Source: an uncultured Candidatus Saccharibacteria bacterium (lineage in GTDB: Bacteria > Patescibacteriota > Minisyncoccia > UBA9983). Taken from it: a stretch of 64,000 bases of DNA. The notes beneath the pieces were generated by a model. The model ran no database searches. It saw nothing but the letters and a program-made list of their open reading frames with translations, and was not told where the DNA came from. Made by a program: the position numbers and the translations under genes. This document shows, piece after piece, positions 1-64,000 of this stretch. How positions within the stretch are numbered: the first letter of the stretch is position 1; every line of letters begins with the position of its first letter. The stretch is from positions 792 to 64,791 of the forward strand of contig CAYWCU010000002.1 in the NCBI GenBank assembly GCA_964456855.1, given 5' to 3'.

Positions 1-1019
1 CGAACTATCTTCGGCGTAGTAGTTCCCATTTTACCCAAATCAACTTTAATTTCAGAAATATTCTCCGTCGCCTTTTCAATCAAATCCGCGGAACGCTCCT
101 TGAAATCAATCTTTCCCTCATACATATCCTGAAGCGCTTCATCGGTGGTGGTGGCGCCCCTAAGCATCATCCGCTTTCTCGCTTGAAGTATTGATCTTAT
201 CGCCCCTCTTCTTATAGCTCTAACCCTTTTTCCGATACTCGTATCTTCCCCCATTGATTCCGTGGAGAAAATGGTATCTTCAAGAAGATTCAGTTTTTCC
301 GACATAATTCCTTTCAACTTTTCCTTCAAAACGGGGTTCTCAATTTTATCAATTCGTTCTGAGCGGCGTTCAATCTGCCTCTTCATTCGCTCCATTCTCT
401 CGTTCATTAATTTCTCAACCTCCGCTCCGGAAATTAACCCTTTTTCCTTCTGCTTCATTAAAATCGCCTGGCGTTTTTTGGCAAATTCGTAAATATTTTT
501 CAAGGATTTTTCCGTTCTCTCTTTTATCTTTTTCGGAGCATCCTTCAAAAGCATATTCTCCATCACTCTCTGACTGTTCAGCGAAAGATTTTCCATCTTC
601 TTCAGCAAGGGGCCCGCCTTTTTATTTTCGGCGTTAAACCTCTCAAGCGCGCCGTGCGCCTTGTCAATTCTATTTACAACATCATTCTCAAGCCTTTCAA
701 TAACATCCTTCCTTTGCGGGTCCTTCTCGGAAACCTCCTTTAATTCCGCCAATCTTTCGTTGGCAACCTCAGTGGCGACTTCCGCCCTTTTCAGAGGGTT
801 AAAGAAAAAGAAATTGACGCGCGCCCAATCTCCGAACCTGTCCAGAAAATAAAACGGGCTCAACGGAGTAAGACCGGCACTCGGTAAAGTATCCGCCACC
901 GCAACAGTTGGCAAAGTGCTCGTGGCATCCGCACTCGTGGCGGTATGAGCCAACGCGCTCCCCGCGCCCATAAACGCGAAGCCGATAATAAAAGCCATAA
1001 TGGTTTTTTTGTTCATCAT
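1..1019 (-). CDS. secreted DUF5667-like coiled-coil protein, partial (3' end lies outside the window)
   Basis: Reverse-strand ATG at 1019-1017. Signal peptide MMNKKTIMAFIIGFAFMGAGSALA, then the LSPFYFLDRFGDW motif typical of CPR DUF5667 proteins and a long K/E-rich coiled coil. Missing from the ORF track because it is truncated by the window edge. Confidence 0.55.
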   Translation of the reverse strand, partial: MMNKKTIMAFIIGFAFMGAGSALAHTATSADATSTLPTVAVADTLPSAGLTPLSPFYFLDRFGDWARVNFFFFNPLKRAEVATEVANERLAELKEVSEKDPQRKDVIERLENDVVNRIDKAHGALERFNAENKKAGPLLKKMENLSLNSQRVMENMLLKDAPKKIKERTEKSLKNIYEFAKKRQAILMKQKEKGLISGAEVEKLMNERMERMKRQIERRSERIDKIENPVLKEKLKGIMSEKLNLLEDTIFSTESMGEDTSIGKRVRAIRRGAIRSILQARKRMMLRGATTTDEALQDMYEGKIDFKERSADLIEKATENISEIKVDLGKMGTTTPKIV

Positions 1020-1113
1020 TTTTTTATGCTAAAAACTTACAAATAATAAAAATCTTATAGACCTTCATTAATTATACCCCACTTGAGAATTTTCCCCACA
1101 AACTTATCCACAT

Positions 1114-1155
1114 CTACAATCCACCGCCACCGAAACCGGGTTTCGGTGGATTGTA
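1114..1155. repeat. REP-like palindromic element, family A (copy 1)
   Basis: Perfect hairpin ...aatccaccg(ccaccg)aaaccgggtttcggtggatt... with a 12-13 bp stem. Essentially the same palindrome recurs at 19746-19774. Confidence 0.6.
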
Positions 1156-1294
1156 GAATATAAGCAAAAGAAATCCACCGAAGCCGTCCGCCTTCCTCAA
1201 TGACCGCAAACAATAAATCCGGGAAAAATAAAAACGGCATCATAATGAATTCCAGCCTAAACCAAAATCTTCCCGCATCAGCCATTGAACCATT

Positions 1295-2154
1295 AAACCG
1301 ACAACGGTTGTCGGTTTTGTCCTCCCCACCGACAACCGTTGTCGGTGGGGAGGATTTTCTGCTATAATATAAAAATAATGTTAAGAAAAGACAAATTCGT
1401 TCCGGGGCACTACTACCATATCTACAACAGAACTATTCTCAACATCCCTGAATTCAAAAAGTACGATAACGCAGAAAGGTTAGCGCAGGCTTTTTTGCTC
1501 GCCAATTCAACAAAATCCACTGAGGCATTCCAATTTTTGAGGAACAATAAGAATGCCACCACGGCGGACGCGCTAGAAATTGCCGAGTCGGGCGAAAAAT
1601 TAGTAGATATTTTGTCCTACGCCATAATGCCAAACCACTATCACCTTTTGCTAAAAGAAGCAAAAGAAAAAGGTGTCAGCGATTTCGTCCACAAATGCAA
1701 TATCTCAATCGCCAAATACATAAATATTAAAAATGAAAGAAAGGGTCCCCTCTTTGACGGTCTCTTCCGGTCCAAACATATTTCTTCAAACGAATACTTG
1801 CTTCATCTTTCACTTTATATTCACCTCAACCCTATGGATTTTATTATTGGGAAGGAATGGCGTGAGCATAAAACGAAGAATTGGGAGGATGCAAAAAGGG
1901 AGTTGTTAAAATACCCATGGTCAAGTTTAAATTTTTTTCTGGCAAATCAGGACGATAAAATTTTATCCGGCACAGAGATAATACAAGAACAATTTAAAGG
2001 ACCGGGGGAGTATGGAATGTTTCTGCGAGAATGGTCAGAAGATCAGACAACAAAGGAAGCCGGTGAATTGTTTATTGATTAAATTGCCAACAAACCGCTA
2101 AACCGACAACGGTTGTCGGTTCTGTCGCTTCCACCGACAACGGTTGTCGGTTTT
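1295..2154 (+). mobile_element. IS200/IS605-like or RAYT-type unit: Y1 HUH transposase flanked on each side by a pair of palindromic hairpins
   Basis: Hairpins aaaccgacaacggttgtcggtttt (1295-1318), ccccaccgacaaccgttgtcggtgggg (1324-1350), 2101-2121 and 2131-2154 (ccaccgacaacggttgtcggtttt) bracket the transposase ORF. Confidence 0.6.
1378..2082 (+). CDS. IS200-like / REP-associated tyrosine (Y1, HUH) transposase
   Basis: GHYYHIYNR and MPNHYHLLL (HuH) motifs of the Y1_Tnp/IS200 family. The start was moved to ATG 1378 because the track start 1339 lies inside the hairpin. TATAAT at 1362-1367. Confidence 0.7.
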   Translation: MLRKDKFVPGHYYHIYNRTILNIPEFKKYDNAERLAQAFLLANSTKSTEAFQFLRNNKNATTADALEIAESGEKLVDILSYAIMPNHYHLLLKEAKEKGVSDFVHKCNISIAKYINIKNERKGPLFDGLFRSKHISSNEYLLHLSLYIHLNPMDFIIGKEWREHKTKNWEDAKRELLKYPWSSLNFFLANQDDKILSGTEIIQEQFKGPGEYGMFLREWSEDQTTKEAGELFID

Positions 2155-2168
2155 AGCAAAAGCACCAC

Positions 2169-2198
2169 TTGACACCTTTTGACACTTTCTGTAAACTG
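2169..2198 (+). promoter_or_regulatory. candidate sigma70-type promoter (TTGACA-N18-TAAACT) for the HTH gene
   Basis: ttgaca at 2169-2174 (second ttgaca at 2179-2184) and taaact at 2193-2198, just upstream of ATG 2205. Confidence 0.3.
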
Positions 2199-2204
2199 AC
2201 GAAT

Positions 2205-2453
2205 ATGGCTGAAGAAATTAAACGAAACGCAGTTTACACCACAGCGGAGACGCGAGAACTGCTCAAGATAAGCGACAGCACCATCAAACGCCTGCTCAAA
2301 AACGGACTGATACGAGCGAACAAGGTCGGCGGGCAATACAGAATAATGGGGAAAGAAATTTTGCGCCTTATCTCGCCCGAGGTTGAAAAACAAGCGGTAG
2401 TGTCTTATTTAAACCTCAAAAAGAAAGTTGTGAATAAAATCAACAAATGGTAA
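2205..2453 (+). CDS. excisionase-family / MerR-like helix-turn-helix DNA-binding protein
   Basis: YTTAETRELLKISDSTIKRLLKNGLIRANKVGGQYRI matches the HTH_17 excisionase-type DNA-binding domain. The gene lies immediately after the transposase unit. Confidence 0.55.
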   Translation: MAEEIKRNAVYTTAETRELLKISDSTIKRLLKNGLIRANKVGGQYRIMGKEILRLISPEVEKQAVVSYLNLKKKVVNKINKW

Positions 2454-2470
2454 AACAAAGTTGAAAGTTT

Positions 2471-3289
2471 ATGAAACTAACCATAATCAAGCCTAAAAAA
2501 ACTTTCAGCTGGGAAGATTTCAGGGAAATCTGGCGATACAAAGAGTTGCTGTATTTTTTTACGTGGAAAGACTTCAAGGTGAGATACAAACAAACCGCTA
2601 TTGGGGTTTTGTGGGCGGTTTTTCAGCCGTTTATGACAATGGTGGTTTTTACCATATTCTTCGGCAGACTCGCCAAAATGCCGTCCGACGGCATCCCCTA
2701 CCCGATATTCGTCTACGCCGGATTATTATTTTGGCAATTCTTCTCTTCTGCCCTGACACAAACAAGCAGTTCACTAATCAGCAACGCCAACATAATCACA
2801 AAAGTTTATTTCCCTCGCTTAATACTCCCGATATCTGGAGTATTAACCAAATTCGTTGATTTTTTTATTGCCGCGATTATTTTAGTGGGTATGATGGTGT
2901 ATTATGGATATACTCCAAGTTTGATTGGTATGTTAATAATGCCATTGCTTCTGTTCATAACTTTTATGGCAGCGGTCGGAGGGGGGCTTTTTCTGGCATC
3001 CATCAATGTTAAATACCGAGATGTCAGATATGTTCTGCCCTATTTTATCCAAATGATGCTTTTTGTGACACCCGTTATTTACCCGGCGAGCATTGCCGGC
3101 AAATACTCCTGGATATTGGCGCTAAACCCAATGACCGGAGTCATCAAAGCGGTAAGGGCGGGTCTTTTCGGCAACGCGCCGATTAACTGGGACCTTCTGG
3201 GGATTTCCCTCGTTGCCGTTTCAATTTTATTTGTCATAGGTGTGATATTTTTCAAGAAAACAGAAAGGTATTTCGCGGATATAGTTTAA
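2471..3289 (+). CDS. wzm: ABC-2 type polysaccharide/O-antigen export permease (Wzm/TagG family)
   Basis: Six predicted TM helices and the typical Wzm N-terminus (KELLYFFTWKDFKVRYKQTAIGVLWAVFQP). Confidence 0.8.
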   Translation: MKLTIIKPKKTFSWEDFREIWRYKELLYFFTWKDFKVRYKQTAIGVLWAVFQPFMTMVVFTIFFGRLAKMPSDGIPYPIFVYAGLLFWQFFSSALTQTSSSLISNANIITKVYFPRLILPISGVLTKFVDFFIAAIILVGMMVYYGYTPSLIGMLIMPLLLFITFMAAVGGGLFLASINVKYRDVRYVLPYFIQMMLFVTPVIYPASIAGKYSWILALNPMTGVIKAVRAGLFGNAPINWDLLGISLVAVSILFVIGVIFFKKTERYFADIV

Positions 3290-3332
3290 AATAAAAAATT
3301 TACAAGCTTCAAAAACTTTTGATCAATTTATT

Positions 3333-3722
3333 ATGAAAAATTTTGATGAGTGGAACAAAAATAAAAAAGACACCAATTGCCAAAAAAATAGGTTGTATTT
3401 TCGTGACGGTGAAATTTGGTGGATAAAACTTGGTGTTAACATCGGCTATGAACTAGATGGTAAAAGCAGTGATTTTACACGCCCGGTATTAATTCTTAAA
3501 AAATACAACAAGTACTCTTTTCTTGCCGTGCCCCTGACTAGTAAGATTAAATTGGGTTTATATTATTTTTCGGTTGGTAATGTTGACGGAAAAGACGCAG
3601 TGGCGATTTTATCTCAACTGAGAAACATAGATAGTTTGCGGTTGGTAAACAAAGTGGGTGTTATCAATAAGAATATATTGGGGGAAATTAAAAAAGCCGT
3701 CAAAAAGGCAAATTCTCTTTAA
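3333..3722 (+). CDS. MazF/PemK-family endoribonuclease toxin-like protein (solitary)
   Basis: Alignable to the MazF fold: GEIWWIKLGVNIGYELDGKSSDFTRPVLIL ... AVPLTSK ... RLVNKVGVINKNILGEI (compare E. coli MazF GDLIWVDF..GSEQAGHRPAVVLS..CVPCTTQ). Paralog of 21034-21456. No antitoxin ORF is evident. Confidence 0.55.
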   Translation: MKNFDEWNKNKKDTNCQKNRLYFRDGEIWWIKLGVNIGYELDGKSSDFTRPVLILKKYNKYSFLAVPLTSKIKLGLYYFSVGNVDGKDAVAILSQLRNIDSLRLVNKVGVINKNILGEIKKAVKKANSL

Positions 3723-3803
3723 CGGTTTTTTATTTCTCCTCGCCGGAGCGAGGCGAGCCCTAAGGCCATCTATATTAAATATACTAACAACTATAATAAA
3801 ATT

Positions 3804-5081
3804 ATGCAAGAACCAATTATTGAAGTAAAAAATATATCAAAAAAATACAATATCACCCACCAGCGGGGCGGTTATGTCGCGTTGCGGGATGTACTGACGG
3901 AAATCGCCAAAAAACCATTGTCGTTCCTTAAACATAAGGCAAAAGCGGCGATTGGTATGGAGACCAAAGAGGAATTCTGGGCGCTCAAAGACATTAATTT
4001 CACAGTGGAAAAGGGCGAAGCAATCGGTATTATCGGCGCGAATGGCGCCGGAAAATCCACACTTTTAAAAATATTATCGCGAATTACTCCTCCCACAACC
4101 GGGGAAATCAGAATGAAAGGCAAGGTCGCCTCCCTGCTTGAAGTGGGGACGGGGTTCCACCCCGAACTCACGGGGCGAGAAAACATTTTCCTGAACGGCG
4201 CGATTTTGGGAATGACAAAAAAAGAAATCGCGGAAAAATTTAACAACATAGTGAAATTTTCCGGCATCGGGAAATTCCTGGACACTCCAGTAAAAAGATA
4301 CTCTTCTGGAATGTATGTCCGCCTTGCCTTCGCCGTCGCCGCCCATATGGAGCCGGACATCTTAATAGTTGACGAGGTCTTAGCGGTTGGCGATGCTGAA
4401 TTTCAGAAAAAATGTTTGGGGAAAATGGATGAAGTAACAAAAACCGCCGGCAGAACAATTCTTTTCGTCAGTCACAATATGGCAGCGATGCAAAATTTAT
4501 GCAAGAGATGCATACTATTGGAAGATGGAAAAATAAAAATGATTGGAGAGACGAAGGAGGTTATAGCTGAGTATTTAAATAAGAATGCTACTTCCAATAA
4601 AATAGTTTTTGAATACCCAAAAGATGAAAAAATGGATGCTCAAATCTTAAAAATTGAAATCAAAAATATTAGAGATAAAACTGTGTCAAATATTAAGTGT
4701 GGCGAGGAATGGAAAATAAATATAACATATCAAATAAAAAAAATATGCCATAGAACAATCGTAGCTCTAGAATTTTTCTCCAATAATGAAACGATGTTTT
4801 ATCTTACAACTGATAATGATGAGCTACATTATATGCAGGATAAAAAAATTGGCATATACAGTACTGAACTTATAATTCCAAAACATTTCCTCAATCCTGG
4901 AAATTATCGTTTGGCACTATCTATTCAGTCTCCAGGACAGGTAGAATATGATGGTATAAAAAATATTTTTATACAAATTAATCCTGATGAATATGGCATT
5001 AAAAACCATTATTTTAATGGAAAATACATGGGATTTTTATCTGTCATAATTCCATGGAAGACAAAAATGATTAATCAATGA
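3804..5081 (+). CDS. wzt: ABC transporter ATP-binding protein for polysaccharide export (Wzt/TagH-like) with a C-terminal extension
   Basis: Walker A GANGAGKST, signature YSSGM, Walker B ILIVDE. About 170 aa C-terminal beta-rich extension as in Wzt carbohydrate-binding domains. Confidence 0.85.
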   Translation: MQEPIIEVKNISKKYNITHQRGGYVALRDVLTEIAKKPLSFLKHKAKAAIGMETKEEFWALKDINFTVEKGEAIGIIGANGAGKSTLLKILSRITPPTTGEIRMKGKVASLLEVGTGFHPELTGRENIFLNGAILGMTKKEIAEKFNNIVKFSGIGKFLDTPVKRYSSGMYVRLAFAVAAHMEPDILIVDEVLAVGDAEFQKKCLGKMDEVTKTAGRTILFVSHNMAAMQNLCKRCILLEDGKIKMIGETKEVIAEYLNKNATSNKIVFEYPKDEKMDAQILKIEIKNIRDKTVSNIKCGEEWKINITYQIKKICHRTIVALEFFSNNETMFYLTTDNDELHYMQDKKIGIYSTELIIPKHFLNPGNYRLALSIQSPGQVEYDGIKNIFIQINPDEYGIKNHYFNGKYMGFLSVIIPWKTKMINQ

Positions 5082-6301
5082 AAATTAAAATGTATTTTAT
5101 TAAAAAAATAATAAAACATCTGCTTAATAGAATGGGGTATGAAATTATTAGTGGAAATAGGATATTTATTAAAAATTATTTTAAAACTGATTACACAAAA
5201 AACGTATTAATTTCATATATTACAAATCCTTTTGTTACAGGTATCAAACTAAACCACACAAATTCTGTAGAGTGCCTTCAGATAGCTAAGATTTTTAATA
5301 AGCTGGCTTACAATATTGATGTAATTGATTTCAATAATGAAACCATCAAAATTAACTACACGAAATATGATGTGATTTTTGGATTTGGTGATCCTTTAGA
5401 AAAAAGTTTCTATGATTGCAACGCAAACGAAAGAACAACTATTCTTTATGGTACGGGCTGCCATTCTGATTTACAAAATAAAGCTACGTTAAATAGATTA
5501 TGTGAGGTTTTTCATAAAAAAGATGCTTATATTCCTAAATCTGCTAGGATTGTTAATAAAACCTGGGTATTACAAAAATCCTTTTCATCTGGAATAATTA
5601 GTTTAGGAAATAATTTTGTTAAAGATACATATAAAGAACATTATAAAGGAAGTGGAAAGATAATATCTATACCGGCAAGCTTTCATAAAACCTATAATAT
5701 TGACTTGAGTAAGAAAAACTACGCAGAAGCAAAGAGACACTTTCTTTGGTTTGGCAGTTCCGGCTCAATACATAAGGGACTGGATATATTATTAGAGATA
5801 TTTAAAAATAGAAAAAATATCGTTTTACACGTGTGCGGGGCAAATCCAGATGAAGAACAATTTAATGAAATATATGATGAATACTTATCTAAAACACCAA
5901 ATATAATAAATCATGGTTTTGTAGATATTAAATCTGATGATTTCATACAAATTATGAATACCTGCGGATACGTATTATTCCCAACAGCCAGTGAAGGAGG
6001 GTCTCCCTCCGTATTAACAACAATGGGAAATGGTGGGCTTATTCCTATTATCTCTGAAGCAAGCGGCTTAGATTTAAAAGATTTTGGTTTTATATTTAAT
6101 AATTTGCGAAGGGAAACTATTGAATCAATGATTGAAAAAGTCTTACAATTATCAAATGAGGAAATGCGTACAAGAAGTAGACAATCGTTAGAATTTACGA
6201 ATGAATACCATTCTTTAAAAAACTATTCCAAAAAGATGGGACTGGCTATAAAAGATATTTTAAAGATGGAGAATAAACCTACACAACAATATAAAAATTA
6301 A
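5078..6301 (+). CDS. glycosyltransferase, GT4-like (GT-B fold)
   Basis: C-terminal FLWFGSSGSIHKGLDILLE ... FPTASEGGSPSVLTTMGNGGLIPII, a GT-B retaining-type C-domain. The start overlaps the wzt stop (ATGA). Very AT-rich. Confidence 0.6.
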   Translation: MKIKMYFIKKIIKHLLNRMGYEIISGNRIFIKNYFKTDYTKNVLISYITNPFVTGIKLNHTNSVECLQIAKIFNKLAYNIDVIDFNNETIKINYTKYDVIFGFGDPLEKSFYDCNANERTTILYGTGCHSDLQNKATLNRLCEVFHKKDAYIPKSARIVNKTWVLQKSFSSGIISLGNNFVKDTYKEHYKGSGKIISIPASFHKTYNIDLSKKNYAEAKRHFLWFGSSGSIHKGLDILLEIFKNRKNIVLHVCGANPDEEQFNEIYDEYLSKTPNIINHGFVDIKSDDFIQIMNTCGYVLFPTASEGGSPSVLTTMGNGGLIPIISEASGLDLKDFGFIFNNLRRETIESMIEKVLQLSNEEMRTRSRQSLEFTNEYHSLKNYSKKMGLAIKDILKMENKPTQQYKN

Positions 6302-6311
6302 CCACTAAAAT

Positions 6312-7088
6312 ATGAACTGTAAAATCTGTAACAATCAATCAAAATTCTTCCTGAAAAATAAAGCACTGAATAAATACGATGCTGAACTTTTTCAATGTGA
6401 AAGCTGTGGTTTTATACAAACAAAAAACCCTCACTGGCTTAACGAGGCATATAAAAGCGCTATTTCTCAAACAGACACTGGCTTGGTCGCAAGGAACATA
6501 AACCTAAGCAACCTAACAGAAAAAATAATCAAACAAAATTTTGATTATAATAAAAGATTTATTGATTATGGCGGAGGATACGGTTTATTCGTTAGATTAA
6601 TGAGAGACAAGGGTTTTAATTTTTACAGACAAGACTCTTATTGCGAGAATCTATTCGCACAACATTTTGATACAAATGGTTTAAAAAATAATGATGAAAA
6701 ATTTGAATTATTAACAACTTTTGAAGTTTTCGAGCATCTTGAAAACCCCGCTGAAGAAGTGAAGAAAATGCTTGAATTTTCAGACTCAATCCTTTTTTCC
6801 ACCGAATTGCAGCCGCAAGACATAAAAAACCAAGAAGATTGGTGGTATTTTTCGCCGGAAAGTGGGCAACACATTTCTTTCTACACAAAAAAATCCCTTG
6901 AAGAACTGGCAAAAAAATTTGATCTTGATTTATACACAGACAATACAAGGCTTCATTTGTTAACAAAAAAACAACTTGAACCATCGCCGTTTGTTGAAAA
7001 AAACCCAGTTTGTATTACAAAATTAAAAGAAAATTATCAAATCTTATTCTGCCCAAAAATGAAACTTCAATTAAACTTGCTGGTTTGA
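6312..7088 (+). CDS. class I SAM-dependent methyltransferase with an N-terminal Cys4 zinc ribbon
   Basis: CKICN...CESCG zinc ribbon, then DYGGGYGLF (motif I) and TFEVFEHLENP. Confidence 0.6.
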   Translation: MNCKICNNQSKFFLKNKALNKYDAELFQCESCGFIQTKNPHWLNEAYKSAISQTDTGLVARNINLSNLTEKIIKQNFDYNKRFIDYGGGYGLFVRLMRDKGFNFYRQDSYCENLFAQHFDTNGLKNNDEKFELLTTFEVFEHLENPAEEVKKMLEFSDSILFSTELQPQDIKNQEDWWYFSPESGQHISFYTKKSLEELAKKFDLDLYTDNTRLHLLTKKQLEPSPFVEKNPVCITKLKENYQILFCPKMKLQLNLLV

Positions 7089-7100
7089 CCCAACAAGACC

Positions 7101-8300
7101 GTGAACATATTAAGGAAATTGCAAAAAATGATTAAAATTAAACAAAAAATATCAAATTTTATATTTTCTCCAGAAGTAATCACAAAACTACTCAAACCCT
7201 TTCTTTATTTTAAAAAAAGAAAGAAAGGTGAAATTAAAAAAATACTTATTGTAAGGCTGGACGATATTGGCGATTTGGTATTGACGACACCCCTCATACG
7301 AGAGTTAAAAAGGGCGCACCCTGAAGCAAAAATAGATCTCATTATAAAAACAGAAATTGCCAACCTGTTTGAAATTTGTCCTTACTTGGAAAATGTAATT
7401 CCCTTCAAATGGAGCGGCTATCTAAATATGTTAAAATTCGTGAAAAATAACCTCTGGGGAAAAAAATATGATTTGGCGATAATGCCAAGGTGGGATACCG
7501 ACCTAAAAAAGGCCTCGCTTATGGCATATTTAAGCAATTCCCCGAGAAGAATTGGTTATTCTGAAAAAAACAATAATGACAAAGCGGTAAAAAACAAGAA
7601 CTACGATTTGTTTTTTACCGAAACAATATTGGACAAAACCCTGAAACATGAGGTTGAGAGAAATCTGAAGATATTGAAATATTTAAAAATCAAACCCCGG
7701 TCAAGCAATCTTGAATTGTGGACGAATAAAAACGATGAAATGGCGGTGGGAAGCATACTGGAAGAAAACCAGCTCACAAACAAAAAAATTGCCGCATTGG
7801 GCATAGGGGCAGCGCAGAACAAAAGAATTTGGGCGTTAAAAAATTATGAATTAATCGCCAAGTGGCTGGGAGAAAATCTTGGTTTCAAAATAATAATCAT
7901 TGGAGGGGGGGAAGATTTTGAGGCGGGAGAAATGCTAAAAAGCGGAAACAAGGAAATAATAAACCTCGCCGGAAAAACCTCACTGAGGGAAACCTTCGCA
8001 ATCCTAAAGAAAAGCTCTTTATATGTTGGAAATGATTCCGGGCCTATGCACATATCGGCGGCGACGGGAATACCTACAATTGAAATATCGTGCCACCCAT
8101 TAAAAGGGTTAAAAGAACACGCAAACTCGCCGGAAAGATTTCGCCCGTGGATGAAAAAATATTCAATTGTCCAACCCACTGAAATACTTCATCCGTGCTA
8201 CAATTCATGTATAATGAATAAAGCGCACTGCATAAACTTAATCACTATCAAGCAAGCGCAAGAGAAAATACTTGAAGTGATAAAAGAAAATAATTTATGA
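7101..8300 (+). CDS. glycosyltransferase family 9 (heptosyltransferase-like)
   Basis: KKILIVRLDDIGDLVLTTPLIRELKRAHPEAKIDLI and GNDSGPMHISAATGIPTI are GT9 hallmarks. The true start may be 7128 (MIKIKQ). Confidence 0.75.
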   Translation: MNILRKLQKMIKIKQKISNFIFSPEVITKLLKPFLYFKKRKKGEIKKILIVRLDDIGDLVLTTPLIRELKRAHPEAKIDLIIKTEIANLFEICPYLENVIPFKWSGYLNMLKFVKNNLWGKKYDLAIMPRWDTDLKKASLMAYLSNSPRRIGYSEKNNNDKAVKNKNYDLFFTETILDKTLKHEVERNLKILKYLKIKPRSSNLELWTNKNDEMAVGSILEENQLTNKKIAALGIGAAQNKRIWALKNYELIAKWLGENLGFKIIIIGGGEDFEAGEMLKSGNKEIINLAGKTSLRETFAILKKSSLYVGNDSGPMHISAATGIPTIEISCHPLKGLKEHANSPERFRPWMKKYSIVQPTEILHPCYNSCIMNKAHCINLITIKQAQEKILEVIKENNL

Positions 8301-9229
8301 AATTTTCAATTGTAACTCCCGTTTATAACGGTGAAAAATACATAGCTGAAACCATTGAGAGCGTCCTTTCCCAAAAGGGAGATTTTGAGATTGAGTATAT
8401 TATTATGGACGGGGGTTCAGACGACAAAACCGTTGAAATTATAAAAAAATATGAGGAAAAATTAAAAAATGGATGTTGGGAAACAAAATGCAAAAACATA
8501 TCATTTGGTTGGTTCTCCGAAAGGGACAAAGGGATGTATGACGCAATAAACAAAGGTTTCGCAAAAGCGACGGGTGATGTGTACGCGTGGATAAATTCCG
8601 ATGACATTTATTTACCAGGCGCCTTCGCCGCCATCAGCAAAACGCTCGCGAAATATCCCGAAATTGAATGGATTAAGGGAATCACATCTTTCATAAACGA
8701 AGATTCGACGATTCATGAGGTGGGATTATGTTATTTGTACAATCAACGATGGATTATAAAAGGTATATATGGGAGAAGTGTTTATGTTATACCGCAAGAC
8801 AGCGTGTTTTGGAAATCAGAATTATGGAAAAAAGTTGGTGAAATAAATAATACTTTAAAACTGGCAGGAGATTATTACCTTTGGACATATTTTGCTGAAC
8901 ATACCCCGCTCTATTCATTAAAAGCGTATGTTAGTTGCTTCAGGATACAAGACTACCAACTAAGTAAAAATATTGAACAATACAAAGAAGAGCAACGCGT
9001 ATCATCTCCCCTTATTACCACAGAAGAAAAAATCGCACGGTTGTTTTTTAAGAAAACCAAAAAAATGCCTCTGTTTTTCTATCCCCTTCTTTATGTCGTT
9101 TATAATTTAATATTCAGAAAACAATCACTAGAGGTGATAGAAATCAAAAGAAAAAAACTTGAGAACAACCACATGGGGGCTTATAATAATCCAGTAAAAA
9201 GAAAATCAAAATCATTTATGGTTAGATAA
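8297..9229 (+). CDS. glycosyltransferase family 2
   Basis: FSIVTPVYNGEKYIAETIESVLSQ ... IIMDGGSDDKT ... DAINKG (GT2 DXD region). The start overlaps the GT9 stop. Confidence 0.8.
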   Translation: MKFSIVTPVYNGEKYIAETIESVLSQKGDFEIEYIIMDGGSDDKTVEIIKKYEEKLKNGCWETKCKNISFGWFSERDKGMYDAINKGFAKATGDVYAWINSDDIYLPGAFAAISKTLAKYPEIEWIKGITSFINEDSTIHEVGLCYLYNQRWIIKGIYGRSVYVIPQDSVFWKSELWKKVGEINNTLKLAGDYYLWTYFAEHTPLYSLKAYVSCFRIQDYQLSKNIEQYKEEQRVSSPLITTEEKIARLFFKKTKKMPLFFYPLLYVVYNLIFRKQSLEVIEIKRKKLENNHMGAYNNPVKRKSKSFMVR

Positions 9230-9232
9230 ATT

Positions 9233-10012
9233 ATGAAAAAAACACTAAGAAAACTTCCCTATTACAAACAACTGCGGGCTTACTACAGTATTGCAAGAGG
9301 GGCTTATTCAAATAAATACAACTTTTTCCAAAAGACCGTGCTGTTGAAAAATTTTTTCTCCTACTTGAAAAAATACTCCAAACTGGCCTCAAACAAAAAT
9401 TTTGAATTCAGTTTGGACAACATCTCGCCGCAAATATATGATAATGTCCCCCACTCCCAACAGCTGGATTATGTTTATTTTTATCAAGATACATGGTGCG
9501 CGAAAAAAATCTTTCAAAACAAGCCAGAACACCACTTTGACATCGGTTCAAAGGTTGAAATGGTTGGCATCATATCTCAATTCACGCCAACGACAATGAT
9601 TGATTTGCGGTCACTGGATATCAACTTGCCAAATCTGCAATTCATGAAAGGCGACATCCTCTCTCTGCCGCTCAAAGATAATTCTGTGGAATCATTAAGT
9701 TCCATCTGCGTCATAGAGCATATTGGGCTCGGAAGATATGGTGATCCACTTAACCCTTTTGGCTCGGAAAAAGCAGCGAAAGAAATAAAAAGAGTATTGC
9801 AGAACAAGGGGGATCTCTATATCTCCCTACCTATTGACAATGAAAATAAAACCTATTTTAACGCCCACAGAGCATTTACTCGCAAATATATCTTGGAATT
9901 ATTCTCCCCACTAAAATTGGTTGAAGAAAAATACATCTACAAAAACAAGTTGACGGACAACTATAATTCGGAAAGTGGTTTTGGAACCGGATTATTTTGG
10001 TTTAAAAAATAA
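9233..10012 (+). CDS. DUF268-like SAM-dependent methyltransferase-fold protein
   Basis: DIGSKVEM ... SLPLKDNSVESLSSICVIEHIGLGRYGDPLNPFGSEKAAKEIKRVL resembles the DUF268 / class I methyltransferase family. Confidence 0.5.
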   Translation: MKKTLRKLPYYKQLRAYYSIARGAYSNKYNFFQKTVLLKNFFSYLKKYSKLASNKNFEFSLDNISPQIYDNVPHSQQLDYVYFYQDTWCAKKIFQNKPEHHFDIGSKVEMVGIISQFTPTTMIDLRSLDINLPNLQFMKGDILSLPLKDNSVESLSSICVIEHIGLGRYGDPLNPFGSEKAAKEIKRVLQNKGDLYISLPIDNENKTYFNAHRAFTRKYILELFSPLKLVEEKYIYKNKLTDNYNSESGFGTGLFWFKK

Positions 10013-10017
10013 ACAGT

Positions 10018-10881
10018 ATGATTATAGTTAAATTGCATGGAGGGCTCGGCAATCAAATGTTTCAATACGCCACGGGACGCAGTATTGAAATTACCAGCAA
10101 CACAAAAGTTAAATTTGATTTGTCTTGGTTTAAGCAATTCCCGCAAAGAAAATACGGGCTGGACAAATTCAACACAAAGGTTGATATTGCCAACTTGCTG
10201 GAAATTGCGAGATTGAGAAGGTGGGAGAGGAAAGACGGGCGCCGTTTTTCCCCGCTTGCTCTTTTAAGAAAAAGAGGGGCTATTCACATAAAAGACAGCG
10301 AGTATGCTTCTCAAGAAAAAATATTAAACGCAAGAGATGGTGTATATTTGGACGGACATTGGCAAAGTGAAAAATATTTTGACAAAGTAAAAGACATCAT
10401 CCGCAAAGAATTTATGTTAAAAAATGAACCAAGCGGGCGGTATAAAAACATAGAAACAGAAATCAGAAAAAACAAATCAGTATCCATGCACATCAGAAGA
10501 GGAGATTACACCATGGAAAAAGTTCAAAAAACGCTCGCACTTTGCTCATTAGGATATTATCAAAAAGCAATTCAAAAAATGGCTGAGAAAATTGAAAACC
10601 CAACTTTTTTTATTTTTTCCGACGATATAGAGTGGGTAAAAGAAAATTTAAAAATAGAATATCCAATGGTCTTTGTGAGCAATGACGAATTAAAGGATCA
10701 CGAGGAGCTGATTTTGATGAGCAAATGCGGGCATAATATTATCGCCAACAGCTCCTTCGGATGGTGGGGCGCATGGCTAAACAACAATCCGAATAAAATA
10801 ATTATTACTCCTAAAAAGTGGTTCAAAGACACTTCAAAAAATACAAAAGATTTAATTTCTGAATCTTGGTTAAAATTGTAA
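10018..10881 (+). CDS. alpha-1,2-fucosyltransferase (GT11)
   Basis: N-terminal GGLGNQMFQYA plus HIRRGDY and GHNIIANSSFGWWGAWL motifs are diagnostic of GT11. Confidence 0.85.
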   Translation: MIIVKLHGGLGNQMFQYATGRSIEITSNTKVKFDLSWFKQFPQRKYGLDKFNTKVDIANLLEIARLRRWERKDGRRFSPLALLRKRGAIHIKDSEYASQEKILNARDGVYLDGHWQSEKYFDKVKDIIRKEFMLKNEPSGRYKNIETEIRKNKSVSMHIRRGDYTMEKVQKTLALCSLGYYQKAIQKMAEKIENPTFFIFSDDIEWVKENLKIEYPMVFVSNDELKDHEELILMSKCGHNIIANSSFGWWGAWLNNNPNKIIITPKKWFKDTSKNTKDLISESWLKL

Positions 10882-10883
10882 AT

Positions 10884-11699
10884 TTAATCAACAGATTTTT
10901 TATAATTTTTACTTTCCCAATACTTAAAATCCTTTCTGGGCTTAAGCCCAACAAAAAATTGTATCAAAAAAGCATCTATTGCTCGCATAAAAGAATATTT
11001 GAACCCTCTTTTACCATCCTTGTATAATCTTCTTTTGAAATACAATTTTCTGAATCTATATTGAAAAAACCAAATACCTCTGATACAATGCCCCATAAAA
11101 CTTTTTGTCTTTGGGATTCTTTCAACCTGTAATTCTAATTGCGGGAATATTCGCTGAGGGCGATAAGCATAATGATTCCATCGTTGGCAATGCCAAACAG
11201 GGTAATTAAAATTCATTACTTTGTATGAATGTTCCAAACTTTCATGAACCCTCCCCCTCTCATCAGTTTTATAAAAAATATCTTTGTTGTTTTTTATAAT
11301 TCTCTCGGGATAATCTATTAAATGATTAACATAGTCATCAACTCTCTTTATTTTGGTAACATCTGGATTTTCCTTTTTTAAAAAATTTTTAATGTTACTT
11401 TTGAACTCATTGCTTAATTTTTCGTCCGCGTCCAAAACAATAATAAAATCTTTTGTGGCCTTTTCCATGGCAAAATTTTTGGCTGCACCGTAATGAAAAA
11501 CCCCTTCGGGATGATATTTGTGTAATTTAATATTATTATGTTGTTGGGCGAAATCTTCAATAATTCTTAATATTCCGTCTGATGAACCGGTATCAATAAT
11601 TATAATTTCGTCGGCAAAACCAACCAATGAAGCAAAAAATTCCTTCATCCGCCTTTTTTCATTTTTTACAATTGCACAAACTGAAATTGTTGGCTTCAT
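10884..11699 (-). CDS. glycosyltransferase family 2-like
   Basis: ISVCAIVKNEKRRMKEFFASL ... IIIIDTGSSDG ... VLDADEKL (GT2 N-domain with DxD). Confidence 0.65.
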   Translation of the reverse strand: MKPTISVCAIVKNEKRRMKEFFASLVGFADEIIIIDTGSSDGILRIIEDFAQQHNNIKLHKYHPEGVFHYGAAKNFAMEKATKDFIIVLDADEKLSNEFKSNIKNFLKKENPDVTKIKRVDDYVNHLIDYPERIIKNNKDIFYKTDERGRVHESLEHSYKVMNFNYPVWHCQRWNHYAYRPQRIFPQLELQVERIPKTKSFMGHCIRGIWFFQYRFRKLYFKRRLYKDGKRGFKYSFMRAIDAFLIQFFVGLKPRKDFKYWESKNYKKSVD

Positions 11700-11710
11700 A
11701 AAAATATTTT

Positions 11711-12145
11711 TTATTTAATTAAATTAATAAAAATTTTCCTTCGCGGTTTATAAATTTTGAAAAAGTAAATTTTGTCTTTGACTTCTTTTTTGGAAAATTC
11801 GCCTACCATATCCAATAATTCTTTCTCCTTGTAGCGGTGCTTATGGGTCGGATCTTTTTTCATCAATTTTTTCTTGGACCAATCTTTGTCAACCTTAATA
11901 TCGGCTCTTCCGCCCTTTTTCAAAACCCTGTAAATTTCATCAAAAAATTTCCGCGCCTCGCTCGGGTCAAAATGCTCCACCAAATGCGCCGAATACACTT
12001 CATCAACGCTGTTGTCGCCAAAAGGCAAGTTCAGCGCCGACGCCACGATATCGGGACATGTTTTTTCGTCCAAGTCAACGCCGACAAAACCTTCTCGCTT
12101 ATTGCTTCCGCATCCGATGTCAATTTTTATTTTTTTATTTTCCAT
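11711..12145 (-). CDS. class I SAM-dependent methyltransferase (Methyltransf_11-like)
   Basis: IDIGCGSNKREGFVGVD ... SVDEVYSAHLVEHF ... VLKKGG. Confidence 0.7.
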   Translation of the reverse strand: MENKKIKIDIGCGSNKREGFVGVDLDEKTCPDIVASALNLPFGDNSVDEVYSAHLVEHFDPSEARKFFDEIYRVLKKGGRADIKVDKDWSKKKLMKKDPTHKHRYKEKELLDMVGEFSKKEVKDKIYFFKIYKPRRKIFINLIK

Positions 12146-12208
12146 ATTATAACGGTTAAAAGTTTATAAATTTCAAAGCCGTAAAGCGGAAATAGAAAAT
12201 TATTGATT

Positions 12209-13108
12209 TTAATATTTTACTTTGTAATCTTTCGGCTTTATTTTGTAAAATAAATTAAGCCAGCCGAACAAAACATTAAAAACAATTTTATCTTTCGCGG
12301 ACATTTCTCTTTTCCATTTTTCATCCAATTTTATTTCGTCGCTCTTTGCTTTTATTCTCAGATTAAAATTGCCGCCCGGCTGATAATGGACATTATTTTT
12401 AAACCTTAACATCTCTGGCTCAAAAGGCAATCCCACCCGCCCTAAAATGAATTTCAGAATATTTTTCGGATCTTTGACAAAATCTTCGTATAAAATAAAA
12501 ATATTCGGGATATTTTTATTTCTTTTTTTAACCAACTCTATTTTTATGTTGGTCATCGCCCATCTTTTCATAAAAGCGAAACCTCGCCTGCCCAATTTTA
12601 TGTTTGAATAAGCGACTCCCCTGCCGTCCCTGACCAAATGCAATAATGTGATGTCCAGATCTTCGCTGAATTTAATGATGGCTTCCGCGCGGTCATAATC
12701 CTTGGAAGAGTCAAAGACAACTTTTTTGCCGGAGAACCGCGCTATGTTTTTATAAACCCGTTCCGCCGCGCGGGCGTATTCTCTCGCATCCAATTTCTTT
12801 TCGGATCCGCCGGCGTAATAGAGAAAATTATCGCTGTTCAAAAGAAAATCCGGCTTTCTCCTGTGTGTCGGCGGCAATTTTGAAACATCCACGCCCTCAA
12901 AAACTTTTTGCCAAAATTCGCAATCCTTTATTTCATTCCCGCAGCTGCACAATTCGCCGGAATTCAGATGGTCGCCGTAGTGCGACAGCTCGCCGACGCC
13001 GACAACTTGCGAATGCGAATCCATAACCAAATCCAGCAAGGTGCTGCCAGAATGCCCTTCCCCCGCCAGTATTATTACGGGAATTTTTTTATTATTTTTT
13101 TTCTCCAT
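12209..13108 (-). CDS. sulfotransferase family protein
   Basis: 5'-PSB-like GEGHSGSTLL and 3'-PB-like LLHLVRDGRGV motifs, with a Cys-rich insert. Confidence 0.65.
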   Translation of the reverse strand: MEKKNNKKIPVIILAGEGHSGSTLLDLVMDSHSQVVGVGELSHYGDHLNSGELCSCGNEIKDCEFWQKVFEGVDVSKLPPTHRRKPDFLLNSDNFLYYAGGSEKKLDAREYARAAERVYKNIARFSGKKVVFDSSKDYDRAEAIIKFSEDLDITLLHLVRDGRGVAYSNIKLGRRGFAFMKRWAMTNIKIELVKKRNKNIPNIFILYEDFVKDPKNILKFILGRVGLPFEPEMLRFKNNVHYQPGGNFNLRIKAKSDEIKLDEKWKREMSAKDKIVFNVLFGWLNLFYKIKPKDYKVKY

Positions 13109-14207
13109 AAATCTCCAAATATTTTTTAATAATGTTGTCCCATGACATTTCTTGGCTCCGGCTTACGGCGTTTCGGGACATTCTTTCATATAGCTCAGGA
13201 TCGCTTAATAATCTGATAATTTTCTCCGCGGTATCTTCCGGATTATTCTGTTTCGCCAAAAAGCCGTTAAATCCGTCTTTTATCGCGTCCTCTCCCCCAT
13301 TACCGCAGGAACCGACAACCGGCAAGCCACGCGCGTTCGCTTCAAGATAAACCAATCCAAACCCTTCAAAATTAAACTCGTCGCTCAAGGGGGTTAAGGC
13401 GAAAATTTTTGATTTTGCGTAAAGTTCTTTCAGCTCATTATTGGAAACTTTCCCGAGTAAAACAACATTGCCGCCCAAATCCGAATCCTCAATTATTTTC
13501 TTAATATGGTTTGTATAATCGCCGTCGCTCTGCGAACCCGCTATAAGGTATTTGGCGTCCGGAATCGCCTTGAGGATAATCTTCATCGCCCTGACAATAA
13601 CATCAAACCCTTTTCTTTTTTTCAAAGCTCCGACCCCGATAATTGTATTTTCTTTTTGCCGGACGCCAGACGTCTCTTTGTCCGCGAAATCAACATCCAC
13701 CCCGTTCGGAATGACGATAAAATTCGCCGAACTTAAATTGCCACGCCCCAAAACTGTTTTCCTCGTGTAATCGCTGACGCAAACAACTTTTCGCGCGTTT
13801 TTATAGGCGGCGGTTTGAAAAAATTTGTAAAAAGCCCCGCGCAATGTCTTAACGCCGTAAGAACCGTGAATTGTGATAAAATATCTCGCGCGCGAAATCC
13901 TGGAAAGCAAATAAGCGATGAAAGCGTAGGGCTCAACAAAGCAATGAATTAAATCTATCTTGCCCGCCCTTTTTGTCTTTAACAATATTCTTAACGCATA
14001 CAAGGGCGCCAAAAAATAATTTTTCTTGAAGCTGAGTGGGTTTGGCAGAATTTCAATTTGTTCAATATCGCCATATTCCTCGCTTTTCTTATTGCAAACA
14101 ACGATAACCTTAAACCCATTTTTTATCAGTTGCTTAATAAGAGACAAGGAATAACTCCCCCATCCGCTTTTTTCTCCCAAATAATTTGTAATAATTAAAA
14201 TTTTCAT
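13092..14207 (-). CDS. glycosyltransferase family 4
   Basis: MKILIITNY... GT-B N-domain. C-domain IIGVGALKKRKGFDVIVRAMK ... EGFGLVYLEANARGLPVVGS (E-X7-E motif). Confidence 0.8.
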   Translation of the reverse strand: MKILIITNYLGEKSGWGSYSLSLIKQLIKNGFKVIVVCNKKSEEYGDIEQIEILPNPLSFKKNYFLAPLYALRILLKTKRAGKIDLIHCFVEPYAFIAYLLSRISRARYFITIHGSYGVKTLRGAFYKFFQTAAYKNARKVVCVSDYTRKTVLGRGNLSSANFIVIPNGVDVDFADKETSGVRQKENTIIGVGALKKRKGFDVIVRAMKIILKAIPDAKYLIAGSQSDGDYTNHIKKIIEDSDLGGNVVLLGKVSNNELKELYAKSKIFALTPLSDEFNFEGFGLVYLEANARGLPVVGSCGNGGEDAIKDGFNGFLAKQNNPEDTAEKIIRLLSDPELYERMSRNAVSRSQEMSWDNIIKKYLEIYGEKK

Positions 14208-14296
14208 AATAATATCCAGCTATTTTACGCCATTCAACTTTATAAACTTTCAACTTTCACCCTTATAAACTCAATTATTCTCTCCGCCCTCTTTTT

Positions 14297-14370
14297 CCAC
14301 GCGTAATTCAGGACATCTTCGCGCGCCTGCCTTGCAATTCTATCAGCAAAATCGGGGTTTTGCAAAACTT
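14297..14370. repeat. direct repeat: duplicated 3'-end fragment of the GT4 gene at 15689-16849, left flank of the AbiE cassette
   Basis: cgcctgccttgcaattctatcagcaaaatcggggtt(t/c)tgcaaaac is near-identical at 14322-14368 and 15757-15803, with weaker similarity further upstream. The reverse strand encodes the remnant ...VLQNPDFADRIARQAREDV.... Confidence 0.75.
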
Positions 14371-15062
14371 TATTTTTCATTCTCTAAGCTGAGTTTCAAT
14401 AAAAATATTATGTCAGTTTTCAGGTTTTTCTTTACATCGTCTTTTTGTTTTTCATCCAAAAGTTCGCCCATACCGCTTAAAATATTTTTATTGCTAATCT
14501 GCTCTAATTTTGCGATACTTTTTTTCAGAAATTCACCAAACTCCATACCGGTCCTATCTTTAATTATTTTCTTATTCACGGGCCAATTATTTTTAAGGAA
14601 AAAGTGAACATCATAAATATCCCTGTTGGTTTTTCCTATCCTTTCATACATAGCCACCAATTTATGGGCGAACATATCCTCGCGAACCATCACAAGCATT
14701 GAAATCCCCAGGTATGATTTTAGTTCATACCGCGACCCGAATTTTCTGAGATTTATTTCAATTTTAATGTTTTGGCTTTTTTCTTTATGGGAAACCAGAA
14801 AAAATAAATTGTATCTCTTTTCTCTGGCGTCTTTTATTTTGCCATAGTTTTTGGCAATATCTTTGACTCTCAAAAAAACGATTTCTTTTTTTGATTCGTC
14901 CAGCAAATCAAAATCAAGATCAACTGAAAAACGGTCAAGACCATAAAATAAATAAGCGGCAGTCCCTCCTTTGAAACCCAAAAAGGGAGATATGTCCGTA
15001 TCGGAATAAATATCCTTAAGAATTCTCAGCAATATGTTTTTATGCTCAACTTTATTTAACAT
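14370..15062 (-). CDS. abiEii: AbiEii/AbiGii-family nucleotidyltransferase toxin (type IV toxin-antitoxin / abortive infection)
   Basis: FLGFKGGTAAYLFYGLDRFSVDLDFD is the DUF1814 AbiEii nucleotidyltransferase signature. Overlaps the upstream antitoxin gene by 11 nt. Confidence 0.8.
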   Translation of the reverse strand: MLNKVEHKNILLRILKDIYSDTDISPFLGFKGGTAAYLFYGLDRFSVDLDFDLLDESKKEIVFLRVKDIAKNYGKIKDAREKRYNLFFLVSHKEKSQNIKIEINLRKFGSRYELKSYLGISMLVMVREDMFAHKLVAMYERIGKTNRDIYDVHFFLKNNWPVNKKIIKDRTGMEFGEFLKKSIAKLEQISNKNILSGMGELLDEKQKDDVKKNLKTDIIFLLKLSLENEK

Positions 15063-15621
15063 AAAGAATTTCTTTTATCTTTTTCTCCATTCTTTTGTTT
15101 TTATAAATCGGCAAAATTTCAAAAACTTTGTCCCGATTAAGGGGAGATGGATTGTCAAAATAATAGTCTTTATTTATGTAAAGCGTGTCCAAAAAAGCTC
15201 TCTCTTTTGATGCTATAAAATATTCGCCGGAATTTTTCACCCCCACCTTGTTGGTCAGTATGGCGTCCTTTATTTTTCTAAAAGAATATTTTTGTCCATC
15301 GCATTTTATTTCGCGCGTCAAATAAGATGCGACAAAAATTTGGCTGTGGTGCTGAAAAGTAATCCCTGATTGCCCTAAGACGGTTTCAAAGCTCACATAA
15401 GCCGGAGTATAAATTTTTGTCGCAAGTTCAAATTTGTTATAATTCTTGTCTTTGGCGTAAAAACCACGGCGAATATGATGCAAATCTCCGTTTTTTACAT
15501 AATAGTTAATCCGCACCCTGGCGGCGGCGCCCGCATCTCTCCATAACAAAACAATATCCTTAAAAGAAAAGACTGTTTTGCTTGAACGCAATATTATTGA
15601 AAGATAATCACCTTTTTTCAT
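15052..15621 (-). CDS. abiEi: AbiEi-family antitoxin / transcriptional regulator
   Basis: About 190 aa with an N-terminal winged-helix and a C-terminal AbiEi-type domain. Positioned immediately upstream of and overlapping abiEii. Confidence 0.65.
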   Translation of the reverse strand: MKKGDYLSIILRSSKTVFSFKDIVLLWRDAGAAARVRINYYVKNGDLHHIRRGFYAKDKNYNKFELATKIYTPAYVSFETVLGQSGITFQHHSQIFVASYLTREIKCDGQKYSFRKIKDAILTNKVGVKNSGEYFIASKERAFLDTLYINKDYYFDNPSPLNRDKVFEILPIYKNKRMEKKIKEILYVK

Positions 15622-15688
15622 ATATGTCCCATACGTTAGCTTTAACCTTATATATAGTTTATATTATATATAAACTGCGGTCAACACT

Positions 15689-16849
15689 TTATCTGTTTAC
15701 GAATTCCAAAATCTCTTTTACTCTCTTTTCCCAAGTGTGATTTTGAACATCCTCGCACGCCTGCCTTGCAATTCTATCAGCAAAATCGGGGTTCTGCAAA
15801 ACGCGCGCGATACCCTCCGCGAGTTTCTCAGGGTTATCCGGCTCAACCAATATGGCGTTGTTTTCGTTTAAAATTTCCCTGATGGACGGCATGTCCGAGG
15901 CGACAATCGGCGTTCCGCTCGCCATATATTCAAACAGCTTCATCGGTGAAGTGTAATATTTTGAAATATCCTCTTTCGCGGTATTCGGCAACACGAGGAC
16001 ATCGGCGGCTTTCATCCATATAGGCATTTCTCCGTGAGGGCGATATCCGCCAATCTTTATATTTTCGCGATTCTTAACTCTTGATTTATAGTCATTTATA
16101 TCACTTTCCGTCCCCCCAATCAAATATATCAAGATATTCCCGTTCAAAAATTTTCCGGAATCCACCAAAGTGTCCACGCCTTTCCACGAATATAAATGCC
16201 CAGTGTAAAGAACTATTTTTTTATCCGCCGGCAAATTCAATCTCTCTCTGACTTTTAACTTTTCACTTTCAACTTTAAACTTATTGATGTCCACCCCGTC
16301 CGGCGCGACTAAAATCCTACTTGAATCAAGATTGTATTCTTTGATGTAAAAATCTTTGAGCCCTTGGGTAATGGATATAATGCCTCGGCTTTTTTTAAGA
16401 ACCCGCGCCACCAAAAAGTTTTTTCGAGCGGTGTGCGTTTCCCAAACGAGATTCTTTTTAAAAAAAGACAAATAAGAGAGTGGCAATTCGTCGCGGGAGT
16501 AAATTATATCCGCCTTTTGGAACAAAACATACCAAAAAGCGGAACAAGCGAATGAAAGCGACTGGATTCTAAAGCCGATTTTTCCGAATTTCACCAAATC
16601 CAGCGATGGAATTTTCGTTATCCGGAAATTTTTCTTCACTCCGTAATATTCAAACGGATCCTGTTTGATTTTATTGAACCGCCAAGGCAAAACAAGCTCC
16701 ACCTTTAACTTTTCACTTTCAACTTTTAACTCGGAAAACGCCTCGCACATCTTCATTATCTGAATCCCATGCGCCTTTTCCGTGGGTATTCTTACATTGG
16801 CTATGTAAATTATTTTCACCCCATTAGAAATATTTGTTGCTTTTTTCAT
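15689..16849 (-). CDS. glycosyltransferase family 4
   Basis: GT-B fold with C-domain KKIVLYTGHLYSWKGVD ... EMPIWMKAADVLVLPN ... FEYMASGTPIVASD. Contains two identical 23-nt AAAGTTGAAAGTGAAAAGTTAAA tracts, each encoding KVESEKLK. Confidence 0.8.
   Translation of the reverse strand: MKKATNISNGVKIIYIANVRIPTEKAHGIQIMKMCEAFSELKVESEKLKVELVLPWRFNKIKQDPFEYYGVKKNFRITKIPSLDLVKFGKIGFRIQSLSFACSAFWYVLFQKADIIYSRDELPLSYLSFFKKNLVWETHTARKNFLVARVLKKSRGIISITQGLKDFYIKEYNLDSSRILVAPDGVDINKFKVESEKLKVRERLNLPADKKIVLYTGHLYSWKGVDTLVDSGKFLNGNILIYLIGGTESDINDYKSRVKNRENIKIGGYRPHGEMPIWMKAADVLVLPNTAKEDISKYYTSPMKLFEYMASGTPIVASDMPSIREILNENNAILVEPDNPEKLAEGIARVLQNPDFADRIARQACEDVQNHTWEKRVKEILEFVNR
15729..15803. repeat. direct repeat: intact 3' end of GT4 15689-16849, right flank of the AbiE cassette
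   Basis: See 14297-14370. This copy sits inside the functional GT4 C-terminus (VLQNPDFADRIARQACEDVQNH). Confidence 0.75.
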
Positions 16850-16890
16850 AAACTAATTAAGTTATCTGCCCCGTAAATTTCTAACGGGGT

Positions 16891-17562
16891 TCATTTTGTA
16901 ATTTTAATTAAGTTATCATAATATTCATCATTCTCCCACTCTTTTAGCTTTTTTTCGGGGTATGAAAAATCAGGGATATTTTTAGCAATAATATAAATAT
17001 GCGGAGAAAAAATAGAAGTAAAAATTTTATCCAAAAATTTTATTCCAAACGCAAAAGACCTTATATCCGCTATTTCCCACCCCGCCCGCTCAACCGTGAG
17101 CTCCAAGCTCTTTTTAGTGAAAAAATTAATATGGTTGCTTGCCAACGCCCCTCTGAATTTATTTAATTTAAGCAAACAAATAAATTTGGGAATAACGGGC
17201 ACCCCCAGAATTAATATTGTTTTATCGTCAGAAATTTTTTTCAGCTTAATCAAAAAAGAATGCGGGGATAAAATATGTTCAAATAAATTATTCGCCCAAA
17301 TAACCTCAAATTCTCCGGCTAAATCCACTTTATCAATCAATTCAACATTGCCGTATTTTATATTCAAATTATTGCCCTTCCCATACTCAACCTCTGAACG
17401 GGTTGTCGTAATGCCCGCGCTTCCCTTTCCGAAATTAATTAAATATTCACCATAACCACACCCCAAATCAAAAACTCTTTTATTATTTAGCTTAAATTTT
17501 TTTAAAATCCTGTTAAATGATTTTGATTTTTTTACTTTTTTAAAATGTTCTTGTATTTTCAT
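16891..17562 (-). CDS. class I SAM-dependent methyltransferase
   Basis: VFDLGCGYGEYLINFG (motif I) and IWANNLFEHILSP. Confidence 0.7.
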   Translation of the reverse strand: MKIQEHFKKVKKSKSFNRILKKFKLNNKRVFDLGCGYGEYLINFGKGSAGITTTRSEVEYGKGNNLNIKYGNVELIDKVDLAGEFEVIWANNLFEHILSPHSFLIKLKKISDDKTILILGVPVIPKFICLLKLNKFRGALASNHINFFTKKSLELTVERAGWEIADIRSFAFGIKFLDKIFTSIFSPHIYIIAKNIPDFSYPEKKLKEWENDEYYDNLIKITK

Positions 17563-17594
17563 AAATTTTTACCCCGCTAGAGATGGGATGAGTT

Positions 17595-18194
17595 TTAAAC
17601 GATTTTTAATATAAAGAAATGATGGTATTGGTTTTCCAAAGGAATAAATTCATCCATTATCTTGAAATGCCGTTTAATTATTCTCTTTATTTTTCTTAGC
17701 GGATACCCTCGCTTGCCTATTTCCCAATAATGCACACCGCTTGAGTCGTGCTTAAGAGGCAGCGGAATTTTAACGGCAAGGCGCGCTTCTTTTATCATCG
17801 GGATTTTAAAATTCAATTTTAATTGCGGACCGAAATGCGGGAGAGACAAAACAACATATCTTCCGGCAACTCGCCTTAGCTCAGACAAACTTTTTTCAAA
17901 TTTTTCAAAAGGCAAATGCTCAAGTACTTCGGCGCATAAAACAACATCAAAGCTGTTGTTTTCCAGGGGCATATCATCAACCGAACCGACAATGTCCGGA
18001 TTCAGCTCTTTTTCAATGTCAAAAGTTTTTACTTTGCCGATCTGTTTTTTCAAAACATCAACCACAATACCGTCCCCAGGACCGACAACCAAAACGCTGT
18101 TCGGCTCCAAATCCGCGACAGCCCTAATCTGGTGCCAATAACTGACCCAGCGGCTTTTATGGACATATTTTTTGAAGGAATATTTTTTATTCAT
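17595..18194 (-). CDS. class I SAM-dependent methyltransferase
   Basis: VLVVGPGDGIVVDVL ... FDVVLCAEVLEHLP. Confidence 0.7.
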   Translation of the reverse strand: MNKKYSFKKYVHKSRWVSYWHQIRAVADLEPNSVLVVGPGDGIVVDVLKKQIGKVKTFDIEKELNPDIVGSVDDMPLENNSFDVVLCAEVLEHLPFEKFEKSLSELRRVAGRYVVLSLPHFGPQLKLNFKIPMIKEARLAVKIPLPLKHDSSGVHYWEIGKRGYPLRKIKRIIKRHFKIMDEFIPLENQYHHFFILKIV

Positions 18195-18227
18195 ACATTA
18201 AAAAAATCATTTATTTTTCTAATTGCA

Positions 18228-18893
18228 TTATTCATCGCTATTTTCAGCGCGCTGCCGAGCGCGTATAACAAAAGATAAAGCAAACAAGCTTGGCCATTTT
18301 CTTGCTAAAAACTTGAAAATTAACTTGGTAAATATATTGCTATTGCCAAAACCGTTAAATTGGGCATTTTCTATCTCGTATCCCAGCGCGTCCAGCATTT
18401 TTTTTAATTCTTTAAAGTTAAACCAATAAATATGCCCTTTTTGGGGCGAATTATTCTCAGGGACTTTTCCAAGCAATACTTGCAGACGAGCCGGCATAGA
18501 AGAAAAATTGGGGACGCCGATTATGATATATTTTTTTGAAACTCGCACTATCTCCTTGAGTGTTTTCTTGGGATCAAACAGATGCTCTAAAACATCAAGC
18601 GCCACAACATAGTTAAACGCATTATCGCCATAAGGCAACGGGGTGCTTGAAAAATCATACTGCGCCGCGCGCAATCCTTTTTTATTGGCGAGGCATACGG
18701 CTTCTCTGGACAGATCAAGCCCTTCCCCTTTAATATTTTTTTTATCAAGCAATTCAAGAAGCAACCCGTTTCCGCAACCGACATCAAGGACGGAGCCGCC
18801 GGAAATAAGGCTATACGCCGCCCGATGCCTGAATTCACAAGTTTGGCTTCCTCCTCTCCAAAATTTTTCAGCAAATTTTTTTTCTTGACTCAT
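18228..18893 (-). CDS. class I SAM-dependent methyltransferase
   Basis: VLDVGCGNGLLLELL ... FNYVVALDVLEHLFDP ... IIIGVPN. Confidence 0.75.
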   Translation of the reverse strand: MSQEKKFAEKFWRGGSQTCEFRHRAAYSLISGGSVLDVGCGNGLLLELLDKKNIKGEGLDLSREAVCLANKKGLRAAQYDFSSTPLPYGDNAFNYVVALDVLEHLFDPKKTLKEIVRVSKKYIIIGVPNFSSMPARLQVLLGKVPENNSPQKGHIYWFNFKELKKMLDALGYEIENAQFNGFGNSNIFTKLIFKFLARKWPSLFALSFVIRARQRAENSDE

Positions 18894-19130
18894 TTGAATA
18901 TAATGGAACTGCCACTAAATACTAGGTTTGAGCACAGTCCGTTTTAATTTACTTTTACTTCACTGATTAGTCTTTTAATTAAATTTTTCAGACCGTGATT
19001 TTCGGCAACATACTCCCTCATGCCCTCATCTTTGCCGGATTTTGAAAGCGCGATTGTTTTTTTAAAAAGTTTTCTCATTTTTTCCCTAATGTTATTTTTC
19101 GGCGCGGGGGTCAAGTAATCCAAACCGCAA

Positions 19131-19183
19131 AAACCGGCGGGATGTCAGATAAGCCGAGCATCCCGCCGGTTTTTTCTTTTTCG
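19131..19183. terminator. rho-independent terminator (possibly bidirectional)
   Basis: Hairpin ccggcgggatg-N14-catcccgccgg followed by ttttttcttttt. Lies downstream of the minus-strand gene that ends at 19227. Confidence 0.6.
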
Positions 19184-19226
19184 CAAACTTCCGGACAAAA
19201 ATGCGTTCGGTAAAGCAACCTGTTCA

Positions 19227-19637
19227 TTAGGCTTCTTTTTCCGGACCTTTCTCTTCGTCTTTCTCTTCTCCTTCTTTGGAGTCTTCTTCTTCCGATGGCT
19301 TCTCCACCCCACTTATGATATTGGCAACCTCTTGGTAGATGTCTTTTTCCTCAATGCCGTTTCTCTGTAAAAACTTCTTCGCCTCTGGAGTAATTGCCGT
19401 CGTTCCGTCTTTGGCGACATAAAATGTGTGATGTTCGTCTTTGCCCTTCCCCGAGCAAAAGGCGACAAGATTAAAACCCCCTCCTTCCTTAGGTTTGATT
19501 ACAGAGATTGAATCTATCTTGCCCTCGTTTAACGGTTTTCTCGCCCCTTCCTCAATAGCTCCGGTAATTTCTTTTCCCTTATTCTTCAATGCCGCCAATT
19601 TGGCGAAAGGTCCCTCAAATACTTTTCCAAAATTCAT
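19227..19637 (-). CDS. hypothetical protein with an acidic C-terminal tail
   Basis: 136 aa ORF with a clean stop followed by a terminator. No recognisable domain. Confidence 0.4.
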   Translation of the reverse strand: MNFGKVFEGPFAKLAALKNKGKEITGAIEEGARKPLNEGKIDSISVIKPKEGGGFNLVAFCSGKGKDEHHTFYVAKDGTTAITPEAKKFLQRNGIEEKDIYQEVANIISGVEKPSEEEDSKEGEEKDEEKGPEKEA

Positions 19638-19745
19638 ATTTTTTATATTTTTTATATTTTACCGATAAATAACGACCTGTTAGGACTATAACACAAAAAA
19701 AGAAACTTATAAACACATTTTCCGGACATTTCTCTCACTCGCCCC

Positions 19746-19774
19746 AATCCACCGAAACCGGGTTTCGGTGGATT
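19746..19774. repeat. REP-like palindromic element, family A (copy 2)
   Basis: aatccaccgaaaccgggtttcggtggatt has the same core as 1114-1155. Confidence 0.6.
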
Positions 19775-19827
19775 ACAGGAGGTGTATTTGCGCTTGGTGC
19801 GTGAGAAAAATGCCCGGGAAAATGTTT

Positions 19828-20973
19828 TCATTGATTGAGGACGGAGATGATTTTTTTGATGAAGTTCTCCAAGCCATGGTTCTTAACAACAATCTCCCTC
19901 ATATCCGCAGATATTTTTTCTTTTTCATCGGGATTCAAGTCCATAATAAGTTTTATTTTTCCCGCCAGCGCCTCGGAGTCTTTTTTGGGATACATCAATT
20001 TTTCTTTGTATTCGCCAAGGACTTCCAACAGGGCTTCGTTGCAGGTTAGGATGGGCAGACCGCACGCCATTGCTTCAAGAATCGCCTTGTCCAAACTCCC
20101 TGTATGGCTCATATTAACAAACAAATCGGCTGATTGCAGGCGTGGCGCGATATCTTTGTTTGAGACGGCGCCAGCAAAATTTATAACGCCGGAAAGATTT
20201 TTTCGCGCCACCGTTTCTTTTAAGCCAGTAAGATACTTTTCTTGTTCGGGGAGCCCCGCGGCGCCGACAATATCAACTTTTATCTCCAGCCCGCCCTTTG
20301 TCAAAATTTCAACAGCGTTTATGAGCGTTTCGTAATCCTTCACGGGTGATATTCTTCCGATTGAAATAATTTTGAAAATGCCGTCATTTTTTCGGACTTC
20401 CGGACACGGTTTGAATTTTTCTGTATCAATCCCTTGCCCAACGACTTTTTTCTTTTTTGACGCAAGACGGAACCCGCTTTCAGTTGAGGTAAAAACGATG
20501 TCCGTCATTTTTTCCGCCAATTTCAAACTAGAGGGGACCGAACCGTGGGCATACCAAAGACCGATTTTCTTTCCCGTTAATTTCCAAAAGATTCCGCCCA
20601 AAATTACATAGATTTGATTCATATGGACGAAGACGGCGTCGTAGTTTTTTCGCTCGCGCCAGATGTATTTATAAAAATTAAAGATATACTTTAATTTTTT
20701 AGCAACTGACGGCTGAAAGCTGACGACTGAAAGCTGTTCTTTTCCAAGAGAAAGAACTTTAACCCCAGTACCAGAAAATTCCTTTGAATTTTCGCTACGG
20801 GGCTTCGCATTTCTGGCAGAGAAAAAATCATGTTCGCCCTCTTCCAAACATATGACGGTGATTTTTTCGCAATGCTTGGCGAACTCTTTAACCCATTGAT
20901 GGAAAAACCCCAAAACATCGTCGTTTGGGTCCATTTTTTGTGTGATTATCAATAACTTGACTTTTTTATTCAT
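19828..20973 (-). CDS. glycosyltransferase family 4
   Basis: Start trimmed to MNKKVKLLIITQ (ATG 20973). C-domain ISIGRISPVKDYETLINAV ... GSLDKAILEAMACGLPILT. Contains a CTGACGG/CTGAAAG heptamer tract at 20706-20736. Confidence 0.8.
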   Translation of the reverse strand: MNKKVKLLIITQKMDPNDDVLGFFHQWVKEFAKHCEKITVICLEEGEHDFFSARNAKPRSENSKEFSGTGVKVLSLGKEQLSVVSFQPSVAKKLKYIFNFYKYIWRERKNYDAVFVHMNQIYVILGGIFWKLTGKKIGLWYAHGSVPSSLKLAEKMTDIVFTSTESGFRLASKKKKVVGQGIDTEKFKPCPEVRKNDGIFKIISIGRISPVKDYETLINAVEILTKGGLEIKVDIVGAAGLPEQEKYLTGLKETVARKNLSGVINFAGAVSNKDIAPRLQSADLFVNMSHTGSLDKAILEAMACGLPILTCNEALLEVLGEYKEKLMYPKKDSEALAGKIKLIMDLNPDEKEKISADMREIVVKNHGLENFIKKIISVLNQ

Positions 20974-21033
20974 ATCTATATTATATAAGTATAAATTCCT
21001 TCGGGATCGCCCTGAAAAGGGCATAAATTGGAT

Positions 21034-21456
21034 CTAGGAAAAATCGGCAAGCTTTAGCAGTTTGCCGATTTTTCTTTTCATATTCTCAAAGTCATCCGCA
21101 GAAATCATTCCCAACTTTTTAACCAGTCTTTTTGAATCTATCAGTCTTATTTGAGATAAAATAGCGCTGTTTTTCTTGTTTTTGAGATTGAAATTAAAGT
21201 AAAAAACGCCTGCCTTTTGTTTAGTTGTTAGCGGAACGCATAAAAAAACACTGTTGTTGAATTTCCTCAGCACGACGACGGGTCTGGAAAAATTCTCATT
21301 TTTCCCTTCTTGCTCAAAGCCGATATTTCTCCCAAGGGACGCGTAGAAAATATCCCGTTCTTTGAAAAACACCCGCCGGTCGCGGTCATTCAAGCCCTTT
21401 TTTAATGCGTTCCATTCATCAAATAAATTCATGTTTTTATCATTAGTGTTTGTCAT
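21034..21456 (-). CDS. MazF/PemK-family toxin-like protein, second paralog
   Basis: LFDEWNALKKG ... FSRPVVVLRK ... CVPLTTK ... RLVKKLGMISADDFENM is collinear with the 3333-3722 paralog and with MazF. The start may instead be 21432. Confidence 0.55.
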   Translation of the reverse strand: MTNTNDKNMNLFDEWNALKKGLNDRDRRVFFKERDIFYASLGRNIGFEQEGKNENFSRPVVVLRKFNNSVFLCVPLTTKQKAGVFYFNFNLKNKKNSAILSQIRLIDSKRLVKKLGMISADDFENMKRKIGKLLKLADFS

Positions 21457-21480
21457 CGTTTTTGTCCACTTTTTGGGTAA

Positions 21481-21514
21481 TTATCAGTAACTTGACTTTT
21501 TTATTCATATCTAT
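21481..21514. repeat. duplicated 5' end (first 13 codons, MNKKVKLLIITQK) of the GT4 gene 19828-20973
   Basis: ttatcagtaacttgacttttttattcatatctat versus 20946-20979 ttatcaataacttgacttttttattcatatctat. On the reverse strand it reads MNKKVKLLIITQKVDKNDDKH* and runs into the MazF-like gene start. Confidence 0.75.
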
Positions 21515-21590
21515 GTATAATTATTGCAATCACCACGGGTCAGACATGGATAAGGTTTCGTCCTTATCTAGGACTCCCGGCAAAACATCG

Positions 21591-22106
21591 TCAACTTCGG
21601 TTGGCGATGTTTTGTTTACTTCCGAGCTTCTTCACAAAACCATCCAAAAACAAAAACATACTGTTGTCTTTTAAAACTATTTTTAATAACTTGGAATACC
21701 TTTTGCGAGATGGCACTACTAATTTTCCAAGCTTTTCTTTCTCATTTAAGTATTCCACCAAGCATGCAAAATCCCCGTCACCGCTTACAATTACAGCTTT
21801 ATCAAAATTCGGATACTCAATCATTGTGTGCAAAACAAGTTCAGCGTCAACATTGCCCTTTACGCCCTCGGGATGGTTTTGCACCACGGGTTTAAACACC
21901 ATAACAAAACCCTCTTCTTTTAACTTTTTATATAATTTATCATTCTTTTTTATATACCCGATGAAAAGAAAGGCTTTTTCAACTCCATATTTCTCTTTCA
22001 AATACACGCGAAAGCGGGCAAAATCCAATTTCCAGCCCAAAGACAGTATGCTTAAATTCAAATTCTGGCTGTCTATAAACGCGTAATTTATCTCTTTTTT
22101 GTTCAT
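21591..22106 (-). CDS. NYN-domain (LabA-like) protein
   Basis: AFIDSQNL ... DAELVLHTM ... AVIVSGDGDF match the NYN/LabA PIN-like nuclease domain. Confidence 0.7.
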   Translation of the reverse strand: MNKKEINYAFIDSQNLNLSILSLGWKLDFARFRVYLKEKYGVEKAFLFIGYIKKNDKLYKKLKEEGFVMVFKPVVQNHPEGVKGNVDAELVLHTMIEYPNFDKAVIVSGDGDFACLVEYLNEKEKLGKLVVPSRKRYSKLLKIVLKDNSMFLFLDGFVKKLGSKQNIANRS

Positions 22107-22261
22107 TTTTTTGGTTTGTCCTTTTCATTATATAACAAATACGGATAAATGGAGAGCAAAAAATTGGGCTCCTTTTAATTTCAGTTGCAACATTTTTTAG
22201 GGAAATCGGCGCTTCAATAGGCAAAGCCAAAGTACTGGATCATAAAGAAAGCATCTAGACG

Positions 22262-22993
22262 ATGGGCTTTCTCAGTCTGCTTTGGGGGAGTATTTTTATC
22301 ATCAGTATCGGTTTTATACGGGATGATTTTGTTTTTTCAATGGCATCTCTGCCGACATTCGGGGCGAGAATAGTCATTGAAATAATGCAGATTCATGTGA
22401 TGCTGCTCGCAACGGTAAAGGCCGACAGGAGCACATGGGGATTTCTGCGAATTATTACAATCCCAATACTTCTGACAACGGATATATTCTTGGACTACAA
22501 GATAACGCCACTTCAAATTACCGGAATAGGAATCATAATTTTAAGCCTCATTATTCTTTTTATCAATCACGGCATCAAGAAAAAAGGAATGTGGCTTGTT
22601 TTGTTCACCGCGGTAAACAGCGCCGCCGCAATCTCCCTTTATAAATACGACATTACTCATTTTAATTCCGTGGAGGCTGAGCAAAGCATTATTATACTCA
22701 TTCTGATGGTTTATCTTTTTATAATGGCCGTTTTTGTCGCCAAAGAAAACCCTATTTTATTCTTGAAGAAACCGTTTTTTATTCTTCAATCAATAGCGGG
22801 AGGATTGAGTCCGGCGTTCTTGAGTTTCGCTTATTTGTTCGCCCCCGCTTCAGTCATCACCACGGGCAAGCGTTCATTTTCAATTCTTTGGTCTATGCTT
22901 TCCGGCAATATGTATTTCCATGAAAAAAATTTTTTGATTAAATTTTCCTCATTCACTTTAATCGTCGTTGGGCTTATACTCCTTTTCTTTTAA
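22262..22993 (+). CDS. multi-pass integral membrane protein (possible DMT/EamA-like transporter)
   Basis: About 8 hydrophobic segments and no soluble domain. Confidence 0.45.
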   Translation: MGFLSLLWGSIFIISIGFIRDDFVFSMASLPTFGARIVIEIMQIHVMLLATVKADRSTWGFLRIITIPILLTTDIFLDYKITPLQITGIGIIILSLIILFINHGIKKKGMWLVLFTAVNSAAAISLYKYDITHFNSVEAEQSIIILILMVYLFIMAVFVAKENPILFLKKPFFILQSIAGGLSPAFLSFAYLFAPASVITTGKRSFSILWSMLSGNMYFHEKNFLIKFSSFTLIVVGLILLFF

Positions 22994-23015
22994 GTGAGAT
23001 GTGGAGGAAAAAAGA

Positions 23016-24650
23016 CTATTCCCCTGTCTTTATCATATATGTATCCTTGAGCCGGTAGCCGAGTTTTTTGTAATAGCCGCGAACTCCGACTCCTGAAATG
23101 ACCGCCATTTTTTTAAATCCCGCTTTTCGGGCGATTTTCTCCGCCTCGCCGACAAGGGCTTTGCCCATCCCCATATGCTGACTCTGTTCTCCTTTTTGGG
23201 CGATAGGCGCCAAGCGGCCGTAGGTGTGAAGCTCTCTTATTAAGGCGCTGTTTTTGAGAATATCCGGGATGCCGAGCGAAGTTTCAATTGAATCCGGCAG
23301 AAAGAGCCGGAGGAACGCCGCCAATTTATCCCCTTTTTTGTTTTCAAAGCTTAAAAATATTTCCTTTCCTCCCCAAACGGCATATTCAGTTTTTTTGAGT
23401 TTGAAGTCTTTTAATTTTATCTCATCTTCCCTCACCTCGCGACATCGGATGCACTTGCACTTCCATCTGTTTTTTTCTTGGTCGGAGGCGAGATATTGGC
23501 GCAAGTTTGAAATCTTGCTGCCCGCCGCGATGTAACCCCCCGGAATGTCCCTTATCAGTCTTATTATCCTGACATAAGGCGGGATAATCTTTTTTATTTT
23601 AACCAGAAGGTTGAGAAGCTTTTTTTCGGAGTAAGGTTTATGCTCTCCTTTTTTCCACTTGCCGTAAAGTCCCGCGCTCTTCAAAACAACGCAAGGGTAA
23701 ATCTTGAGCATATCCGGGAAAAAACGCTTGTCCGAAAAAAGTTTTTTGAAAGCCGTCAAATCTTTGGCGGGCGAACTTCCGTAAAGCCCCGGCATCATAT
23801 GATAAACTATTTTGAAGCCGAAGGAGCGCAAAAGCCTTGTTGCCCGAGCCACCGTATCCGTAGAAATTTCTCTTCTGTTCTTTTTCAGTATCTCCTCGTC
23901 CGTGTGCTGAACCCCAATTTCCACTTTGGTCACGCCCAATTCTCTCATGCCTTTCAATTCATCCGCGTTTATGAAATCCGGGCGCGTTTCAACGGACATG
24001 CCGACGATTCTGCATTTCGCCTTTTCATTGATTTTTTGAAGTTCGGCGAGGGTTTTCTCGCCTTTCTTTATCGGGCGCGCGCGCCCGATATTATCGCAAG
24101 CGCGAAAAATCTCGGAAACGAAATTTTCCCGATAGGAACGCTTGTAAAAATTCCAGGTTCCGCCTATGATTATTATTTCCGCCTTGTCCAAGGGGTGCCC
24201 ATTCGCATCTAACGCCTTTAGGCGGGAGATGACCTGCTTATATGGGCTGAAATTGTTTCTGAGCGCCCGCGCCGCCGCCGGTTCAAGAGAGAGATAACTC
24301 TTGGGCATTTTTCGCTCCGTGGGGCAATACAGGCAGTTTCCCGGGCAAGGAAACGGCTTCGTGAGTAAAGAAACGGCAACAATGCCGGAATTGCTTTTGG
24401 TTTTTCTTTTTCTCAACAGTCGCTCCAACGCCGGCGATTTTTTCTCCCCTTCTTTATCGGTCATTTCTCTGTAAAGGGCAAGGACTTCGGCGTTTGTGGG
24501 GAGAGGAAGGGTCTTGTATTTCGCCGATGTTCCTCTGTAGTTAATTTTCTTTTTTATTTTCAAAAGACGGCCGGAGAACTTCTCGTCAAGAACCATCCGC
24601 CTTTTCAACTTTTCCAGATCGTCCTCTGTTTTTATTGAATCAAAAATCAT
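23016..24650 (-). CDS. elp3: Elp3-like radical SAM + GNAT protein (tRNA wobble-uridine carboxymethyl modification enzyme homolog)
   Basis: Radical SAM CPGNCLYCP cluster motif, central Elp3-type domain, and C-terminal GNAT fold (HMGMGKALVGEAEKIARKAGFKKMAVISGVGVRGYYKKLGY). The start was set to internal ATG 24650 because the track start 24716 would overlap the divergent neighbour. Confidence 0.8.
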   Translation of the reverse strand: MIFDSIKTEDDLEKLKRRMVLDEKFSGRLLKIKKKINYRGTSAKYKTLPLPTNAEVLALYREMTDKEGEKKSPALERLLRKRKTKSNSGIVAVSLLTKPFPCPGNCLYCPTERKMPKSYLSLEPAAARALRNNFSPYKQVISRLKALDANGHPLDKAEIIIIGGTWNFYKRSYRENFVSEIFRACDNIGRARPIKKGEKTLAELQKINEKAKCRIVGMSVETRPDFINADELKGMRELGVTKVEIGVQHTDEEILKKNRREISTDTVARATRLLRSFGFKIVYHMMPGLYGSSPAKDLTAFKKLFSDKRFFPDMLKIYPCVVLKSAGLYGKWKKGEHKPYSEKKLLNLLVKIKKIIPPYVRIIRLIRDIPGGYIAAGSKISNLRQYLASDQEKNRWKCKCIRCREVREDEIKLKDFKLKKTEYAVWGGKEIFLSFENKKGDKLAAFLRLFLPDSIETSLGIPDILKNSALIRELHTYGRLAPIAQKGEQSQHMGMGKALVGEAEKIARKAGFKKMAVISGVGVRGYYKKLGYRLKDTYMIKTGE

Positions 24651-24672
24651 ATAATTGGTTATACCATAAACA

Positions 24673-25374
24673 ATGAAAGAAGAGTTGGCAAGAAAAATAA
24701 TGGAGGATTCCGCCACCGGCTACGAAAAAATAGCCGAGCAGTTTTCGCGCACCAGATCTTCTTTTTGGAAGGAGCTTGATTTCATCAAAGAAGAAGTGAA
24801 AGGGGGCGACAAAATTCTTGACTTGGGATGCGGAAACGGAAGGCTTTACGAATTTTTGAAAGAGAAAAAGATTGAATACACCGGCGTTGATTCCTCGGAA
24901 AGGCTTTTGGAGTTGGCGAGAAAAAAATACGGGACGGAAGCGAAATTCATAAGGGGCGATGCCCTGAACCTTCCGTTCGCGAACGAGTCCTTTGATAAAA
25001 TAATTTCCATCGCCGTCCTTCATCACATTCCGTCCGAAAAATGGCGGAAAAAGTTTCTGGATGAAGCATGGCGTGTCCTAAAAAAAGACGGGGTTCTCAT
25101 TCTTTCGGTTTGGAATATGAGGCAAAAAAAATACGCTCCCCTTCTCGTGAAATATGCGTTTCTGAAAATCGCCGGGCTTTCACCGCTTGATTTCGGAGAT
25201 GTGCGTCTTGGGTGGAACGGGGAAAAAAATGTTCGCTTCGTCCACGCCTTCGGAAAAAGAGAATTGAGAAAACTGCTGGAGAAGAGCGGGTTTGCGATAA
25301 AAAAACTTTCGGCGGTCCGAAGAAAAAGCGGGCAAGGGAACCTTCTTGCTATAGCTGAAAAAAGAGAAAATTAA
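24673..25374 (+). CDS. Trm9-like class I SAM methyltransferase
   Basis: ILDLGCGNGRL (motif I), NESFDKIISIAVLHHIPS (Trm9/ALKBH8-type AV(I/L)HH), VLKKDGVLILSVWN. Divergently adjacent to elp3. Confidence 0.6.
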   Translation: MKEELARKIMEDSATGYEKIAEQFSRTRSSFWKELDFIKEEVKGGDKILDLGCGNGRLYEFLKEKKIEYTGVDSSERLLELARKKYGTEAKFIRGDALNLPFANESFDKIISIAVLHHIPSEKWRKKFLDEAWRVLKKDGVLILSVWNMRQKKYAPLLVKYAFLKIAGLSPLDFGDVRLGWNGEKNVRFVHAFGKRELRKLLEKSGFAIKKLSAVRRKSGQGNLLAIAEKREN

Positions 25375-25420
25375 AAAGAGGGACGCGGCGCGCCCCTCAA
25401 AGAATGTTCTCTTTTATTTT

Positions 25421-25960
25421 TCAAAAAAACCTTTTGAACCACCCATTTTTGTTTTTTAATTTTCCTTTTCCAAGGTCTTCCAGCAGGGATATCTCACTTT
25501 CATAAAATATCCCGTTTTTTTTATACCATCTGGCACTTCCTCCATAATCGAAGTCCGTGCCAGCTACTAGAGAATATGCCGTCACTATTTCATATCCGTT
25601 AGCGACGGCTGACTCTGCCGTCGCCTTCACGCAACAGTCAGCGTAGATTCCCGTTAACAACAGGGTATCCACCCCCATATAATGAAGATGCCTGGAAAAC
25701 TCACTGCACTCAAACCCGTCCCAGCCGGATTTAAGAAAGAGTTTTCTCCGGCATTCCGGCACTCTTTCTATTTTTTTCTCAAGTGTCCGGACTGTGTCTC
25801 CATAGCCGGCATATTCCACAACGACAAGGGGAATCTCCCCCCCCACGCATAATTCCTTAATGACCATTATGCTTGCCTTGAGGATTCTTTTTGCATCCTT
25901 TTTTGCTATGTGACGCAAAAAACGCGCCTGCATATCTATCAGAACGACCGCCAGCTTCAT
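25421..25960 (-). CDS. isochorismatase-family cysteine hydrolase
   Basis: LAVVLIDMQ (Asp) and LLLTGIYADCCV (catalytic Cys). Confidence 0.75.
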   Translation of the reverse strand: MKLAVVLIDMQARFLRHIAKKDAKRILKASIMVIKELCVGGEIPLVVVEYAGYGDTVRTLEKKIERVPECRRKLFLKSGWDGFECSEFSRHLHYMGVDTLLLTGIYADCCVKATAESAVANGYEIVTAYSLVAGTDFDYGGSARWYKKNGIFYESEISLLEDLGKGKLKNKNGWFKRFF

Positions 25961-26068
25961 TTCAGACCTCCCAAATTATTTATTTTTCAAGATGCTTGTT
26001 TTCTTCACCATTCTCACACATCTTATCGCGTTTGTCAATCTTGCCACCCAGATTTTGCATAAACAAAT

Positions 26069-27168
26069 TTATCGGGAGCATTTTTCCCAGTCTTTTTTCG
26101 TTTGTTCCAGATATTCGTTTTTACCGAGAAAATTAAAGAGTGTGTTTTCGGCGCTCAGGGCGAGATTCGTCCGCAAAACCCTATCGCCAATCAACTTTAA
26201 AAGAGATTCCTCAAGTTTTTTCGCGTTCCCGACAGGAACGACAAGCCCGCTGTATCCGTCTTTTATTATTTCCCCCGCGATTCCGACATCCGTCATCACT
26301 ACAGGACAATTCGCCACCATCGCTTCAATGACGGTCCTTCCGTATCCCTCGTAATTTGAGGTGAGTAGAAAAAGGTCGGCGGTTTTATAGAAAGAAGCCA
26401 AATCGTCCGTCCAGTTTTCAAAAACGACGTTCGCTTTCAGTTTTCGGCTTTCAGCTTTCAGCTTGTTTTTTTCCGGACCGTCCCCGACTATAATCAGCCC
26501 GGTTTCGGGATATTGCTTGATGACGCCCTTCATCGCCTTAATCGCCATCCCGATGTTTTTCTCTTTCGTGAGCCGGCTCGCCATTAAAATAATGAAGTCA
26601 AATTGCGGATATTTTTCACGCAAGTTTGTTTTAACGGGCGCCTTTTTTATTTTTTCAACATCAACGAAAATAGGAAGAATGCTGACGGCTGACGGCTGAC
26701 GTCTTTCAAAGATTCTTTGATTCTTTGAGAAACAACACGAACTCAATCGGCGTATCTTAAGGAAAAATGGTAAACCAAAAAACGCAGAAAATTTTTCAGA
26801 GATTCTTTTCTGAACCAAGGGCTTGAAAAATCAGTGTGAATTTGCGCTTGAAATTTCGCCTTAAACTTGATTTTTAAAGCCAGTGCCAAAAGGTTCGTCA
26901 TCGCGTCTTGGGAAGTTACCAAAAATTTTCCGCTCTTCAAGAAATTTTTGGCGATTTTGTAACCTTGGACGAAATACAAAAAATTAAAACGGCTGTTCGT
27001 GGGATAAACCCAAGTGTTGCCAGAAATTCGCTCGGCTTTGAAACCCGGCTTCGTATAAACGATAATCCGCAATTCTTCGGTCAACTTTCCGTATTCAACC
27101 ATCCAGGACCGAACATCGGACCCTTCTTGAAAAATATTCTTATCCAAACTGAGCATTAAAACTTTCAT
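26069..27168 (-). pseudogene. GT4 glycosyltransferase, tandem copy 1, disrupted by an in-frame TGA and a frameshift and read as two ORFs
   Basis: N-frame ...SLRYAD-TGA-VRVVSQRIKESLKDV then a shift of frame at the (CTGACGG)x3 tract 26681-26701 into ...VSILPIFVDVEKI... FDFIILMASRLTKEKN ... EGYGRTVIEAM. Copy 2 carries the same lesions. Confidence 0.65.
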
Positions 27169-27200
27169 TGTTTTATTGGTATTATAATAAACATTATAAC
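26213..27200. repeat. ~1 kb tandem duplication, copy 1 (matches 28991-29965)
   Basis: The encoded ORFs are identical or near-identical between copies (for example the 78 aa and 141 aa ORFs). A few substitutions, such as KAERISGNTWVYPT versus EPKQISGNTWAYPT. Confidence 0.85.
26681..26701. repeat. heptanucleotide tandem repeat (CTGACGG)x3 inside the GT4 coding sequence, at the frameshift position
   Basis: gctgacggctgacggctgacg. The identical tract is at 29460-29480 in copy 2. Adding one 7-nt unit would restore the reading frame. Confidence 0.8.
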
Positions 27201-27392
27201 AGATTATCCGGCAAAAGCGCCTCGACGTGCGGCTATAAGTTTAATATGTATTATTGGATATGAAATCTATCATTGAAGAAGCAAAAAGTTTTCCGCATTT
27301 TATTTTAGATTTTCTTTAACTCTGATATGCTATACTCTAACAAAGGTCGGGTATCTATATTTATTATTTAAATTAAGAATTATTTAGTAAAT

Positions 27393-27959
27393 ATGCAAAA
27401 CATAATTACTCCCAAAAACTTGTTTACTTTGGCAATACTAGGATTTGTCGCCGTTTTCATTGTTCTGCCACTTACAACTCATGCATACTCGTACAGTGGG
27501 CAAAAGTGGTCAGGGACTACCGTATCAGTAGATGTTTCTGATCCATCATGGCCTAGCGCATGGATTTCTCCGCTCGCAAGTGCAATAAATGCGTGGAATG
27601 CAGCATCATCACCTTTCGCGTTTAATTCCGCCGCGACAGGTCATCAGTTCAAAACTTCAGCAAGTGGTGTAGGTAATCCTCTTGCTGTAACCGCTCGGAC
27701 TCCGTTGTCGGGTAACCCTATTACTGACATGGACACTACATTTAACACATCATATCCTTGGTCCACAAGCGGAGGCTCCAGTGCATACGACGTTCAAAAT
27801 GTCGCAACACATGAATTGGGGCATTGGTTGAGATTGCTTGATCTTTACGGTAGCGGGGACACAGAGGCAACAATGTACTACTCTGTATCTACTGGAGAAA
27901 TAAAGAAAAGATCGCTTGAAACCGATGATTTGGACGGCATTAATTATATTTACCCTTAA
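27393..27959 (+). CDS. secreted zinc metalloprotease, snapalysin/matrixin-like metzincin
   Basis: Signal peptide. HELGHWLRLLD (HExxHxxxxxD as in M7 snapalysin), a Met-turn ATMYY, and C-terminal DLDGINYIYP. GC content is higher than in flanking DNA. Confidence 0.6.
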   Translation: MQNIITPKNLFTLAILGFVAVFIVLPLTTHAYSYSGQKWSGTTVSVDVSDPSWPSAWISPLASAINAWNAASSPFAFNSAATGHQFKTSASGVGNPLAVTARTPLSGNPITDMDTTFNTSYPWSTSGGSSAYDVQNVATHELGHWLRLLDLYGSGDTEATMYYSVSTGEIKKRSLETDDLDGINYIYP

Positions 27960-27982
27960 GCCGGTAAAATTACTAAAAAAGT

Positions 27983-28588
27983 ATGAATAAACAAAATAAA
28001 TTCGTTATATTGCTCGTACTTGGAGTTCTCGCGGTCGGATTTGTAGGTGGCGGTATCGCTTATGTAAATCATCCCCAATCCGAGATTACAAAGACAACTA
28101 TTGATGCCTTATTGGCTTCCATCACTTCTGACGAATTGGTCAAGCAGTCAAATGGCGCAGTGCTCGGGACAGTGACAAATCTTAAGGTGGAGAAAATTCC
28201 TTCAAATATTCGACCAGGGAAAGAAGATATCGTGACTAACGCGACGATTAAAGTTGAAAAATATCTCTACAATCCCGAACAATTAACATCGGATGAACTT
28301 ATAGTACAGGTTGTCGGTGGTGTACTGAGAAGCGAAAGCATGAGCGCAGAAGAGTCTCCGTCATTCAAGATTGGTGATCGGGTTGTGGTATTCTTGTATA
28401 AAAAAGACAAGAGTCAGAGTGTATACACGGTCTATGGTTGGGCGCAGGGTAAGTATACCGTCGACAATAACGGCATTGTAGCTGTTGGAAACGAGTCCAT
28501 CTTTCTACGAGATGTTTTTGGGAAAGAACACATGACGCTTAATGAATTTGAAAACTCAGTTGCGTCGATCGTCTCGAAAATTCAGTAA
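27983..28588 (+). CDS. secreted or membrane-anchored hypothetical protein, co-oriented partner of the metalloprotease
   Basis: N-terminal TM/signal segment FVILLVLGVLAVGFVGGGIAYV, beta-rich, no known domain. Separated from the protease gene by 23 nt. Confidence 0.4.
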   Translation: MNKQNKFVILLVLGVLAVGFVGGGIAYVNHPQSEITKTTIDALLASITSDELVKQSNGAVLGTVTNLKVEKIPSNIRPGKEDIVTNATIKVEKYLYNPEQLTSDELIVQVVGGVLRSESMSAEESPSFKIGDRVVVFLYKKDKSQSVYTVYGWAQGKYTVDNNGIVAVGNESIFLRDVFGKEHMTLNEFENSVASIVSKIQ

Positions 28589-28825
28589 CCAACTTCAAAT
28601 AATAACACGCCTCAAGTAAAAATTATCCTAAAGGAAAGAGTCCAGGGGAATAAGCTTGATAAGGCGGTTATGCCAGTCTGGTAAAATTTCTTAAAGAACG
28701 CGGAAAGATAAGGATAATATTATCTCCTCACGCCAAAAATCTTTACTCAATTATTCTTAAAAGAACTGATGGTCCCGTTGCGAACTTAAAAGACCAAAAT
28801 CTATTTTGCAGACTAAAAAAGAAAA

Positions 28826-28868
28826 AGACCCCAGTGCGGACAAAATCGCACGGGGTCTTTTTCATGCA
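28826..28868. terminator. hairpin plus T-tract terminator (reads as a terminator on both strands)
   Basis: gaccccagtgcggacaaaatcgcacggggtc flanked by T/A runs. Downstream of GT4 copy 2 on the minus strand. Confidence 0.45.
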
Positions 28869-28955
28869 TGTTTTTTTCATATTTTCCAAGTATTCGTTTT
28901 TGCTGGGAAGATTAAGAAGAGTATTCTCAGCGCTCAACGCGAGGCTTGTCCGCAG

Positions 28956-29947
28956 TCACTTGTCGCCCGCCATCCTCAGGATAGCCTCTTCCAGTTTTTT
29001 CGCGTTCCCGACAGGAACGACAAGCCCGCTGTATCCGTCTTTTATTATTTCCCCCGCGATTCCGACATCCGTCATCACTACAGGACAATTCGCCACCATC
29101 GCTTCAATGACGGTCCTTCCGTATCCCTCGTAATTTGAGGTGAGTAGAAAAAGGTCGGCGGTTTTATAGAAAGAAGCCAAATCGTCCGTCCAGTTTTCAA
29201 AAACGACGTTCGCTTTCAGTTTTCGGCTTTCAGCTTTCAGCTTGTTTTTTTCCGGACCGTCCCCGACTATAATCAGCCCGGTTTCGGGATATTGCTTGAT
29301 GACGCCCTTCATCGCCTTAATCGCCATCCCGATGTTTTTCTCTTTCGTGAGCCGGCTCGCCATTAAAATAATGAAGTCAAATTGCGGATATTTTTCACGC
29401 AAGTTTGTTTTAACGGGCGCCTTTTTTATTTTTTCAACATCAACGAAAATAGGAAGAATGCTGACGGCTGACGGCTGACGTCTTTCAAAGATTCTTTGAT
29501 TCTTTGAGAAACAACACGAACTCAATCGGCGTATCTTAAGGAAAAATGGTAAACCAAAAAACGCAGAAAATTTTTCAGAGATTCTTTTCTGAACCAAGGG
29601 CCTGAAAAATCCGTGTGAATCTGCGCTTGAAATCCCGCCTTAAACTTGATTTTTAAAGCCAGCGCCAAAAGGTTCGTCATCGCGTCTTGGGAAGTTACCA
29701 GAAACCTTTCACCCTTCAAAAGTTTTTTGGCGATTTTATAGGCCCGCCCGAAATATAAAAAATTAAAACGGCTGTTTGTGGGATAAGCCCAGGTGTTGCC
29801 GGAAATTTGCTTAGGCTCAAAACCCGGCTTTGTATACACGATAATCCTCAATTCATCGGTCAGTTTGCCATATTCAACCATCCAAGACCGAACATCGGAC
29901 CCTTCTTGAAAAATATTCTTATCCAAACTGAGCATTAAAACTTTCAT
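28956..29947 (-). pseudogene. GT4 glycosyltransferase, tandem copy 2, with the same TGA and frameshift plus a degraded C-terminus
   Basis: Same lesions as copy 1. The C-terminal end diverges (EEAILRMAGDK*), with a frame-shifted remnant of the ...SAENTL.NL..KNEYLE... tail in ORF 28743-28937. Confidence 0.65.
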
Positions 29948-29965
29948 TTGTGTTATTGGTATTAT
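28991..29965. repeat. ~1 kb tandem duplication, copy 2
   Basis: See 26213-27200. Confidence 0.85.
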
Positions 29966-30084
29966 AGCAAAATTTTGCCTGAAAATACCCGTTGCACTAA
30001 ACTAGTTAAACAAAAACCGCCATATGTCTGTACACATTACAAAATCACATTGAACTTAAGCCATAAATCCTGTATAATGTTGGT

Positions 30085-30966
30085 GTGTGGAACGAACGAC
30101 AAAAATTTATTCCCATGAGTAGAAAGAAAGAAAAAACAGACCCCACAAAAGATTCCCCGAGGGAAGGGCTGGAGATGTATTTTTCTCCTGATATTTCCGC
30201 AAAATTCGCGGAGCTGGAGCAGAATGAAAAAAATTACAGAGTGTCCGCGATACTGGATAATATTATAGTCAAAGAATTAGAGAACCTTAAAGAACCGGTA
30301 TTCGCGGCTGAATTGGGCGGTGGAGCCCATCTGGACAGATATCATAATTTCTTCAATAAAATATTGAAAGAACCGGGGGGGCGCATTGATTGGGTGGACA
30401 TATCCCCTTGTATGTTGGATTTGGCGAAAAAATACCTTGCAGACAAGAAATACGCGAACAGGAAGGGAGTGATAAAATTCATAAAAAACGACATTTCAGA
30501 ATACTTGCGCGAAATGAAGGATGAAACACTTGATCTCTCCATAATGAAATACACAATTGATCACATAAAAAATCTTGAGGGGTTTTTTGAACTTTTGTCA
30601 AAAAAGTTAAAAAAAGGAGGAAAACTGATATCCACGGCGGATAACCTCAATCCGGAACTCAAGAGTTATTCAACAAACGCTCGGTTTCTTTATAATGGTA
30701 AGGAATTTCCGGACGATGAAACGAGGACGCTTAAGGACGGCGACAGCTTCACTATTAAATTTTTCAAAGTTTCCGGCGAGCCGGAATCAGGGTATTTGAA
30801 AGGGGCGGAAACGGTAAAATACTATCATTCTCCGGAAAAAATCTCCGCACTGGCAAAAAAATTCAACTTTGACATCTTTTTGGGAGATTGGAGTAAAATC
30901 TCCGATGACGATGGGCGAGTGGGGGAAAATATGGACCAAGATATATTGATATTGACAAAAAAATAG
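30085..30966 (+). CDS. SAM-dependent methyltransferase-like protein
   Basis: AAELGGGAHLDRY (motif I-like), RIDWVDISPCML, LKKGGKLIS. The start may be MSRKKEK at 30115. Confidence 0.45.
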   Translation: MWNERQKFIPMSRKKEKTDPTKDSPREGLEMYFSPDISAKFAELEQNEKNYRVSAILDNIIVKELENLKEPVFAAELGGGAHLDRYHNFFNKILKEPGGRIDWVDISPCMLDLAKKYLADKKYANRKGVIKFIKNDISEYLREMKDETLDLSIMKYTIDHIKNLEGFFELLSKKLKKGGKLISTADNLNPELKSYSTNARFLYNGKEFPDDETRTLKDGDSFTIKFFKVSGEPESGYLKGAETVKYYHSPEKISALAKKFNFDIFLGDWSKISDDDGRVGENMDQDILILTKK

Positions 30967-31067
30967 AATCCGCGTTTCGTTTTGGTCTTTATCTCACCAC
31001 GTCCGACTCCCATCTCCGCAACTCAAACCGATTTTGAATATTTTTTAAATTCGCAATTTTTTTAATT

Positions 31068-31520
31068 TCAAATCTCTCCCCTTTCTACTATTAAAATATC
31101 CAGATTATGAAAATCTTCGGCCGTTTCCTTCAGGATTTTTCTCACCTTTTCTTTGTCCAATCCGACGATGCCGGATCCCAAAAGCGGAACAGCGACAGAG
31201 TGAAGTCCTTCTTTCCCACAGAACTCAAGCGCTTTTCTCCAGGCATTTTCCAATCTTGAGTAGGAAATTATCTCGCGAGTATTCCACACTATCGTAGGAA
31301 TATGAATCACTTTTTTGGCGGGCAGATTTCCAGCCGATGTAACGGCAAATTCTCCCAAAGGACAAAAACCGATTGCCCGACTTTCCTTTTTCAACTCATC
31401 TCCCGCGGTGCGGGCGATAGCCAACGCCACTCCGCCACCATGCTCCAATTCGGCATTGGCGGCGTTCACAATCACGTCAGTGTTCATTTTTACAATATTC
31501 CCTTTTACAAACTTAACCAT
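31068..31520 (-). CDS. macro domain protein (O-acetyl-ADP-ribose deacetylase / YmdB-like)
   Basis: GNIVKMNTDVIVNAANAELEHGGGVALAI ... SVAVPLLGSGIVGL. Confidence 0.8.
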   Translation of the reverse strand: MVKFVKGNIVKMNTDVIVNAANAELEHGGGVALAIARTAGDELKKESRAIGFCPLGEFAVTSAGNLPAKKVIHIPTIVWNTREIISYSRLENAWRKALEFCGKEGLHSVAVPLLGSGIVGLDKEKVRKILKETAEDFHNLDILIVERGEI

Positions 31521-31549
31521 TTTAAAATTTGGGTACCCTTTTGGGGCTT

Positions 31550-32719
31550 TTATTCGTCCGAAGTCGGTGTTTTTATTTTTTTAAAAATCGCGACCAAATC
31601 CTCCAACATTCTTTCTTTGCCGAACTCTCCGACTTTTTGCCCGGCGTTTCGGATGATTTCATTTCTCAATTTCAGGTCGTCGCGCAATTCAAATATCGCC
31701 TTTTTCAGTTCCTCTTTATCGCCATACTCAACCAGAAACCCGTTTTCTTTATCTGTTATCATTTCCGGATTTCCTCCGATATCCGTGGTTATGACGGGAA
31801 TACCGAGAGCCATCGCTTCAAGCAATTGATGCGAAAAGCCCTCATATCCCGTGTTGAGAACAAAAACATCCCCGGCGCGAAGCAGGAGAAGCAGTTCCTC
31901 TTGGGGCAATTGACCGAGCAAAAAAACATTCTTTCGCAAACCGTAATTAGCAATGACCGTTTCCAACGCTTCCCGGTCTGGACCGGAACCGATTATAAAA
32001 AATTTCGCGGATGGAATTTCCTTTAAGATTTTCGGCATAATTCCAATGAGCGTTTTGAAACCTTTCCATGGGACAAGCCGCCCGGCGGAAATAATCAAAA
32101 AGTCATCAGCTTTCAGCTGTCGGTTGTCAGCTATTTTTTTCCGCGCGTCCTCTTTGCTTACTTCTAGTTTCGGCGCGTTGAAAGCATTATGGATAACTTT
32201 TATTTTATCCCCGTTTATTGCCCAGCTCGCGACTATTTTTTTCAAATATTCACTCGGCGTAATGATTTTCTCCGCTTGCCGAGCAACCCACCTTTCAATT
32301 TTTCTCCTCAATTCAGTGAGCCAATCAAACCTCCTTTCTTGAAACTCCTCCAAGCTGATAAAGCGGTTTCTGTTTGAAAATTCATGCGAAGATCCGCTTT
32401 GCATATATTGTTCCCAAGCGTAATCGCCAACAATCTTCAAGATAAATTTCTTCCGCAGGAGCTTCGCGGCAATCGCTGCCGGCAAACCAACGCTCACAGG
32501 ATCCTGGGCGAACACAATATCCGCTTCGCGCGCGCGATTCAAAACCTTAAAAAAATAAGAGAAATGCCGAATGATTTTCGGCAGTCGCCTTACTTTACCG
32601 AAACTCAAAATTTCAACCTCCATCCCCTTTTTCGGCAATTCGTCGAAAAGCAGTTTTGAATATGTCGCCGGTCCCCCTATGTCGGGTGGATAAATGCCGG
32701 TTGCGATTAAAATCCTCAT
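31550..32719 (-). CDS. glycosyltransferase family 4
   Basis: MRILIATGIYPPDIGGPATY... N-domain and FLIISAGRLVPWKGFKTLIG ... EGFSHQLLEAMALGIPVITTDIGG C-domain. Heptamer tract at 32105-32130. Confidence 0.85.
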   Translation of the reverse strand: MRILIATGIYPPDIGGPATYSKLLFDELPKKGMEVEILSFGKVRRLPKIIRHFSYFFKVLNRAREADIVFAQDPVSVGLPAAIAAKLLRKKFILKIVGDYAWEQYMQSGSSHEFSNRNRFISLEEFQERRFDWLTELRRKIERWVARQAEKIITPSEYLKKIVASWAINGDKIKVIHNAFNAPKLEVSKEDARKKIADNRQLKADDFLIISAGRLVPWKGFKTLIGIMPKILKEIPSAKFFIIGSGPDREALETVIANYGLRKNVFLLGQLPQEELLLLLRAGDVFVLNTGYEGFSHQLLEAMALGIPVITTDIGGNPEMITDKENGFLVEYGDKEELKKAIFELRDDLKLRNEIIRNAGQKVGEFGKERMLEDLVAIFKKIKTPTSDE

Positions 32720-32765
32720 ATATTTTGATGATAATACAATTAAAGGCTATTATCAATTGATAATT
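32612..32765. repeat. ~150 bp direct repeat, copy 1: 5' end plus promoter region of GT4 31550-32719
   Basis: ttcaacctccatcccctttttcggcaattcgtcgaaaagcagttttgaatatgtcgccggtccccctatgtcgggtggataaatgccggttgcgattaaaatcctcata... recurs at 33978-34128. Confidence 0.85.
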
Positions 32766-32976
32766 TTTACTTGACTATGGCAATAGATTGATATAGTTTT
32801 GAATCATGAAGTTTTTTCATAAAAATATTTCAATCAATTGGTGGAGCTCATTTCTTTCTGGAGAAGTGAGTTTTGCGCGCTTTTGATAATTTTTTATCTG
32901 AATTTAAGTTTGTAAAACCCGCTTCTCAAGGCGGGCGTTTTATTAAAACGCAAAGTTCTTTAAAAATAAGGAGGAA

Positions 32977-33762
32977 ATGGTTATGTCAAACGCAATTGAT
33001 TGGAGGCGCATTGAGAAAGCCCTGCTACAGCAAGCGCGCGCTATTGGCGCTGAAAAAAGCAGGGTTAAAGAAATTATTTTGCAATTATCTCAATTGGTTG
33101 AAGTCTGCGGAGAATTTTCGAGAAACAGAAGGATGCTTGTTCGGTTGGGTAGAATTTTTCTGGAGCAAAATCCGATTATATTTGCTCCGTGTTGCCCGGA
33201 CTACACCTGTGAAAAAGGACATTATGATTTTCAGGGGCTAAATGAAGGAGTTTCCTTGGCAACAAGGAAACAAATTAAATTTTTAGAAAAAATAGTGGGG
33301 ATTATTCCACAAGCAAAACCGGTTCTTCTTATCTCGGATCTGGATTCAGATAATGAATCCATTCTTAAAGCCGTGAGGAAAACCAAACAAGAATTTGGTT
33401 TTTGCGTAAAAAGCTCATTAGAAGCCACTCGCGGAGTAATTGAAAATCTTGGGTGGGAGGCAGAGCTTATGACTGTAAAATTTCCTTCTTGGCGCTTCGC
33501 GGAGAAGGAAATTATTGAATGGCTACGTCAAAGTGAGAAGTTTAAAGAGCGTTTGGTTTTAGAGAGCGTGAGGGGCTCGAGACTAACATTAAACCGCGCG
33601 GAAAGATTAAACCGCGCCGAAAGAAATGCTTCTCAATTTGTTGTTCTTGGGAGATTGGCTACCAAGAACAACGCGATTATTTGCGACACAACCACCGGGA
33701 TAATGTCCTGGTATCTGCAAACAGAGGCTGCCATCCTTTGTAATCCAATTAATATTTATTAA
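32977..33762 (+). CDS. hypothetical protein (Cys-containing CCPDYTC motif, no recognised domain)
   Basis: 261 aa ORF with a strong RBS (aaggagg) 8 nt upstream. Bracketed by the 150 bp direct repeats. Confidence 0.45.
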   Translation: MVMSNAIDWRRIEKALLQQARAIGAEKSRVKEIILQLSQLVEVCGEFSRNRRMLVRLGRIFLEQNPIIFAPCCPDYTCEKGHYDFQGLNEGVSLATRKQIKFLEKIVGIIPQAKPVLLISDLDSDNESILKAVRKTKQEFGFCVKSSLEATRGVIENLGWEAELMTVKFPSWRFAEKEIIEWLRQSEKFKERLVLESVRGSRLTLNRAERLNRAERNASQFVVLGRLATKNNAIICDTTTGIMSWYLQTEAAILCNPINIY

Positions 33763-33929
33763 AGATGAATAAAAGCTCGGAATAATAAAATATTCCGAGC
33801 TTATTTTTTATGGCAAAAACTAAAAAATATTAAACTTTTTTGATTGCTTCCATAAGCTCGGAAAACTGCTCCTGTGCAAAATGCCCTCTGTTTTCAAAAA
33901 AAGGAGAAATCTCTCAAACTAAAGTTTTC

Positions 33930-34128
33930 ATTCTGAATATTTTGCGTTTTGTTTTGATGACATGGTTGAAGCAATCACTTCAACCTCCATCCCCTTTTTC
34001 GGCAATTCGTCGAAAAGCAGTTTTGAATATGTCGCCGGTCCCCCTATGTCGGGTGGATAAATGCCGGTTGCGATTAAAATCCTCATATGTTGTAATAATA
34101 ATACAGTTAAAGGTCTTTATCAATTAGT
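33930..34128 (-). pseudogene. duplicated 5' fragment of the GT4 gene (remnant MRILIATGIYPPDIGGPATYSKLLFDELPKKGMEVEV...), direct repeat copy 2
   Basis: Reverse strand from ATG 34087 reproduces the first ~40 codons of GT4 31550-32719, then diverges and stops. Confidence 0.7.
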
Positions 34129-34145
34129 TTTATCAAAATAAAATA

Positions 34146-34373
34146 ATGGAAAAAACAAATGAATCTCCAAAGCGGGATGCCGAAGAAAATGAACCTATAG
34201 AGAACAGGCTGTCACTGACCGATAGAGAAAGATTTTTGGAGTTGAGAGAAGCATTCAAAACTATCATTAAGAATTCAAACATCAGCGAGATACTTGACGA
34301 TCCGGAAACAAATCAGTTAACCAAGGAGCTGAAAGAACTGGTTAAAAAAGCCGAAAGCAGAGGAGGAAAATAA
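34146..34373 (+). CDS. small acidic hypothetical protein
   Basis: 75 aa ORF. No homology recognised. Confidence 0.25.
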   Translation: MEKTNESPKRDAEENEPIENRLSLTDRERFLELREAFKTIIKNSNISEILDDPETNQLTKELKELVKKAESRGGK

Positions 34374-34454
34374 ATCAGCCAATCGTTCCAGAGCCCGAGG
34401 GGAAAATTTATGTTCCGAACAAAAAGAAAGGGGCGCGTGAAGACAAACGCCATT

Positions 34455-35678
34455 TTAACTTAGAATTTTGCCGAAAACTTTTTCGCGCATATCCTTGGCG
34501 ATTAAATTCCAGTCGTATTTTTCAAAGGCGAGCTTTTTCGCGTTGGCAAGCGTCCGCGCGGTTTGCTCTGGATTGTCCAGTATTTTTTTAACCGCCTCGG
34601 CGATTCCCTTCGGGTCGCGCGGATTGACGGCCCAGCCGGTCGGCTCCTTGTCCGGATTTCGTTCGGAGTCAAAAAGAAAATCAGCGATGCCCCCTTCTTG
34701 CGTTGCTATCACCGGCAAGCCTGCCGCCATCGCTTCAATGAACGAATTGCCCATTCCCTCGGAAAGGGACGGGCGGATGAATATGTCCGTGGCGGCGAGA
34801 TATTTCGGTAATTCTTTGTGGTCAACAAGTCCCAAGAAAATAACCCTGTCCGCGACACCCTCGTCTTTCGCCAACTTTTTGAGCGCTTCCAAATCCGGCC
34901 CACTTCCCAAAACGATAAACTTTATCCGCCGCGGCGGATCCGGCAAGTGTTTAAGTGATTTAATAACATCGTCAACGGCGTTCTTTTTCACCAAACGCGA
35001 GGTCGTGATTAAATATTTGTCACTCGCTTTTTTGCCCAGTTTATTTTTCAACTCACTCAATTCTTCTTCCGAATACTCCCGCGCGAAACGCTCCGTATCC
35101 ACTCCGTTCGGAACAATTTCAAGCGAACCTTTGAACCCCATATCGCGCGCCCATTTGCCGAGATAAGTTGAAATTGCCTGAATCAAATCCGCCTTAACAA
35201 ATACCATTTTAAAAAAAGGATACACCGCTCGTATTCTCCATCTTTCGGTTATATGAGAAATAGAATCCCCTTCCTGCAGAGTAAGGAGAAACGGGATGTT
35301 CCGTTTATAAAAAATTTTAAAAAATACCGCGGGAAATCCGGCGTAAGACATTATGGACCAAACAGCGTCATACTTGTTTTGCCTGTAAAGTTTAACTGCC
35401 TTAAAAAACGCGAGGAACGGATAAAACACTTTGGAGAAATACATAGGAAATTTAACAAGATCTTCCATTGAAGGGCTTTTTCGGGCAAAGCCGATTCTGC
35501 ACACATTCACATTTCCGATTTTTTCAAACTTGGGAAGGCTACTGTCAAAACGCAGAGTTACCATATCAAATTGAATATCGTCCGGACTGATTCGGTCCGT
35601 AATTTCTTTAACAGCCACTTCCGCTCCGCCGATGAAGGGATGATAAGCGATTGAGAATATAAGGATTTTCTTGGTCAT
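34455..35678 (-). CDS. glycosyltransferase family 4
   Basis: ILIFSIAYHPFIGGAEVAV ... YLITTSRLVKKNAVDDVIK ... EGMGNSFIEAMAAGLPVIAT. Confidence 0.85.
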   Translation of the reverse strand: MTKKILIFSIAYHPFIGGAEVAVKEITDRISPDDIQFDMVTLRFDSSLPKFEKIGNVNVCRIGFARKSPSMEDLVKFPMYFSKVFYPFLAFFKAVKLYRQNKYDAVWSIMSYAGFPAVFFKIFYKRNIPFLLTLQEGDSISHITERWRIRAVYPFFKMVFVKADLIQAISTYLGKWARDMGFKGSLEIVPNGVDTERFAREYSEEELSELKNKLGKKASDKYLITTSRLVKKNAVDDVIKSLKHLPDPPRRIKFIVLGSGPDLEALKKLAKDEGVADRVIFLGLVDHKELPKYLAATDIFIRPSLSEGMGNSFIEAMAAGLPVIATQEGGIADFLFDSERNPDKEPTGWAVNPRDPKGIAEAVKKILDNPEQTARTLANAKKLAFEKYDWNLIAKDMREKVFGKILS

Positions 35679-35698
35679 TTGCTATATAATACAATGAA

Positions 35699-36868
35699 AT
35701 GAAGGATGAATCAAAGAAAAAAGTTTTATATATCATCACGAAATCCGTGTGGGCGGGAGCGAGCAAGTATACTCACGACTTGGCGGTTTCATTGCCAAAG
35801 GACAAATACGCCCCGATAGTTGCCGCGGGCGGAAGAGGCGCGATGGCGGAAAAAATCATCTCAGCCGATATTCCCTATTTTGAAATCAAATCTTTTCAGC
35901 GAGATGTGAGTATGTTCAAAGACATTTTCGCTTTTTTGGAAATCCTCTCTTTGTTTTTTAAAATCAAGCCGGATGTGGTTCATGTTTCAAGCGCCAAGGC
36001 GGGCGGTATTGCCGGAGTGGCGGTTTTCGCTTACAAACTTTTCACTTCTCGTTTTTCGGTTGTCGCTTGTTTTACCGTCCACGGATGGACATTCAACGAA
36101 CCTCGTCCGCGGTGGCAAACCACGCTGATAAAGATTTTTTCCAAATTGACCTGCCTTTTTTACGGCAAGATTATTTGCGTTTCGGAACACGATTACGATG
36201 TTGCCCTGAAGAACAGAATTACTTCTGAGAAGAAAATGGTTGTCATCCGCAATGGAATAAAACCGGAAGAATATGATTTCCTGCCCAAGGAAGAAGCGCG
36301 AAAAGCCATCAGTCACCACTTGGAAGCCGAGCTTCCAAGTGGTGCTTGGGTTGGAACGATAGGAGAGTTTACGAAAAACAAAGGGCACCTGTTTTTGATT
36401 GAAGCAATCAAAAAGCTATCGGCTGTCGGCTGTCGGCTGTCGGCCGTTTTAATCGGTTTTGACGGCGGAGAAAAAAGAAATTTGGAATCGCAAATCAAAA
36501 ACGGCGGGCTAAGCGATAAAGTTTTTTTGATTGAGGGTCTGCCGGACGCCGCCAAATACCTGAAAGCGTTTGATGTTTTTGTTCTCCCCTCCCTCAAAGA
36601 GGGCTTGCCTTACGTTTTGCTTGAAGCTGGACTGGCAGGGCTTCCGATTGTCGCGTCAAATGTCGGAGGCATTCCTGAAATCGTTGAAAATGGAAAAACC
36701 GGCATTTTGACAAGCCCCGCGGACGGACTCGCGGACGCGATTAAAGAACTTATTGAAAACCCGGAGATGCGGAACAAACTCTCCGTCGCCGCGCGCGAAA
36801 AAATTCTCCAAGATTTCTCTTTTAAAAAAATGCTCGCGGAAACCGTCCGCCTGTACGGAAACGGCTGA
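35699..36868 (+). CDS. glycosyltransferase family 4
   Basis: VGTIGEFTKNKGHLFLIEAIKKL ... EGLPYVLLEAGLAGLPIVASNVGGIPEIV. Contains the (GCTGTCG)x4 heptamer tract 36415-36446 encoding LSAVGCRLSAV. Confidence 0.85.
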   Translation: MKDESKKKVLYIITKSVWAGASKYTHDLAVSLPKDKYAPIVAAGGRGAMAEKIISADIPYFEIKSFQRDVSMFKDIFAFLEILSLFFKIKPDVVHVSSAKAGGIAGVAVFAYKLFTSRFSVVACFTVHGWTFNEPRPRWQTTLIKIFSKLTCLFYGKIICVSEHDYDVALKNRITSEKKMVVIRNGIKPEEYDFLPKEEARKAISHHLEAELPSGAWVGTIGEFTKNKGHLFLIEAIKKLSAVGCRLSAVLIGFDGGEKRNLESQIKNGGLSDKVFLIEGLPDAAKYLKAFDVFVLPSLKEGLPYVLLEAGLAGLPIVASNVGGIPEIVENGKTGILTSPADGLADAIKELIENPEMRNKLSVAAREKILQDFSFKKMLAETVRLYGNG

Positions 36869-36995
36869 AAAACAGCCCTATTGTTATCTTCCACAGCATT
36901 TTATCGAGATAAAACTTTTCTTGTCTTCCGAAGAAAAAGATGTTAGGAATAAATTAAGGAGAACATTAAAATTTTATTAAAAAAGGAGGTGACAT

Positions 36996-37571
36996 TTGAA
37001 CAAGAGGAAAAAGGTTCTTATTGGTTCAGGCATTGCGAGTTTCCTTGTCTTGATGTTTTTCGGCGCCACCGGAACCTTGCAAAATTTCCTGAAAGATTTT
37101 TTTTATTTTCTTTTGGGGAATACGGAAAAAATTTCCCAAAATGCCGGCGCCTATATTTTAATCGCAATTGCTGTTCAAATCGCCGTTGATTTGGCAATAC
37201 TGAGCATGGCGAATGAATCAATATCGTCCCCGGAATACGATACTCTGTCGTACGCAAAAATAATCTGGTACTCCTCTCAGGAAGAAATCATATTCAGGTG
37301 GGCTCTGATATGGATAATAGCGTTAAACCCTCTTTCAACGGTATGGTTCTACTTTATACTGTTGGGGAGCAACCTTGTTTGGACGATATTACACATTCCA
37401 AACTTCAAAGAAGAAAAATTGGCGACGGGGGTGTTGGGGCTGACGAATATTTTTATTTTCGGTCTTCTTGCCTGGTTTTTATTCATCAAGTTCGGAATAT
37501 TGGCGGCAATCGCCGCTCATATTTTAGTCAATGTAATATACAAAAAGCTGAACAAAATGTCACGAGAATAG
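36996..37571 (+). CDS. CPBP-family intramembrane glutamic metalloprotease (CAAX protease / Abi PF02517)
   Basis: EEIIFRWAL (EExxxR), TILHIP (FxxxH-like) and AAHILVN (HxxxN) motifs within TM helices. Confidence 0.7.
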   Translation: MNKRKKVLIGSGIASFLVLMFFGATGTLQNFLKDFFYFLLGNTEKISQNAGAYILIAIAVQIAVDLAILSMANESISSPEYDTLSYAKIIWYSSQEEIIFRWALIWIIALNPLSTVWFYFILLGSNLVWTILHIPNFKEEKLATGVLGLTNIFIFGLLAWFLFIKFGILAAIAAHILVNVIYKKLNKMSRE

Positions 37572-37674
37572 AAGGGATGAAATTTTCCGCTTTGAGGCTT
37601 TCGTTTTTCGTCAATTTTCATATTGGTGATGATGTTTAATGGGTATATAACTTTAACAGGAGAATTCAACAAAT

Positions 37675-37700
37675 AAAGCGCGGCAAAGCCGCGCTTTTAA
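37675..37700 (+). terminator. rho-independent terminator
   Basis: agcgcggc-aaa-gccgcgct followed by tttaaaatt. Confidence 0.5.
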
Positions 37701-37763
37701 AATTGGCGCGTATTGGCGGCAAGAAACTGGAAATTCGGCTTGTTTTAAGGTAGTATTCAATGA

Positions 37764-39569
37764 ATGGAGGCAAAAAATATAAGAAATTTCAGCATAATAG
37801 CTCACATTGACCACGGGAAATCCACTTTGGCGGACAGGATTTTGGAATTGACCGGCACCATTGAAAAGAGGAAAATGCAGGAGCAGATTTTGGACCAAAT
37901 GGAATTGGAACGCGAAAGAGGAATCACGATTAAAATGCAGCCCGTGCGAATGAACTATCAGCTATCAGCTATCAGCTATCAGCTTAACCTGATTGACACC
38001 CCCGGGCATATTGATTTTTCTTACGAAGTTTCCCGCGCCTTGAAAGCCGTTGAAGGAGCCGTTCTTTTGGTGGATGCCACCCAGGGCGTGCAGGCGCAGA
38101 CAATCAGCAACGTGGAAATGGCGAAGTCAATGGGGCTGACAGTTATTCCCGTTCTTAATAAAATGGACCTTCCTTCCGCGAACGCCGAAGAATCCAGAGA
38201 GGAAATAAAACGGCTGTTGGAAGGAGAAGGCGCGGAAGAAATAAAAATAATGGAAATATCCGCAAAAACGGGACAAGGCGTGAAAGAACTGCTAGAGGAA
38301 ATAATCGCGCGCGTTCCTCCCCCGAAATACGAATACAAGGACAGGCCGAGGGCGCTTATTTTTGATTTTGAATATTCAAACCACCAAGGGGTAATCGTTT
38401 ACGCGAGAATTATGGACGGAAAAATCAAAAAAGGAGATGAGCTCATCCTCTCTCAAACGAAAGAAAAATTCATTGTCGGAGAAGTGGGAATATTCAGCCC
38501 GCAGAAAAAATCTTGTGATGAATTATCCGCCGGGGAAATAGGATATATAGTAACCAATGTTAAAAAACCGAGTATCGCCGCCGTCGGAGATACTCTTGTT
38601 TCGCCGACCAACCCCCTCCCTCCTTTGCCCGGATATTGCAAACCGAAACCAGTCGTTTGGGCGAGTGTTTATCCTGATTCGCAAAATGATTTTAACAACC
38701 TTCGCCAGGCATTGGAACGCTTAAGACTTTCGGACAGTTCCCTCGCCTTTGAGGAAGAAACGAGTGGCGCTTTGGGAAGAGGTTTCCGCTGTGGTTTCCT
38801 CGGAATGCTTCATCTTGAAATAATAACCGAACGGCTTAGGCGCGAATTCAATTTAAACATTATTATCGCCGCTCCAACCATCAGCTATAAAATCCTTTTC
38901 ACGGACGGAACTGAGAAAGAAATATATTCACCCACTTTTTTCCCGGACGAAAACAGGATAAAGAAAATTTTTGAACCTTGGGTTGATATGGAAATTATGA
39001 GCCCGCCCGAAAAACTCGGGCCAGTGATGCAGCTTCTGCACGAACACGAGGCGGAAGTCGGAGAAATGAAGCAATTCGGAAATCACCGGACAATTCTAAA
39101 CGTGAAAATGCCGTTACGGGAACTGATGAGGGGTTTTTTTGACGAACTCAAAAGCGCGACAGCCGGCTACGCATCATTGAATTATAAAATTAATGAAATG
39201 CGGGAAGCTCCAGTCGGCGGAATACTAAAAATGGAGGTGCTTGTCGCCGAAGAGCCGGTGCCGGCCTTCGCGCGAATCGTAAGTAAAAAGCGCGTGCAGA
39301 AAGAAGCGGAAGAAACGGTGGAGAAATTGAAAAATATTCTTCCCCGGACGCTTTTTTCAATCAAAATTCAGGCGAAAGCCATGGGCAAAATACTGGCATC
39401 AAGATCGCTAACGGCAATGAAAAAAAATGTTACCGCTCATCTTTACGGAGGGGATATAACGAGAAAAATGAAATTGAGAGAGAAACAAAAAAGAGGAAAG
39501 AAGCGTATGAAAGAAATGGGAAAAGTTAACATTCCTCAAGAAGTGTTTGTGAAAATGGTTCAAAAATAA
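37764..39569 (+). CDS. lepA: translation elongation factor 4 (LepA)
   Basis: NFSIIAHIDHGKSTLADR, DTPGHIDFSYEVSRAL, NKMDLP, the LepA-specific C-terminal domain, 601 aa. Contains a (CTATCAG)x4 heptamer tract at 37955-37986 encoding YQLSAISYQL. Confidence 0.95.
   Translation: MEAKNIRNFSIIAHIDHGKSTLADRILELTGTIEKRKMQEQILDQMELERERGITIKMQPVRMNYQLSAISYQLNLIDTPGHIDFSYEVSRALKAVEGAVLLVDATQGVQAQTISNVEMAKSMGLTVIPVLNKMDLPSANAEESREEIKRLLEGEGAEEIKIMEISAKTGQGVKELLEEIIARVPPPKYEYKDRPRALIFDFEYSNHQGVIVYARIMDGKIKKGDELILSQTKEKFIVGEVGIFSPQKKSCDELSAGEIGYIVTNVKKPSIAAVGDTLVSPTNPLPPLPGYCKPKPVVWASVYPDSQNDFNNLRQALERLRLSDSSLAFEEETSGALGRGFRCGFLGMLHLEIITERLRREFNLNIIIAAPTISYKILFTDGTEKEIYSPTFFPDENRIKKIFEPWVDMEIMSPPEKLGPVMQLLHEHEAEVGEMKQFGNHRTILNVKMPLRELMRGFFDELKSATAGYASLNYKINEMREAPVGGILKMEVLVAEEPVPAFARIVSKKRVQKEAEETVEKLKNILPRTLFSIKIQAKAMGKILASRSLTAMKKNVTAHLYGGDITRKMKLREKQKRGKKRMKEMGKVNIPQEVFVKMVQK
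37955..37986. repeat. heptanucleotide tandem repeat (CTATCAG)x4 within lepA
   Basis: ctatcagctatcagctatcagctatcagctta, in frame. Confidence 0.85.
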
Positions 39570-39635
39570 CCAAGAAAAAATGTTGGGGAAATGGCGTAAA
39601 AAGCCTTTTTTGGGTTTATCCACAGGCGAAACCTG

Positions 39636-40772
39636 TTGATAAAAAAACAAGAGGAGTATAATGGAAGTATGAACAAGGGAAAGGCAGAGAAAACAACAAA
39701 GAAAAAACGACCCAGCGCCATTAAGCTCGCGCGAAGCGCGAAGAATCCGATAATTTCTCCAAGAGGAGAAAATGTATGGGAAAACAGACAGACTCTTAAC
39801 CCAGGAGCAATCTTATTGTCCGGCAAAATTCATATTCTTTACAGAGCGATGGGAGACGATTGGCTTTCCCGTTTGGGATACGCCTCTTCCAAAGACGGCG
39901 TTACGATTGACGAACGATTGCTTTACCCAGCCTATGAACATAAAATTTCTCGTCCCGGCTTCAGTTTTTATTCTTGCTCATCGGGAGGCAGTTTCGGAGG
40001 CATTGAAGACCCCCGCCTTATTCGCGTGGGGAATGAAGATACCATACATATGATTTATACCGCTTGCGACGGAGGATTGCGAGTGGGTTTGACTTCTATA
40101 AAAGTGGATGATTTTCTCCAAAAGAAATGGAATTGGAAATCATCCAAAATAATTTCCAAACCGGGAGAGGTTCACAAAAACTGGGTTATTTTCCCAGAAA
40201 AAATAAAAGGAAAATACGCCATTCTTCATAGCATAAGTCCGGAGATTTTGGTGGATTATGTTGATGACTTGGATTTTAAAGACGGAGCGTATATTGAGAG
40301 TTTATGCGGGAACAGATTATATATGGAGGGGGCGAAAAGAATCAACTGCTGGGATAATTGGGTGAGAGGGGCGGGGGCACCGCCGATTAAGACTCGGCTT
40401 GGCTGGCTTCTCCTTTATCAGGCGATGGAGGAAAAAAGCCCTGATAAATTCAAAGTCGGAGCGATGGTTCTTGATTTGAAAGATCCAACCAAAATCCTTT
40501 ATCGCGCCAAAGAGCCTATCCTTGAACCCAAGGAAGCTTACGAAAATAACGGCTTTAAGTCGGGCGTGGTTTATGTGACCGGAGCGGTCGTAAAAAACGG
40601 CGAGCTCTTGGTTTATTACGGCGCCTCGGATAGTTATGTCGGTCTCGCCAAAGCCAATTTGGAAGAATTTTTGAAAGCGCTTTCAAAAGAGAAAAAATCA
40701 AAACCAAAACTCAAATCAAAGAAGAATGATGAGAAGACGAAGACGGAAAAAAAGAAAGGGAAGGTCAAATAA
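39636..40772 (+). CDS. GH130-family glycoside phosphorylase/hydrolase-like protein with a Lys-rich C-terminal tail
   Basis: KNPIISPRGENVWENRQTLNPGAILLSGKIHILYRAMGDD ... GIEDPRLIR ... GAPPIKTRLGWLLLYQAM (GH130/DUF377 beta-propeller). Tail KEKKSKPKLKSKKNDEKTKTEKKKGKVK. Confidence 0.75.
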   Translation: MIKKQEEYNGSMNKGKAEKTTKKKRPSAIKLARSAKNPIISPRGENVWENRQTLNPGAILLSGKIHILYRAMGDDWLSRLGYASSKDGVTIDERLLYPAYEHKISRPGFSFYSCSSGGSFGGIEDPRLIRVGNEDTIHMIYTACDGGLRVGLTSIKVDDFLQKKWNWKSSKIISKPGEVHKNWVIFPEKIKGKYAILHSISPEILVDYVDDLDFKDGAYIESLCGNRLYMEGAKRINCWDNWVRGAGAPPIKTRLGWLLLYQAMEEKSPDKFKVGAMVLDLKDPTKILYRAKEPILEPKEAYENNGFKSGVVYVTGAVVKNGELLVYYGASDSYVGLAKANLEEFLKALSKEKKSKPKLKSKKNDEKTKTEKKKGKVK

Positions 40773-40773
40773 T

Positions 40774-42696
40774 ATGATTATTGAAAGGTATAAAAAAAAT
40801 CCGATACTGACGCCGAACAGCGACCAATCGTGGGAGGCGGAGGCTGTCTTTAATGGTTGTCCGGCTGTAAAGGGTGATAAAACCTTTCTCCTTTACCGCG
40901 CCATTTCTCTCCCCCATTATCATATGGTGGCAAAAACAAGACTTACCGTTTCAGACATCGGAATCGCGGAAAGCAAAGATGGCATCAATTTTACAAACCG
41001 AAGAAGATTCATTATTCCGGAACAGGAATGGGAAAAATTCGGATGCGAAGACCCTCGGGTAACAAAACTGGGCAGTAAGTATTATATCTTTTACACGGCT
41101 CTTTCAGGGTGGCCGCCAAACGCGGAGAGCATCAAAGTAGGACTCGCCATCAGCAAGGACTTGGAGACAATATCCGAGAAACACCTCGTTACACCCTTTA
41201 ACGCCAAGGCAATGGCACTTTTTCCCGAAAAGATTAACGGAAAAATATGGGCGGTTTTGACGGCAAACACCGACCAACCCCCGGCAAAAGTGTGCCTCGC
41301 CTCTTTCAACAAAGAGGAAGACATTTATTCCGAGAAACTCTGGAGCAAATGGTATCAAAATATTGATAAACACGCATTGCCGCTTCAAAGACGACCGCAA
41401 GATCTGGTTGAGGTCGGCGCTCCGCCGATAAAAACAAAATGGGGATGGCTTTTGATTTATTCTCACATCAAAAATTACTATTCAGACAAGAGACTTTTCG
41501 GAATAGAAGCGGTGTTGCTTGATTTGAAAAATCCGCGCAAAATCATCGCTCAAACCGACTTCCCCTTTCTTTATCCGGAAGAATATTACGAAAAACACGG
41601 CATGGTGCCGAATGTCATTTTTCCATCAGGGGCATTGTTGAAAAAAAACAGAATTTTCCTTTATTATGGGTCAGCCGACACCAGTTGCTCATTGGCTTTT
41701 ATTGAAGCGAAAGCCTTTATTGAAAAATTCGTTAAAAAGGACATCGTCTTGACGAAATTGAAAAGGGCAAAGGGAAACCCGATTATAATTCCGAATGAAA
41801 ACCACCCGTGGGAAGCGAAAGCGACCTTTAATCCCGCGGCAATCTACCTTGGCGGGGATGTTCACATCCTCTATAGAGCGATGGGAGAGGAAAACACTTC
41901 CGTCTTCGGCTACGCTCGGAGCCGGGATGGTGTTCACATTGATTACCGTTCGGAAGAACCCGCCTATGTTCCAAGAGAGCCGTTTGAAGAGAAACTCCAG
42001 CCGGGAGGAAATTCGGGCTGCGAAGATCCTCGCCTCGTAAAACTGGGAAATAAAATATATGTATTCTACACCGCCTATGATGGGAAAAATCCTCCGCGCG
42101 TAGCTTTAAGTTGGATTACCTCAACCGATTTTCTGAAGCAAAAATGGAACTGGTCCCGTCCAACCCTTATTTCCCCTCCCGGTATTGACGACAAAGACTC
42201 GGCGATGTTTCCGGAAAAAATCAAAGGTAAATATTTGATAATTCATCGCAGTGGAGACGATATTGACCTTTCTTTCAATAAAAGTTTGGAATTTGACGGA
42301 ACCCACTGGCTGGAAGAATACCGCTGGCTGATGCCGAGAAGAGGGTGGTGGGACTCCAGAAGGGTGGGGATTGCCGCTTCTCCGATTAAAACCGCCACCG
42401 GATGGCTCCTGCTTTACCACGGGATTTCTGAAGACGACGGAGTTTACCGCGTCGGAGCGGTGCTCACCGATTTACGCGATCCTATAAAAATCATCAGCCG
42501 CACGGATTATCCGATTTTTGAACCGGAAGCCGATTATGAAAAGGAGGGGTTGGTCAATAATGTTGTTTTTCCTTGCGGGGCGGCGCTAATCGGCAAAGAA
42601 CTGTTTGTTTATTACGGAGCAGCCGACAAAGTAACGGGTGTGGCGTCGGTAAACATTAATAAGCTTCTTGATATCCTTAAATTATGCAAATGCTAA
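40774..42696 (+). CDS. protein with two tandem GH130 domains
   Basis: Two copies of the NPI(L/I)xP..xxWEAxAxFN...LYRA...CEDPR...GAPPIKT..GWLL(I/L)Y pattern. The start was set to MIIERYKKNPIL (40774) rather than the Arg-rich track start 40726. Confidence 0.75.
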   Translation: MIIERYKKNPILTPNSDQSWEAEAVFNGCPAVKGDKTFLLYRAISLPHYHMVAKTRLTVSDIGIAESKDGINFTNRRRFIIPEQEWEKFGCEDPRVTKLGSKYYIFYTALSGWPPNAESIKVGLAISKDLETISEKHLVTPFNAKAMALFPEKINGKIWAVLTANTDQPPAKVCLASFNKEEDIYSEKLWSKWYQNIDKHALPLQRRPQDLVEVGAPPIKTKWGWLLIYSHIKNYYSDKRLFGIEAVLLDLKNPRKIIAQTDFPFLYPEEYYEKHGMVPNVIFPSGALLKKNRIFLYYGSADTSCSLAFIEAKAFIEKFVKKDIVLTKLKRAKGNPIIIPNENHPWEAKATFNPAAIYLGGDVHILYRAMGEENTSVFGYARSRDGVHIDYRSEEPAYVPREPFEEKLQPGGNSGCEDPRLVKLGNKIYVFYTAYDGKNPPRVALSWITSTDFLKQKWNWSRPTLISPPGIDDKDSAMFPEKIKGKYLIIHRSGDDIDLSFNKSLEFDGTHWLEEYRWLMPRRGWWDSRRVGIAASPIKTATGWLLLYHGISEDDGVYRVGAVLTDLRDPIKIISRTDYPIFEPEADYEKEGLVNNVVFPCGAALIGKELFVYYGAADKVTGVASVNINKLLDILKLCKC

Positions 42697-43055
42697 ACAA
42701 AACAAAACAATCAAAGGAGTTTGAGTTGGTTAAAAAACCGTGGGGCGCTTACTTGATTTTGGAAAAACATCCGGACTATTGGATTAAAAAACTTTTTGTA
42801 AATGAGGGGGAAGAATTAAGCCTTCAAAGCCATAAAGAAAGAGATGAAATATGGATGGTTCTAAGAGGAAAAATTGACGCCCTGAGGGGAAGCAAACACT
42901 TTATCCTGAAAGAAGGAGATTTCATAAAAATAAACAAAAGGGAAAAGCACAGGATTCTCGGCCTGAAAAAATCATGTGTTATGGAGGTGGCTTTTGGGAG
43001 ACCAAGAGAAAGAGACATTATCCGTTATAAAGATAAATACGGCAGGATTAAATAA
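42684..43055 (+). CDS. cupin-domain protein (mannose-6-phosphate isomerase type II C-terminal cupin-like)
   Basis: KPWGAYLIL ... GEELSLQSHKERDEIWMVLRG ... GDFIKINKREKHRILG. Confidence 0.7.
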   Translation: MQMLNKTKQSKEFELVKKPWGAYLILEKHPDYWIKKLFVNEGEELSLQSHKERDEIWMVLRGKIDALRGSKHFILKEGDFIKINKREKHRILGLKKSCVMEVAFGRPRERDIIRYKDKYGRIK

Positions 43056-43213
43056 TCGCGAGAATGGGCGGAAAAGCGCCCAAAGAACTAAAAAAGAGGG
43101 GCGATTAAGAAAAGAACCATACCGACTACAGCGAGAAGGCTCACCGCCGTCCAGATAAATTGGTATCTTCTTTTTTGCCTTTTTGTTTTCATAAAAGTTA
43201 TAATACTCCTTAT

Positions 43214-43603
43214 ATGCGAGAATTTCAAGAGAGAAAAAAAATACAAAAAAAAATCTTTTCACCTTTTGCGCTTGCGGCTCTTTTAATTCTCTTTCTTTTT
43301 TTGACCGTCTCAACGGCAAAAATGTATTTAAAGAGAAGAGCGGCGGCGGAAAAAAACAGAATAACCGAACGGCAACTTGTTGAAATCAAAGAAAAGAACG
43401 CGGAAATGAAAAAAGAAATAGAGCGCCTGCGAAGCGATTTTGGGAAGGAAGCGGAAATACGGAAAAAATTTAATGTTCAAAAACCGGGCGAGAAAGTAAT
43501 TGTGATAGTGGACAAAGTGCCGGAAAAAGATAAAATAAATCCAGAGAAAAAAGAGAGCGGTTTTTTCTCGGGCATTTTCAGAGCGATAAAAAATATATTT
43601 TAG
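43214..43603 (+). CDS. FtsB/DivIC-like septum formation initiator (TM + coiled coil)
   Basis: Single TM FALAALLILFLFLTV followed by a coiled coil (QLVEIKEKNAEMKKEIERLRSDF). Start at ATG 43214. Confidence 0.5.
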   Translation: MREFQERKKIQKKIFSPFALAALLILFLFLTVSTAKMYLKRRAAAEKNRITERQLVEIKEKNAEMKKEIERLRSDFGKEAEIRKKFNVQKPGEKVIVIVDKVPEKDKINPEKKESGFFSGIFRAIKNIF

Positions 43604-43676
43604 CGGGATTAGTTTAGTGGCAGAATACGACCTTCCCAAGGTTGAGGCACGGGTTCGATTCCCGTATCCCGCACCA
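43603..43676 (+). tRNA. tRNA-Gly (anticodon CCC)
   Basis: Cloverleaf with acceptor GCGGGAT/ATCCCGC, D-arm GTTT-AGTGGCA-GAAT, anticodon arm CGACC-TTCCCAA-GGTTG, T-arm ACGGG-TTCGATT-CCCGT, discriminator A and encoded CCA. Aligns to bacterial tRNA-Gly. Confidence 0.85.
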
Positions 43677-43696
43677 GAATAGAACTCGTCCGCGCC

Positions 43697-43805
43697 ACTC
43701 TCGCCTCGCTCTACTCGGCGAGCCACAAAAAAACAAAATTTGCCTTTTCACCACAGGCACTGCGTTTTGTATTCAATCTTGAACAAAACGGGAGCCTTTT
43801 TCAAA
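43697..43805. repeat. left terminal inverted repeat of the island
   Basis: gccactctcgcctcgctctactcggcgagcc ... ttcaccacaggcactgcgttttgtattcaatc ... gaacaaaacgggagccttt matches the reverse complement of 48300-48432. Confidence 0.7.
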
Positions 43806-43968
43806 AAAAATTGGGGGGCGAAAAAAAGGATAAAAACGCAAAGGCAAAATTTTGGTTTTTGTGGATTCGCTATGAGTGTTATTAAAGAAAGTAGTTTTTT
43901 GAAAATGTTAGAATATGTTATACTATCAGAATAGTAGAAAGAGAATATATTTTTTATCTAAAATACTT

Positions 43969-44166
43969 ATGTCCAACATTTCAAAAAATTTACGAAAAGC
44001 AAGAGAGAAAAAAGGTTTGTCGCAGGAGCGATTGGCACGGTTGGCAGATGTTGCTAATAACACCATAATCAAACTTGAGGCGGGCAAAAATCAAAATCCC
44101 ACGCTGGATACTTTGCAAAAAGTATCCAGAGCATTAGAAATGAGTGTTGATAATTTAATTAAATAA
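43969..44166 (+). CDS. XRE-family HTH transcriptional regulator (candidate controller C-protein)
   Basis: LRKAREKKGLSQERLARLADVANNTIIKLEAGKNQNPTLDTLQKVSRAL is a Cro/CI-type HTH. Located 4 nt upstream of the nuclease gene. Confidence 0.7.
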   Translation: MSNISKNLRKAREKKGLSQERLARLADVANNTIIKLEAGKNQNPTLDTLQKVSRALEMSVDNLIK

Positions 44167-44170
44167 TATT

Positions 44171-45052
44171 ATGACAAACAAAACATTAGATAAAAAAGAA
44201 GCAATAAAGTCTATAGTTAGAACAGCTGTCGAAGCTTACGCAACAGGATTTCAAGCTCGGCACGAAGGCGAGATTGATAACCCCAATGGAGTTATCAATA
44301 TGAAAATTCATAATGTTTTTATTGCCGCACTTGGTAAAGATATTCAATATTATTCTGCTCTCGTGCGTTCTCTTGATAGTTCGCTTGGAAACATGCTTGA
44401 GGGAATGGCTATAAATATTGCAAAACTTTTTTACGAAGTAAACAAAAGTGTTGAAGGAAATTTATATCCAGAACAAACATCAAAAATTGCTGAATTGTTA
44501 GAAGCATACAAAAATACAAAAAATCCTCTCAAGCCATTACTTTCACATTATGATGAAATACGAAAAATAAAACCTAACCCAAAATCTAAAATTCAAACCA
44601 AAGTCCATGTTAGCGATTATTATTTAATTGATAAAGAAACAAACACTCATCACTTGATTGAATTAAAAATTGGCGGAGATTTAGATAATAAAAAAGCGCG
44701 TTCTGAAAAAGAAGCAATTTTTGAGCAATATGCGATATTGTCAAACTCTTTAGATAAAAATGCAAAAATAAAAGCGCACTTCGCAACTGCTTATAATAGA
44801 TTTGGAGAAAATAGCGAATGGAAACAAGGAAGAGTTTTACAATTCTTTTCAAAAGACGAACTTTTGATTGGAAAAGATTTTTGGAATTTTGTTTGCAAGT
44901 CTGATGATGGTTATGATTTAGTTTTGGGTGTGTATAAAGAGGCAGTGAAAAATTTAAAATATAAAAAAGTTGATGATAATTTACATATTTTTGAAGAATT
45001 TAACAACATATCTTATTTTTTCAACAATAAATTTGAACCAATAACTATATAA
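44171..45052 (+). CDS. putative PD-(D/E)xK restriction endonuclease-like protein
   Basis: VSDYYLID ... HLIELKIGG fits a D...(D/E)xK nuclease core. The gene sits between an XRE C-protein-like gene and a methylase remnant. No close family assignment is possible by eye. Confidence 0.4.
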   Translation: MTNKTLDKKEAIKSIVRTAVEAYATGFQARHEGEIDNPNGVINMKIHNVFIAALGKDIQYYSALVRSLDSSLGNMLEGMAINIAKLFYEVNKSVEGNLYPEQTSKIAELLEAYKNTKNPLKPLLSHYDEIRKIKPNPKSKIQTKVHVSDYYLIDKETNTHHLIELKIGGDLDNKKARSEKEAIFEQYAILSNSLDKNAKIKAHFATAYNRFGENSEWKQGRVLQFFSKDELLIGKDFWNFVCKSDDGYDLVLGVYKEAVKNLKYKKVDDNLHIFEEFNNISYFFNNKFEPITI

Positions 45053-45059
45053 AAATAAT

Positions 45060-45710
45060 ATGACAAAAGTTGAAGCAATAAAAAAATTACTTGAAGATAA
45101 CGGAGGCATCGCCACTTGGGAGATTATTTATAATGAAATTGAAAAATATTACCCAACAGCAAAAGTGTCTCGAGAGTGGCAAGCAGGAATTCGCGGTGTT
45201 TTATATCGTGAAATTAAAAACAATAGAACTTTTAAGAAAATAGGAGAAGGGACTTTTGCTCTTTTAGATTATGATGAAAGTAGTTTAATTCTTCCAGAGG
45301 AAAAATTAGAAGGTAAAACAACAACAAAAGATGTCATTACAAAAATAAGGATTGGTCAAGCACAATTTAGAAAGAAATTGATTTTAAGTTTGAAAAGATG
45401 TCCTATTACAAAAATTGATGATCCCAGAATATTGAACGCAAGTCATATAAAACCATGGGTAATGTCAGACAATAAAGAAAGATTAGATACAAAAAATGGT
45501 TTTCTGTTTAGTCCAACTTTTGATAAATTGTTTGATAGAGGATTTATAACATTTTCAAATAACAAAGAAATTATAATTTCTGTAACACTTGCACAAAAAA
45601 ATATTGATAGATTAAATATATTTTCAGGACAACGATTTGAAGATTTGCCAGTTGCTGGTAGAGAAGAATATTTAGAGTACCACCGAAATAAGATTTTTTT
45701 GCATGCTTAG
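45060..45710 (+). CDS. HNH endonuclease (HNH_2-type) with an N-terminal winged-helix-like domain
   Basis: CPITKIDDPRILNASHIKPW ... NGFLFSPTFDKLFDRGFITF is the HNH_2 motif region. Confidence 0.6.
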   Translation: MTKVEAIKKLLEDNGGIATWEIIYNEIEKYYPTAKVSREWQAGIRGVLYREIKNNRTFKKIGEGTFALLDYDESSLILPEEKLEGKTTTKDVITKIRIGQAQFRKKLILSLKRCPITKIDDPRILNASHIKPWVMSDNKERLDTKNGFLFSPTFDKLFDRGFITFSNNKEIIISVTLAQKNIDRLNIFSGQRFEDLPVAGREEYLEYHRNKIFLHA

Positions 45711-45723
45711 TAATATATAACTT

Positions 45724-46551
45724 ATGAAAAAAGAATTTATCGTAAAAAATGTAAATATAAATTTTTTCTCTCAAAAAGAGGAAGATTTTATTTCGCTGAC
45801 TGATATTGCGAAATACAAGAACGCAGAAGCCCCTGCTGATGTGGTAAAAAATTGGCTTAGATCAAAAAATACCATTGAATTTCTTGGTTTTTGGGAAAAA
45901 ATTAATAATCCAAATTTTAAACTGGTCGAATTTGACCAGTTTTGGAAAAATGCTGGAACAAATGCTTTTGTTCTTTCTCCTAGCAAGTGGATAAGCACCA
46001 CAAACGCGATTGGTCTTATTTCAAAATCTGGAAGAAATGGTGGAACTTTTGCTCACAAAGATATTGCTTTTAAATTTGCATCTTGGATTTCTGCAGAATT
46101 TGAGTTGTATATAATTAAAGAATTTCAAAGACTTAAAGAAGATGAAAATGAACGATTACTACTTGGTTGGGATGCAAAACGAACACTAACAAAAATAAAT
46201 TATAAAATTCATACTGATGCGATAAAAAAGCATATTATTCCTCAATTAGTCACAAAAAAGGAAACTAAATTTATTTATGCAAATGAAGCCGATGTTTTAA
46301 ATGTCGCTCTTTTTGGAATGACAGCCAAACAATGGCGAGAGAAAAACAAAGGCAAAAAAGGTAATGTCCGTGATGAAGCAAATGTATATCAACTTGTTTG
46401 TTTGGCTAATTTGGAAAGTATGAATGCCGAACTTATTCGACAAGGAATTTCACAACCTGAAAGATTGAAACAATTAAATAAAATAGCAATTATTCAAATG
46501 CAGTCACTTGTTGAAAATAAAACTGTTAAAAAACTTTCATCTAGAAATTAA
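45724..46551 (+). CDS. KilA-N domain protein (phage-associated)
   Basis: ISLTDIAKYKN ... VKNWLRSKNTIEFLGFWE ... GTFAHKDIAFKFASWIS has KilA-N/APSES-like domain features. Confidence 0.6.
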   Translation: MKKEFIVKNVNINFFSQKEEDFISLTDIAKYKNAEAPADVVKNWLRSKNTIEFLGFWEKINNPNFKLVEFDQFWKNAGTNAFVLSPSKWISTTNAIGLISKSGRNGGTFAHKDIAFKFASWISAEFELYIIKEFQRLKEDENERLLLGWDAKRTLTKINYKIHTDAIKKHIIPQLVTKKETKFIYANEADVLNVALFGMTAKQWREKNKGKKGNVRDEANVYQLVCLANLESMNAELIRQGISQPERLKQLNKIAIIQMQSLVENKTVKKLSSRN

Positions 46552-46572
46552 GGATGTTTAATTTAAAAATAA

Positions 46573-46851
46573 ATGAAAGATACAGATTGGATTTTTGGAC
46601 TTTGCAAAGGCAAAGAAAGATTGAAAGATGAAAATGGAATAAAAGCACACCCTACACAAAAACCGCTAAAACTCATTCAGCAAGTTTTGCTTTCTGCAAG
46701 TAATAAGGGCGACATAGTTTTTGACCCATTTATGGGAAGTGGCACAACTGCGATTGTTGCCGAAGCACTTGGGCGAAAATGGTTTGGAATTGAGAAAGAT
46801 AAAAAATATGTCGCACTTGCCGAAAAAAGAATAGAATTTATAAAAAAATAA
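46573..46851 (+). pseudogene. C-terminal fragment of a beta-class N6A/N4C DNA methyltransferase (orphan remnant)
   Basis: HPTQKPLKLIQQVL ... FDPFMGSGTTAIVAEALGRKWFGIEKD contains the HPTQKP and FxGSGTT (motif I) elements. The DPPY catalytic region is missing because the ORF is only 92 aa. Confidence 0.7.
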
Positions 46852-46853
46852 TT

Positions 46854-47894
46854 ATGACAGAAGATTTTCCAAATTTAGATATCTATAGAAAAATCTTTAC
46901 TTTTCATGACTCTATTGTGAATAGAATTGTTTCAAGAGAAAGTAGTTGGCTTGAATTTAAAGAATCATTTAACTGGGGCTCTAAGGATAGATATGCAAAA
47001 AGTATAGCCGCTTTTGCCAATAATAAAGGTGGTTATATCGTATTTGGAATAAAAGATTTACCTCGTGATTTAGTTGGATTGCAAAGTAAAAATTTTGAAA
47101 CAATTGACGAAGCAAAAATAACAGACTACCTAAATAGTGTTTTTGCGCCAGAAATAATATTTAGTAAATTTGTAATAAAACTAAAATCTAAAGAAATTGG
47201 TATTTTACAAATTTTAGAAACTACTAACAAACCGTTAGTTTGTCTGAAAAATGACGGTGTGTTAAAAGAGGCAGAAATATATTATCGTTATAATTCAAGA
47301 AGTGAAAAAATAAAGTATCCAGAACTTATAGAATTATTTGAGCAAGTAAGAAAAGACGAGAGAAAAAGTTGGATGGAACATTTTGAAAAGATATCGAAAA
47401 TTGGTCCAGAAAATACTGCAATATTTGATACCATTAGCGGTAAAATAAGTGGTAAAAGTGGTACGCTTATTATAGATAAAAAACTTATCCCAAAATTAAA
47501 ATTTATTAACGAAGGAAAGTTTCGTGAGCATGGTAAACCTGTACTGAAATTAGTCGGTAGTGTAAAACCAGTCCTTATGACCAATAAAGCTAACAATGTT
47601 GGATTTCAGATAACGAATGATTTAAGAGCTCCAAAAGTTAGACTTGTCGAAGAAGAAATATTAAAAACAAAATATCCGTTTGACTATAATGAGCTCACAA
47701 TGAAATTGATTGCGAGATATGCTGATTTTGTACGAAATGCCAAATATCATAAATTACGAAAACGATTTATGAAAAATGAGAATTTATGTAAGACGCGATA
47801 TCTTGACCCAAAAAATTTAAAGGGTAGTAAAAAAGATTTTTATAGTCCTAAAATAATACAAGGATTTGATAAACATTATCAAAAGAGAAAATAA
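46854..47894 (+). CDS. AlbA_2 (Schlafen-like, PF04326) domain protein
   Basis: ESSWLEFKESFNWGSKDRYAKSIAAFANNKGGYIVFGIKD is the AlbA_2 signature. Long C-terminal region of unknown function. Confidence 0.55.
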   Translation: MTEDFPNLDIYRKIFTFHDSIVNRIVSRESSWLEFKESFNWGSKDRYAKSIAAFANNKGGYIVFGIKDLPRDLVGLQSKNFETIDEAKITDYLNSVFAPEIIFSKFVIKLKSKEIGILQILETTNKPLVCLKNDGVLKEAEIYYRYNSRSEKIKYPELIELFEQVRKDERKSWMEHFEKISKIGPENTAIFDTISGKISGKSGTLIIDKKLIPKLKFINEGKFREHGKPVLKLVGSVKPVLMTNKANNVGFQITNDLRAPKVRLVEEEILKTKYPFDYNELTMKLIARYADFVRNAKYHKLRKRFMKNENLCKTRYLDPKNLKGSKKDFYSPKIIQGFDKHYQKRK

Positions 47895-48299
47895 AGGGAG
47901 CAATGCTTGCGCGCGCATTGGGTGGGTGGGGCAAGCGCAATATGATTTGCTTGTGCTATCCGTTGCGTGATAGCACAATCCTTTTTCTTTTTTCTTTCCT
48001 TACAACTCACACAAAACTATAACCGAAGCCACTGAGCGAGCCACGAGAACACCGAGCAGGCATTACGAACGAAGTGAGTAGCCATGCGAGGTGTTTCTCG
48101 TTGGCGAGTGTACTCTCAAGTTACCACAATCGTAGCGCCACAGTTCGCAAAGGAATGGAAAAATGGCGAGTGTGTTGCGTAAGCAACAAAACTTGTTTTA
48201 ACGAGCCATTTTGGAATGACTGTAGCGAACCCGAACGACAAAACCATTTCCTTACCTTTCTTTCTTTTTCGGTGGAGGGGTCTGGGGAGGAGCCGAACA

Positions 48300-48432
48300 A
48301 CAAATTGAAAGGCTCCCGTTTTGTTCAAAAGGCGTTTAGCCGATTGAATACAAAACGCAGTGCCTGTGGTGAAATTTTGGTTTTGGTCGGGCGGCTCGCC
48401 GAGTGGAGCGAGGCGAGAGTGGCACGGTCGTA
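48300..48432. repeat. right terminal inverted repeat of the island, within a GC-rich structured non-coding stretch (47895-48640)
   Basis: Reverse complement gccactctcgcctcgctccactcggcgagcc ... ttcaccacaggcactgcgttttgtattcaatc ... gaacaaaacgggagccttt. Confidence 0.7.
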
Positions 48433-48576
48433 TTGCAGGAGTTACCACTAAACTCTCCTAGCGGAGAGAGTGGTCAGAATTACCACAGGCTCTCGCCGTG
48501 GAGAGCGTGCCGTCGCAACGGCACGCATTAGACAGCACGCACTCCGCGCGTTCCTCTTTGTTAATACGATTTGTTT

Positions 48577-48633
48577 TGAAAATAGGTTCGGATTTGGTAA
48601 AATAGAGGCACCAGAACAGAACTCGTCCGCCTT
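48577..48633. repeat. attR-like degenerate copy of the tRNA-Gly 3' half plus downstream 17 nt
   Basis: ataGGTTCGGATTtggtaaaatagagGCACCAGAACAGAACTCGTCCGC versus the tRNA end acGGGTTCGATTcccgtatcccGCACCAGAATAGAACTCGTCCGC. Confidence 0.6.
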
Positions 48634-48756
48634 TGGCGGGCTTTTTCTATTCTGGTGTGTTTATTGTACCAATATCAAACTTTCGGATTTTTAACTTTTC
48701 ATGGGTAGGGCGGGCTAAAAACGAAAAAGGAGCTCTTTGCGGAGCTCCTTTTGGTT

Positions 48757-49107
48757 TTACTTTTTTTTGATTATCTCATCAATGCCGTCCTTGCGGACAC
48801 TGATGAGTTCGCGTTCTATTTTAACCATGCGCTCTATTATATCAAGCGCAAGGCAAACCGGGACTTCTTTCGTCAACTTGAACTTGTGGACCATATACAC
48901 CGGACCGACAAGTCTATGAAAGATATAGACTCCCCTTTCCGGAGAATTGTCAGCAAACACGCTGACACTAACTTCCCCCAGTTTCATATCTTTGTTAAGG
49001 AATTCGGGTCTTCCCTGCGCCCGAACCTCTAAAACGTTCTTTCCGAATATTGCATAGAGGATGGCATGCCTGCCTTCCTCTATAGCCTCAAATCCTAATT
49101 CTTCCAT
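48757..49107 (-). CDS. hypothetical protein
   Basis: 116 aa ORF in a codon-plausible frame downstream of glmS. No domain recognised. Confidence 0.35.
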   Translation of the reverse strand: MEELGFEAIEEGRHAILYAIFGKNVLEVRAQGRPEFLNKDMKLGEVSVSVFADNSPERGVYIFHRLVGPVYMVHKFKLTKEVPVCLALDIIERMVKIERELISVRKDGIDEIIKKK

Positions 49108-49236
49108 CTTTTCTCCTCCCTTTTATTTCGCGCCTTCTTCAACGCGATTTTTAAAATTCAATGCATTGCCTGCCGCTAATATCGCACACTGGCAGATAAA
49201 AATCAAGAAGAATCGCACGGCTTCCATTCCAACCGC

Positions 49237-51063
49237 TTATTCCACGGTTACGGACTTTGCAAGATTTCTCGGCTTATCCACATCCAACCCTTTTAAAACC
49301 GCCATATGATACGCGAACAACTGCAAAGGAATCGCCGCCAAAATTGGGCTGAGCGGCTCAATCGTTTCTGGAACATAAATGACATCGCCCGCCACTGATT
49401 TTATTTTTTCATCTCCTTCCGTGGCGACCGCGATAATCCTCCCGCCCCGACATCTTATCTCCTCCATATTGCTTATGTTTTTTTCGTAAACGGAATCTTT
49501 AAGACAAATAAACATTGTCGGAAAATCATCGTCTATGAGGGCGATGGAGCCGTGTTTCATTTCTCCGGAAGGCATTCCTTCGGCGTGGATGTAAGAAAGT
49601 TCTTTCAGTTTAAGCGCGCCTTCCAGAGCTGTCGCGACATTGTATTTTCTCCCCAAGTAAAGAAAGTTTTTTGCCTTGATATGTTTTTCGGCTATTTTTT
49701 TAATTTCCCCGCTCAATTCCAATATCTTTTTTATTTTTTCCGGGATGAGAAGCAATTCGTTCAGGATGTCTTTCGCCTTCGCGAAGGTCATTTCCCTTTG
49801 CCTGCCGAAATAAACGGACAACAACGCCATTATCGCCGTCTGCGATGTAAAAGCCTTGGTTGAGGCGACCGACATTTCAAGCCCGATACGATTATGGACA
49901 CAGGCGTCAAGTTCGCGCGCTATAGTGGAGCCGAGGACATTGACCACGCCGAGCGTCGTGGCTCCTCTTTTCTTCCCTTCCCTCAGAGCCGCCAGCGTGT
50001 CCGCCGTTTCTCCGGACTGGCTGATTGCCAACAGAAGGGTGTCTTTGCCGATAACGGGAGTTCGGTAACGGAATTCCGAGGCGTAATCCACCTTGCTTGG
50101 AACACCCGCCATTTCCTCAAACATATATTCTCCGACCAATCCGGCATGCATAGCGGTTCCGCAAGCGACAATGGCAATTTCGCGCGCGGAGCGCGCCGTT
50201 TCAGTAAAAGCGTCAAATTCTTCAAAAATAGCTTCCCCTTTCTCCGAATCTATGCGACCCCTAACGCTGTTTAAAATTGCCTCAGGCTGTTCAAAAATTT
50301 CTTTGAGCATAAAATGAGGAAATCCTTTCTTTTCCGCCTCGCCCGAATCCCAATCTATTTTCCGTGGCTCTTTGGATATCTCAGCACCGAGAACATCAAG
50401 AATCTTCAAGCCGTTCTTCCTTATTTCCACAACCTCCCCGTCGTCAAGATAAATAACTTCCCTCGCCCGGGAGATTATGGCGGAAATATCCGAGGCGATT
50501 ATCGTTTCTCCGTCCCCCAGTCCGATGACAAGCGGACTGCCCATTTTCGCCGCCATAATTTTTTCCGGAAAATCTTCATGGATAAAAACAATGGCATAGG
50601 CCCCTTTGAGCATTTTTAACGCTTTCCGCATGGCAATGAACGGATTGGCTTCATGGGTGTCTTCAATCAAATGAGCAATCACTTCCGTGTCCGTTTGGGA
50701 CTTAAAAATATGCCCTTTCGCCTCCAGTTCTTCTTTTAATCTTTTGTAGTTTTCAATAATGCCATTATGCGCCAGCCAAATTTTTCCAGAACAATCGGAA
50801 TGAGGATGAGCGTTAATCTCGTTTGCCTCCCCGTGAGTCGCCCAACGGGTGTGCGCTATTCCCAAATCAGCCCTCCTTTCTTTGCCACCCAATTTTTTTT
50901 CCAGATTGGCTATTTTCCCGACCGCCTTCACGCATTCAATTCCGCCGGTCAAACGCAAAGCCACTCCAGAAGAATCATATCCTCGGTATTCCAAACGCTT
51001 AAGCCCGTCAATCAAGGCGGGCAATGCGTCATTTTTTCCCAAATATCCGACTATTCCGCACAT
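49237..51063 (-). CDS. glmS: glutamine--fructose-6-phosphate aminotransferase (isomerizing)
   Basis: N-terminal MCGIVGY (Cys nucleophile), a glutaminase domain and two SIS domains, ending ...AKSVTVE. Start set to ATG 51063. Confidence 0.95.
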   Translation of the reverse strand: MCGIVGYLGKNDALPALIDGLKRLEYRGYDSSGVALRLTGGIECVKAVGKIANLEKKLGGKERRADLGIAHTRWATHGEANEINAHPHSDCSGKIWLAHNGIIENYKRLKEELEAKGHIFKSQTDTEVIAHLIEDTHEANPFIAMRKALKMLKGAYAIVFIHEDFPEKIMAAKMGSPLVIGLGDGETIIASDISAIISRAREVIYLDDGEVVEIRKNGLKILDVLGAEISKEPRKIDWDSGEAEKKGFPHFMLKEIFEQPEAILNSVRGRIDSEKGEAIFEEFDAFTETARSAREIAIVACGTAMHAGLVGEYMFEEMAGVPSKVDYASEFRYRTPVIGKDTLLLAISQSGETADTLAALREGKKRGATTLGVVNVLGSTIARELDACVHNRIGLEMSVASTKAFTSQTAIMALLSVYFGRQREMTFAKAKDILNELLLIPEKIKKILELSGEIKKIAEKHIKAKNFLYLGRKYNVATALEGALKLKELSYIHAEGMPSGEMKHGSIALIDDDFPTMFICLKDSVYEKNISNMEEIRCRGGRIIAVATEGDEKIKSVAGDVIYVPETIEPLSPILAAIPLQLFAYHMAVLKGLDVDKPRNLAKSVTVE

Positions 51064-51286
51064 AAGCGATAATTTAAACAATGCTCTGTTGTCTTCAGAT
51101 TAACACTTTAGCAAGCTTCGGGCAATAAAGAATTTCAGAGCTCGTCCTTATTATTTTTGTGAATGCATAAGTTCACTAACATATGGCACTCTTCTAAAAA
51201 GAAGAGAAATGAAGAAATAAAGGGGACCTGTTATTCGGTCTCCTTTTTAAATTGCTCAAAAAAGCGAAATAGTATAAAATAGGGAT

Positions 51287-52237
51287 ATGCTTATCGCAAA
51301 TGAAAAAGAAATGGAAGAGTTTCTGAGCAAGCTCAAATCAGAGTTTAAGTTTTATGATGAAAAAAACGAGGCTCCGCGAGGAGGAATGAATTTTAAAAGA
51401 CATTTTTTCCCGGCCAGACAAGAAACTTTCTCAAAAACGGAAGCGGGCGGAATTGTAACCCCCGAGGCTCCCGAAGAATTTATTGTTTTCGGCTTAAATC
51501 TTCCCGACCTTGAGGCACTCACCTATTTTGACGAGATAATGAAAAACCCAAACGAAGATTTTTATTATCTCAGAAACAGAGAGCGGTCAATTGTTATCGG
51601 GTTAATTCAAGAGGAGATTGACGCGCAACCGGGAGGAGATATTATTTTTCAAGATATCGGTGGCGGACGATATAAGGTTTGGCAAAATACGGACAAAGGG
51701 AAAGATTTGATTAAAAAACACAAAAAGTTTTTTGAAGAAGTTGAGGACGATAACAAGAAAAACGCCCCGCAAATCCCGGAAAACAAATCACTGGGTGAGT
51801 GGTCGCAGTCAATGCGCGCGCTACTTGTTGACCCAGAGCTTTTGGCGAAAGCGGTGGAATGGTCGCATGACCATCCGATTTGGGATGAACTTGGAAAAAG
51901 GTGCTTGGGATGCGGGATTTGCACCTATGTCTGCCCCATCTGCTATTGCTTCTCAATTGAAGACAGTGTCGGGCTGGACGGCAGTTGCAAGCGATGCAGA
52001 AAGTGGGACGCGTGCACGCTTCCCGAGTTCGCGAAAATCACCGGGGGACACAGTTTCCGCCCGACGATAAAGGAGAGATATTATAACTGGTTTTACCATA
52101 AGTTTGTCAGGGCGTATAATGAATATGGGAGATCGCAATGTGTGGGGTGCGGTCGGTGCAAAAAATTCTGCCCGGCAAGTATTGATATTTACGAGGTGTT
52201 GTCTGTAATTTTAAAAGATTATAAGAATAGTCGGTAG
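51287..52237 (+). CDS. 4Fe-4S dicluster protein, sulfhydrogenase beta (HydB) / AsrA-like
   Basis: CLGCGICTYVCP and CVGCGRCKKFCP ferredoxin motifs in the C-terminal third. Confidence 0.6.
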   Translation: MLIANEKEMEEFLSKLKSEFKFYDEKNEAPRGGMNFKRHFFPARQETFSKTEAGGIVTPEAPEEFIVFGLNLPDLEALTYFDEIMKNPNEDFYYLRNRERSIVIGLIQEEIDAQPGGDIIFQDIGGGRYKVWQNTDKGKDLIKKHKKFFEEVEDDNKKNAPQIPENKSLGEWSQSMRALLVDPELLAKAVEWSHDHPIWDELGKRCLGCGICTYVCPICYCFSIEDSVGLDGSCKRCRKWDACTLPEFAKITGGHSFRPTIKERYYNWFYHKFVRAYNEYGRSQCVGCGRCKKFCPASIDIYEVLSVILKDYKNSR

Positions 52238-52268
52238 CCGGTATGTCGGTGGCCAAACAAAAAAACAG

Positions 52269-52934
52269 ATGAGTTTTGAAAAAACCGAATTTGAATCCAA
52301 GCCAAAGATTGAGATTGAGGAAAGTTTCCGCGAATTCCTCCCCGAGGAATTCGCGAACGACCCAATGGGTTATTTTGAAAAAGAAGGCGAGAAAATAAAA
52401 AAAGGGGAAATAAAGTATGCGGAAGAAGGCAGAATCCGAGAAGATCCGACATGCGTAAAAGATCTACCCACATGGACGGGCAAAAAGGGATCCGAATTAC
52501 GCGCGGTGGGGAAAAAAGTGAACATAATAAAAGGACAAGTGGGCAGAACAGGCAATCCTTTCCATGAATACGAGGTGATGAAGATTGTTGACGAGTTGGG
52601 CTTGCCTTGCGCGAGACCGATATTAAAAGCGAAGCAAGGAGAAAATTACTTGATTATAACGGAAAAAATCCCGGGCACGCGTTGGACGGAAAGAGACCTT
52701 TTGAAATTAAAATCAGAATTGAAGCAAGAGGGTTATTCAGATGAAGACATTGAAGACTTAAAGGAGCAGGCCGAAAAACAAATGGAAGAAATGAAGAAAA
52801 AATTTGCCGAGATGGGAATCATGCGCAAATGGAAACTGAATGACATGGTTTTTGACATAGATATTAAGAACAAGAGGATTAGAAAAATAACGCCAACCGA
52901 CTGGGAACGCACCGAAATTATAAAAGACCGATAG
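52269..52934 (+). CDS. hypothetical protein with a degenerate protein-kinase-like (RIO/Kdo-kinase-like N-lobe) fold
   Basis: NIIKG...EYEVMKIVDELGLP...NYLIITEKIPG resembles a kinase N-lobe and hinge. The catalytic-loop position reads WKLNDMVFDI instead of HxDLxxxN. Confidence 0.3.
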   Translation: MSFEKTEFESKPKIEIEESFREFLPEEFANDPMGYFEKEGEKIKKGEIKYAEEGRIREDPTCVKDLPTWTGKKGSELRAVGKKVNIIKGQVGRTGNPFHEYEVMKIVDELGLPCARPILKAKQGENYLIITEKIPGTRWTERDLLKLKSELKQEGYSDEDIEDLKEQAEKQMEEMKKKFAEMGIMRKWKLNDMVFDIDIKNKRIRKITPTDWERTEIIKDR

Positions 52935-52999
52935 AGTCAATGGTAGCTAGCGGGATTAGCTGATAGTGACCAGCTAAATAGCTTGTAGAAAAAAATATT

Positions 53000-53827
53000 A
53001 TGAACAACATTTACGAACCACAATTAGTTAAAATAACAAAGATTGAAGAACAGTCGCCGACCGTGAAGTTGTTTCGGCTGGAAAAAATTGACGGCAAATT
53101 TAAAAAAGACGAAGACGGGCTCGTTTTCCGACCGGGGCAGTTCGTGATGGTCGGACAAATCGGATACGGCGAGTCGCCACTTGGTCCCCTTTCTTCTCCC
53201 TATGAGGATAAATATATTGAAATCGCAGCGCGCAAGGCGGGAACCGTGACGAGTTATCTGCACTCACTGAAGGAGGGTGATGAAATCACTCTTCGCGGAC
53301 CGCTCGGGAACGGATTTCCTCTGGAATTTATGGAGGGCAAGGATGTTGTGTGCGCCACAGGGGGATGCGGAATTCCTCCGATTGCCGCTCTTGTTGAATA
53401 TATGGTTGAAAACAAAGAAAAATTCGGGAGAATTTATGTGCTTTACGGAGCGAAAACTCCCGATGAATTGTTGATGAGAGAGAAAATGAAAGATTGGGAA
53501 AAAGAAGGCGTAAAAATAATTTTAACGATAGACAAACCGAATAAAAACTGGAAGGGTCCCGTCGGTTTTGTAACGGATTTGGTCAAAGAGATAGAAGTTG
53601 ACGAAGTGAACGCGGTCGCCACAATGTGCGGTCCGGGACCGATGGTCGGAGCCTTGGAAAAGGTTTTGCGGCCACTCGGAATTTCCGACAGAAGAATCTT
53701 CGTCAGTATGGAAAGAAAAATGCAGTGCGGAGTCGGCAAATGCCAGCACTGCACCACCGGCAAAAAATATGTTTGCCTTGACGGTCCGGTGTTTAATTAT
53801 GATGAAATAGAGAATAATAAAGATTAG
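53000..53827 (+). CDS. FAD/NAD(P)-binding oxidoreductase with a C-terminal 2Fe-2S cluster, sulfhydrogenase gamma (HydG) / PyrK-like
   Basis: RPGQFVMV, GGCGIPP (NAD-binding), C-terminal CGVGKCQHC. Confidence 0.7.
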   Translation: MNNIYEPQLVKITKIEEQSPTVKLFRLEKIDGKFKKDEDGLVFRPGQFVMVGQIGYGESPLGPLSSPYEDKYIEIAARKAGTVTSYLHSLKEGDEITLRGPLGNGFPLEFMEGKDVVCATGGCGIPPIAALVEYMVENKEKFGRIYVLYGAKTPDELLMREKMKDWEKEGVKIILTIDKPNKNWKGPVGFVTDLVKEIEVDEVNAVATMCGPGPMVGALEKVLRPLGISDRRIFVSMERKMQCGVGKCQHCTTGKKYVCLDGPVFNYDEIENNKD

Positions 53828-53895
53828 TAATTATGGGTTTCCGCCCAAGGCGGATGCTCATAATTTAACAATTCACCCGCGGTGAATTAAAAATT

Positions 53896-54651
53896 ATGGC
53901 AAAACCAAAAATAGCAATATATGATTTTACGGACTGCGAAGGATGCGAGGTAAAACTCGTTTCTTTGAGGGAGCGACTTTTGGCACTTGAACAAAAGATA
54001 GACATCGTAAACTGGAGATTGGGACAGGAGCATTTTGAACCAGGTCCTTACGACATTACGATTATAGAGGGCACGCCCATTCACAAAAACGAAATCACTT
54101 TATTGAAAGAGTTGCGCGAAAATTCAAAGGTTTTGGTGGCGCTCGGAGCCTGCGCCGCCTTGGCGGGGATCCCCGGCATAATGCCGGAAAAAGACAGGAA
54201 GATTTGGTACGAGAAAATTTATTCTTCGCAATACAAACCGGTGGGAGTGGACGCGGTGCCTCTGTCCGCCTATGTGGATGTTGATTTCGCCATTCACGGA
54301 TGTCCGGTTGACGAGGACGAGGTGGTGAGAGTTTTTGAAGAATTGCTCGCCGGAAAGACGCCAAGTTACCGAGGGTTCTCCGTTTGTTTTGACTGCAAAC
54401 AGGCGGGCAATCCGTGCAGAATAGCGGAAGAAAAAAAGCCGTGTATGGGTCCGATTACCCAAGGAGGATGCAAAGCGATTTGCGTTTCCGGCGGCTCGCC
54501 ATGCTACGGATGCTTCGGAATCCGCGAGGAGGCGAACATTCCCTCGCTTGTAAAAATATTGAAAAAAATCGCGGACAAAGAAACCGTTGAACGATATCTC
54601 ACAATGTTCCACAGCAGAACTCCGGAAATCAAAGAACATTTGAAAAAATAA
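53896..54651 (+). CDS. NiFe-hydrogenase small-subunit-like protein (HydD/MvhG-like)
   Basis: KIAIYDFTDCEGCEV, GACAALAGIPG, HGCPVDEDE, and a C-terminal Cys cluster CKQAGNPC...CMGPITQGGCKAICVSGGSPCYGCFG. Confidence 0.65.
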   Translation: MAKPKIAIYDFTDCEGCEVKLVSLRERLLALEQKIDIVNWRLGQEHFEPGPYDITIIEGTPIHKNEITLLKELRENSKVLVALGACAALAGIPGIMPEKDRKIWYEKIYSSQYKPVGVDAVPLSAYVDVDFAIHGCPVDEDEVVRVFEELLAGKTPSYRGFSVCFDCKQAGNPCRIAEEKKPCMGPITQGGCKAICVSGGSPCYGCFGIREEANIPSLVKILKKIADKETVERYLTMFHSRTPEIKEHLKK

Positions 54652-54768
54652 AAAATCTAAAAAATTGTCCCCCCTTGATTAAACCGCCTAAAAAGAGTAA
54701 GAATTAAGAGAGGATTCAGCACCCTGACAAATAAATCCCACCAAGTGGAATGAATAGAGGGGGAAAAA

Positions 54769-54975
54769 TTGGTAACAATAAGGAACAAAAAGGCGAAAAG
54801 GATAATCAGAGAAACAGGTTATCTGCATGATTGTATTGTGCAGGGAGACCTTGATTTGTCCGATTTTGATGAAGTGAAAATAGAATATGTAGTAATAAGA
54901 GGAGATTTGAAGGTGCGACAAGCCGGATTGTGTCTTCATTTTTGCGAAATATCGGGGAATCTGCATCTCAAATAG
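54769..54975 (+). CDS. small hypothetical protein (TTG start), paralog of 55033-55365
   Basis: Shared pattern TG.L.DC.V.G.L.LSDF plus repeated G(D/N)L motifs. Both genes have a conserved ~45 nt leader (aaaaagagtaagaattaagagagRattcagcacMctgacaa) upstream. Confidence 0.4.
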   Translation: MVTIRNKKAKRIIRETGYLHDCIVQGDLDLSDFDEVKIEYVVIRGDLKVRQAGLCLHFCEISGNLHLK

Positions 54976-55032
54976 TGCTCAAAAAGAGTAAGAATTAAGA
55001 GAGAATTCAGCACACTGACAATTCCATAGGAG

Positions 55033-55365
55033 GTGGAAATGGGAACCATAAACAGCGAGGAAGCAAAAAAGAGGATCTCAAAGACAGGGCGCTTGGCGGA
55101 CTGCTCCGTTAATGGAAATCTGAATCTCTCAGATTTCCATTATATCAAGAAAATTGTCTTAACGGACGTGACTGTCAATGGAAACCTAACGGTCGGGTCA
55201 AAGGGCCTCTATCTTTATTACACAAAGATAGAGGGGGACATATACCTTGAAGAAAAGGAGATGGATTACTTTGAGTCATTTTACTCAAAGTGCAAAATTC
55301 TCTTTTTGGAGGGGGTGCGGGTGAAGAGCCTGCATTTAAAAATGAGAATAAAGAATATAATGTAA
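55033..55365 (+). CDS. small hypothetical protein, paralog of 54769-54975
   Basis: Strong RBS aggaggtggaaATG. Repeated GNLNLSDF / GNLTVGSKGL units suggest a short beta-solenoid. Confidence 0.45.
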   Translation: MEMGTINSEEAKKRISKTGRLADCSVNGNLNLSDFHYIKKIVLTDVTVNGNLTVGSKGLYLYYTKIEGDIYLEEKEMDYFESFYSKCKILFLEGVRVKSLHLKMRIKNIM

Positions 55366-55440
55366 AACAAAAAGTCGGCGCGATTAGCCGACTTTTTTTA
55401 ATCTTATTTATTTTATCCGGTCGCGACAATGCCAACTGTT

Positions 55441-56358
55441 CTATTTTTTCCGTTCCTGAAATTTATACATCGTGACCAGCAACGGAGAGGCGAGAAATAC
55501 CGATGAATAAGTTCCGGCTGCGACTCCTATGATAAGCGCCAATGAAAAGAATTTCGTTGTTTCGCCCCCAAAGAAGAATACCGCCCCCAAGACGAGCAAT
55601 ACTGTCAACGAGGTGTTAATTGAACGAGTGAGCGTTTGGTGAACACTAACACTAACTGTGTCTTCAAAACCGTCGCCTATCTTTCTGTGCAGGTTCTCGC
55701 GAACCCTGTCAAAGACGACAATTGTGTCGTGAACTGAAAAACCTAAAATGGTAAGGAGCGCCGTTACAAACAAAACATCCACCTCCGCTCCAAAATATTT
55801 CCCTAAAATGGCAAACACTCCGAGTGGCAACATTACATCGTGGAAAAGCGCCACAATCGCCATTAAGCCGTATTTGAACGAAGAAACAGGTCTTGAAACA
55901 CTGCGGAAAACAAAGGCGATATAGAGGATAATCATCAAGACCACCAAGGCGATGGCAATCCATGATTTTTGGCGAAGTTCCTTGCCTATGACCGGACCGA
56001 TTGAATCAAAACGAAGTTCCTTCAGTTGGGTTTTTCCCGAGGCTTCGGCTCCGGAGTTCCCGAGACGAAGCGCCACCAAGAGTTTCTGGTGCTCGTCATT
56101 GCTAAGATTTTTTGAACGAATAATCAAACCATTTTCTCCCGTAGGTTGAACAATGGCGTTTTCCAAATTAATATTGGTCAATTCCTGTTTAATTATTGAT
56201 ACATCAGGTCTTGGGCTTTGATACTCAATTTCCACAAGCGAACCGCCGGTAAAATCAATACCCCAATTGAGTCCGAAGTAAAAAACTGAAAATATGCTGG
56301 CGAAAACAAAGATTCCCGAGATAGTGTACCAAATTTTTCTGTGTTTGATGATATTCAT
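55441..56358 (-). CDS. secF: protein translocase subunit SecF
   Basis: SecF topology and the SecD/SecF C-terminal TM bundle (LLTILGFSVHDTIVVFDRVREN). Confidence 0.9.
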   Translation of the reverse strand: MNIIKHRKIWYTISGIFVFASIFSVFYFGLNWGIDFTGGSLVEIEYQSPRPDVSIIKQELTNINLENAIVQPTGENGLIIRSKNLSNDEHQKLLVALRLGNSGAEASGKTQLKELRFDSIGPVIGKELRQKSWIAIALVVLMIILYIAFVFRSVSRPVSSFKYGLMAIVALFHDVMLPLGVFAILGKYFGAEVDVLFVTALLTILGFSVHDTIVVFDRVRENLHRKIGDGFEDTVSVSVHQTLTRSINTSLTVLLVLGAVFFFGGETTKFFSLALIIGVAAGTYSSVFLASPLLVTMYKFQERKK

Positions 56359-56363
56359 TTTTT

Positions 56364-57683
56364 TTAATTTCTAATTCCGCTTCCCATTAAAAATCGGCTG
56401 AATTTGTTATCTCCTTTAATTCCCAATGCCAACAAAAAAGTTCTGGAGATGGTAATCGCGGAAAACATACTGACTAAAACTCCAATTCCCAAAGTGAGCG
56501 CAAATCCTTTAACCATACTTGTTCCCATCCAATAAAGGATAGTGGCGGAAATCAAACTAGAGGCGTTTGAATCGCGTATGGAAAGCCACGCGCGGGAAAA
56601 TCCTTCGGTTATTGCGGCTGAAAAAGATTTTCCTTCCTGACGCTCCTCTTTCATTCGCTCAAAAATAAGGATATTGGCATCAACGGCCATACCGACGGAA
56701 AGAATAAATCCGGCAATTCCGGCGGAAGTAAGAGTAACGGGGATGAGTTTGAATATCGCCAAAACCAATATAGTATAAATCGCCAACGCCAGAACGGAAA
56801 TCAATCCGGGGAGGCGATACCAAAGAATAAGGAATATCGCCACTAAAATAATACCGTAAATTCCCGCCCTAATTCCTTTAAAAAGTATCTTCTCTCCGAG
56901 AGTCGGTCCAACGCTTTGTTGAGAAATAAGGGCGATGGGAACCGGGAGAGCTCCGGAATTTAAACGCTGAACCATAGTCTTGGCTTCTTTCGCCGTAAAC
57001 TGCCCTGTAATTTGAGCTTTTCCCCCCGTAATCTCATCTCTTATTACCGGGGTGGTTATCGGGACGCCGTCCAAAAATATAGCCAGTTTCTTGCCAATGT
57101 TGTTTTTTGTTATCTTGGCAAAAAGTTCCGCTCCTTTTTTATTAAAATCAAGAGTAACATAAGGTTCAAATGTCGTCTGGTTAAAATCAAGACGGGCTTT
57201 GCTTAAAAATCTTCCGGTCAACCCGGTCGGCAAAAAGACTTTATTGATGTCCGATCCTTCGGCAGCTTTAACATTCGGATTTTCCAGACGGAATTCAAGA
57301 AAAGGGGTTTCTCCTATCATTTTAATCGCTTGATTGACATTCGTAACACCCGGCAATTCAATGATAAGCCGCTGTTCCCTCTGCCCCACCGTCTTTAGAA
57401 TTCCCTTTTCCTCAACCTGCACCAAAGGTTCGGCGACACCGAAAAGATTGACGCGTCTTTCAATAACATCCCGCAACCCTTCCATCGCCCCGGAAATTTC
57501 AGCCGGCTTTATGGCGGACACATCGGCTCTGTAAACCAAATGGACTCCTCCCTGAAGGTCAAGTCCGAGTTTAAACGGCTTGGAAAATACTGAATTCGGA
57601 TTAACCGTATGCAAAATATCAAAATAGCCGACAATGATGCCGGTTAAAATAAGAAAAACCGCAATAATCCTGTATTTGGCCAT
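56364..57683 (-). CDS. secD: protein translocase subunit SecD
   Basis: GLDLQGGVHLVY..., periplasmic domains, C-terminal TM bundle (MAVDANILIFERMKEE). Confidence 0.9.
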   Translation of the reverse strand: MAKYRIIAVFLILTGIIVGYFDILHTVNPNSVFSKPFKLGLDLQGGVHLVYRADVSAIKPAEISGAMEGLRDVIERRVNLFGVAEPLVQVEEKGILKTVGQREQRLIIELPGVTNVNQAIKMIGETPFLEFRLENPNVKAAEGSDINKVFLPTGLTGRFLSKARLDFNQTTFEPYVTLDFNKKGAELFAKITKNNIGKKLAIFLDGVPITTPVIRDEITGGKAQITGQFTAKEAKTMVQRLNSGALPVPIALISQQSVGPTLGEKILFKGIRAGIYGIILVAIFLILWYRLPGLISVLALAIYTILVLAIFKLIPVTLTSAGIAGFILSVGMAVDANILIFERMKEERQEGKSFSAAITEGFSRAWLSIRDSNASSLISATILYWMGTSMVKGFALTLGIGVLVSMFSAITISRTFLLALGIKGDNKFSRFLMGSGIRN

Positions 57684-58024
57684 TTCAATATATGTTACGC
57701 CATTTTCTTTTTTTTTGCAAACTCAATAATCCACTTTAACGCCCAACGCTCGGGTAATACGACACCGGAGATAAAATTGATAAAAAATATCAACAATTTT
57801 TCTCTCGCGAAACATTAAAGCGACAAAAGCCCTCAATAAAGGCGTTCTGCGGAAAAACAACGCGCGCCAAACTACTCCGATTTCCCGACAAAAGGATTAG
57901 GGCAAAAAAACCATTCATTTCCATAATTTCTTCCATTTCTTTTTCCGGTTGTCCTCTTTTTCAATTCAGACGGTCTCCCGATTAAACTGTCGTATTCTCT
58001 TTTAAATATCTGGGGTTTTAATGC

Positions 58025-58840
58025 CTATTTGTTTAATTCCACTAAATTTTTGAAGACCATCGCTACCGTAAGGGGTCCAACTCCTCCCGGAACGGGTGTG
58101 AAGAAAAACGCCTTTTCCTCCACGGCCGAATCAACATCACCCACAAGACAGCCGTCTTTCACGGCTGTCCCGGCATCAATAATCGTAACTCCATTTTTTA
58201 CCATATCCAGAGAAATCAGTCCCGGCTTTCCCGTTCCGCTCACAATTATATCGGCTTCTTTAATGTGCTTTAAAATATCCCCGCTGTTTGCCCTGAGAAC
58301 GGAAACAGTGGCGCCGTGATTTATAAGCCAGACGGCACTCGGTTTGCCGACGAGTTCTCCGGCGCCGACTACGACGGCGTTTTTCCCGGAAGGGTCAAGA
58401 CCGCATCTGCCGAGAATTTCTTTTACAGCTCCAGCGACGGGAGGCAAAACATTTTCAATACCGGCGACAAAACGCCCTATTGCCAACGAAGACAAAACAT
58501 CAACGTCTTTGTCCCCGGGTATGGAATCAAGAACGCTTCGTTGATTAATGTGAGAGGGCAAGGGAAGTTGGACGATAACGCCGTTATTCTTTCCTTCTCT
58601 GCATATTTGAGACACTTTTTGGCTGAGTTCGGCAGTCGCCACTTTTAAAGGAAAACCATAAAAATTAACTTCTATTCCGAGGTCTTCGGCGAATTTTTGT
58701 TTCTGCCGAACAAACCTCGCCGAAACTTCATCTTCTCCAACTTGAACAATGCCGATTGCCAATTTTTTGCCGGAATTTTGAAGTCTTTCTTTAAGACTTT
58801 CTTTTATTTCTTCAGCTATTTGTTTTCCTTCAATTATCAT
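58025..58840 (-). CDS. folD: bifunctional methylenetetrahydrofolate dehydrogenase / methenyl-THF cyclohydrolase
   Basis: MIIEGKQIAEEI..., VVVGAGELVGKP, TPVPGGVGPLTVAM. Confidence 0.95.
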   Translation of the reverse strand: MIIEGKQIAEEIKESLKERLQNSGKKLAIGIVQVGEDEVSARFVRQKQKFAEDLGIEVNFYGFPLKVATAELSQKVSQICREGKNNGVIVQLPLPSHINQRSVLDSIPGDKDVDVLSSLAIGRFVAGIENVLPPVAGAVKEILGRCGLDPSGKNAVVVGAGELVGKPSAVWLINHGATVSVLRANSGDILKHIKEADIIVSGTGKPGLISLDMVKNGVTIIDAGTAVKDGCLVGDVDSAVEEKAFFFTPVPGGVGPLTVAMVFKNLVELNK

Positions 58841-58844
58841 GGTT

Positions 58845-60041
58845 TTATGATTTTAATATTTTATCTATTCGCCGGGCTATTCTCTTCATATCATTTTCCT
58901 TCATTCCCGCAGTCGTAACCGCCGGGGAACCGAGACGAATTCCGGAAGGATTATTCGGTTTGCGGGTATCGTAAGGTATGGCGTTTTTATTCACGATTAT
59001 TCCCTCTTTCTCCAATTTTATTTGCGCCTGAGCTCCGGACAGGCGCAAATATTCTCCCTCAACTTTTTTCCCCCATACGTCCACCAAAAACAAATGAGTG
59101 TCCGTTCCTCCGGAAATAATTCTCCACCCGAGTTTTTTCAATTCCGCGGACAACGCTTTGGCGTTTTTAACAACTTGCCGGGCGTATTTTTTAAAGGAAG
59201 GAGCGGATGCCTCCCGCAAAGCGACGGCTATGGCGGCAATCTGGTTGATATGGGGACCTCCCTGAACACCAGGGAAGACCGCTTTATCCACTTTTAAAGA
59301 AAGTTCCCCGCGAGAGAATATCATCGCCCCTCTTGGACCTCTTAATGTCTTATGCGTAGTAGTCATAACGACATCCGCCAACTCTTTCCCTTTTTTGCCA
59401 TAAAATGGCGAGGGGTGCTGTCCTGTGGACACCAAACCGGCTATATGAGAAATATCCGCCAAAAGATAGGCGCCGACCGAATCCGCTATTTCACGGAATT
59501 TTCCGAAATCAATCTCTCGCGAATACGCTGTCGCTCCGGCGATAATAATGACCGGTTTTTCTTTTTTCGCTATTTCCAAAATCTTTTTATAATCAAGCCT
59601 TTCCGTTTTTTCGTCAACTCCGTAAGAAATTTGCTTCCAAAATTTTCCGCTAATGGACATTTTTTGTCCGTGCGTGAGATGTCCTCCCATTTTAAGGGAC
59701 ATGCCCATAATTTTTCCGCCTTTTGGAACAAGCGCCAAAAAAATGGCGAGATTCGCCGGCGATCCGGAATACGGTTGAACATTTACGCTCCATTTTTCCC
59801 TGTCAAGACCAAAGAGCTTGAGGGCGCGTCTTTGGCAGAGAGTCTCAACCTCATCAACAACCTCGTTTCCTCCGTAATATCTCTTGCCGGGATAACCCTC
59901 GGAGTATTTGTTAACGAAAACGGAGCCAAGAGCCTTGAGTGTTTCTTCGGAGACAAAATTCTCGGAGGCGATAAGATTGATAACCCTTTTTTGCCTTCTT
60001 TTTTCTTTTTTTATCAGATTCTCAATTTTCAAGTCTTTCAT
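58845..60041 (-). CDS. glyA: serine hydroxymethyltransferase
   Basis: INLIASENFVSEE ... YSEGYPGKRYYGG ... TTHKTLRGPRGAMIF (PLP Lys). Confidence 0.95.
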   Translation of the reverse strand: MKDLKIENLIKKEKRRQKRVINLIASENFVSEETLKALGSVFVNKYSEGYPGKRYYGGNEVVDEVETLCQRRALKLFGLDREKWSVNVQPYSGSPANLAIFLALVPKGGKIMGMSLKMGGHLTHGQKMSISGKFWKQISYGVDEKTERLDYKKILEIAKKEKPVIIIAGATAYSREIDFGKFREIADSVGAYLLADISHIAGLVSTGQHPSPFYGKKGKELADVVMTTTHKTLRGPRGAMIFSRGELSLKVDKAVFPGVQGGPHINQIAAIAVALREASAPSFKKYARQVVKNAKALSAELKKLGWRIISGGTDTHLFLVDVWGKKVEGEYLRLSGAQAQIKLEKEGIIVNKNAIPYDTRKPNNPSGIRLGSPAVTTAGMKENDMKRIARRIDKILKS

Positions 60042-60108
60042 TATTTTTATTGTAGCCGAATTCTCTTTTTTTTTCCATTAAAACTAAAAGTTTGATATAA
60101 TAAAAACA

Positions 60109-60651
60109 ATGAGAATAAACGCAAAGAAAGGATTTACGCTGATTGAGTTGCTGGTGGTTATCGCCATCATAGGGTTGCTTTCCAGTATCGTTATGGTGTC
60201 GTTGCGTAAAGCGAGAATGAAGGCGCGGGACGCGCAAAGGATTGAGAATTTAAGTCAAATGCGAACGGCGATTGAATCTTACGCCAATGACCATGGAAAA
60301 TATCCGCCAACTCCTTACTATAGAAACTATTATTCAAGCACGGACGAAAGTTCATGGAATGAATTTCAAAACTTATTGAAACCTTATCTGTCAAAGCTTC
60401 CCAAAGACCCCGTCAATAACGGTAACCCAGAGATTACCGGCAATTATTCTTATTTCTATCAATCCAACAGCTTTCTTGGAGAATATGACCTGATAACGCA
60501 ACTTGAAAACAAAGACAATGGAAATCGCTGCGAATTAAAGTGTTGGAGATATCACAGTAGCGGATCGCCGGAAGCGTCATGGTGCAAAGGGAGCCCTTTG
60601 TGCGGAAGCCCTTCGTGGCCAAACAGCCCCTACATCTACGCGGACCATTGA
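60109..60651 (+). CDS. type IV pilin / pseudopilin with prepilin N-terminal cleavage-methylation domain, tandem paralog 1
   Basis: KKGFTLIELLVVIAIIGLL (class III signal with Gly-Phe cleavage site and Glu+5). TATAAT at 60096-60101. Confidence 0.85.
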   Translation: MRINAKKGFTLIELLVVIAIIGLLSSIVMVSLRKARMKARDAQRIENLSQMRTAIESYANDHGKYPPTPYYRNYYSSTDESSWNEFQNLLKPYLSKLPKDPVNNGNPEITGNYSYFYQSNSFLGEYDLITQLENKDNGNRCELKCWRYHSSGSPEASWCKGSPLCGSPSWPNSPYIYADH

Positions 60652-60691
60652 TTTCACGCTCAAAAACGAAAAGTTTGATATAATAAAAACA

Positions 60692-61243
60692 ATGAGAATA
60701 AACGCAAAGAAAGGATTTACGCTGATTGAGTTGCTGGTGGTTATCGCCATCATAGGGTTGCTTTCCAGTATCGTTATGGTGTCGTTGCGCAAAGCGCGGA
60801 TGAAAGCGCGGGACGCGCAAAGGATTGAGGATTTAAGTCAAATGCGAACGGCGATTGAATCTTACGCCAACGACCATGGAAAATATCCCCCACCTCCGCC
60901 ATTCAGTAGCTTCGCTTCCAGCGCCACCCCCTCTCAGTGGAACTACCTTCAAAATTTGTTGAAACCTTATTTGCCGAAGCTCCCCAAAGATCCTATCAAT
61001 AATAACGCCGAAACTTACATAACGGGAAACTATTCATATCTTTATTTGGTTAGCGGTGTCAACAGAACAAACTATGATTTGATAACGCAATTTGAGGATA
61101 AGAACAATGAAAACCGTTGCGAATTAAAATGCTGGAGGCGTTATAGCCTAGAGGTGGCAGAAAAGCCGACATGGTGCCAGGGTAATCCCCTCTGTGCCCC
61201 GCCACGAGGAGTATCCAGTCCATATATATACGCGAATCACTAG
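60692..61243 (+). CDS. type IV pilin / pseudopilin, tandem paralog 2
   Basis: N-terminal ~75 aa are near-identical to paralog 1 (2 substitutions, N47D and M28L), including the upstream 40 nt. The C-terminal half diverges but keeps CELKCWR ... C..PLC Cys pairs. Confidence 0.85.
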   Translation: MRINAKKGFTLIELLVVIAIIGLLSSIVMVSLRKARMKARDAQRIEDLSQMRTAIESYANDHGKYPPPPPFSSFASSATPSQWNYLQNLLKPYLPKLPKDPINNNAETYITGNYSYLYLVSGVNRTNYDLITQFEDKNNENRCELKCWRRYSLEVAEKPTWCQGNPLCAPPRGVSSPYIYANH

Positions 61244-61245
61244 TT

Positions 61246-62391
61246 TTACACTTCCAAGAATCTTTCGTCAAAATCCTTTCTACTCGCGGAACGGCCATAA
61301 CGGCGCATACCCATTAAAATACCCAGTCCCGCGAAAACAGTAATCATATGAGACCCTCCATAACTCATAAAGGGCAAGGTGATGCCGGTAACGGGCATCA
61401 TTCCAATGTTCATTCCAATATGAATGATAAAATGCGACATCAAAAAAATCGCCAAACCCATCCCGAAGAGGGATTCAAAATTTGTTTGCCCCAGAAATGA
61501 AATTTTCAATATCCTCCAAATAATAATTCCGAAAAAAATAAAAATAAAGGCTACACCGACAAGCCCCCATTCTTCTGCAAAAGCGGCAAAAATGAAATCA
61601 GTCTGATGTTCCGGCAAAAATTCAAGCCGGCTTTGCGTTCCAAGCCCTATACCTTTCCCGAGAACCTGGCCCGATCCGACAGCAATCATTGATTGGTAGG
61701 CGTTGTAACCCGATCCTCGGACATCCCTCAAGGGATGTAAAAAAGTCAAAACTCTTTCTTTTTGATAGGGCTTGAAAACAAAAAACCAAGAGGCGCCGAA
61801 AATCAAAGAGAAGAGCAAAAAAACAAGCAAAAGATGTTTTTTGCTTACACCGGAAACGACTATCATCCCAAGCCAGATAAAAAAAAGAATGATTGCCGAA
61901 CCAAAATCGGGCTGGAGAAAAACAAGAATGGCGGGAATAAAAACATAAAAACCGGAAACGATGATGTGGCGAATATTTCCAATCTCAACATGTCGCCGGG
62001 AAAAATATTTTGCCAAAATAAGAATAGTGAGAAGTTTGACCAAATCGGAAGGCTCAATGGAAAAAAATGATAAAGAAATCCATGAAGCCGCGCCTCGCAC
62101 CGTTTTTCCCAAAACCAAAAGGACTGCCAAAACGCCAACCATAACCCCCCAGTAAAGAGCCAGTGTTTCACCCCTGCGTAAAAAACGCCAATCAACCCTG
62201 CTGAATAAAAAAAACACCAGAAAAGAAATTCCTATCCAGATTAATTGGCGATTAAAAAAATAATCCCCTCCGGAAGACATTCCTCTTCCCAGCTCACGCA
62301 TTGTAATAAGCCCTCCCGCCAAAAGCGGGAGAGTGGATAAAAAGAGAATCCAGTCTATGTCCGGCAAACGCGAAAATAAATTACTTTTCAT
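61246..62391 (-). CDS. SEDS-family peptidoglycan glycosyltransferase (RodA/FtsW)
   Basis: 10-TM profile with SEDS motifs (GASWISLSFFSIEPSDLVK ... PEHQTDFIFAAFAEEWGLVG). Confidence 0.85.
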   Translation of the reverse strand: MKSNLFSRLPDIDWILFLSTLPLLAGGLITMRELGRGMSSGGDYFFNRQLIWIGISFLVFFLFSRVDWRFLRRGETLALYWGVMVGVLAVLLVLGKTVRGAASWISLSFFSIEPSDLVKLLTILILAKYFSRRHVEIGNIRHIIVSGFYVFIPAILVFLQPDFGSAIILFFIWLGMIVVSGVSKKHLLLVFLLFSLIFGASWFFVFKPYQKERVLTFLHPLRDVRGSGYNAYQSMIAVGSGQVLGKGIGLGTQSRLEFLPEHQTDFIFAAFAEEWGLVGVAFIFIFFGIIIWRILKISFLGQTNFESLFGMGLAIFLMSHFIIHIGMNIGMMPVTGITLPFMSYGGSHMITVFAGLGILMGMRRYGRSASRKDFDERFLEV

Positions 62392-63142
62392 GAGTCAAAT
62401 TAACCCTCAAAAAGATATGGCTTGAAACCGCTTTTTTTTCAAAAGGGGTGGGCCAAGTGAAAACAACAGGATAAGCAGAGTTTCCTTCTATGGATTTTAT
62501 TTTAGTTGAACTTACCGCCATAACACTTCCATCTTTATCATAAAGAACGGCCACCGCGAAAACCCCCTCAACCGGGAAAATTGATGTGTTGCTTATTTCC
62601 GCGCTCAGCCGGGGGAATGGAAGAGGAGTAAAACTTTTACTTGACACGACAATTTGAGGAATTTTCGTTTCTATTTTTTCCCACTTCAAATTTTTATTGA
62701 ATTCCACGAAGGCTTTTACTGGGAAACGTTTTCCAACATCTATGTTCGTTTCAAAAAAAACATATTCCCCTCCGGGGTTGATAAAGGTTTCTCCTTCGCG
62801 GACGGCGACAAGTATGTTTTTTCTGTCATAAAGTTTAATCTTATAATTGACAAGAGGAAGAGCTAAAGACAAATTTGGATTTTTTACAAGGACCGCCGCC
62901 TCGTATTTTCCATTATCAAGTTTAAACACTTTGCTCCAAACCACAATAATATCCCTTACCCGCCCCAAGCAGGCCTGACAAGGACCCCCGCAATCAATAC
63001 CCTCTTCGGCTTGATTCTGTTTTCCATCAGAACAACTCGGTTTATTGAGAGATATAAAAATCAAAAACAGCCCCGCGACAATAATCAGAATAAAAGCGGA
63101 AAGAAAGGTAAGCTGTTTTTTAACAGTCCATGGTATAGCCAT
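62381..63142 (-). CDS. membrane-anchored hypothetical protein (N-terminal TM, extracytoplasmic beta-rich domain)
   Basis: TM LTFLSAFILIIVAGLFLIFI then CSDGKQ...CGGPCQAC. Overlaps the rodA/ftsW start by 11 nt. Confidence 0.45.
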   Translation of the reverse strand: MAIPWTVKKQLTFLSAFILIIVAGLFLIFISLNKPSCSDGKQNQAEEGIDCGGPCQACLGRVRDIIVVWSKVFKLDNGKYEAAVLVKNPNLSLALPLVNYKIKLYDRKNILVAVREGETFINPGGEYVFFETNIDVGKRFPVKAFVEFNKNLKWEKIETKIPQIVVSSKSFTPLPFPRLSAEISNTSIFPVEGVFAVAVLYDKDGSVMAVSSTKIKSIEGNSAYPVVFTWPTPFEKKAVSSHIFLRVNLTHEK

Positions 63143-63199
63143 TGTTCTATTATAACACGAAATAAATTTAGAATCTCATACAATAAAAGTGGTTTTCCG

Positions 63200-63961
63200 T
63201 TATCGTTCATACAGGGTTGTAATTGGCATTAGTTCATTTTTCTGTTCAATTCTCTTTGAAACAATTTTGCCATGTTTCTTGAAAACTCTGAATGCTTTGG
63301 CGGATTTCTTGGAAGTTATAACCCTGTATTTATCATCAATAAATTCAATGGCGCAATTGTTATCAATGGCAATACCCATACCGCCAATTTTTTGAATCAT
63401 CTTACGAAAATGATTTTTTCTGAGAACACCAAAAGTTTGGCTGTTATAATGAGGACAGTGAATTCCCTTAATAAAACCTAAGCCACGGACATTAATGTAT
63501 TCCCATTTTTTGGGGTTGTAGAACGACATAGAATCACTATGCCCTGAATCAAACCAACATATTGAGCCGGCGCTGAGTCCGCAAAGTACAGTACCTTTTC
63601 CCCAAGCCGTCCCGAGGAGTTTATCAACGCCGAGATGCCTCCAAAGTTTCATCATTTTAAGTGTGTTTCCACCTCCAACATAAATAATGTCTGCACCAAG
63701 TATTTTATTTTTAATTGCTTTTGGCGATGGCGTTTCTTTGATTAGATAAAGAACATCGGTTTTACAGCCCAATTTCTTGCCAAAGTATTTTTCCACACCC
63801 TTATAATAATTTTCACTGTCCGAACTTGCCGTTGGAATAAATAATAACTTTGGGTGTTTTTTTTGCGCCAATCTAATTATTTCTCTATCTATCGCAAAGG
63901 TTTTAAAGTTTTTGATTCCATCGCCTCCAACTGCAACTATTTTTTTAATTATTTTTGTCAT
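63200..63961 (-). CDS. peptidase S51 family protein (dipeptidase E / cyanophycinase-like)
   Basis: ADIIYVGGGNTLKMM and LCGLSAGSICWF (catalytic Ser) motifs. Confidence 0.7.
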   Translation of the reverse strand: MTKIIKKIVAVGGDGIKNFKTFAIDREIIRLAQKKHPKLLFIPTASSDSENYYKGVEKYFGKKLGCKTDVLYLIKETPSPKAIKNKILGADIIYVGGGNTLKMMKLWRHLGVDKLLGTAWGKGTVLCGLSAGSICWFDSGHSDSMSFYNPKKWEYINVRGLGFIKGIHCPHYNSQTFGVLRKNHFRKMIQKIGGMGIAIDNNCAIEFIDDKYRVITSKKSAKAFRVFKKHGKIVSKRIEQKNELMPITTLYER

Positions 63962-64000
63962 AATCCTTGTTATGTTCCCTGTAGGACAGAAATTTGGTGC

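Follow-up and report, generated by a model that had tools for sequence, protein, structure and literature searches.

The question raised by this locus, a sugar-coat (glycan) gene cluster of a CPR bacterium, is how small cargo genes, toxin-antitoxin genes among them, came to lie between an intact family 4 glycosyltransferase (GT4) gene and a short stub of a diverged second version of it. The cluster was analyzed within a contiguous stretch of 64,000 nucleotides, here called the window. In a preliminary description, three cargo insertions had been reported, each flanked by a repeat of the adjacent GT end. All three repeat pairs were recovered by self-comparison with small coordinate corrections (80 nt at 88%, about 75 nt at 89% and 147 nt at 95% identity), and these pairs account for four of the nine significant direct-repeat pairs in the whole 64-kb window. 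One copy of each pair lies in an intact GT4 gene, as had been stated, and the other forms a stub with a short ORF (14240-14380, 21443-21508 and 33928-34086). Two additional cases were found: a full-length GT4 pair around two genes (case 4) and a remnant recognized at the protein level (case 5). At each of the five duplicated GT ends in the window, the cargo lies exactly between the two copies; none of them is a plain tandem pair.

Structure of the five cases

The GT genes, their remnants and the cargo described here are on the minus strand, except for the cargo of cases 3 and 4, which is assigned to the plus strand. Profile searches confirmed the identities of the GT4, AbiEi/AbiEii and PemK/MazF-like genes. 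The GC content of the cargo is below that of the flanking GTs (0.336 versus 0.41 for AbiE, and 0.376 versus 0.444 for cargo 3).

The repeat of case 1 (D5) pairs 14289-14368 with 15723-15802 over 80 nt (87.5% identity, E = 2e-21) with a longest identical run of 36 nt, and the protein similarity of the copies runs on to both stop codons. Positions 15723-15802 are a 3' segment of the intact gene GT_A (GT15689; 15689..16849; Pfam Glycos_transf_1, E = 4e-25), orthologues of which occur in 80 Patescibacteria loci. The cargo is an AbiE cassette (14370..15686) composed of a -35 box with an operator-like palindrome, AbiEi (15052..15621; PADLOC match 4.9e-59) and AbiEii (14370..15062; 2.7e-70); it starts 4 nt past the GT_A stop codon and ends with the AbiEii stop codon. 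The remnant, delta-GT_B (14240..14380), is a 46-codon ORF in which MKNKV stands in frame with the last 41 codons of a GT15689-type gene, and its start codon overlaps the AbiEii stop. The identical overlap of AbiEii stop and GT start is seen in L004, where it is followed by a full-length GT and no stub. The L004 contig starts inside AbiEii and contains the last 313 nt of the AbiE unit at 87% nucleotide identity; its GT 3' end and downstream flank match window 14317-14230 at 78%, and its AbiEii is 90% identical in amino acids versus 43-58% for the flanking genes. The stub of case 1 is thus a full second GT copy that has undergone an internal deletion.

In case 2 (D11), 20918-20992 pairs with 21453-21524 (about 75 nt, 89%, one 3-nt gap, E = 2e-15; longest identical run, 27 nt). 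The repeat stands as reported, except that it extends over the first 19 codons rather than the 13 previously given, and over about 19 nt ahead of them. The copy at 20918-20992 covers the 5' end and upstream region of the intact, Pfam-supported GT4 gene GT19828 (19828..20973), which is 72% identical in amino acids to its L108 orthologue. The cargo is a PemK/MazF-like gene (21034..21456; Pfam PemK_toxin, 1.2e-12), beside which no antitoxin gene is evident. The start of its longest ORF sits inside the end of the remnant ORF; its homologues are shorter and start with MNLFDEW, which is codon 9 of the window ORF (MTNTNDKN-MNLFDEW), and the nucleotide homology of this region with L108 starts at 21445. 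The remnant (21443..21524) consists of about 16 nt upstream and the first 19 codons of a GT19828-type gene, with the ORF MNKKVKLLIITQKVDKNDDKH ending in a stop codon. Its peptide equals the N-terminus of the L108 orthologue exactly, whereas the intact gene of the window has MDPNDD at the end of this stretch. In L108, a MazF homologue (92% amino acid identity) is located between two full GTs, with the same spacer as in the window, the GT19828 orthologue next to it and no stub.

Case 5 concerns the other end of GT19828. A hypothetical gene of 136 aa (19227..19637), with no Pfam or NCBIfam match, is followed by a terminator-like hairpin (19113-19190) and then, downstream, by a 44-codon ORF (18944..19078) whose C-terminus resembles that of GT19828 (tblastn within the window, E = 1e-5; MREYVAENHGLKNLIKRLIS versus MREIVVKNHGLENFIKKIIS, 13 of 20 residues). 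Because the match is at the protein level, with no significant nucleotide similarity, this is the weakest of the cases.

The repeat of case 3 (D2) is the pair 32612-32758 and 33979-34125 (147 nt, 94.6%, E = 2e-60). What had been described as about 40 codons is corrected to 36 codons with 39 nt upstream, the repeat itself being upheld. The longest identical run, 110 nt (32612-32721), spans all 108 coding nt, and every difference falls in the upstream 39 nt, a distribution with a probability of about 2e-5 under uniform spread by our own arithmetic. Positions 32612-32758 belong to the intact GT4 gene 31550..32719 (Pfam, 7e-44) with its 39 nt upstream (31550..32758). The cargo (32759..33978) is made up of an orphan gene (32977..33762), the upstream region belonging to it and a terminator-like hairpin that is bidirectional; the gene had no family match, and only two homologues (50-54% aa) were found, of which the one inspected does not adjoin a GT. 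The remnant (33928..34125) comprises the 39 nt upstream and first 36 codons of GT31550, followed by 16 unrelated codons.

Case 4 consists of nearly full-length GT4 copies, 26093-27195 and 28872-29974, at 92% overall, including a 609-nt block at 100% (28993-29601 = 26214-26822). Copy 1 (26069..27195) is split in the window by a TGA codon and a 7-nt deletion and is intact in L097 and L098. Copy 2 (28872..29974) lacks the last 22 nt before the stop codon and has a premature stop; in the alignment, it shares the TGA and the 7-nt deletion of copy 1. The cargo between them (27196..28871) is a matrixin-like metalloprotease gene (27393..27959; Pfam Peptidase_M10, 3.9e-10) and a hypothetical gene (27983..28588).

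Short-read contigs break inside every repeat, and the 609-nt block of case 4 could be a collapsed consensus, L097 and L098 differing from the window at four sites within it; the assembler might have strung together strain variants of GT ends. However, contigs of other, independent assemblies (L001, L002, L094, L095, L096, L097, L098, L099 and L104) span the junctions themselves at 99.3-100% identity. The GT_A-AbiEi junction is present in L002 and L096, the AbiEii-stub-GT13092 junction in L094 and L095, the whole of case 2 in L001, and repeat-cargo-repeat structures in L104, L097 and L099. Because the diverged parts of the repeats also fix the linkage of each copy to its flank, an artefact is extremely improbable, and the structures are not a product of this particular assembly.

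Comparison with related genomes

The gene order GT34455, GT31550, a single GT26, (MT, rSAM), GT19828 and GT15689 is kept in nine relatives (L030, L034, L055, L059, L060, L084, L087, L090 and L108), in which each of these GTs is present in a single copy and adjoining genes of this set are separated by spacers of -6 to about 60 nt. None of the cargo genes of the window was found within the compact GT array of the nine. Cargo 4 is absent beside the single GT26 orthologue in L030, L055, L060, L084, L087 and L108, and in both L084 and L108 the interval from the GT19828 orthologue to the next gene lacks the cargo 5 gene. Since the array of the relatives is compact and free of this cargo, the cargo genes are insertions into an otherwise compact and conserved GT array, and the comparison with cargo-free relatives proposed in the preliminary description bears out its view of them.

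Divergence between the copies

The repeats had been taken for true duplications of the GT end, and were rightly judged far too long for transposon target-site duplications. The differences between the copies are mostly synonymous (pN/pS 0.12-0.24, dS about 0.5), with pN/pS of 0.24 in case 1 (26 codons) and 0.12 in case 2 (19 codons), both small samples, and 0.16 in the 5' part of case 4 (26 changes synonymous and 16 non-synonymous, dS about 0.5). Under a null of in-situ duplication and neutral decay of the stub, for which pN/pS of about 0.58 is expected by our own estimate, P is 0.012 with cases 1 and 2 combined, 4e-5 in case 4 and 1e-8 when the data are pooled. Case 3, with its 108 identical coding nt, gives no dN/dS signal. 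Such mainly synonymous differences speak against true duplication and suggest that the copies are two alleles that diverged as working genes, rather than one target copied at insertion. Divergence of this type could also stem from true duplication if another allele later replaced the intact copy, or from tandem paralogues that stayed functional for a long time.

A classical insertion, in which the target segment is doubled at the event (for example, by a staggered break or a replication-fork event) and diverges afterwards, would account for direct repeats of more than 30 bp around small inserts without mobility genes and for repeats that span a start or stop codon so that the gene stays intact, both as described for restriction-modification genes. 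The complete identity of case 3 over its coding part fits as well, as do repeats of 174 and 193 nt (91-97%) around DUF4143 ATPase genes in L003, the coding part being identical in one (47 codons) and differing at six sites in the other (pN/pS 0.74). However, the synonymous excess in cases 1, 2 and 4 rejects neutral decay of the stubs, the case 5 stub is alignable as protein only, the case 2 stub carries an L108-type allele and the case 1 stub derives from a full-length second copy; this explanation is decidedly improbable.

An ancient GT tandem duplication, both paralogues being functional until cargo entered the spacer and one was truncated, would agree with the low pN/pS, with the two nearly full copies retained around cargo 4 and with the case 1 stub as a deleted full copy. 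It is made quite unlikely by the lack of tandem copies of these GTs in all nine relatives compared and by the position of cargo exactly between the copies in five of five duplicated ends. The 609-nt conversion tract implies fast homogenization, so that long coexistence at dS of about 0.5 in the flanking parts is not expected, and recombination between long repeats would delete the cargo. Transfer is, moreover, indicated by the AbiE-GT and MazF-GT blocks, which are more alike between lineages than their flanks; for example, the MazF-spacer-GT block of L108 is 87.9% identical to the window in nucleotides versus 77-81% for the flanks.

Possible routes of cargo entry

The preliminary description favored either site-specific integration or a cassette-exchange process peculiar to this locus. 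In the former, the cargo would be an integrative element bringing its own substitute for the GT end, in the manner of phages at tRNA genes, with an integrase encoded elsewhere. The homology in cases 1 and 3 is indeed sharp at the cargo junction and fades outward, like attL/attR, and one copy regenerates the gene end. Nevertheless, a screen of the 34 larger ORFs between 9.2 and 37.6 kb gave no integrase or transposase, and neither a tyrosine nor a serine recombinase was seen among the ORFs screened over most of the window, where the sole transposase-like ORF is an IS200-type Y1 protein (1339..2082). The search of the cargo boundaries for a conserved motif, which had been recommended, revealed no core and no 8-mer or longer word common to the junctions of at least three cases. 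The 1.3-kb AbiE unit also occurs in L100 and L101 (78-80% nucleotide identity), the two genomes with both flanks visible, and in neither is the GT15689 3' end beside it. Together with cargo units of only one or two genes and repeats that differ in each case, these results leave site-specific integration very improbable. Nor is a machine specific to this locus needed, because the same architecture with other cargo and flanking genes, and with the same kind of pN/pS (0.19-0.31), was found in other Patescibacteria/CPR glycan loci (L054, L058, L025 and L101).

Mobility of circles without a recombinase is unlikely, although it would likewise give two alleles around the cargo with one gene intact. 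A circle carrying the cargo and a fragment of a donor GT end would enter through one homologous crossover of the Campbell type in the conserved GT end, generating direct repeats, and RecA-mediated loop-out would restore one intact GT; for restriction-modification genes with long repeats on either side, a similar cycle of invasion, amplification and release has been put forward. The repeats lie where the nucleotide sequence of GT 5' ends is most conserved (more than 40 loci match window 16818-16736, most of them at 75-89% and one, over a shorter stretch, at 93%; the matches to 32713-32631 are at 78-82%), and crossover could have taken place in the 110-nt identical run of case 3. Contigs L102 and L103 terminate within the case 3 remnant, and L104 and L105 are bounded by remnant sequence at both sides, the same approximately 100 nt, which fits either a repeat-bounded unit or a 1367-bp circle; since short-read contigs break inside the repeats, such contigs alone cannot exclude an excised circle and an empty site in case 3. 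On the other hand, the crossover would have to occur within 75-147 nt at 88-95% identity, inefficiently given the identical runs of 36 and 27 nt in cases 1 and 2, the homology fades at one side instead of being sharp at both, and a circle junction was never observed. The case 1 stub keeps both the start and the end of the full gene, which argues for deletion of a full copy and not for a short fragment on a circle.

The reading that we prefer, to which as a whole we give an even chance, is that the stubs are scars of recombinational gene acquisition in the conserved GT array. The cargo would enter on DNA of a diverged relative that also carries the donor copy of the neighboring GT. One end of the incoming DNA would be joined by homologous recombination within the array and the other by an illegitimate join inside, or at the edge of, the resident GT copy; this copy having just become redundant, it would be the only harmless place for a sloppy join in a gene-dense operon. 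Such homology-facilitated illegitimate recombination (HFIR) would leave the cargo between an intact GT and a stub of the other allele. A join at the gene edge would leave two full copies flanking the cargo at first, as may still be so in case 4 and formerly in an L004-like ancestor of case 1, the second copy then being eroded by internal deletion (case 1) and partly homogenized by gene conversion (the 609-nt tract of identity in case 4). Neither a dedicated recombinase nor an attachment site would be involved.

No strain-level donor and recipient pair was found, the closest comparator, L108, being only 77-88% identical in nucleotides, so that no junction can be demonstrated as illegitimate or as carrying microhomology; we infer that HFIR took place, in which direction the transfer ran and that the DNA came in by uptake. 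In four contexts, no more than a few nt separate the end of the AbiE cassette from its stop codon, which is tidier than random illegitimate joins predict and counts against HFIR, but this could be due to selection for a minimal functional unit. Both HFIR and orphan-stub displacement have been documented in other systems; of the patterns described so far, those nearest to the present one are HFIR, "insertion with long target duplication" and orphan-module displacement. In short, this arrangement has the look of a scar left when genes were imported by recombination, and not of a new mobile element.

Repeat pairs and inserted genes

Repeat pairs were sought in the whole 64 kb of the window by repeat scanning, local alignment and self-BLAST, and all three pairs of glycosyltransferase (GT) gene ends that the preliminary description had placed around cargo genes were recovered by these methods. 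The repeat of case 1, around AbiEi/AbiEii genes, is 80 nt long (14289-14368 versus 15723-15802; 87.5% identity, E = 2e-21); that of case 2, around a PemK/MazF-like gene (21034-21456), is about 75 nt long with one 3-nt gap (20918-20992 versus 21453-21524; 89%, E = 2e-15); and that of case 3, around the orphan gene 32977..33762, is 147 nt long (32612-32758 versus 33979-34125; 94.6%, E = 2e-60). One copy of each is the end of an intact GT4 gene (15689..16849, 19828..20973 and 31550..32719, respectively, all on the minus strand; GT genes are named here by their start coordinates), and the other is a short remnant, or stub, of a second copy. Two additional cases had been overlooked. In case 4, a matrixin-like gene and a hypothetical gene are flanked by a nearly full-length GT4 pair (26093-27195 versus 28872-29974), and in case 5, a 44-codon ORF with a GT19828-like C-terminus (18944-19078) lies downstream of the hypothetical gene 19227..19637. 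The pairs of cases 1-4 are four of the nine significant direct-repeat pairs that self-BLAST detects in the whole 64 kb. The direct repeats flanking the inserts (80, about 75, 147 and 1103 nt) all exceed 30 bp. The inserts themselves are 0.4-1.7 kb in size (<20 kb) and, according to Pfam, NCBIfam and PADLOC, hold only AbiEi/AbiEii, PemK-like, matrixin-like and hypothetical genes, with no mobility genes. The GC content of the cargo is below that of the flanking GT genes (e.g. 0.336 for AbiE versus 0.41).

The junctions were also found in independent metagenome contigs, 99.3-100% identical to the window (fetched contigs and related loci carry L-numbers). L002 and L096 span the junction from the GT gene to AbiEi in case 1, and L094 and L095 run from AbiEii through the stub into the next GT gene; L001 spans the complete case 2; L097, L098 and L099 span the case 4 cargo with both GT edges; and L104 spans repeat, cargo and repeat of case 3. 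Every short-read contig ends within the repeats, and the short-read graphs of case 3 would also be compatible with a 1367-bp circle plus an empty site. Because the independent contigs hold the junctions themselves, the structures are no artefact of this assembly, and the worry of the preliminary description that the duplications might be collapsed strain variants was not borne out.

The GT array in related genomes

The best matches of the GT genes all come from metagenome-assembled Patescibacteria (CPR), with amino acid identities of at most 64%. By mapping the window proteins onto the fetched relatives, we deduced a conserved array, namely GT35699 (in divergent orientation), GT34455, GT31550, one GT26, (a methyltransferase and a radical-SAM gene), GT19828 and GT15689, which was found in L030, L034, L055, L059, L060, L084, L087, L090 and L108. 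Array genes that adjoin in a relative are separated by -6 to about 60 nt, and none of the window's cargo genes was found inside the arrays of these nine relatives. The comparison with cargo-free relatives proposed earlier thus yielded single, adjacent GT copies, in relatives that are distant (35-88% identity). It is improbable that the paired copies are old tandem paralogues, since such pairs are present in none of the relatives. Strain variants free of cargo did not turn up: GT31550, the macro-domain gene and the case 3 cargo (from its first start codon) gave no match in exact-protein look-ups, and all contigs from the remaining look-ups have the cargo and either equal the window or share 99.3-99.6% identity with it.

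In the window, extra genes occur at each of the four successive array junctions that lie between GT34455 and GT19828, and likewise in the flanks downstream of GT19828 and GT15689. Five of the window's insertions are accompanied by a stub or second copy of the neighbouring GT gene. Array interruptions without a stub (31068-31520, 30085-30966, 25421-25960, 21591-22106 and 22262-22993) contain genes for a macro-domain protein, a methyltransferase, an isochorismatase-family hydrolase, an NYN-domain protein and a strongly hydrophobic 243-aa hypothetical protein with no family match. The macro-domain protein is DarG-like in PADLOC (2.8e-12), and no DarT partner was seen.

Insertions with full-length second copies

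The cargo of case 1 consists of two adjacent, overlapping ORFs that match AbiEi (PADLOC, 4.9e-59) and AbiEii (PADLOC, 2.7e-70; Pfam PF08843, 9e-19), and by these matches correspond to an AbiE type IV toxin-antitoxin system, in which an AbiEi antitoxin lies beside an AbiEii nucleotidyltransferase toxin. The unit starts 4 nt past the GT stop codon, at a promoter -35 box, and ends at the AbiEii stop codon. A 1.3-kb AbiE unit with the same limits exists in other contexts in L100 and L101 (78-80% nucleotide identity), without the GT15689 end and with no flanking repeats in a nucleotide search. L004 has just the last 313 nt of the unit (87%), because its contig starts within AbiEii.

The case 1 stub is a 46-codon ORF whose ATG overlaps the AbiEii stop codon (ATGAAAAATAA) and whose peptide reads MKNKV, followed by the last 41 codons of the GT. 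The overlap of AbiEii stop and GT start is identical in L004, where a full-length GT follows, and the 3' end and downstream flank of that GT match the stub and its flank at 78%. Because of this overlap and the full-length GT match, the stub is an internally deleted second full copy, descended from the order GT - AbiE - GT. A GT dinucleotide may have served as microhomology at the deletion junction. AbiEii is 90% identical in amino acids between the window and L004, and the neighbouring genes are 43-58% identical.

The L004 orthologue of GT15689 is itself a mosaic. Its identity to the window is 84% over the 5' 346 nt (L004 311-656 versus window 16816-16470) and 73% at the 3' end, and for its middle the search found no nucleotide match; the 5' part in other relatives is 66-70% identical to the window. 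This mosaic suggests inter-lineage recombination within GT genes. The block 10884-14229 is missing from L003 and L004, in which the GT15689 orthologue is directly followed by the homologue of 10018..10881. In the same region of the window, a pair of 31-nt inverted repeats (12155-12185 and 14224-14254; 84% complementary) brackets a sulfotransferase-like gene (12209..13108) and a GT gene (13092..14207), and one of the arms overlaps the heptamer-rich flank directly after the case 1 stub.

Case 4 remains at the stage of two full copies, like the ancestor of case 1: the upstream copy is without only the last 22 nt before the stop codon. The copies are 100% identical across 609 nt (26214-26822 and 28993-29601), and outside this block they are only about 70% identical on one side and about 88% on the other. 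Exactly four sites in the block, a stop codon and a 7-nt unit among them, distinguish L097 and L098 from the window: the window has (GCTGACG)x3 at 26682-26704 and TGA at 26743, and both contigs have four units and TGC (Cys). Because of these two differences, the GT gene 26069..27168 is an intact ORF in L097 and L098 and is split in the window. The pattern points to either gene conversion from the defective copy or a collapsed assembly consensus.

Insertions with short stubs

The stubs of cases 2 and 3 keep a few dozen nt of upstream sequence plus 19 and 36 codons, respectively. For case 2, the repeat does comprise the 5' end and upstream region of the GT gene, as first described, although the stub holds 19 codons rather than the 13 then given. 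The longest MazF ORF begins inside the end of the stub ORF. Its toxin domain is recognized by Pfam as PemK/MazF (1.2e-12), and no recognizable antitoxin ORF or gene lies upstream of it, either in the window or beside its homologue in L108 (8001-8408). The cargo would therefore not be classed with the MazEF type II toxin-antitoxin systems, in which the toxin is preceded by its cognate antitoxin gene.

Among the relatives found, L108 is the closest (77-88% nucleotide identity). Its order is a single GT26 without the case 4 cargo, MazF, a 60-nt spacer as in the window, and the GT19828 orthologue, and no stub was found between MazF and the latter. The homologue, 92% identical in amino acids to that of the window, directly follows a GT gene in L108, and its start overlaps the end of the preceding ORF in both genomes, the stub ORF in the window and the GT26 gene, at its stop codon, in L108. 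The stretch from MazF across the spacer to about nt 145 of the GT gene is 87.9% identical between the two, and its flanks are 77-81% identical. The stub peptide (…QKVDKNDD) corresponds to the L108 allele, and the window's intact gene reads …QKMDPNDD. Because the similarities of AbiEii to L004 and of the MazF-GT block to L108 exceed those of the flanks, cargo and adjacent GT end behave as one co-inherited or co-transferred unit.

All of the differences between the case 3 copies fall in the 39 upstream nt, and the 108 coding nt are identical. No further GT remnant was recognized in the 216 nt that separate the stub from the cargo (score 12 versus 11.4 +/- 1.4 in shuffles). The cargo gene, which has only two homologues, and the 75-aa ORF 34146..34373 gave no Pfam, NCBIfam or PADLOC matches indicating a function. 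Case 5 is tentative: 13 of 20 residues of its ORF agree with the GT19828 C-terminus, and its nucleotide similarity is not significant (score 26 versus a shuffle maximum of 29), so that it is recognizable as protein only.

Probable alleles rather than duplicates

If a single target had been duplicated in place and the stub had since decayed neutrally, the expected pN/pS would, by our estimate, be about 0.58 (the intact copy evolving at omega about 0.15 and the stub at 1). The values obtained are 0.24 for case 1 (26 codons) and 0.12 for case 2 (19 codons), both small samples. In the 5' part of case 4 (115 codons, dS about 0.5), synonymous changes outnumber non-synonymous ones by 26 to 16, and pN/pS is 0.16. 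Across the tested pairs dS is about 0.4-0.9, and in the 3' part of case 4 the synonymous sites are saturated. The synonymous excess over the neutral expectation is significant in cases 1 and 2 combined (P = 0.012), in case 4 (4e-5) and in the pooled data (1e-8); case 3 is uninformative in this test. Because of this excess, and of the patterns in cases 3 and 5, the two copies are best regarded as alleles that diverged while both were working genes, and one of them appears to have been truncated only recently. The direct duplication of the neighbouring gene end that had been proposed is thus rejected by the pN/pS values of 0.12-0.24 (P = 0.012 to 1e-8) and by the match of the case 2 stub to the L108 allele; with case 3 and L003 as possible exceptions, the substitution pattern is at odds with a true long target duplication.

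Searches for recombinases and junction motifs

In the interval from 9.2 to 37.6 kb, 34 larger ORFs were screened, and none matched a recombinase or transposase in Pfam, NCBIfam or PADLOC. Elsewhere in the window, the sole such ORF seen is an IS200-type Y1 protein (1339..2082; weak Pfam match, 8e-6), which lies between 59-nt direct repeats of 86% identity (1288-1346 and 2093-2151), each of them palindromic. The repeat scan found no terminal inverted repeats at the cargo ends, and with no transposase among the ORFs screened there and repeats of 75-1103 nt, the earlier view that the repeats are too long for transposon target-site duplications (2-15 bp) holds. Site-specific integration regenerating the gene end, also suggested at first, does not fit: no tyrosine or serine recombinase occurs among the screened ORFs; among sixteen junction sequences no 8-mer or longer is common to at least three cases, so that the expected boundary motif, or core sequence, is missing; and the AbiE cassette exists in L100 and L101 without the GT15689 end.

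Tandem tracts and other repeats

Heptanucleotide tracts were tried as junction markers and rejected, because they sit inside genes or inside the identical block and not at repeat borders, barring one past the case 1 stub. Among tandem tracts of at least four units in 1.53 Mb of glycan loci, 22 have period 7, and those of periods 4, 5, 8, 10, 11, 13 and 14 number 0-3, a striking enrichment of heptamers. Heptamer tracts are found in the window at 36415-36442, 37953-37980, 26682-26704, 20703-20742, 26412-26461, 32088-32137, 16251-16281 and 16701-16731, and 20 were found in related loci (e.g. L055 at 592, 751, 1042 and 4210). The units vary between genomes, and the change between three units in the window and four in L097 and L098 toggles the frame of the GT gene 26069..27168. 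A tract in lepA encodes YQLSAISYQL and replaces a variable loop with its length unchanged. Such tracts may be contingency tracts for phase variation, or may stem from a mutational process of a particular kind.

A low-GC island (43603-48430; 0.29-0.31), directly after tRNA-Gly(CCC) (43603-43676), carries genes for HTH, TdeIII-type restriction endonuclease, HNH, KilA-N and Schlafen/AlbA_2 proteins and a 92-aa methyltransferase fragment. Inverted repeats of ~113-123 nt with 77% identity (43687-43799 and 48308-48430) enclose it. Tandem paralogues (60109..60651 and 60692..61243) are about 80% identical over 480 nt (60080-61137), and a 41-nt direct repeat of 95% identity lies at 54690-54730 and 54981-55021.

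The same layout in other Patescibacteria

A nucleotide self-comparison of 91 related loci (1.43 Mb) was combined with a protein-level search of 1.53 Mb (these plus the window and a few later loci). The nucleotide search gave 22 repeat pairs in 1.43 Mb, and six were confirmed by annotation. L054 (10010-14031) has a GT gene, three modification genes and a 362-nt GT 3' stub (76%); L058 (2380-4768) a GT gene, a hypothetical gene and a 235-nt stub (91%); L025 (7707-10725) a methyltransferase pair around a B12-radical-SAM gene; and L003 (140-2019 and 10891-12669) DUF4143/AAA_14 ATPase genes between repeats of 174 and 193 nt, one of them formed by the 5' end of a Wzt transporter (ABC ATPase) gene. 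In L101 (4361-5794), a gene for a 91-aa GIY-YIG protein lies between a 23-codon GT 5' stub and a full GT gene; this stub adjoins the GIY-YIG gene only and not AbiE. The pN/pS values are 0.19-0.31 in L054, L058, L025 and L101, and in L003 the complete or near identity of the copies leaves no such signal. The window, where five cases lie within 20 kb, is exceptionally rich in them. Since the same arrangement occurs in other loci with other cargo and other flanking genes, it is specific neither to this locus, nor to GT genes, nor to toxin-antitoxin cargo, and a cassette-exchange process peculiar to the locus, as the preliminary description had it, need not be invoked.

Mechanism

The simplest account would be import by homology-facilitated illegitimate recombination (HFIR), in which one side recombines homologously and the other is joined illegitimately. 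An incoming fragment would carry the cargo together with the donor's copy of the adjacent GT gene and would be anchored by homology in the conserved array; its free end would join inside or at the edge of the resident GT gene, which would then be redundant. As the operon has almost no spacers, this redundant gene would be the only harmless site for the join. A join inside the gene would leave a short stub immediately (cases 2 and 3, perhaps case 5), and one at its edge would leave both copies complete, as in case 4 and in the ancestor of case 1, until deletion and gene conversion altered them. The cargo is linked to a donor-type anchor copy in the AbiE-GT block shared with L004 and in the block of MazF, spacer and GT 5' end shared with L108. 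The acquisition step, the direction of transfer and the route of DNA entry are what we infer from these comparisons. Campbell-type integration of a circle bearing the cargo and a GT-end fragment would likewise give two alleles; however, it would require crossovers in very short, imperfect homology and would leave the case 1 stub unexplained.

A bolder idea, to which we give little credence, is that the conserved GT ends serve as homology "addresses" of a recombinase-free cassette system, with stubs as conversion donors and toxin-antitoxin cargo as a stabilizer. If this were true, recombination between the copies would loop out the cargo and one repeat as a circle and restore an intact GT gene, and the circle could enter any genome with the same conserved GT end. 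Leftover copies might switch GT genes off and on as silent gene-conversion donors; case 4 hints at such switching, in that the copy which L097 and L098 have intact shows, in the window, the stop codon and the 7-nt deletion of the defective one. Addictive toxin-antitoxin cargo would then stabilize otherwise unstable structures.

Comparison with known systems

HFIR is said to have been studied by de Vries and Wackernagel in 2002, Prudhomme et al. in 2002, and Meier and Wackernagel in 2003. As defined in PMC3240628, HFIR combines a homologous anchor at one end of the foreign DNA with an illegitimate join at the other during natural transformation. Experimental demonstrations are reported for Acinetobacter, Streptococcus and Pseudomonas. 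As in HFIR, no mobility genes are needed here and the donor's copy of the anchor gene would enter with the cargo; the differences are that the process is deduced from sequences in the present case and that a single operon of 20 kb contains several events.

Insertion with long target duplication was reportedly described for restriction-modification genes by Nobusato et al. in 2000. In the cases treated by Furuta et al. (2010, PMC2853133), the repeats measure 46-423 bp, mobility genes are absent, the repeats often span a start or stop codon so that the target gene stays intact, and the species are mostly naturally competent; in the cases tabulated there for H. pylori and Burkholderia, the repeats are closer to each other than to the empty site, indicating true duplication. 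The window resembles them in its small inserts without mobility genes, its repeats of tens to hundreds of bp and its selfish or defence-type cargo. However, its copies are diverged alleles with mostly synonymous differences, unlike the copies of a single target, two of its cases derive from or still are full-length second copies, and its cargo consists of toxin-antitoxin and orphan genes rather than restriction-modification genes.

Phages and integrative elements insert into the 3' end of a gene and supply a replacement end of their own. They share with the window the regenerated gene end, the second copy beyond the insert and homology that is sharp at one border, but the window shows no integrase among the ORFs screened and no common core, 5' ends are involved as well, the inserts are one or two genes long and the AbiE cassette exists elsewhere without that gene end. 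In T6SS, Rhs and CDI loci, module displacement leaves orphan immunity genes and orphaned 3' regions, and HFIR, with no integrase, has been proposed (Kirchberger et al. 2017, PMC5361080). There, too, a conserved gene is the homologous anchor and the older version survives as an orphan fragment; however, the displaced toxin tips and immunity genes may stay useful, whereas the pieces in the window are 5' and 3' ends of housekeeping-like GT genes with cargo unrelated to the anchor. In short, the pattern is not a new kind of mobile element; it looks most like insertion with long target duplication, and its mechanism would be closest to HFIR.

Patescibacteria (CPR) have tiny, gene-dense genomes, and to our knowledge their gain of accessory and defence genes is poorly understood. 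Five separate acquisitions are recorded here in 20 kb, and each scar identifies the second allele involved. This suggests that ordinary recombination with the DNA of diverged relatives, anchored in cell-surface glycosylation genes, is enough to import genes, and that it brings in toxin-antitoxin and orphan genes without breaking the operon. If general, gene-end stubs would be a simple genomic marker of recombinational gene flow in uncultivated bacteria, and could help to explain the build-up of defence genes in glycan loci.

Follow-up and report, generated by a model that had tools for sequence, protein, structure and literature searches.

Do heptanucleotide repeats inside glycosyltransferase genes act as on/off switches, or do they persist as microsatellites that selection holds in frame? 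This question is raised by a 64,000-nt stretch of DNA (the window), in which a first-pass annotation had described 7-nt tandem tracts within coding sequence and read them as phase-variable contingency tracts. We find that the tracts behave as stable, selection-pinned microsatellites, not as proven on/off switches, and that they are no peculiarity of this genome, being frequent in related Paceibacterota/Parcubacteria (CPR) loci.

Heptanucleotide tracts in the window

Tracts were detected with Tandem Repeats Finder (TRF) and with a separate strict period-7 scan that used 30 dinucleotide shuffles as background; the genes bearing them were called by Pfam searches of translated ORFs. Six strict period-7 tracts were observed in the window, compared to 0.1 expected from the shuffles, and the same scan found no strict tracts of periods 4–6, 8, or 10–13 in the window. 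Short units recur head to tail beyond chance, as in simple sequence repeats. All tracts in the window are coding, and their hosts are six GT4 glycosyltransferase genes and lepA. TRF, the strict scan, and the Pfam gene calls confirm that 7-nt tandem tracts lie inside coding sequence, and the tract peptides quoted in the first-pass annotation match the translations.

The GT4 gene at 15689..16849 (minus strand; Glycos_transf_1, E = 4e-25; ORF of 386 aa) carries two tracts of unit AAAGTKR. The tract at 16251..16282 (minus strand; TRF, 4.6 copies, 84% matches) encodes KFKVESEKLK at approximately aa 190, directly ahead of the first C-domain strand, and has AGTGAA in one unit where a perfect unit would place an in-frame TGA. 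The tract at 16704..16731 (minus strand; TRF, 4.0 copies, 80% matches) encodes LKVESEKL at approximately aa 41, and a 23-nt string is identical in both tracts. In the gene at 19828..21024 (minus strand; Glycos_transf_1, E = 3e-23), units CAGCTTT and CAGYCGT alternate at 20706..20736 (minus strand; TRF period 14, i.e., 2 x 7, 2.2 copies, 94%) and encode QLSVVSFQPSV. The gene at 31550..32719 (minus strand; Pfam E = 7e-44) contains the tract reported at 32105-32130, which is present though degenerate: GCTGACA ACCGACA GCTGAAA GCTGATG on the minus strand, TCAGCTT TCAGCTG TCGGTTG TCAGCTA on the forward strand, encoding DNRQLKADD and falling below the TRF threshold (score 30). A related metagenome locus, L083, has (GACCGGC)x3.3 at the orthologous site. 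The gene at 35699..36868 (plus strand; Pfam E = 9e-36) contains (GCTGTCG)x4.3 at 36415..36444 (plus strand; TRF, 95% matches), which encodes LSAVGCRLSAV. Stop-avoiding substitutions are visible within the tracts of the window.

A duplicated GT4 gene with unit loss and nonsense codons

One GT4 gene, copy A (26069..27168, minus strand), is broken by a nonsense codon and by a frameshift at a tract, as judged by frame and homologue comparison; an intact copy A allele is present in the sister assembly L119. The tract, (CGTCAGC)x3 in the interdomain linker (26681..26701, minus strand; TRF, 3.0 copies, 100%), is out of frame. The frame arithmetic of the annotation holds: the peptides ending in ESLKDV and beginning with VSILPIFVD lie in different frames across the three units, and one or four units would join them. 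Four-unit alleles are in frame in sister assemblies, where the site encodes ESLKDVSRQPSAVSILPIFVD, and the homologue P0040/L083 has AVSRQPSAVSVLPIFVD at this linker site, encoded by (AGCCGTC)x4.3. However, the window allele also carries an in-frame TGA (26743..26745, minus strand) where L119 has TGC, a Cys codon (ADCVRVVS) that most aligned homologues keep; this TGA closes the N-domain frame 14 codons ahead of the tract. Further downstream, at "site 2" after GDGPE, a tract of unit AAGCTGA (26433..26464, minus strand; TRF, 4.6 copies, 84% matches) encodes KLKAESRKLK and has CTGA changed to CCGA precisely where a TGA would fall in frame.

Overall identity between copy B (28956..29947, minus strand) and copy A is 92%, rising to 100% over approximately 615 nt. 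On the same strand, copy B shares with copy A the TGA (29522-29524), the three-unit CGTCAGC tract (29460-29480; TRF), and the site-2 tract (29212-29243; TRF), and has a second in-frame TGA at 28956-28958. This genome uses TGA as a stop in the normal way, with 11 of 56 long ORFs ending in it. An alternative genetic code with UGA as a sense codon (codes 4/25) was rejected on this ground and because the in-frame TGA replaces a conserved Cys codon, not Gly or Trp. Given the TGA at the conserved Cys codon, the second TGA in copy B, and the normal use of TGA as a stop, the frameshifted GT4 is, to judge from its sequence, a duplicated pseudogene in decay and does not demonstrate switching.

Sister assemblies differ from the window at this tract in unit number. 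Contig VAPA010679554 (L119), 99.6% identical, has (CGTCAGC)x4 rather than x3, the sole indel in 2887 nt, and VAPD01005363 (L172) likewise has four units with no other internal difference. In L172, copy B combines the TGA with four units, and the unit loss therefore hit an already dead allele. Across the duplicated GT4 region the assemblies are mosaic, and the direct evidence for instability comes from this one locus.

Tracts in related loci

We surveyed 80 metagenome loci with homologous GT4 genes, covering 835 kb around those genes, using TRF. At least one tract was borne by 67 of the 80. The arrays comprised 92 of period 7, 47 of period 14, and 1–22 of any other period. Perfect repeats of at least four units, counted over 0.93 Mb, numbered 37 for period 7 and 1, 0, 1, and 1 for periods 4, 5, 6, and 8, respectively. 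Tracts in the relatives are approximately 4.3–5 units or 30 nt long; perfect runs peak at 30–34 nt, with none above 35 nt and never more than five units. At least 57 distinct units occur among the surveyed loci, and tracts of one locus share units at 4.2% compared to a 1.3% background. No description of these tracts was found in the searchable literature.

The tracts are concentrated in one gene family. ORFs of at least 150 aa contain 130 of 139 tracts and GT4 genes contain 126, frequently two or three per gene, with hot spots at aa 280-289, 190-209, and 210-229. The family GT4 genes have 48.8 tracts per 100 kb. Among non-ascertained GT4 paralogues, of which 28 of 175 bear tracts, the figure is 14.3, and it falls to 0.7 in other genes, where 3 of 433 do. 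GT4 genes are 20–70 times denser in tracts than other genes; GT4 genes have 27.8 tracts per 100 kb compared to 4.05 in noncoding DNA. Some tracts sit just 5' of start codons. In locus L024, a tract lies in a TsaD-like gene, its identity being judged by eye from the sequence; TsaD is essential in model bacteria. All 116 evaluable tracts are in frame and none lies at a frame switch.

These data bear on whether the periodicity belongs to the protein or to the assembly process. Ordinary protein-level heptad repeats would account for peptides that are periodic at seven residues, and short-read assembly collapse of longer arrays for a tract length of about 30 nt, near common k-mer sizes, and for the mosaic assemblies of the duplicated GT4 region. 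Yet a protein heptad repeat has as its hallmark a 21-nt DNA period lacking a 7-nt sub-period, whereas the period here is 7 nt, often with 100% matches, for which protein-level selection offers no reason; the Tyr, Cys, and Trp content of the peptides follows from stop avoidance in three frames. Collapsed arrays would be expected in frame one-third of the time rather than in 116 of 116 cases, and the same tracts appear in independent assemblies from different projects. We consider both of these explanations extremely unlikely.

Tracts in the LepA hairpin

The lepA (EF4) gene (37764..39569, plus strand; Pfam GTP_EFTU and LepA_C) contains a perfect (CTATCAG)x4.3 tract (37955..37984, plus strand; TRF, 100%) encoding YQLSAISYQL. 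It forms a surface hairpin of the G domain, lying between motifs ERERGITIK and DTPGH, that is 29 aa long with the tract, no net change relative to most relatives. The lepA of L001 has, in the same phase, CTATGAG in three of four units compared to CTATCAG x4 in the window. Period-7 tracts of different units occupy this hairpin in seven other lineages, including L001, L010, L015, L025, L043, and L039; the units fit TAYNNNC in the window, L001, L010, L015, L025, and L043, while L039 has (CGAAATC)x3.6. The suggestion that tracts had spread into lepA from the glycosyltransferase genes was not borne out: in several lineages the LepA hairpin is a hot spot in its own right.

Equal protein lengths are often found between tract-bearing and tract-free homologues, both for the LepA hairpin (29 aa) and for the GT4 linker. 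Tracts therefore replace sequence and are not simply inserted. This equality, together with a period exclusively of 7, a narrow length window of 30–35 nt, strong gene-family specificity, and the recurrent hot spots in GT4 proteins, would suit a dedicated, lineage-specific process that writes or maintains 7-nt-periodic modules, each about 31 nt long, at specific GT4 sites. Candidates are a nuclease or recombinase with 7-nt staggered cuts and fill-in, repeated 7-bp target-site duplications, or templated diversification. Nevertheless, we saw neither an element nor a template nor an associated gene, the apparent insertions in GT4 matches proving to be adjacent paralogues; a single templated sequence is incompatible with at least 57 unrelated units; and unit sharing within a locus barely exceeds background. 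There was no Rfam match in the region and no consistent RNA structure. Such a process is very unlikely in our assessment. A broader possibility, quite unlikely though less so, is that the Paceibacterota (CPR) have an undescribed system that actively generates or maintains these modules at fixed GT4 sites and in LepA, where they would serve the cell surface as programmed, low-copy mutational switches or tuners. If so, the modules would be made by a lineage-specific property of replication or repair or by a dedicated enzyme, and surface tuning would act in episymbiotic bacteria.

Unit turnover and length stability

Comparison of orthologues, which the first-pass annotation had proposed as a check on slippage, gave a divided answer: orthologous genes bear tracts that differ by the presence or absence of three units (21 nt) and by concerted change of the unit, but nearly all lengths are constant. 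At site A of the gene at 35699..36868, the window has AISHHLEAE where L001 and L083 have AISHQLSAISRLEAW and AVSRQPSAFSHLD, respectively, a three-unit difference. At the 36415..36444 tract, length is kept in L001 with a less perfect repeat, whereas L083 has (TGTCAAT)x4.7, encoding LSIVNCQLSIV; aligned as units, this is GCTGTCG x4 in the window against TTGTCAA x4.7. Site-2 units in three syntenic relatives (window, L083, and L084 compared) are AAGCTGA, AAATCTC, and AGTCGTC. Orthologous tracts thus differ by identical substitutions in each unit, which is concerted evolution, and units are more alike within an array than between species at lepA, the gene at 35699..36868, and site 2.

Lengths are far more conservative. 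A unit-number difference between near-identical sequences was seen at one tract only (three or four units, in two sister assemblies), and the other tracts compared showed no length change where inspected pairs of contigs were at least 99% identical. Within 90% protein clusters, full-length members are nearly all of one length, and the three clusters with 9–11 full-length members contained no in-frame length polymorphism.

True contingency loci, in which single-unit slippage reversibly toggles surface-glycan GT4 genes (and lepA) with four units as ON, would bring a benefit such as phage escape or altered host attachment. Glycosyltransferases are a classical phase-variable gene class, and a repeat whose unit is not a multiple of 3 in surface-related coding sequence is what such loci have; three-unit (OFF) and four-unit (ON) alleles occur in sister populations, tracts are denser in GT4 genes than in noncoding DNA, the many perfectly uniform tracts would need frequent unit turnover, and those just 5' of start codons are also consistent with this reading. 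One Logan contig from five samples stops exactly where the lepA tract ends, an ambiguous observation that fits a graph branch from a longer allele. Against it, ON and OFF alleles are not both common (0 of 116 tracts at a frame switch), whereas neuO of E. coli K1 is OFF in 66% of 64 genomes and has 3-53 repeats (PMC13001214). Perfect runs do not exceed 35 nt, while contingency tracts are typically longer than 6–8 units and range widely, and tracts in mid-gene (aa 190-290) would yield long truncations as OFF products. The sole OFF allele is also a nonsense allele, one that occurs with four units as well, and the other compared tracts are constant. What survives of the contingency reading is that unit number varies, and we regard that reading as unlikely.

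A probable origin of the tracts

Our preferred explanation, which we hold to be probable, is that the tracts are heptanucleotide microsatellites in which slippage turns the units over and selection preserves the reading frame. Through slipped-strand mispairing or out-of-register repair in replication, units would be gained, lost, and copied over each other, and such copying would homogenize the units within a tract even as their sequence drifts, i.e., concerted evolution. As 7 is not divisible by 3, gain or loss of a single unit would destroy the gene and be purged by selection; a tolerated length or a three-unit change (21 nt, seven residues) would persist. Since translation passes through the tract in all three phases, a unit that creates a stop would be kept in altered form in exactly one copy, and the odd tract peptides would arise from the Tyr, Cys, or Trp codons that TA and TG dinucleotides impose. 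At the window's single out-of-frame tract, slippage would have occurred in a pseudogene and not at a working on/off switch. We infer both that slippage drives the turnover and that selection pins the tracts.

Several observations count against this account. Plain slippage does not predict an exclusive period of 7, since shorter units should slip more easily, and tolerance by itself leaves the gene specificity unaccounted for, given the densities of GT4 genes and noncoding DNA. The frequent equality of protein length with and without a tract, a sign of replacement and not of simple insertion, also counts against it. Tracts are almost invariant at contig identities of at least 99% and in 90% clusters, and the tract in the TsaD-like gene, recognized by eye, also runs counter to it.

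Comparison with known systems

Glycosyltransferases with seven-residue (21-bp) repeats, the number of which is altered by slippage, are known in FutA and FutB of Helicobacter pylori. Unlike the tracts described here, these have a 21-nt DNA period with no 7-nt sub-period, so that all changes are in frame.

The neuO gene, the O-acetyltransferase of prophage CUS-3, undergoes phase variation by strand slippage in (AAGACTC)n (PMC13001214). As here, a 7-nt unit lies in the coding sequence of a surface-glycan enzyme, is translated as a heptad peptide, and is in frame at every third unit number only (PMC13001214). In contrast to the single 5' tract of neuO, those of the window and its relatives lie mid-gene, often two or three per gene, with 4.3–5 units; they are essentially always in frame, and the unit differs at every site.

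Haemophilus influenzae likewise has heptanucleotide repeats tied to surface structures, in the hmw1A and hmw2A promoters and, as (AATTTTG)14, inside the hmw1A ORF at a frameshift (PMC2651432). Its arrays differ in having 13-38 units, mostly in promoters, and in being few per genome and not gene-family-wide.

Heptamers are over-represented in bacteria, and the intergenic GGGAATC heptamers of Xanthomonas and Nostoc prefer four units (PMC4692102); the TAACTGA repeats of Beggiatoaceae occur in sets of two to six copies (PMC4679880). The tracts resemble these families, and the cyanobacterial STRR, in a period of exactly 7 and in small copy numbers. Membership in them was rejected, since each has one intergenic consensus heptamer, whereas the tracts comprise at least 57 units and lie nearly all in genes (126 of 139 inside GT4 genes), where they are read in frame.

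Distribution of heptanucleotide tracts in the window

Comparison of LepA sequences places the window in the Paceibacterota/Parcubacteria, with a Candidatus Campbellbacteria MAG (L001) as the nearest genome (90% amino acid identity) and other matches at about 60%. Tandem Repeats Finder (TRF) detected period-7 arrays starting at 16251, 16704, 20706 (period 14), 26433, 26681, 29212, 29460, 36415, and 37955. In a match/mismatch scan of the window, six strict period-7 tracts were observed against 0.1 expected from dinucleotide shuffles, and there were no strict tracts of periods 4–6, 8, or 10–13. Pfam and ORF analysis showed that all window tracts are intragenic, lying in six GT4 family glycosyltransferase genes and lepA. 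The tract sequences and peptides quoted in the first-pass annotation were correct when checked on the window sequence; the tract that it placed at 32105 exists, but is degenerate.

Whenever a repeat copy would introduce an in-frame TGA, that copy is the one substituted (AAGCTGA to AGC CGA, AAAGTTG to AGT GAA). These stop-avoiding substitutions, together with 23 identical bases common to both tracts of gene 15689–16849, point to selection on the repeat at the DNA level. RNA structure was rejected as the basis of the tracts, given mixed z-scores for six tract regions (+1.0, −2.0, −0.3, +0.7, +1.4, and +1.3) and an Rfam search of the whole window that returned one tRNA and nothing else. Viral contigs scanned for tract plus flank gave no match.

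Sister metagenome contigs and contigs of the assembled collection Logan are 99.985–100% identical to window positions 7595–26371 and 33988–49569, and in these the tracts at 16251, 16704, 20706, 36415, and 37955 show no change in length. Frame conservation and identical tracts in independent assemblies rule out an assembly artifact. A separate 138-nt repeat (about 95% identical; 32621–32758 and 33988–34125), in which the beginning of GT4 gene 31550–32719 and the sequence upstream of it are duplicated, does break assemblies, since sister contigs begin at 33988 and a Logan contig at 34059.

Other repeats and genes were also recorded. Gene 10018–10881 contains a degenerate array of heptamers at 10452–10480, (AGAAATC)x4.3 (69% matches); as this gene is annotated as Glyco_transf_11 in a sister contig, the array may be an old tract in a non-GT4 glycosyltransferase. 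The sole strong non-heptamer tandem repeat of the region, (ATATTTTTT)x2.8 at 19636–19660, falls at the start codon of ORF 19227–19637. An 18-nt tandem repeat, (ATTAAACCGCGCCGAAAG)x2.1 at 33588–33624, encodes LNRAER twice within ORF 32977–33762, which has no Pfam match. The glycan gene cluster is interspersed with an AbiEii-family gene and its upstream partner, a PemK-type toxin, and a NYN-domain gene (14370–15621, 21034–21456, and 21591–22106). The segment 43603–47894, which may be an integrated defense island, begins with a tRNA (43603–43673), followed by an HTH gene, a HinfI-like endonuclease, an HNH nuclease, and a KilA-N gene, and also holds a methyltransferase fragment and then an SLFN/AlbA_2 gene.

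GT4 tracts across related genomes

We surveyed 80 loci (835 kb) obtained by scanning metagenome contigs with a GT4 family alignment. TRF arrays of period 7 (92) and period 14 (47) predominated, compared to 1–22 for any other period. At least one tract was present in 67 of the 80 loci, with lengths concentrated at 27–36 nt and at least 57 distinct units. Most tracts lay within ORFs of at least 150 amino acids (130/139) and within GT4 genes (126/139), and all 116 evaluable tracts were in frame. Perfect repeats of at least four units numbered 37 for period 7 and 1, 0, 1, and 1 for periods 4, 5, 6, and 8, respectively; perfect runs peaked at 30–34 nt and none exceeded 35 nt. The density of strict tracts was 48.8 per 100 kb in the ascertained GT4 family (27 of 68 genes with a tract), 14.3 in other GT4 paralogs, which were not ascertained for tracts (28 of 175), and 0.7 in all other genes (3 of 433). 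For the pooled loci, there were 27.8 tracts per 100 kb in GT4 genes, 4.05 in noncoding sequence, and 0.40 in other coding sequence.

In homologs of the split GT4 gene, the linker that joins RIKxSL to VLPIFVD varies and is often a translated heptamer repeat, e.g., AVSRQPSAVS (homolog P0040), SKFKILNSKI, and TINYKLKTEI; the linker of homolog P0013, AISYQLSAIS, has a unit identical to that of the window lepA tract. The syntenic relatives L083 and L084 carry 10 and 5 tracts, respectively; a GT4 gene typically has two, and many of the tracts are 100% perfect. Mapped onto P0040, tract hot spots fall at residues 280–289, 190–209, and 210–229, with weaker sites elsewhere. On an AlphaFold model (pLDDT 79), 280–289 and 190–209 coincide with a helix end, the loop after it, and the beginning of the strand that follows, i.e., predicted surface elements with a defined structure and not disordered tails.

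Orthologous sites bear different units, each internally uniform. One GT site has GCTGTCG in the window and TTGTCAA in L083, and the second tract site (following GDGPE; 26433 in the window) has AAGCTGA, AAATCTC, and AGTCGTC in three syntenic genomes. Another GT4 site holds about one unit in the window compared to about four in L001 and L083, a 21-nt difference accompanied by an unrelated CAC codon. Tract differences were almost never seen among contigs at least 99% identical or within 90% protein clusters. Units therefore turn over quickly when measured against protein divergence, but slowly on population timescales.

Several other explanations were discarded. Spans of 1.6–1.9 kb in tblastn searches of GT4 homologs, which might have signified an insertion element or intron, are adjacent paralogous GT4 genes. 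A CAGC/GCTG core is confined to the window lineage, compared to at least 57 unrelated units across loci, and was rejected as a sequence-specific signal. As evidence for exchange among the tracts of a genome, by transfer or gene conversion, the frequency of identical units is too weak (4.2% of within-locus pairs compared to 1.3% of between-locus pairs).

Period-7 tracts outside GT4 genes and lepA were found at 20109–20133 in L024, 14612 in L042, 14121 in L154, and 2707 in L092. The L024 tract, (CGCTACA)x3.6, lies inside an apparent TsaD gene (ATRYTLHA), and other tracts lie directly upstream of the start codons of apparent polA, radical-SAM, and NAD-epimerase genes, all identified by eye from the ORFs. 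The L084 ortholog (7270–8493) of window gene 31550–32719 contains a long degenerate tract, (AAAATCA)x9.4, and is broken into two frames by a shift that falls between about 7808 and 8005 and not at either tract.

A recurrent tract in the LepA hairpin

The window lepA tract encodes a hairpin between ERERGITIK..VRM and NLIDTPGH. In most of 80 relatives, this segment comprises 29 non-repetitive residues containing Y-x-L-D-G-x-E-Y-x-L. Seven relatives have period-7 DNA at exactly this position, with differing units: CTATGAG (L001), CTACAAC (L015, L043), CCTAAAC (L025), CTAWACG (L010), and CGAAATC (L039). A strict scan of 1.3 Mb of lepA loci yielded only seven period-7 tracts, five of them at the hairpin and that of L039 a sixth by position. 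All units except that of L039 fit TAYNNNC, the pattern that a 7-nt repeat needs to keep Tyr-x-Leu at a seven-residue spacing. The window and L001 tracts differ by one shared C/G change, in the same phase, in three of four units, a case of concerted evolution. A Logan contig (L167; SRR6439354_12232, k=31, 5 samples) ends at window position 37984, exactly where the perfect 30-nt lepA tract also ends, which suggests a graph branch arising from a longer allele or from another locus with the same 30-mer.

The disrupted GT4 pair

Phase variation had been proposed for copy A of a duplicated GT4 gene (26069–27168, minus strand). The underlying frame arithmetic is sound: (CGTCAGC)x3 leaves VSILPIFVD out of frame with ESLKDV, and a tract of one or four units would join them. 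However, the upstream frame is already ended by a TGA 14 codons ahead of this tract. An alternative genetic code is ruled out, since TGA is an ordinary stop in this genome (terminating 11 of 56 long ORFs), the position encodes Cys in most of 40 aligned homologs (motif ADCVRVVS), and the codon is TGC in a sister contig. Copy B (28956–29947, minus strand) has the same TGA and three-unit tract, plus an additional in-frame TGA. Between the copies, a stretch of about 615 nt (26214–26826 and 28993–29605) is 100% identical, compared to only about 85–88% identity in the flanks, which indicates either recent gene conversion or homogenization by the assembler.

At codon 26743/29522, both window copies have TGA with three units; the sister contig L119 (VAPA010679554; 99.6% identity) has TGC with four units, giving an intact ORF, and L172 (VAPD01005363; 99.1% identity) has TGA with four units. 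Compared with the window, L119 shows no indel apart from the 7-nt unit, and L172 differs internally by that unit alone, though allele-to-copy assignment is uncertain because all window–sister differences lie within the duplicated segment and L172 is a mosaic of copies A and B. Three-unit and four-unit alleles both exist, whichever copy bears which. Unit number thus varies and sets the frame, as the first-pass annotation predicted, but the unit was lost on an already dead allele, since L172 has the nonsense codon together with four units.

Interpretation and relation to known heptamer repeats

The data fit, and we consider reasonably probable, a reading of the tracts as heptanucleotide microsatellites in which slippage or out-of-register repair makes the units uniform and purifying selection keeps each tract at the single tolerated in-frame length. 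This reading, like every other, leaves the exclusive period of 7 outside its account, as well as the GT4 enrichment over the noncoding level and the replacement of sequence without change in length. Self-perpetuating tracts inherited within the expanding GT4 family are a possible contributor.

Because CPR/Patescibacteria, with their tiny genomes, live attached to other cells, their surface glycans probably decide host and phage interactions. Gene-family-specific heptanucleotide microsatellites, which 67 of the 80 homologous loci carry and which show clear concerted evolution, offer a concrete class of locus for existing read sets. They also sharpen the old unexplained heptamer excess among bacterial simple sequence repeats (SSRs), since here period 7 is essentially the sole period and the arrays are intragenic. 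In practical terms, the tracts break de Bruijn contigs and cause apparent frameshifts and pseudogenes in MAG annotation.

Adaptive on/off switching by the tracts is unlikely. Consensus assemblies would hide minority alleles, and the Logan contig found in five samples stops exactly at the lepA tract; however, the tracts are short, mid-gene, and essentially always ON, whereas the known heptanucleotide switch neuO ranges from 3 to 53 repeats and is OFF in two-thirds of genomes (PMC13001214). A classical contingency switch does not match these data. An excess of heptamers among long bacterial SSRs has been noted, and intergenic GGGAATC repeats prefer four units (PMC4692102); in Beggiatoaceae, TAACTGA occurs in sets of 2–6 copies (PMC4679880). 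In open-access papers and bioRxiv, we found no description of heptanucleotide repeats, SSRs, or phase variation in Parcubacteria/Patescibacteria, and no report of GT4/LepA confinement or of a length fixed in frame at about 4.4 units. As in the tracts described here, the repeats of neuO and of an hmw1A allele (PMC2651432) lie in coding sequence. The heptamer excess and coding heptamers are hence already known; what appears new, judged from these sources, is the occurrence of such tracts in CPR bacteria, their confinement to GT4 and LepA, and their fixed in-frame length.

Follow-up and report, generated by a model that had tools for sequence, protein, structure and literature searches.

An adjacent pair of Elp3 and Trm9-like methyltransferase genes in Patescibacteria as a candidate two-gene module for mcm5U34

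Could a bacterium of the Patescibacteria (CPR) carry out both steps of an archaea/eukaryote-type wobble-uridine pathway, in which Elp3 makes cm5U at tRNA position 34 and a Trm9-type methyltransferase esterifies it to mcm5U? This question is raised by two divergent neighbouring genes in a 64-kb stretch of Patescibacteria DNA (the window, meaning the whole stretch that was analysed). One review limits bacterial Elp3 to Dehalococcoides and sees no evidence for xcm5U derivatives (PMC7663514), and another review describes bacteria as being without homologues of the Trm112-dependent methyltransferases, Trm9 included (PMC5372719). Our literature search on Elp3 in CPR/Patescibacteria and on wobble in CPR found nothing relevant. 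The pathway itself is known and this is not a new kind of system; it is the host lineage that is unreported. An earlier, sequence-only reading of the locus had proposed an mcm5U-style pathway, and the Trm9 resemblance of the methyltransferase together with the conservation of the pair supports that proposal. We consider it probable, at a little under four chances in five, that the pair is a two-gene module in which Elp3 would make cm5U34 and the methyltransferase would esterify it to mcm5U34.

The Elp3 gene and the divergent arrangement

Judged by its sequence, the minus-strand ORF is a full-length Elp3 with intact motifs, and its matches lie far above chance. It reaches 512.5 bits against NCBIfam TIGR01211 (ELP3; cut-off 350), with protein residues 41-541 corresponding to positions 24-520 of the 522 in the model, and it matches Pfam Radical_SAM and Radical_SAM_C, while the Pfam GNAT models alone stay sub-threshold (18.5 vs 20.7 bits). 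Solved Elp3 structures match it at E 1e-108 to 1e-83, the best relatives being the Elp3 proteins of D. mccartyi (5l7j, E 1.5e-108) and M. infernus (6ia8, E 6e-106). The Elp3 architecture first assigned to this ORF is thereby borne out, with the motifs in their expected places (Table 1). The domain order is a basic N-terminal extension, a radical-SAM domain, a Zn-Cys linker and a C-terminal KAT/GNAT domain.

The radical-SAM motif CPGNCLYCP aligns with CPGKCIYCP of the D. mccartyi protein (DmcElp3), and its three cysteines are kept in all 87 aligned Elp3s from CPR bacteria and metagenomes. The KAT motif QHMGMGKAL, aligned with QHRGLGRKL of DmcElp3, likewise keeps its Q, H and second G in 87/87, and the Zn cysteines, here within CKCIRC (residues 398-403), are kept in 76/87. 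The basic N-terminus contains 24 K/R within its first 85 residues; the alignment with M. infernus Elp3 begins at residue 51 and that with D. mccartyi Elp3 only at residue 81. A longer, GTG-initiated version of the ORF extends to 24716. The ATG start is adopted here: alignments with homologues begin at its residue 1, and the gene calls in public records also give 544 aa.

Divergent adjacency within 22 bp, also part of the earlier reading, was confirmed, and because the start codons lie so close together the promoter of each gene must lie partly inside the other gene. A sigma-70-like site (TTGCCA-17-TATGGT, a consensus match only) occurs on the minus strand at 24691-24663. The estimated start-to-start spacing in relatives has a median of 37 bp in genomes and -13 bp in metagenomes, and several gene calls in relatives have Elp3 and the methyltransferase overlapping by 2 nt. 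The head-to-head layout with its near-zero spacer probably holds the two genes together and co-regulates them. A GC-rich hairpin with T-runs, which is a likely terminator, sits in the gap where the methyltransferase gene and an isochorismatase-family gene converge.

Table 1. Coordinates of the gene pair, its motifs and flanking elements in the window
Feature	Position	Strand	Details and basis
Elp3 gene	23016..24650	-	544 aa from ATG; TIGR01211 match
KAT-domain motif for acetyl-CoA binding (QHxGxG), QHMGMGKAL	23154..23180	-	Elp3 residues 491-499; translation
Radical-SAM [4Fe-4S] motif CPGNCLYCP (CX3CX2C)	24321..24347	-	Elp3 residues 102-110; translation
Spacer between divergent start codons	24651..24672	.	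22 bp; sequence
Trm9-like class I SAM-dependent methyltransferase, proposed cm5U34 carboxyl O-methyltransferase	24673..25374	+	233 aa; profile, hhalign, residue pattern
SAM-binding motif I, ILDLGCGNG	24814..24840	+	methyltransferase residues 48-56; translation
SIAVLHHI with His-His dyad H117/H118 (ScTrm9 H115/H116)	25006..25029	+	proposed carboxylate-positioning site; translation
GC-rich hairpin with T-runs, likely terminator	25378..25398	.	9 pairs, 7 G-C; consensus scan only

Resemblance of the methyltransferase to Trm9

Among 35 aligned homologues at least 90% keep M1 and A6, which supports the start of the methyltransferase at 24673. The two motifs that had suggested a Trm9-like enzyme, ILDLGCGNG and SIAVLHHI, are indeed present, and D50, G52-G56 and D73, the last at the end of beta2 and equivalent to D72 of yeast Trm9 (ScTrm9), are invariant in the family. 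These motifs alone are not diagnostic. Among curated libraries, Pfam gives only generic Methyltransf_11/25 matches and no NCBIfam model scores above its cut-off, the top match being the DVU_1556 family (80 bits vs a cut-off of 155) with UbiE-type matches as well; no Trm9-named model was returned by the Pfam or NCBIfam searches, and as their matches are generic only they neither confirm nor reject Trm9. The AF2 model (pLDDT 93.7) predicts a seven-stranded Rossmann-like core with a beta-hairpin lid at 176-191 (strands 176-181 and 184-191) placed between beta5 (136-148) and helix 195-204. It also predicts an extra, CPR-specific helix (152-166) ahead of the lid, which is not described for Trm9 (PMC4678810).

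What stands of the earlier suggestion is the resemblance itself, which comparisons by profile, hhalign, phmmer and residue pattern indicate to be real and probably specific for Trm9. A family profile searched against the PDB ranked Yarrowia Trm9 (5cm2_Z) first at 87.6 bits, with a margin of only 8 bits over the next match at 79.4. With hhalign, the methyltransferase aligned end to end with yeast Trm9 (probability 99.65%, residues 15-232 vs 12-278, 30% identity over 200 columns), and the Yarrowia chain yielded the same alignment. In both the single-sequence PDB search and the Foldseek search against the PDB Trm9 came ninth; the class I fold being ubiquitous, neither search discriminates for Trm9. 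Several uncharacterised methyltransferases from archaea and bacteria score near Trm9 by sequence and by fold, and the uncharacterised PDB neighbours include 3sm3, 1ve3 and 3l8d. The family HMM separates the Elp3-adjacent methyltransferases (143-360 bits) and yeast Trm9 (103 bits) from the other class I methyltransferases of the same loci (21-65 bits). Conversely, phmmer with yeast Trm9 was run on every ORF that reaches 120 aa in the window or 150 aa in loci L001-L074; it matched the Elp3-adjacent methyltransferases and no other ORF, the other class I methyltransferases included. The 279-aa yeast query reproduced all 15 residue numbers of PMC4678810. Several family members are annotated by JGI as 'tRNA (uracil-5-)-methyltransferase TRM9', so that KEGG-style automated annotation already gives some of these proteins this name.

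Mutagenesis of yeast Trm9 found mutants of R29, D72, H116, W145, W168, R241, Y243 and N271 inactive or strongly impaired, H116A being inactive (PMC4678810). Seven of these eight positions (all except Y243) are kept in 70-72 of the 72 family members, with W168 present as W or F. The counterparts in the window methyltransferase are R28 (R29), D73 (D72; 72/72), H117/H118 (H115/H116; 71/72 and 70/72), W147 (W145), W181 (W168), R188 (R241) and N223 (N271). The eighth, Y243, corresponds to V190 and is variable in the family, as are the Trm9 positions at which mutation gave no phenotype (H24, K31, R122, E148 and D270). Rather than clustering with unrelated small-molecule enzymes, the methyltransferase thus has Trm9 as its first profile match, aligned end to end, with the essential residues invariant, as the sequence-only reading would require.

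Eukaryotic and archaeal Trm9 require Trm112. No Trm112-like zinc knuckle was found in the window by a crude regex motif search. The Trm112-interface residues L91 and F105 of ScTrm9 correspond to I94 and F107 of the methyltransferase, and within the family F107 and D108 never vary.

Conservation of the pair and competing readings

The tight divergent Elp3-methyltransferase pair is the rule across Patescibacteria. It occurs in 37 of 45 assessable genomes/Elp3 loci (species-level genomes), the remaining eight having no methyltransferase within 4 kb of Elp3, where a neighbouring methyltransferase was counted as present by a 100-bit tblastn threshold. Viewed from the methyltransferase side, Elp3 is divergently upstream in 31/32 close homologues from metagenomes (55/70 overall). 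The pair recurs at about 50% identity in four distinct flanking contexts, and the closest genome belongs to Candidatus Campbellbacteria (a MAG). Kerfeldbacteria MKparc4 (CP181398.1) is one example of a genome that carries the pair. Of 11 assessable archaeal loci that were fetched, none reached the 100-bit threshold for the methyltransferase; a weaker relative lies upstream of Elp3 in one archaeal MAG (L066), at 77 bits by tblastn and 104 bits by the family HMM. The expectation that the pair would recur in relatives was therefore upheld. The accompanying remark that bacterial Elp3 homologues seldom have a partner resembling Trm9 beside them does not hold for Patescibacteria, where this link is the norm.

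The methyltransferase could still be a class I enzyme for another substrate (a small molecule, a protein or another tRNA carboxyl such as that of cmo5U, cf. CmoM) that merely lies beside Elp3. The generic library matches and the closeness of several uncharacterised archaeal and bacterial methyltransferases to Trm9 leave room for this, but we regard it as improbable: the linkage to Elp3 is strict, with its orientation kept in genomes and flanks that diverge widely; apart from the SAM motifs, the residues invariant in the family coincide exactly with the Trm9-essential ones; and yeast Trm9 does not recognise the other methyltransferases of the same loci. Slightly less probable again is that the module acts on U34 or another RNA position to give a different end product, with cm5U being converted otherwise or the methyltransferase acting ahead of Elp3 or independently. 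According to PMC7663514 it is not known which xcm5U derivatives occur in bacteria with Elp3, and for archaea Grosjean et al. proposed U34 products 'similar but not identical' to mcm5s2U (PMC2584109); the unconserved Y243 and the inserted CPR-specific helix could be read in the same way. Against this, the carboxylate-positioning R28 and H117/H118 and the tRNA-binding W147, R188 and N223 are conserved, and Trm9-Trm112 of H. volcanii was characterised as the functional counterpart of the eukaryotic enzyme (PMC6144793).

An origin of the pair as archaeal DNA, through contamination or chimeric assembly, or as a recently transferred, decaying island without a role, was considered and rejected as very improbable. 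Archaea typically have Elp3, their Elp3s show 37-43% identity and DPANN archaea co-occur with CPR bacteria, yet the pair stands in bacterial contexts, adjoining bacterial ribosomal protein L10/L12 genes in one case and lying within a complete 1.3-Mb Kerfeldbacteria chromosome in another. It is present with intact catalytic motifs in the 37 species-level bacterial genomes, and the G+C around it agrees with that of the rest of the window. The CPR Elp3s form their own similarity group, and every paired metagenome Elp3 is closer to them than to the archaeal references.

The proposed pathway and its relation to known systems

The preferred reading, a two-gene module for mcm5U34, would operate in two steps. 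By family membership, Elp3 would act alone, like its archaeal counterparts: the 5'-deoxyadenosyl radical would arise at its [4Fe-4S]/SAM site, its KAT domain would provide the acetyl/acetate unit from acetyl-CoA, and C5 of U34 would be carboxymethylated to cm5U. By its residue-level similarity to Trm9 and its conserved linkage, the methyltransferase would then use SAM to O-methylate the cm5U carboxylate, yielding mcm5U34 with the involvement of R28, the H117/H118 dyad, W147, W181, R188 and N223. Speculatively, 2-thiolation of the relevant tRNAs by a bacterial MnmA may lead on to mcm5s2U. A wider version, in which a lineage-wide xcm5U34 pathway of archaeal/eukaryotic type in Patescibacteria would be encoded by a compact, head-to-head Elp3-Trm9 module inherited early or acquired once from archaea, replacing MnmE/MnmG, which is nearly universal in other bacteria, with MnmA in a hybrid route to mcm5s2U and a Trm9 working without Trm112, is tentative, and we hold it to be doubtful in this full form.

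The presence of the two enzymes in tight linkage throughout a very large radiation of bacteria would extend the Elongator-type wobble pathway to bacteria. The pair bears on split-codon-box decoding in genome-reduced CPR bacteria and on the exchange of genes between these bacteria and archaea. For mechanistic studies it also supplies small Elp3 and Trm9 proteins that stand alone, perhaps with a Trm112-independent Trm9 among them.

With the bacterial MnmE/MnmG(/MnmC) and CmoM systems the proposed module shares its target, C5 of U34, and CmoM also forms a methyl ester on a U34 side chain. The enzymes and chemistry of MnmE/MnmG are unrelated, these being a GTPase/flavoprotein pair that uses glycine or ammonium and methylene-THF. 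Searches with the E. coli sequences of MnmE, MnmG and MnmA covered the window and all 154 fetched loci, and the large window ORFs were scanned with Pfam; neither MnmE nor MnmG turned up in the 64 kb of the window or in the 154 loci, all of which are genome fragments and uninformative for whole genomes. DmcElp3, the bacterial Elp3 that has been studied and the best-scoring solved structure, has the CX3CX2C motif, Zn triad and KAT motif in common with the window Elp3. It differs in being without the roughly 75-residue N-terminus that is basic in the window protein, and its activity is weak (PMC6367351, PMC7663514).

The methyltransferase resembles yeast Trm9-Trm112 and the methyltransferase domain of human ALKBH8 in the Arg of its N-terminal helix, the His-His dyad after beta4, the Trp after beta5, the two-stranded lid with an R-[YF]-x-H motif and the C-terminal Asn, all within an end-to-end alignment. 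Unlike yeast Trm9, to which it is about 30% identical, it has no long insertion, carries the extra helix, replaces Y243 by V190 and is encoded beside Elp3 in a bacterium. Among archaeal systems, H. volcanii has Elp3 and Trm9 (HVO_2888/HVO_1032), archaeal Elp3 stands alone without Elp1/2/4/5/6, and a precedent for Elp3-Trm9 gene clustering exists in the archaeon Sulfolobus solfataricus (PMC2584109, PMC6144793). The window Elp3 also shares the basic N-terminal extension and Zn cysteines of archaeal Elp3 (cf. PMC6367351). What sets the present pair apart from archaeal Elp3 and Trm9 is its bacterial host, and the tight divergent arrangement that is the rule in CPR.

The divergent pair and its surroundings

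The ORF taken as Elp3 in the sequence-only reading does belong to the Elp3 family: it scores 512.5 bits against NCBIfam TIGR01211 (cut-off 350), matches the solved Elp3 of Dehalococcoides mccartyi (E 1.5e-108), of Methanocaldococcus infernus (E 6e-106) and of yeast in the Elongator complex (E 4e-83), and has its functional motifs intact. Among 87 related bacterial and metagenomic Elp3s, the CX3CX2C radical-SAM triad occurs in 87, the Zn-binding CKCIRC triad in 76, and the Q, H and second G of the QHxGxG acetyl-CoA motif in 87 each; all three motifs are present in the window protein. It differs from D. mccartyi Elp3 in carrying some 80 additional N-terminal residues (24 K/R among the first 85); archaeal Elp3 also has such an extension, which is required there for tRNA binding (PMC6367351).

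The coordinates, the divergent adjacency and every motif quoted in that reading were found where it had placed them, with start codons 22 bp apart. The Elp3 ATG is backed by homologue alignments from residue 1 and by public gene calls of 544 aa, and the methyltransferase start by family conservation of M1 and A6. Other neighbours in the window, namely a membrane protein without a Pfam match, an NYN-domain protein, a PemK/MazF toxin and a glycosyltransferase/methyltransferase cluster, are not kept in relatives.

Features of the Elp3-methyltransferase locus and of the wider window
Feature	Position	Strand	Remark
Elp3 gene	23016-24650	-	full-length, 544 aa counted from ATG
Class I SAM-dependent methyltransferase gene	24673-25374	+	233 aa
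GC-rich hairpin	25378-25398		between methyltransferase gene and convergent isochorismatase-family gene
PemK/MazF-type toxin gene	21034-21456		just downstream of the pair's neighbour
NYN-domain protein gene	21591-22106		just downstream of the pair's neighbour
AbiEii-family gene	about 14370-15062		further along; seen in fetched locus L001
1.1-kb direct repeat	26093-27186 and 28872-29966		92% identity
Split GT1-type glycosyltransferase ORFs, one set per 1.1-kb copy	26069-26818/26743-27168 and 28956-29597/29522-29947
Secreted-looking ORFs between the 1.1-kb copies	27393-27959 and 27983-28588		first with metzincin-like HELGHWLRLLDLY motif
Low-G+C blocks	4000-12000 and 44000-48000		0.30-0.36 vs 0.40-0.47 elsewhere
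GH130 (mannoside phosphorylase family) genes	39636-42696		two, adjacent; one 656 aa with two matched stretches
tRNA-Gly(CCC)	43603-43676		precedes second low-G+C block
Schlafen/AlbA_2-domain protein gene	46854-47894		in second low-G+C block
235-bp repeat	60080-60314 and 60663-60897		96% identity
Tandem paralogous ORFs holding the 235-bp repeat	60109-60651 and 60692-61243

The PemK/MazF, NYN and AbiEii-family genes all lie between glycosyltransferase and methyltransferase genes. The 1.1-kb repeat resembles the outcome of a duplication or insertion within a glycosyltransferase gene, and the second low-G+C block could be an integrated island.

Linkage across genomes and metagenomes

The coupling from which the sequence-only reading had argued is conserved in related genomes of the candidate phyla radiation (CPR, Patescibacteria). 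Three homologues of the methyltransferase on long contigs (about 50% identity) are all head to head with Elp3 among unrelated flanks, and one of these pairs adjoins bacterial L10/L12 genes. A scan from the Elp3 side, with one genome per species, gave 66 loci (52 bacterial, 13 archaeal and one unrelated radical-SAM match). The bacterial loci come from MAGs labelled Patescibacteria, Campbell-, Niyogi-, Lloyd-, Kerfeld-, Kuenen- and Magasanikbacteria and Peregrini-/Peribacteria, along with some third-party assemblies labelled Saccharibacteria or Gammaproteobacteria. Where enough upstream DNA was available, the methyltransferase lies divergently upstream of Elp3 in 37 of 45 bacterial loci, and none occurs within 4 kb of Elp3 in the other 8. 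An independent scan of JGI metagenomes from the methyltransferase side (80 loci) found Elp3 divergently upstream of 31 of the 32 close homologues that could be assessed (150 bits or more) and in 55/70 assessable loci overall, and all these paired Elp3s are nearer to CPR Elp3s than to archaeal references. The linkage is strong and orientation-preserving, and the pair is a usual feature of CPR bacteria, not a peculiarity of the window.

Among archaeal Elp3 loci, 0 of 11 assessable ones reach the threshold used for bacterial methyltransferase partners. One of these 11, from an archaeal MAG (L066), has a 198-aa methyltransferase (2939-3535) 438 bp divergently upstream of its Elp3; this weaker, more distant relative (104 bits against the family HMM, SLHC replacing LHH, an ERYYYLF strand) may be the archaeal counterpart of the Sulfolobus Elp3-Trm9 cluster. 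Separately, third-party MAG loci titled 'uncultured Gammaproteobacteria', and many others titled 'Saccharibacteria' (L022, L024, L027, L028, L030, L046, L048, L053, L064), have a CPR-type Elp3 about 50% identical to the one in the window; in most of them the methyltransferase partner is present too, and their organism labels look unreliable.

Start-to-start distances were estimated at a median of 37 bp for genomes and -13 bp for metagenomes. Because they are tiny or negative, each promoter would lie inside the partner gene or at its margin; a promoter scan of the pair region found weak consensus sites only. At the junctions in L005/L006, L007, L029, L035, L045 and L054, the two ORFs (or gene calls) run 2 nt into each other at the start codons, a shared CATG that leaves no room for an intergenic promoter.

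Trm9-like or generic methyltransferase

Curated libraries treat the window methyltransferase as generic, with Pfam Methyltransf_11/25 matches only and no NCBIfam model above its cut-off. Yarrowia Trm9 ranks ninth in a single-sequence PDB search, and Trm9 is again ninth, among many class I methyltransferases, when the AF2 model (pLDDT 93.7) is submitted to Foldseek. Motif I, on which the label 'Trm9-like' had partly leaned, and the fold therefore prove nothing about Trm9 identity. The likeness itself is borne out by four sharper tests, namely profile search, hhalign, score separation and residue pattern, with concordant outcomes. A profile built from 35 members of the family ranks Yarrowia Trm9 (5cm2_Z) first among all PDB sequences (87.6 bits, E 7e-24), 8 bits above the runner-up, in an alignment covering the N-terminal TRxxxW, the HH dyad, the VW..Q segment, and the DV..PW and RYYH strands. 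Hhalign pairs family residues 15-232 with residues 12-278 of yeast Trm9 (probability 99.65%, 30% identity); the yeast sequence used has the correct length and reproduces all 15 residue numbers in PMC4678810. The family HMM sets Elp3-adjacent methyltransferases (143-360 bits; yeast Trm9, 103 bits) cleanly apart from other class I methyltransferases of the same loci (21-65 bits), and phmmer with yeast Trm9 matches only Elp3-adjacent ones (25-82 bits) among all ORFs searched (minimum length 120 aa for the window, 150 aa for loci L001-L074). Independently, the JGI pipeline annotates several members as 'tRNA (uracil-5-)-methyltransferase TRM9'.

In yeast Trm9, R29A, D72A, H116A, W145A, W168A, R241A, Y243A and N271A have an impairing or abolishing effect, and H24A, K31A, R122A, E148A, Q149A and D270A do not (Letoquart et al.; PMC4678810). 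Across 72 family members, the counterparts of R29, D72 and W145 are identical in all 72, those of H116, R241 and N271 in 70 each, and that of W168 is W in 43 and F in 27. The neutral positions H24, K31, R122, E148 and D270 vary, and Q149 is matched by Q in 35/72. Among the required residues only Y243 is mismatched: its position is V190 in the window protein and varies between Y, L, V and F within the family. The predicted model shares the Trm9-type two-stranded lid between beta5 and alphaE and has an additional helix (residues 152-166). Hydrophobic residues contacting the Trm9 activator Trm112 have retained counterparts (I94, F107), and F107/D108 is invariant in the family, which could reflect a Trm112-like partner or mere protein core. 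At residue and profile level, the methyltransferase resembles Trm9.

Proposed modification route and known systems

Elp3 family membership, Trm9 likeness and conserved linkage together support the proposal of a wobble-uridine pair, and we consider it probable (roughly 0.78) that the two genes form an mcm5U module. Elp3 alone would turn U34 into cm5U through SAM-derived radical chemistry with acetate from acetyl-CoA, following published models (PMC13315578, PMC6367351). The methyltransferase would then esterify the carboxylate to give mcm5U, with R28 and H117/H118 placing the carboxylate, as proposed for the counterpart residues of Trm9 (PMC4678810). More speculatively, MnmA, the bacterial 2-thiouridylase, might add s2. 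An MnmA homologue directly adjoins Elp3 in two CPR loci, showing that some genomes combine bacterial-type thiolation with the pair and hinting at a hybrid mcm5s2U route, but two cases are near chance expectation. In L064 (1242-2393) it is convergent with Elp3, 20 bp off, and 42% identical to an E. coli MnmA query; in L081 (about 1330-2337) it lies just downstream on the same strand (31% identity). MnmE/MnmG, the standard bacterial U34 pathway, was found neither in the window nor in any fetched locus, all of these being genome fragments.

In the literature searched, no paper ties Elp3 or wobble modification to CPR or Patescibacteria. A 2017 review described homologues of Trm112-dependent methyltransferases as not detectable in bacteria (PMC5372719), a 2020 review placed bacterial Elp3 only in Dehalococcoides, with xcm5U lacking evidence (PMC7663514), and a 2026 paper reports Elp3 in 'numerous bacteria' (PMC13315578). 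Elp3-Trm9 gene clustering has been noted in Sulfolobus solfataricus, and Trm9 has been validated in Haloferax volcanii (PMC2584109, PMC6144793). With the CPR pair, a pathway that is itself known would be present in a lineage of hosts for which it was not previously described.
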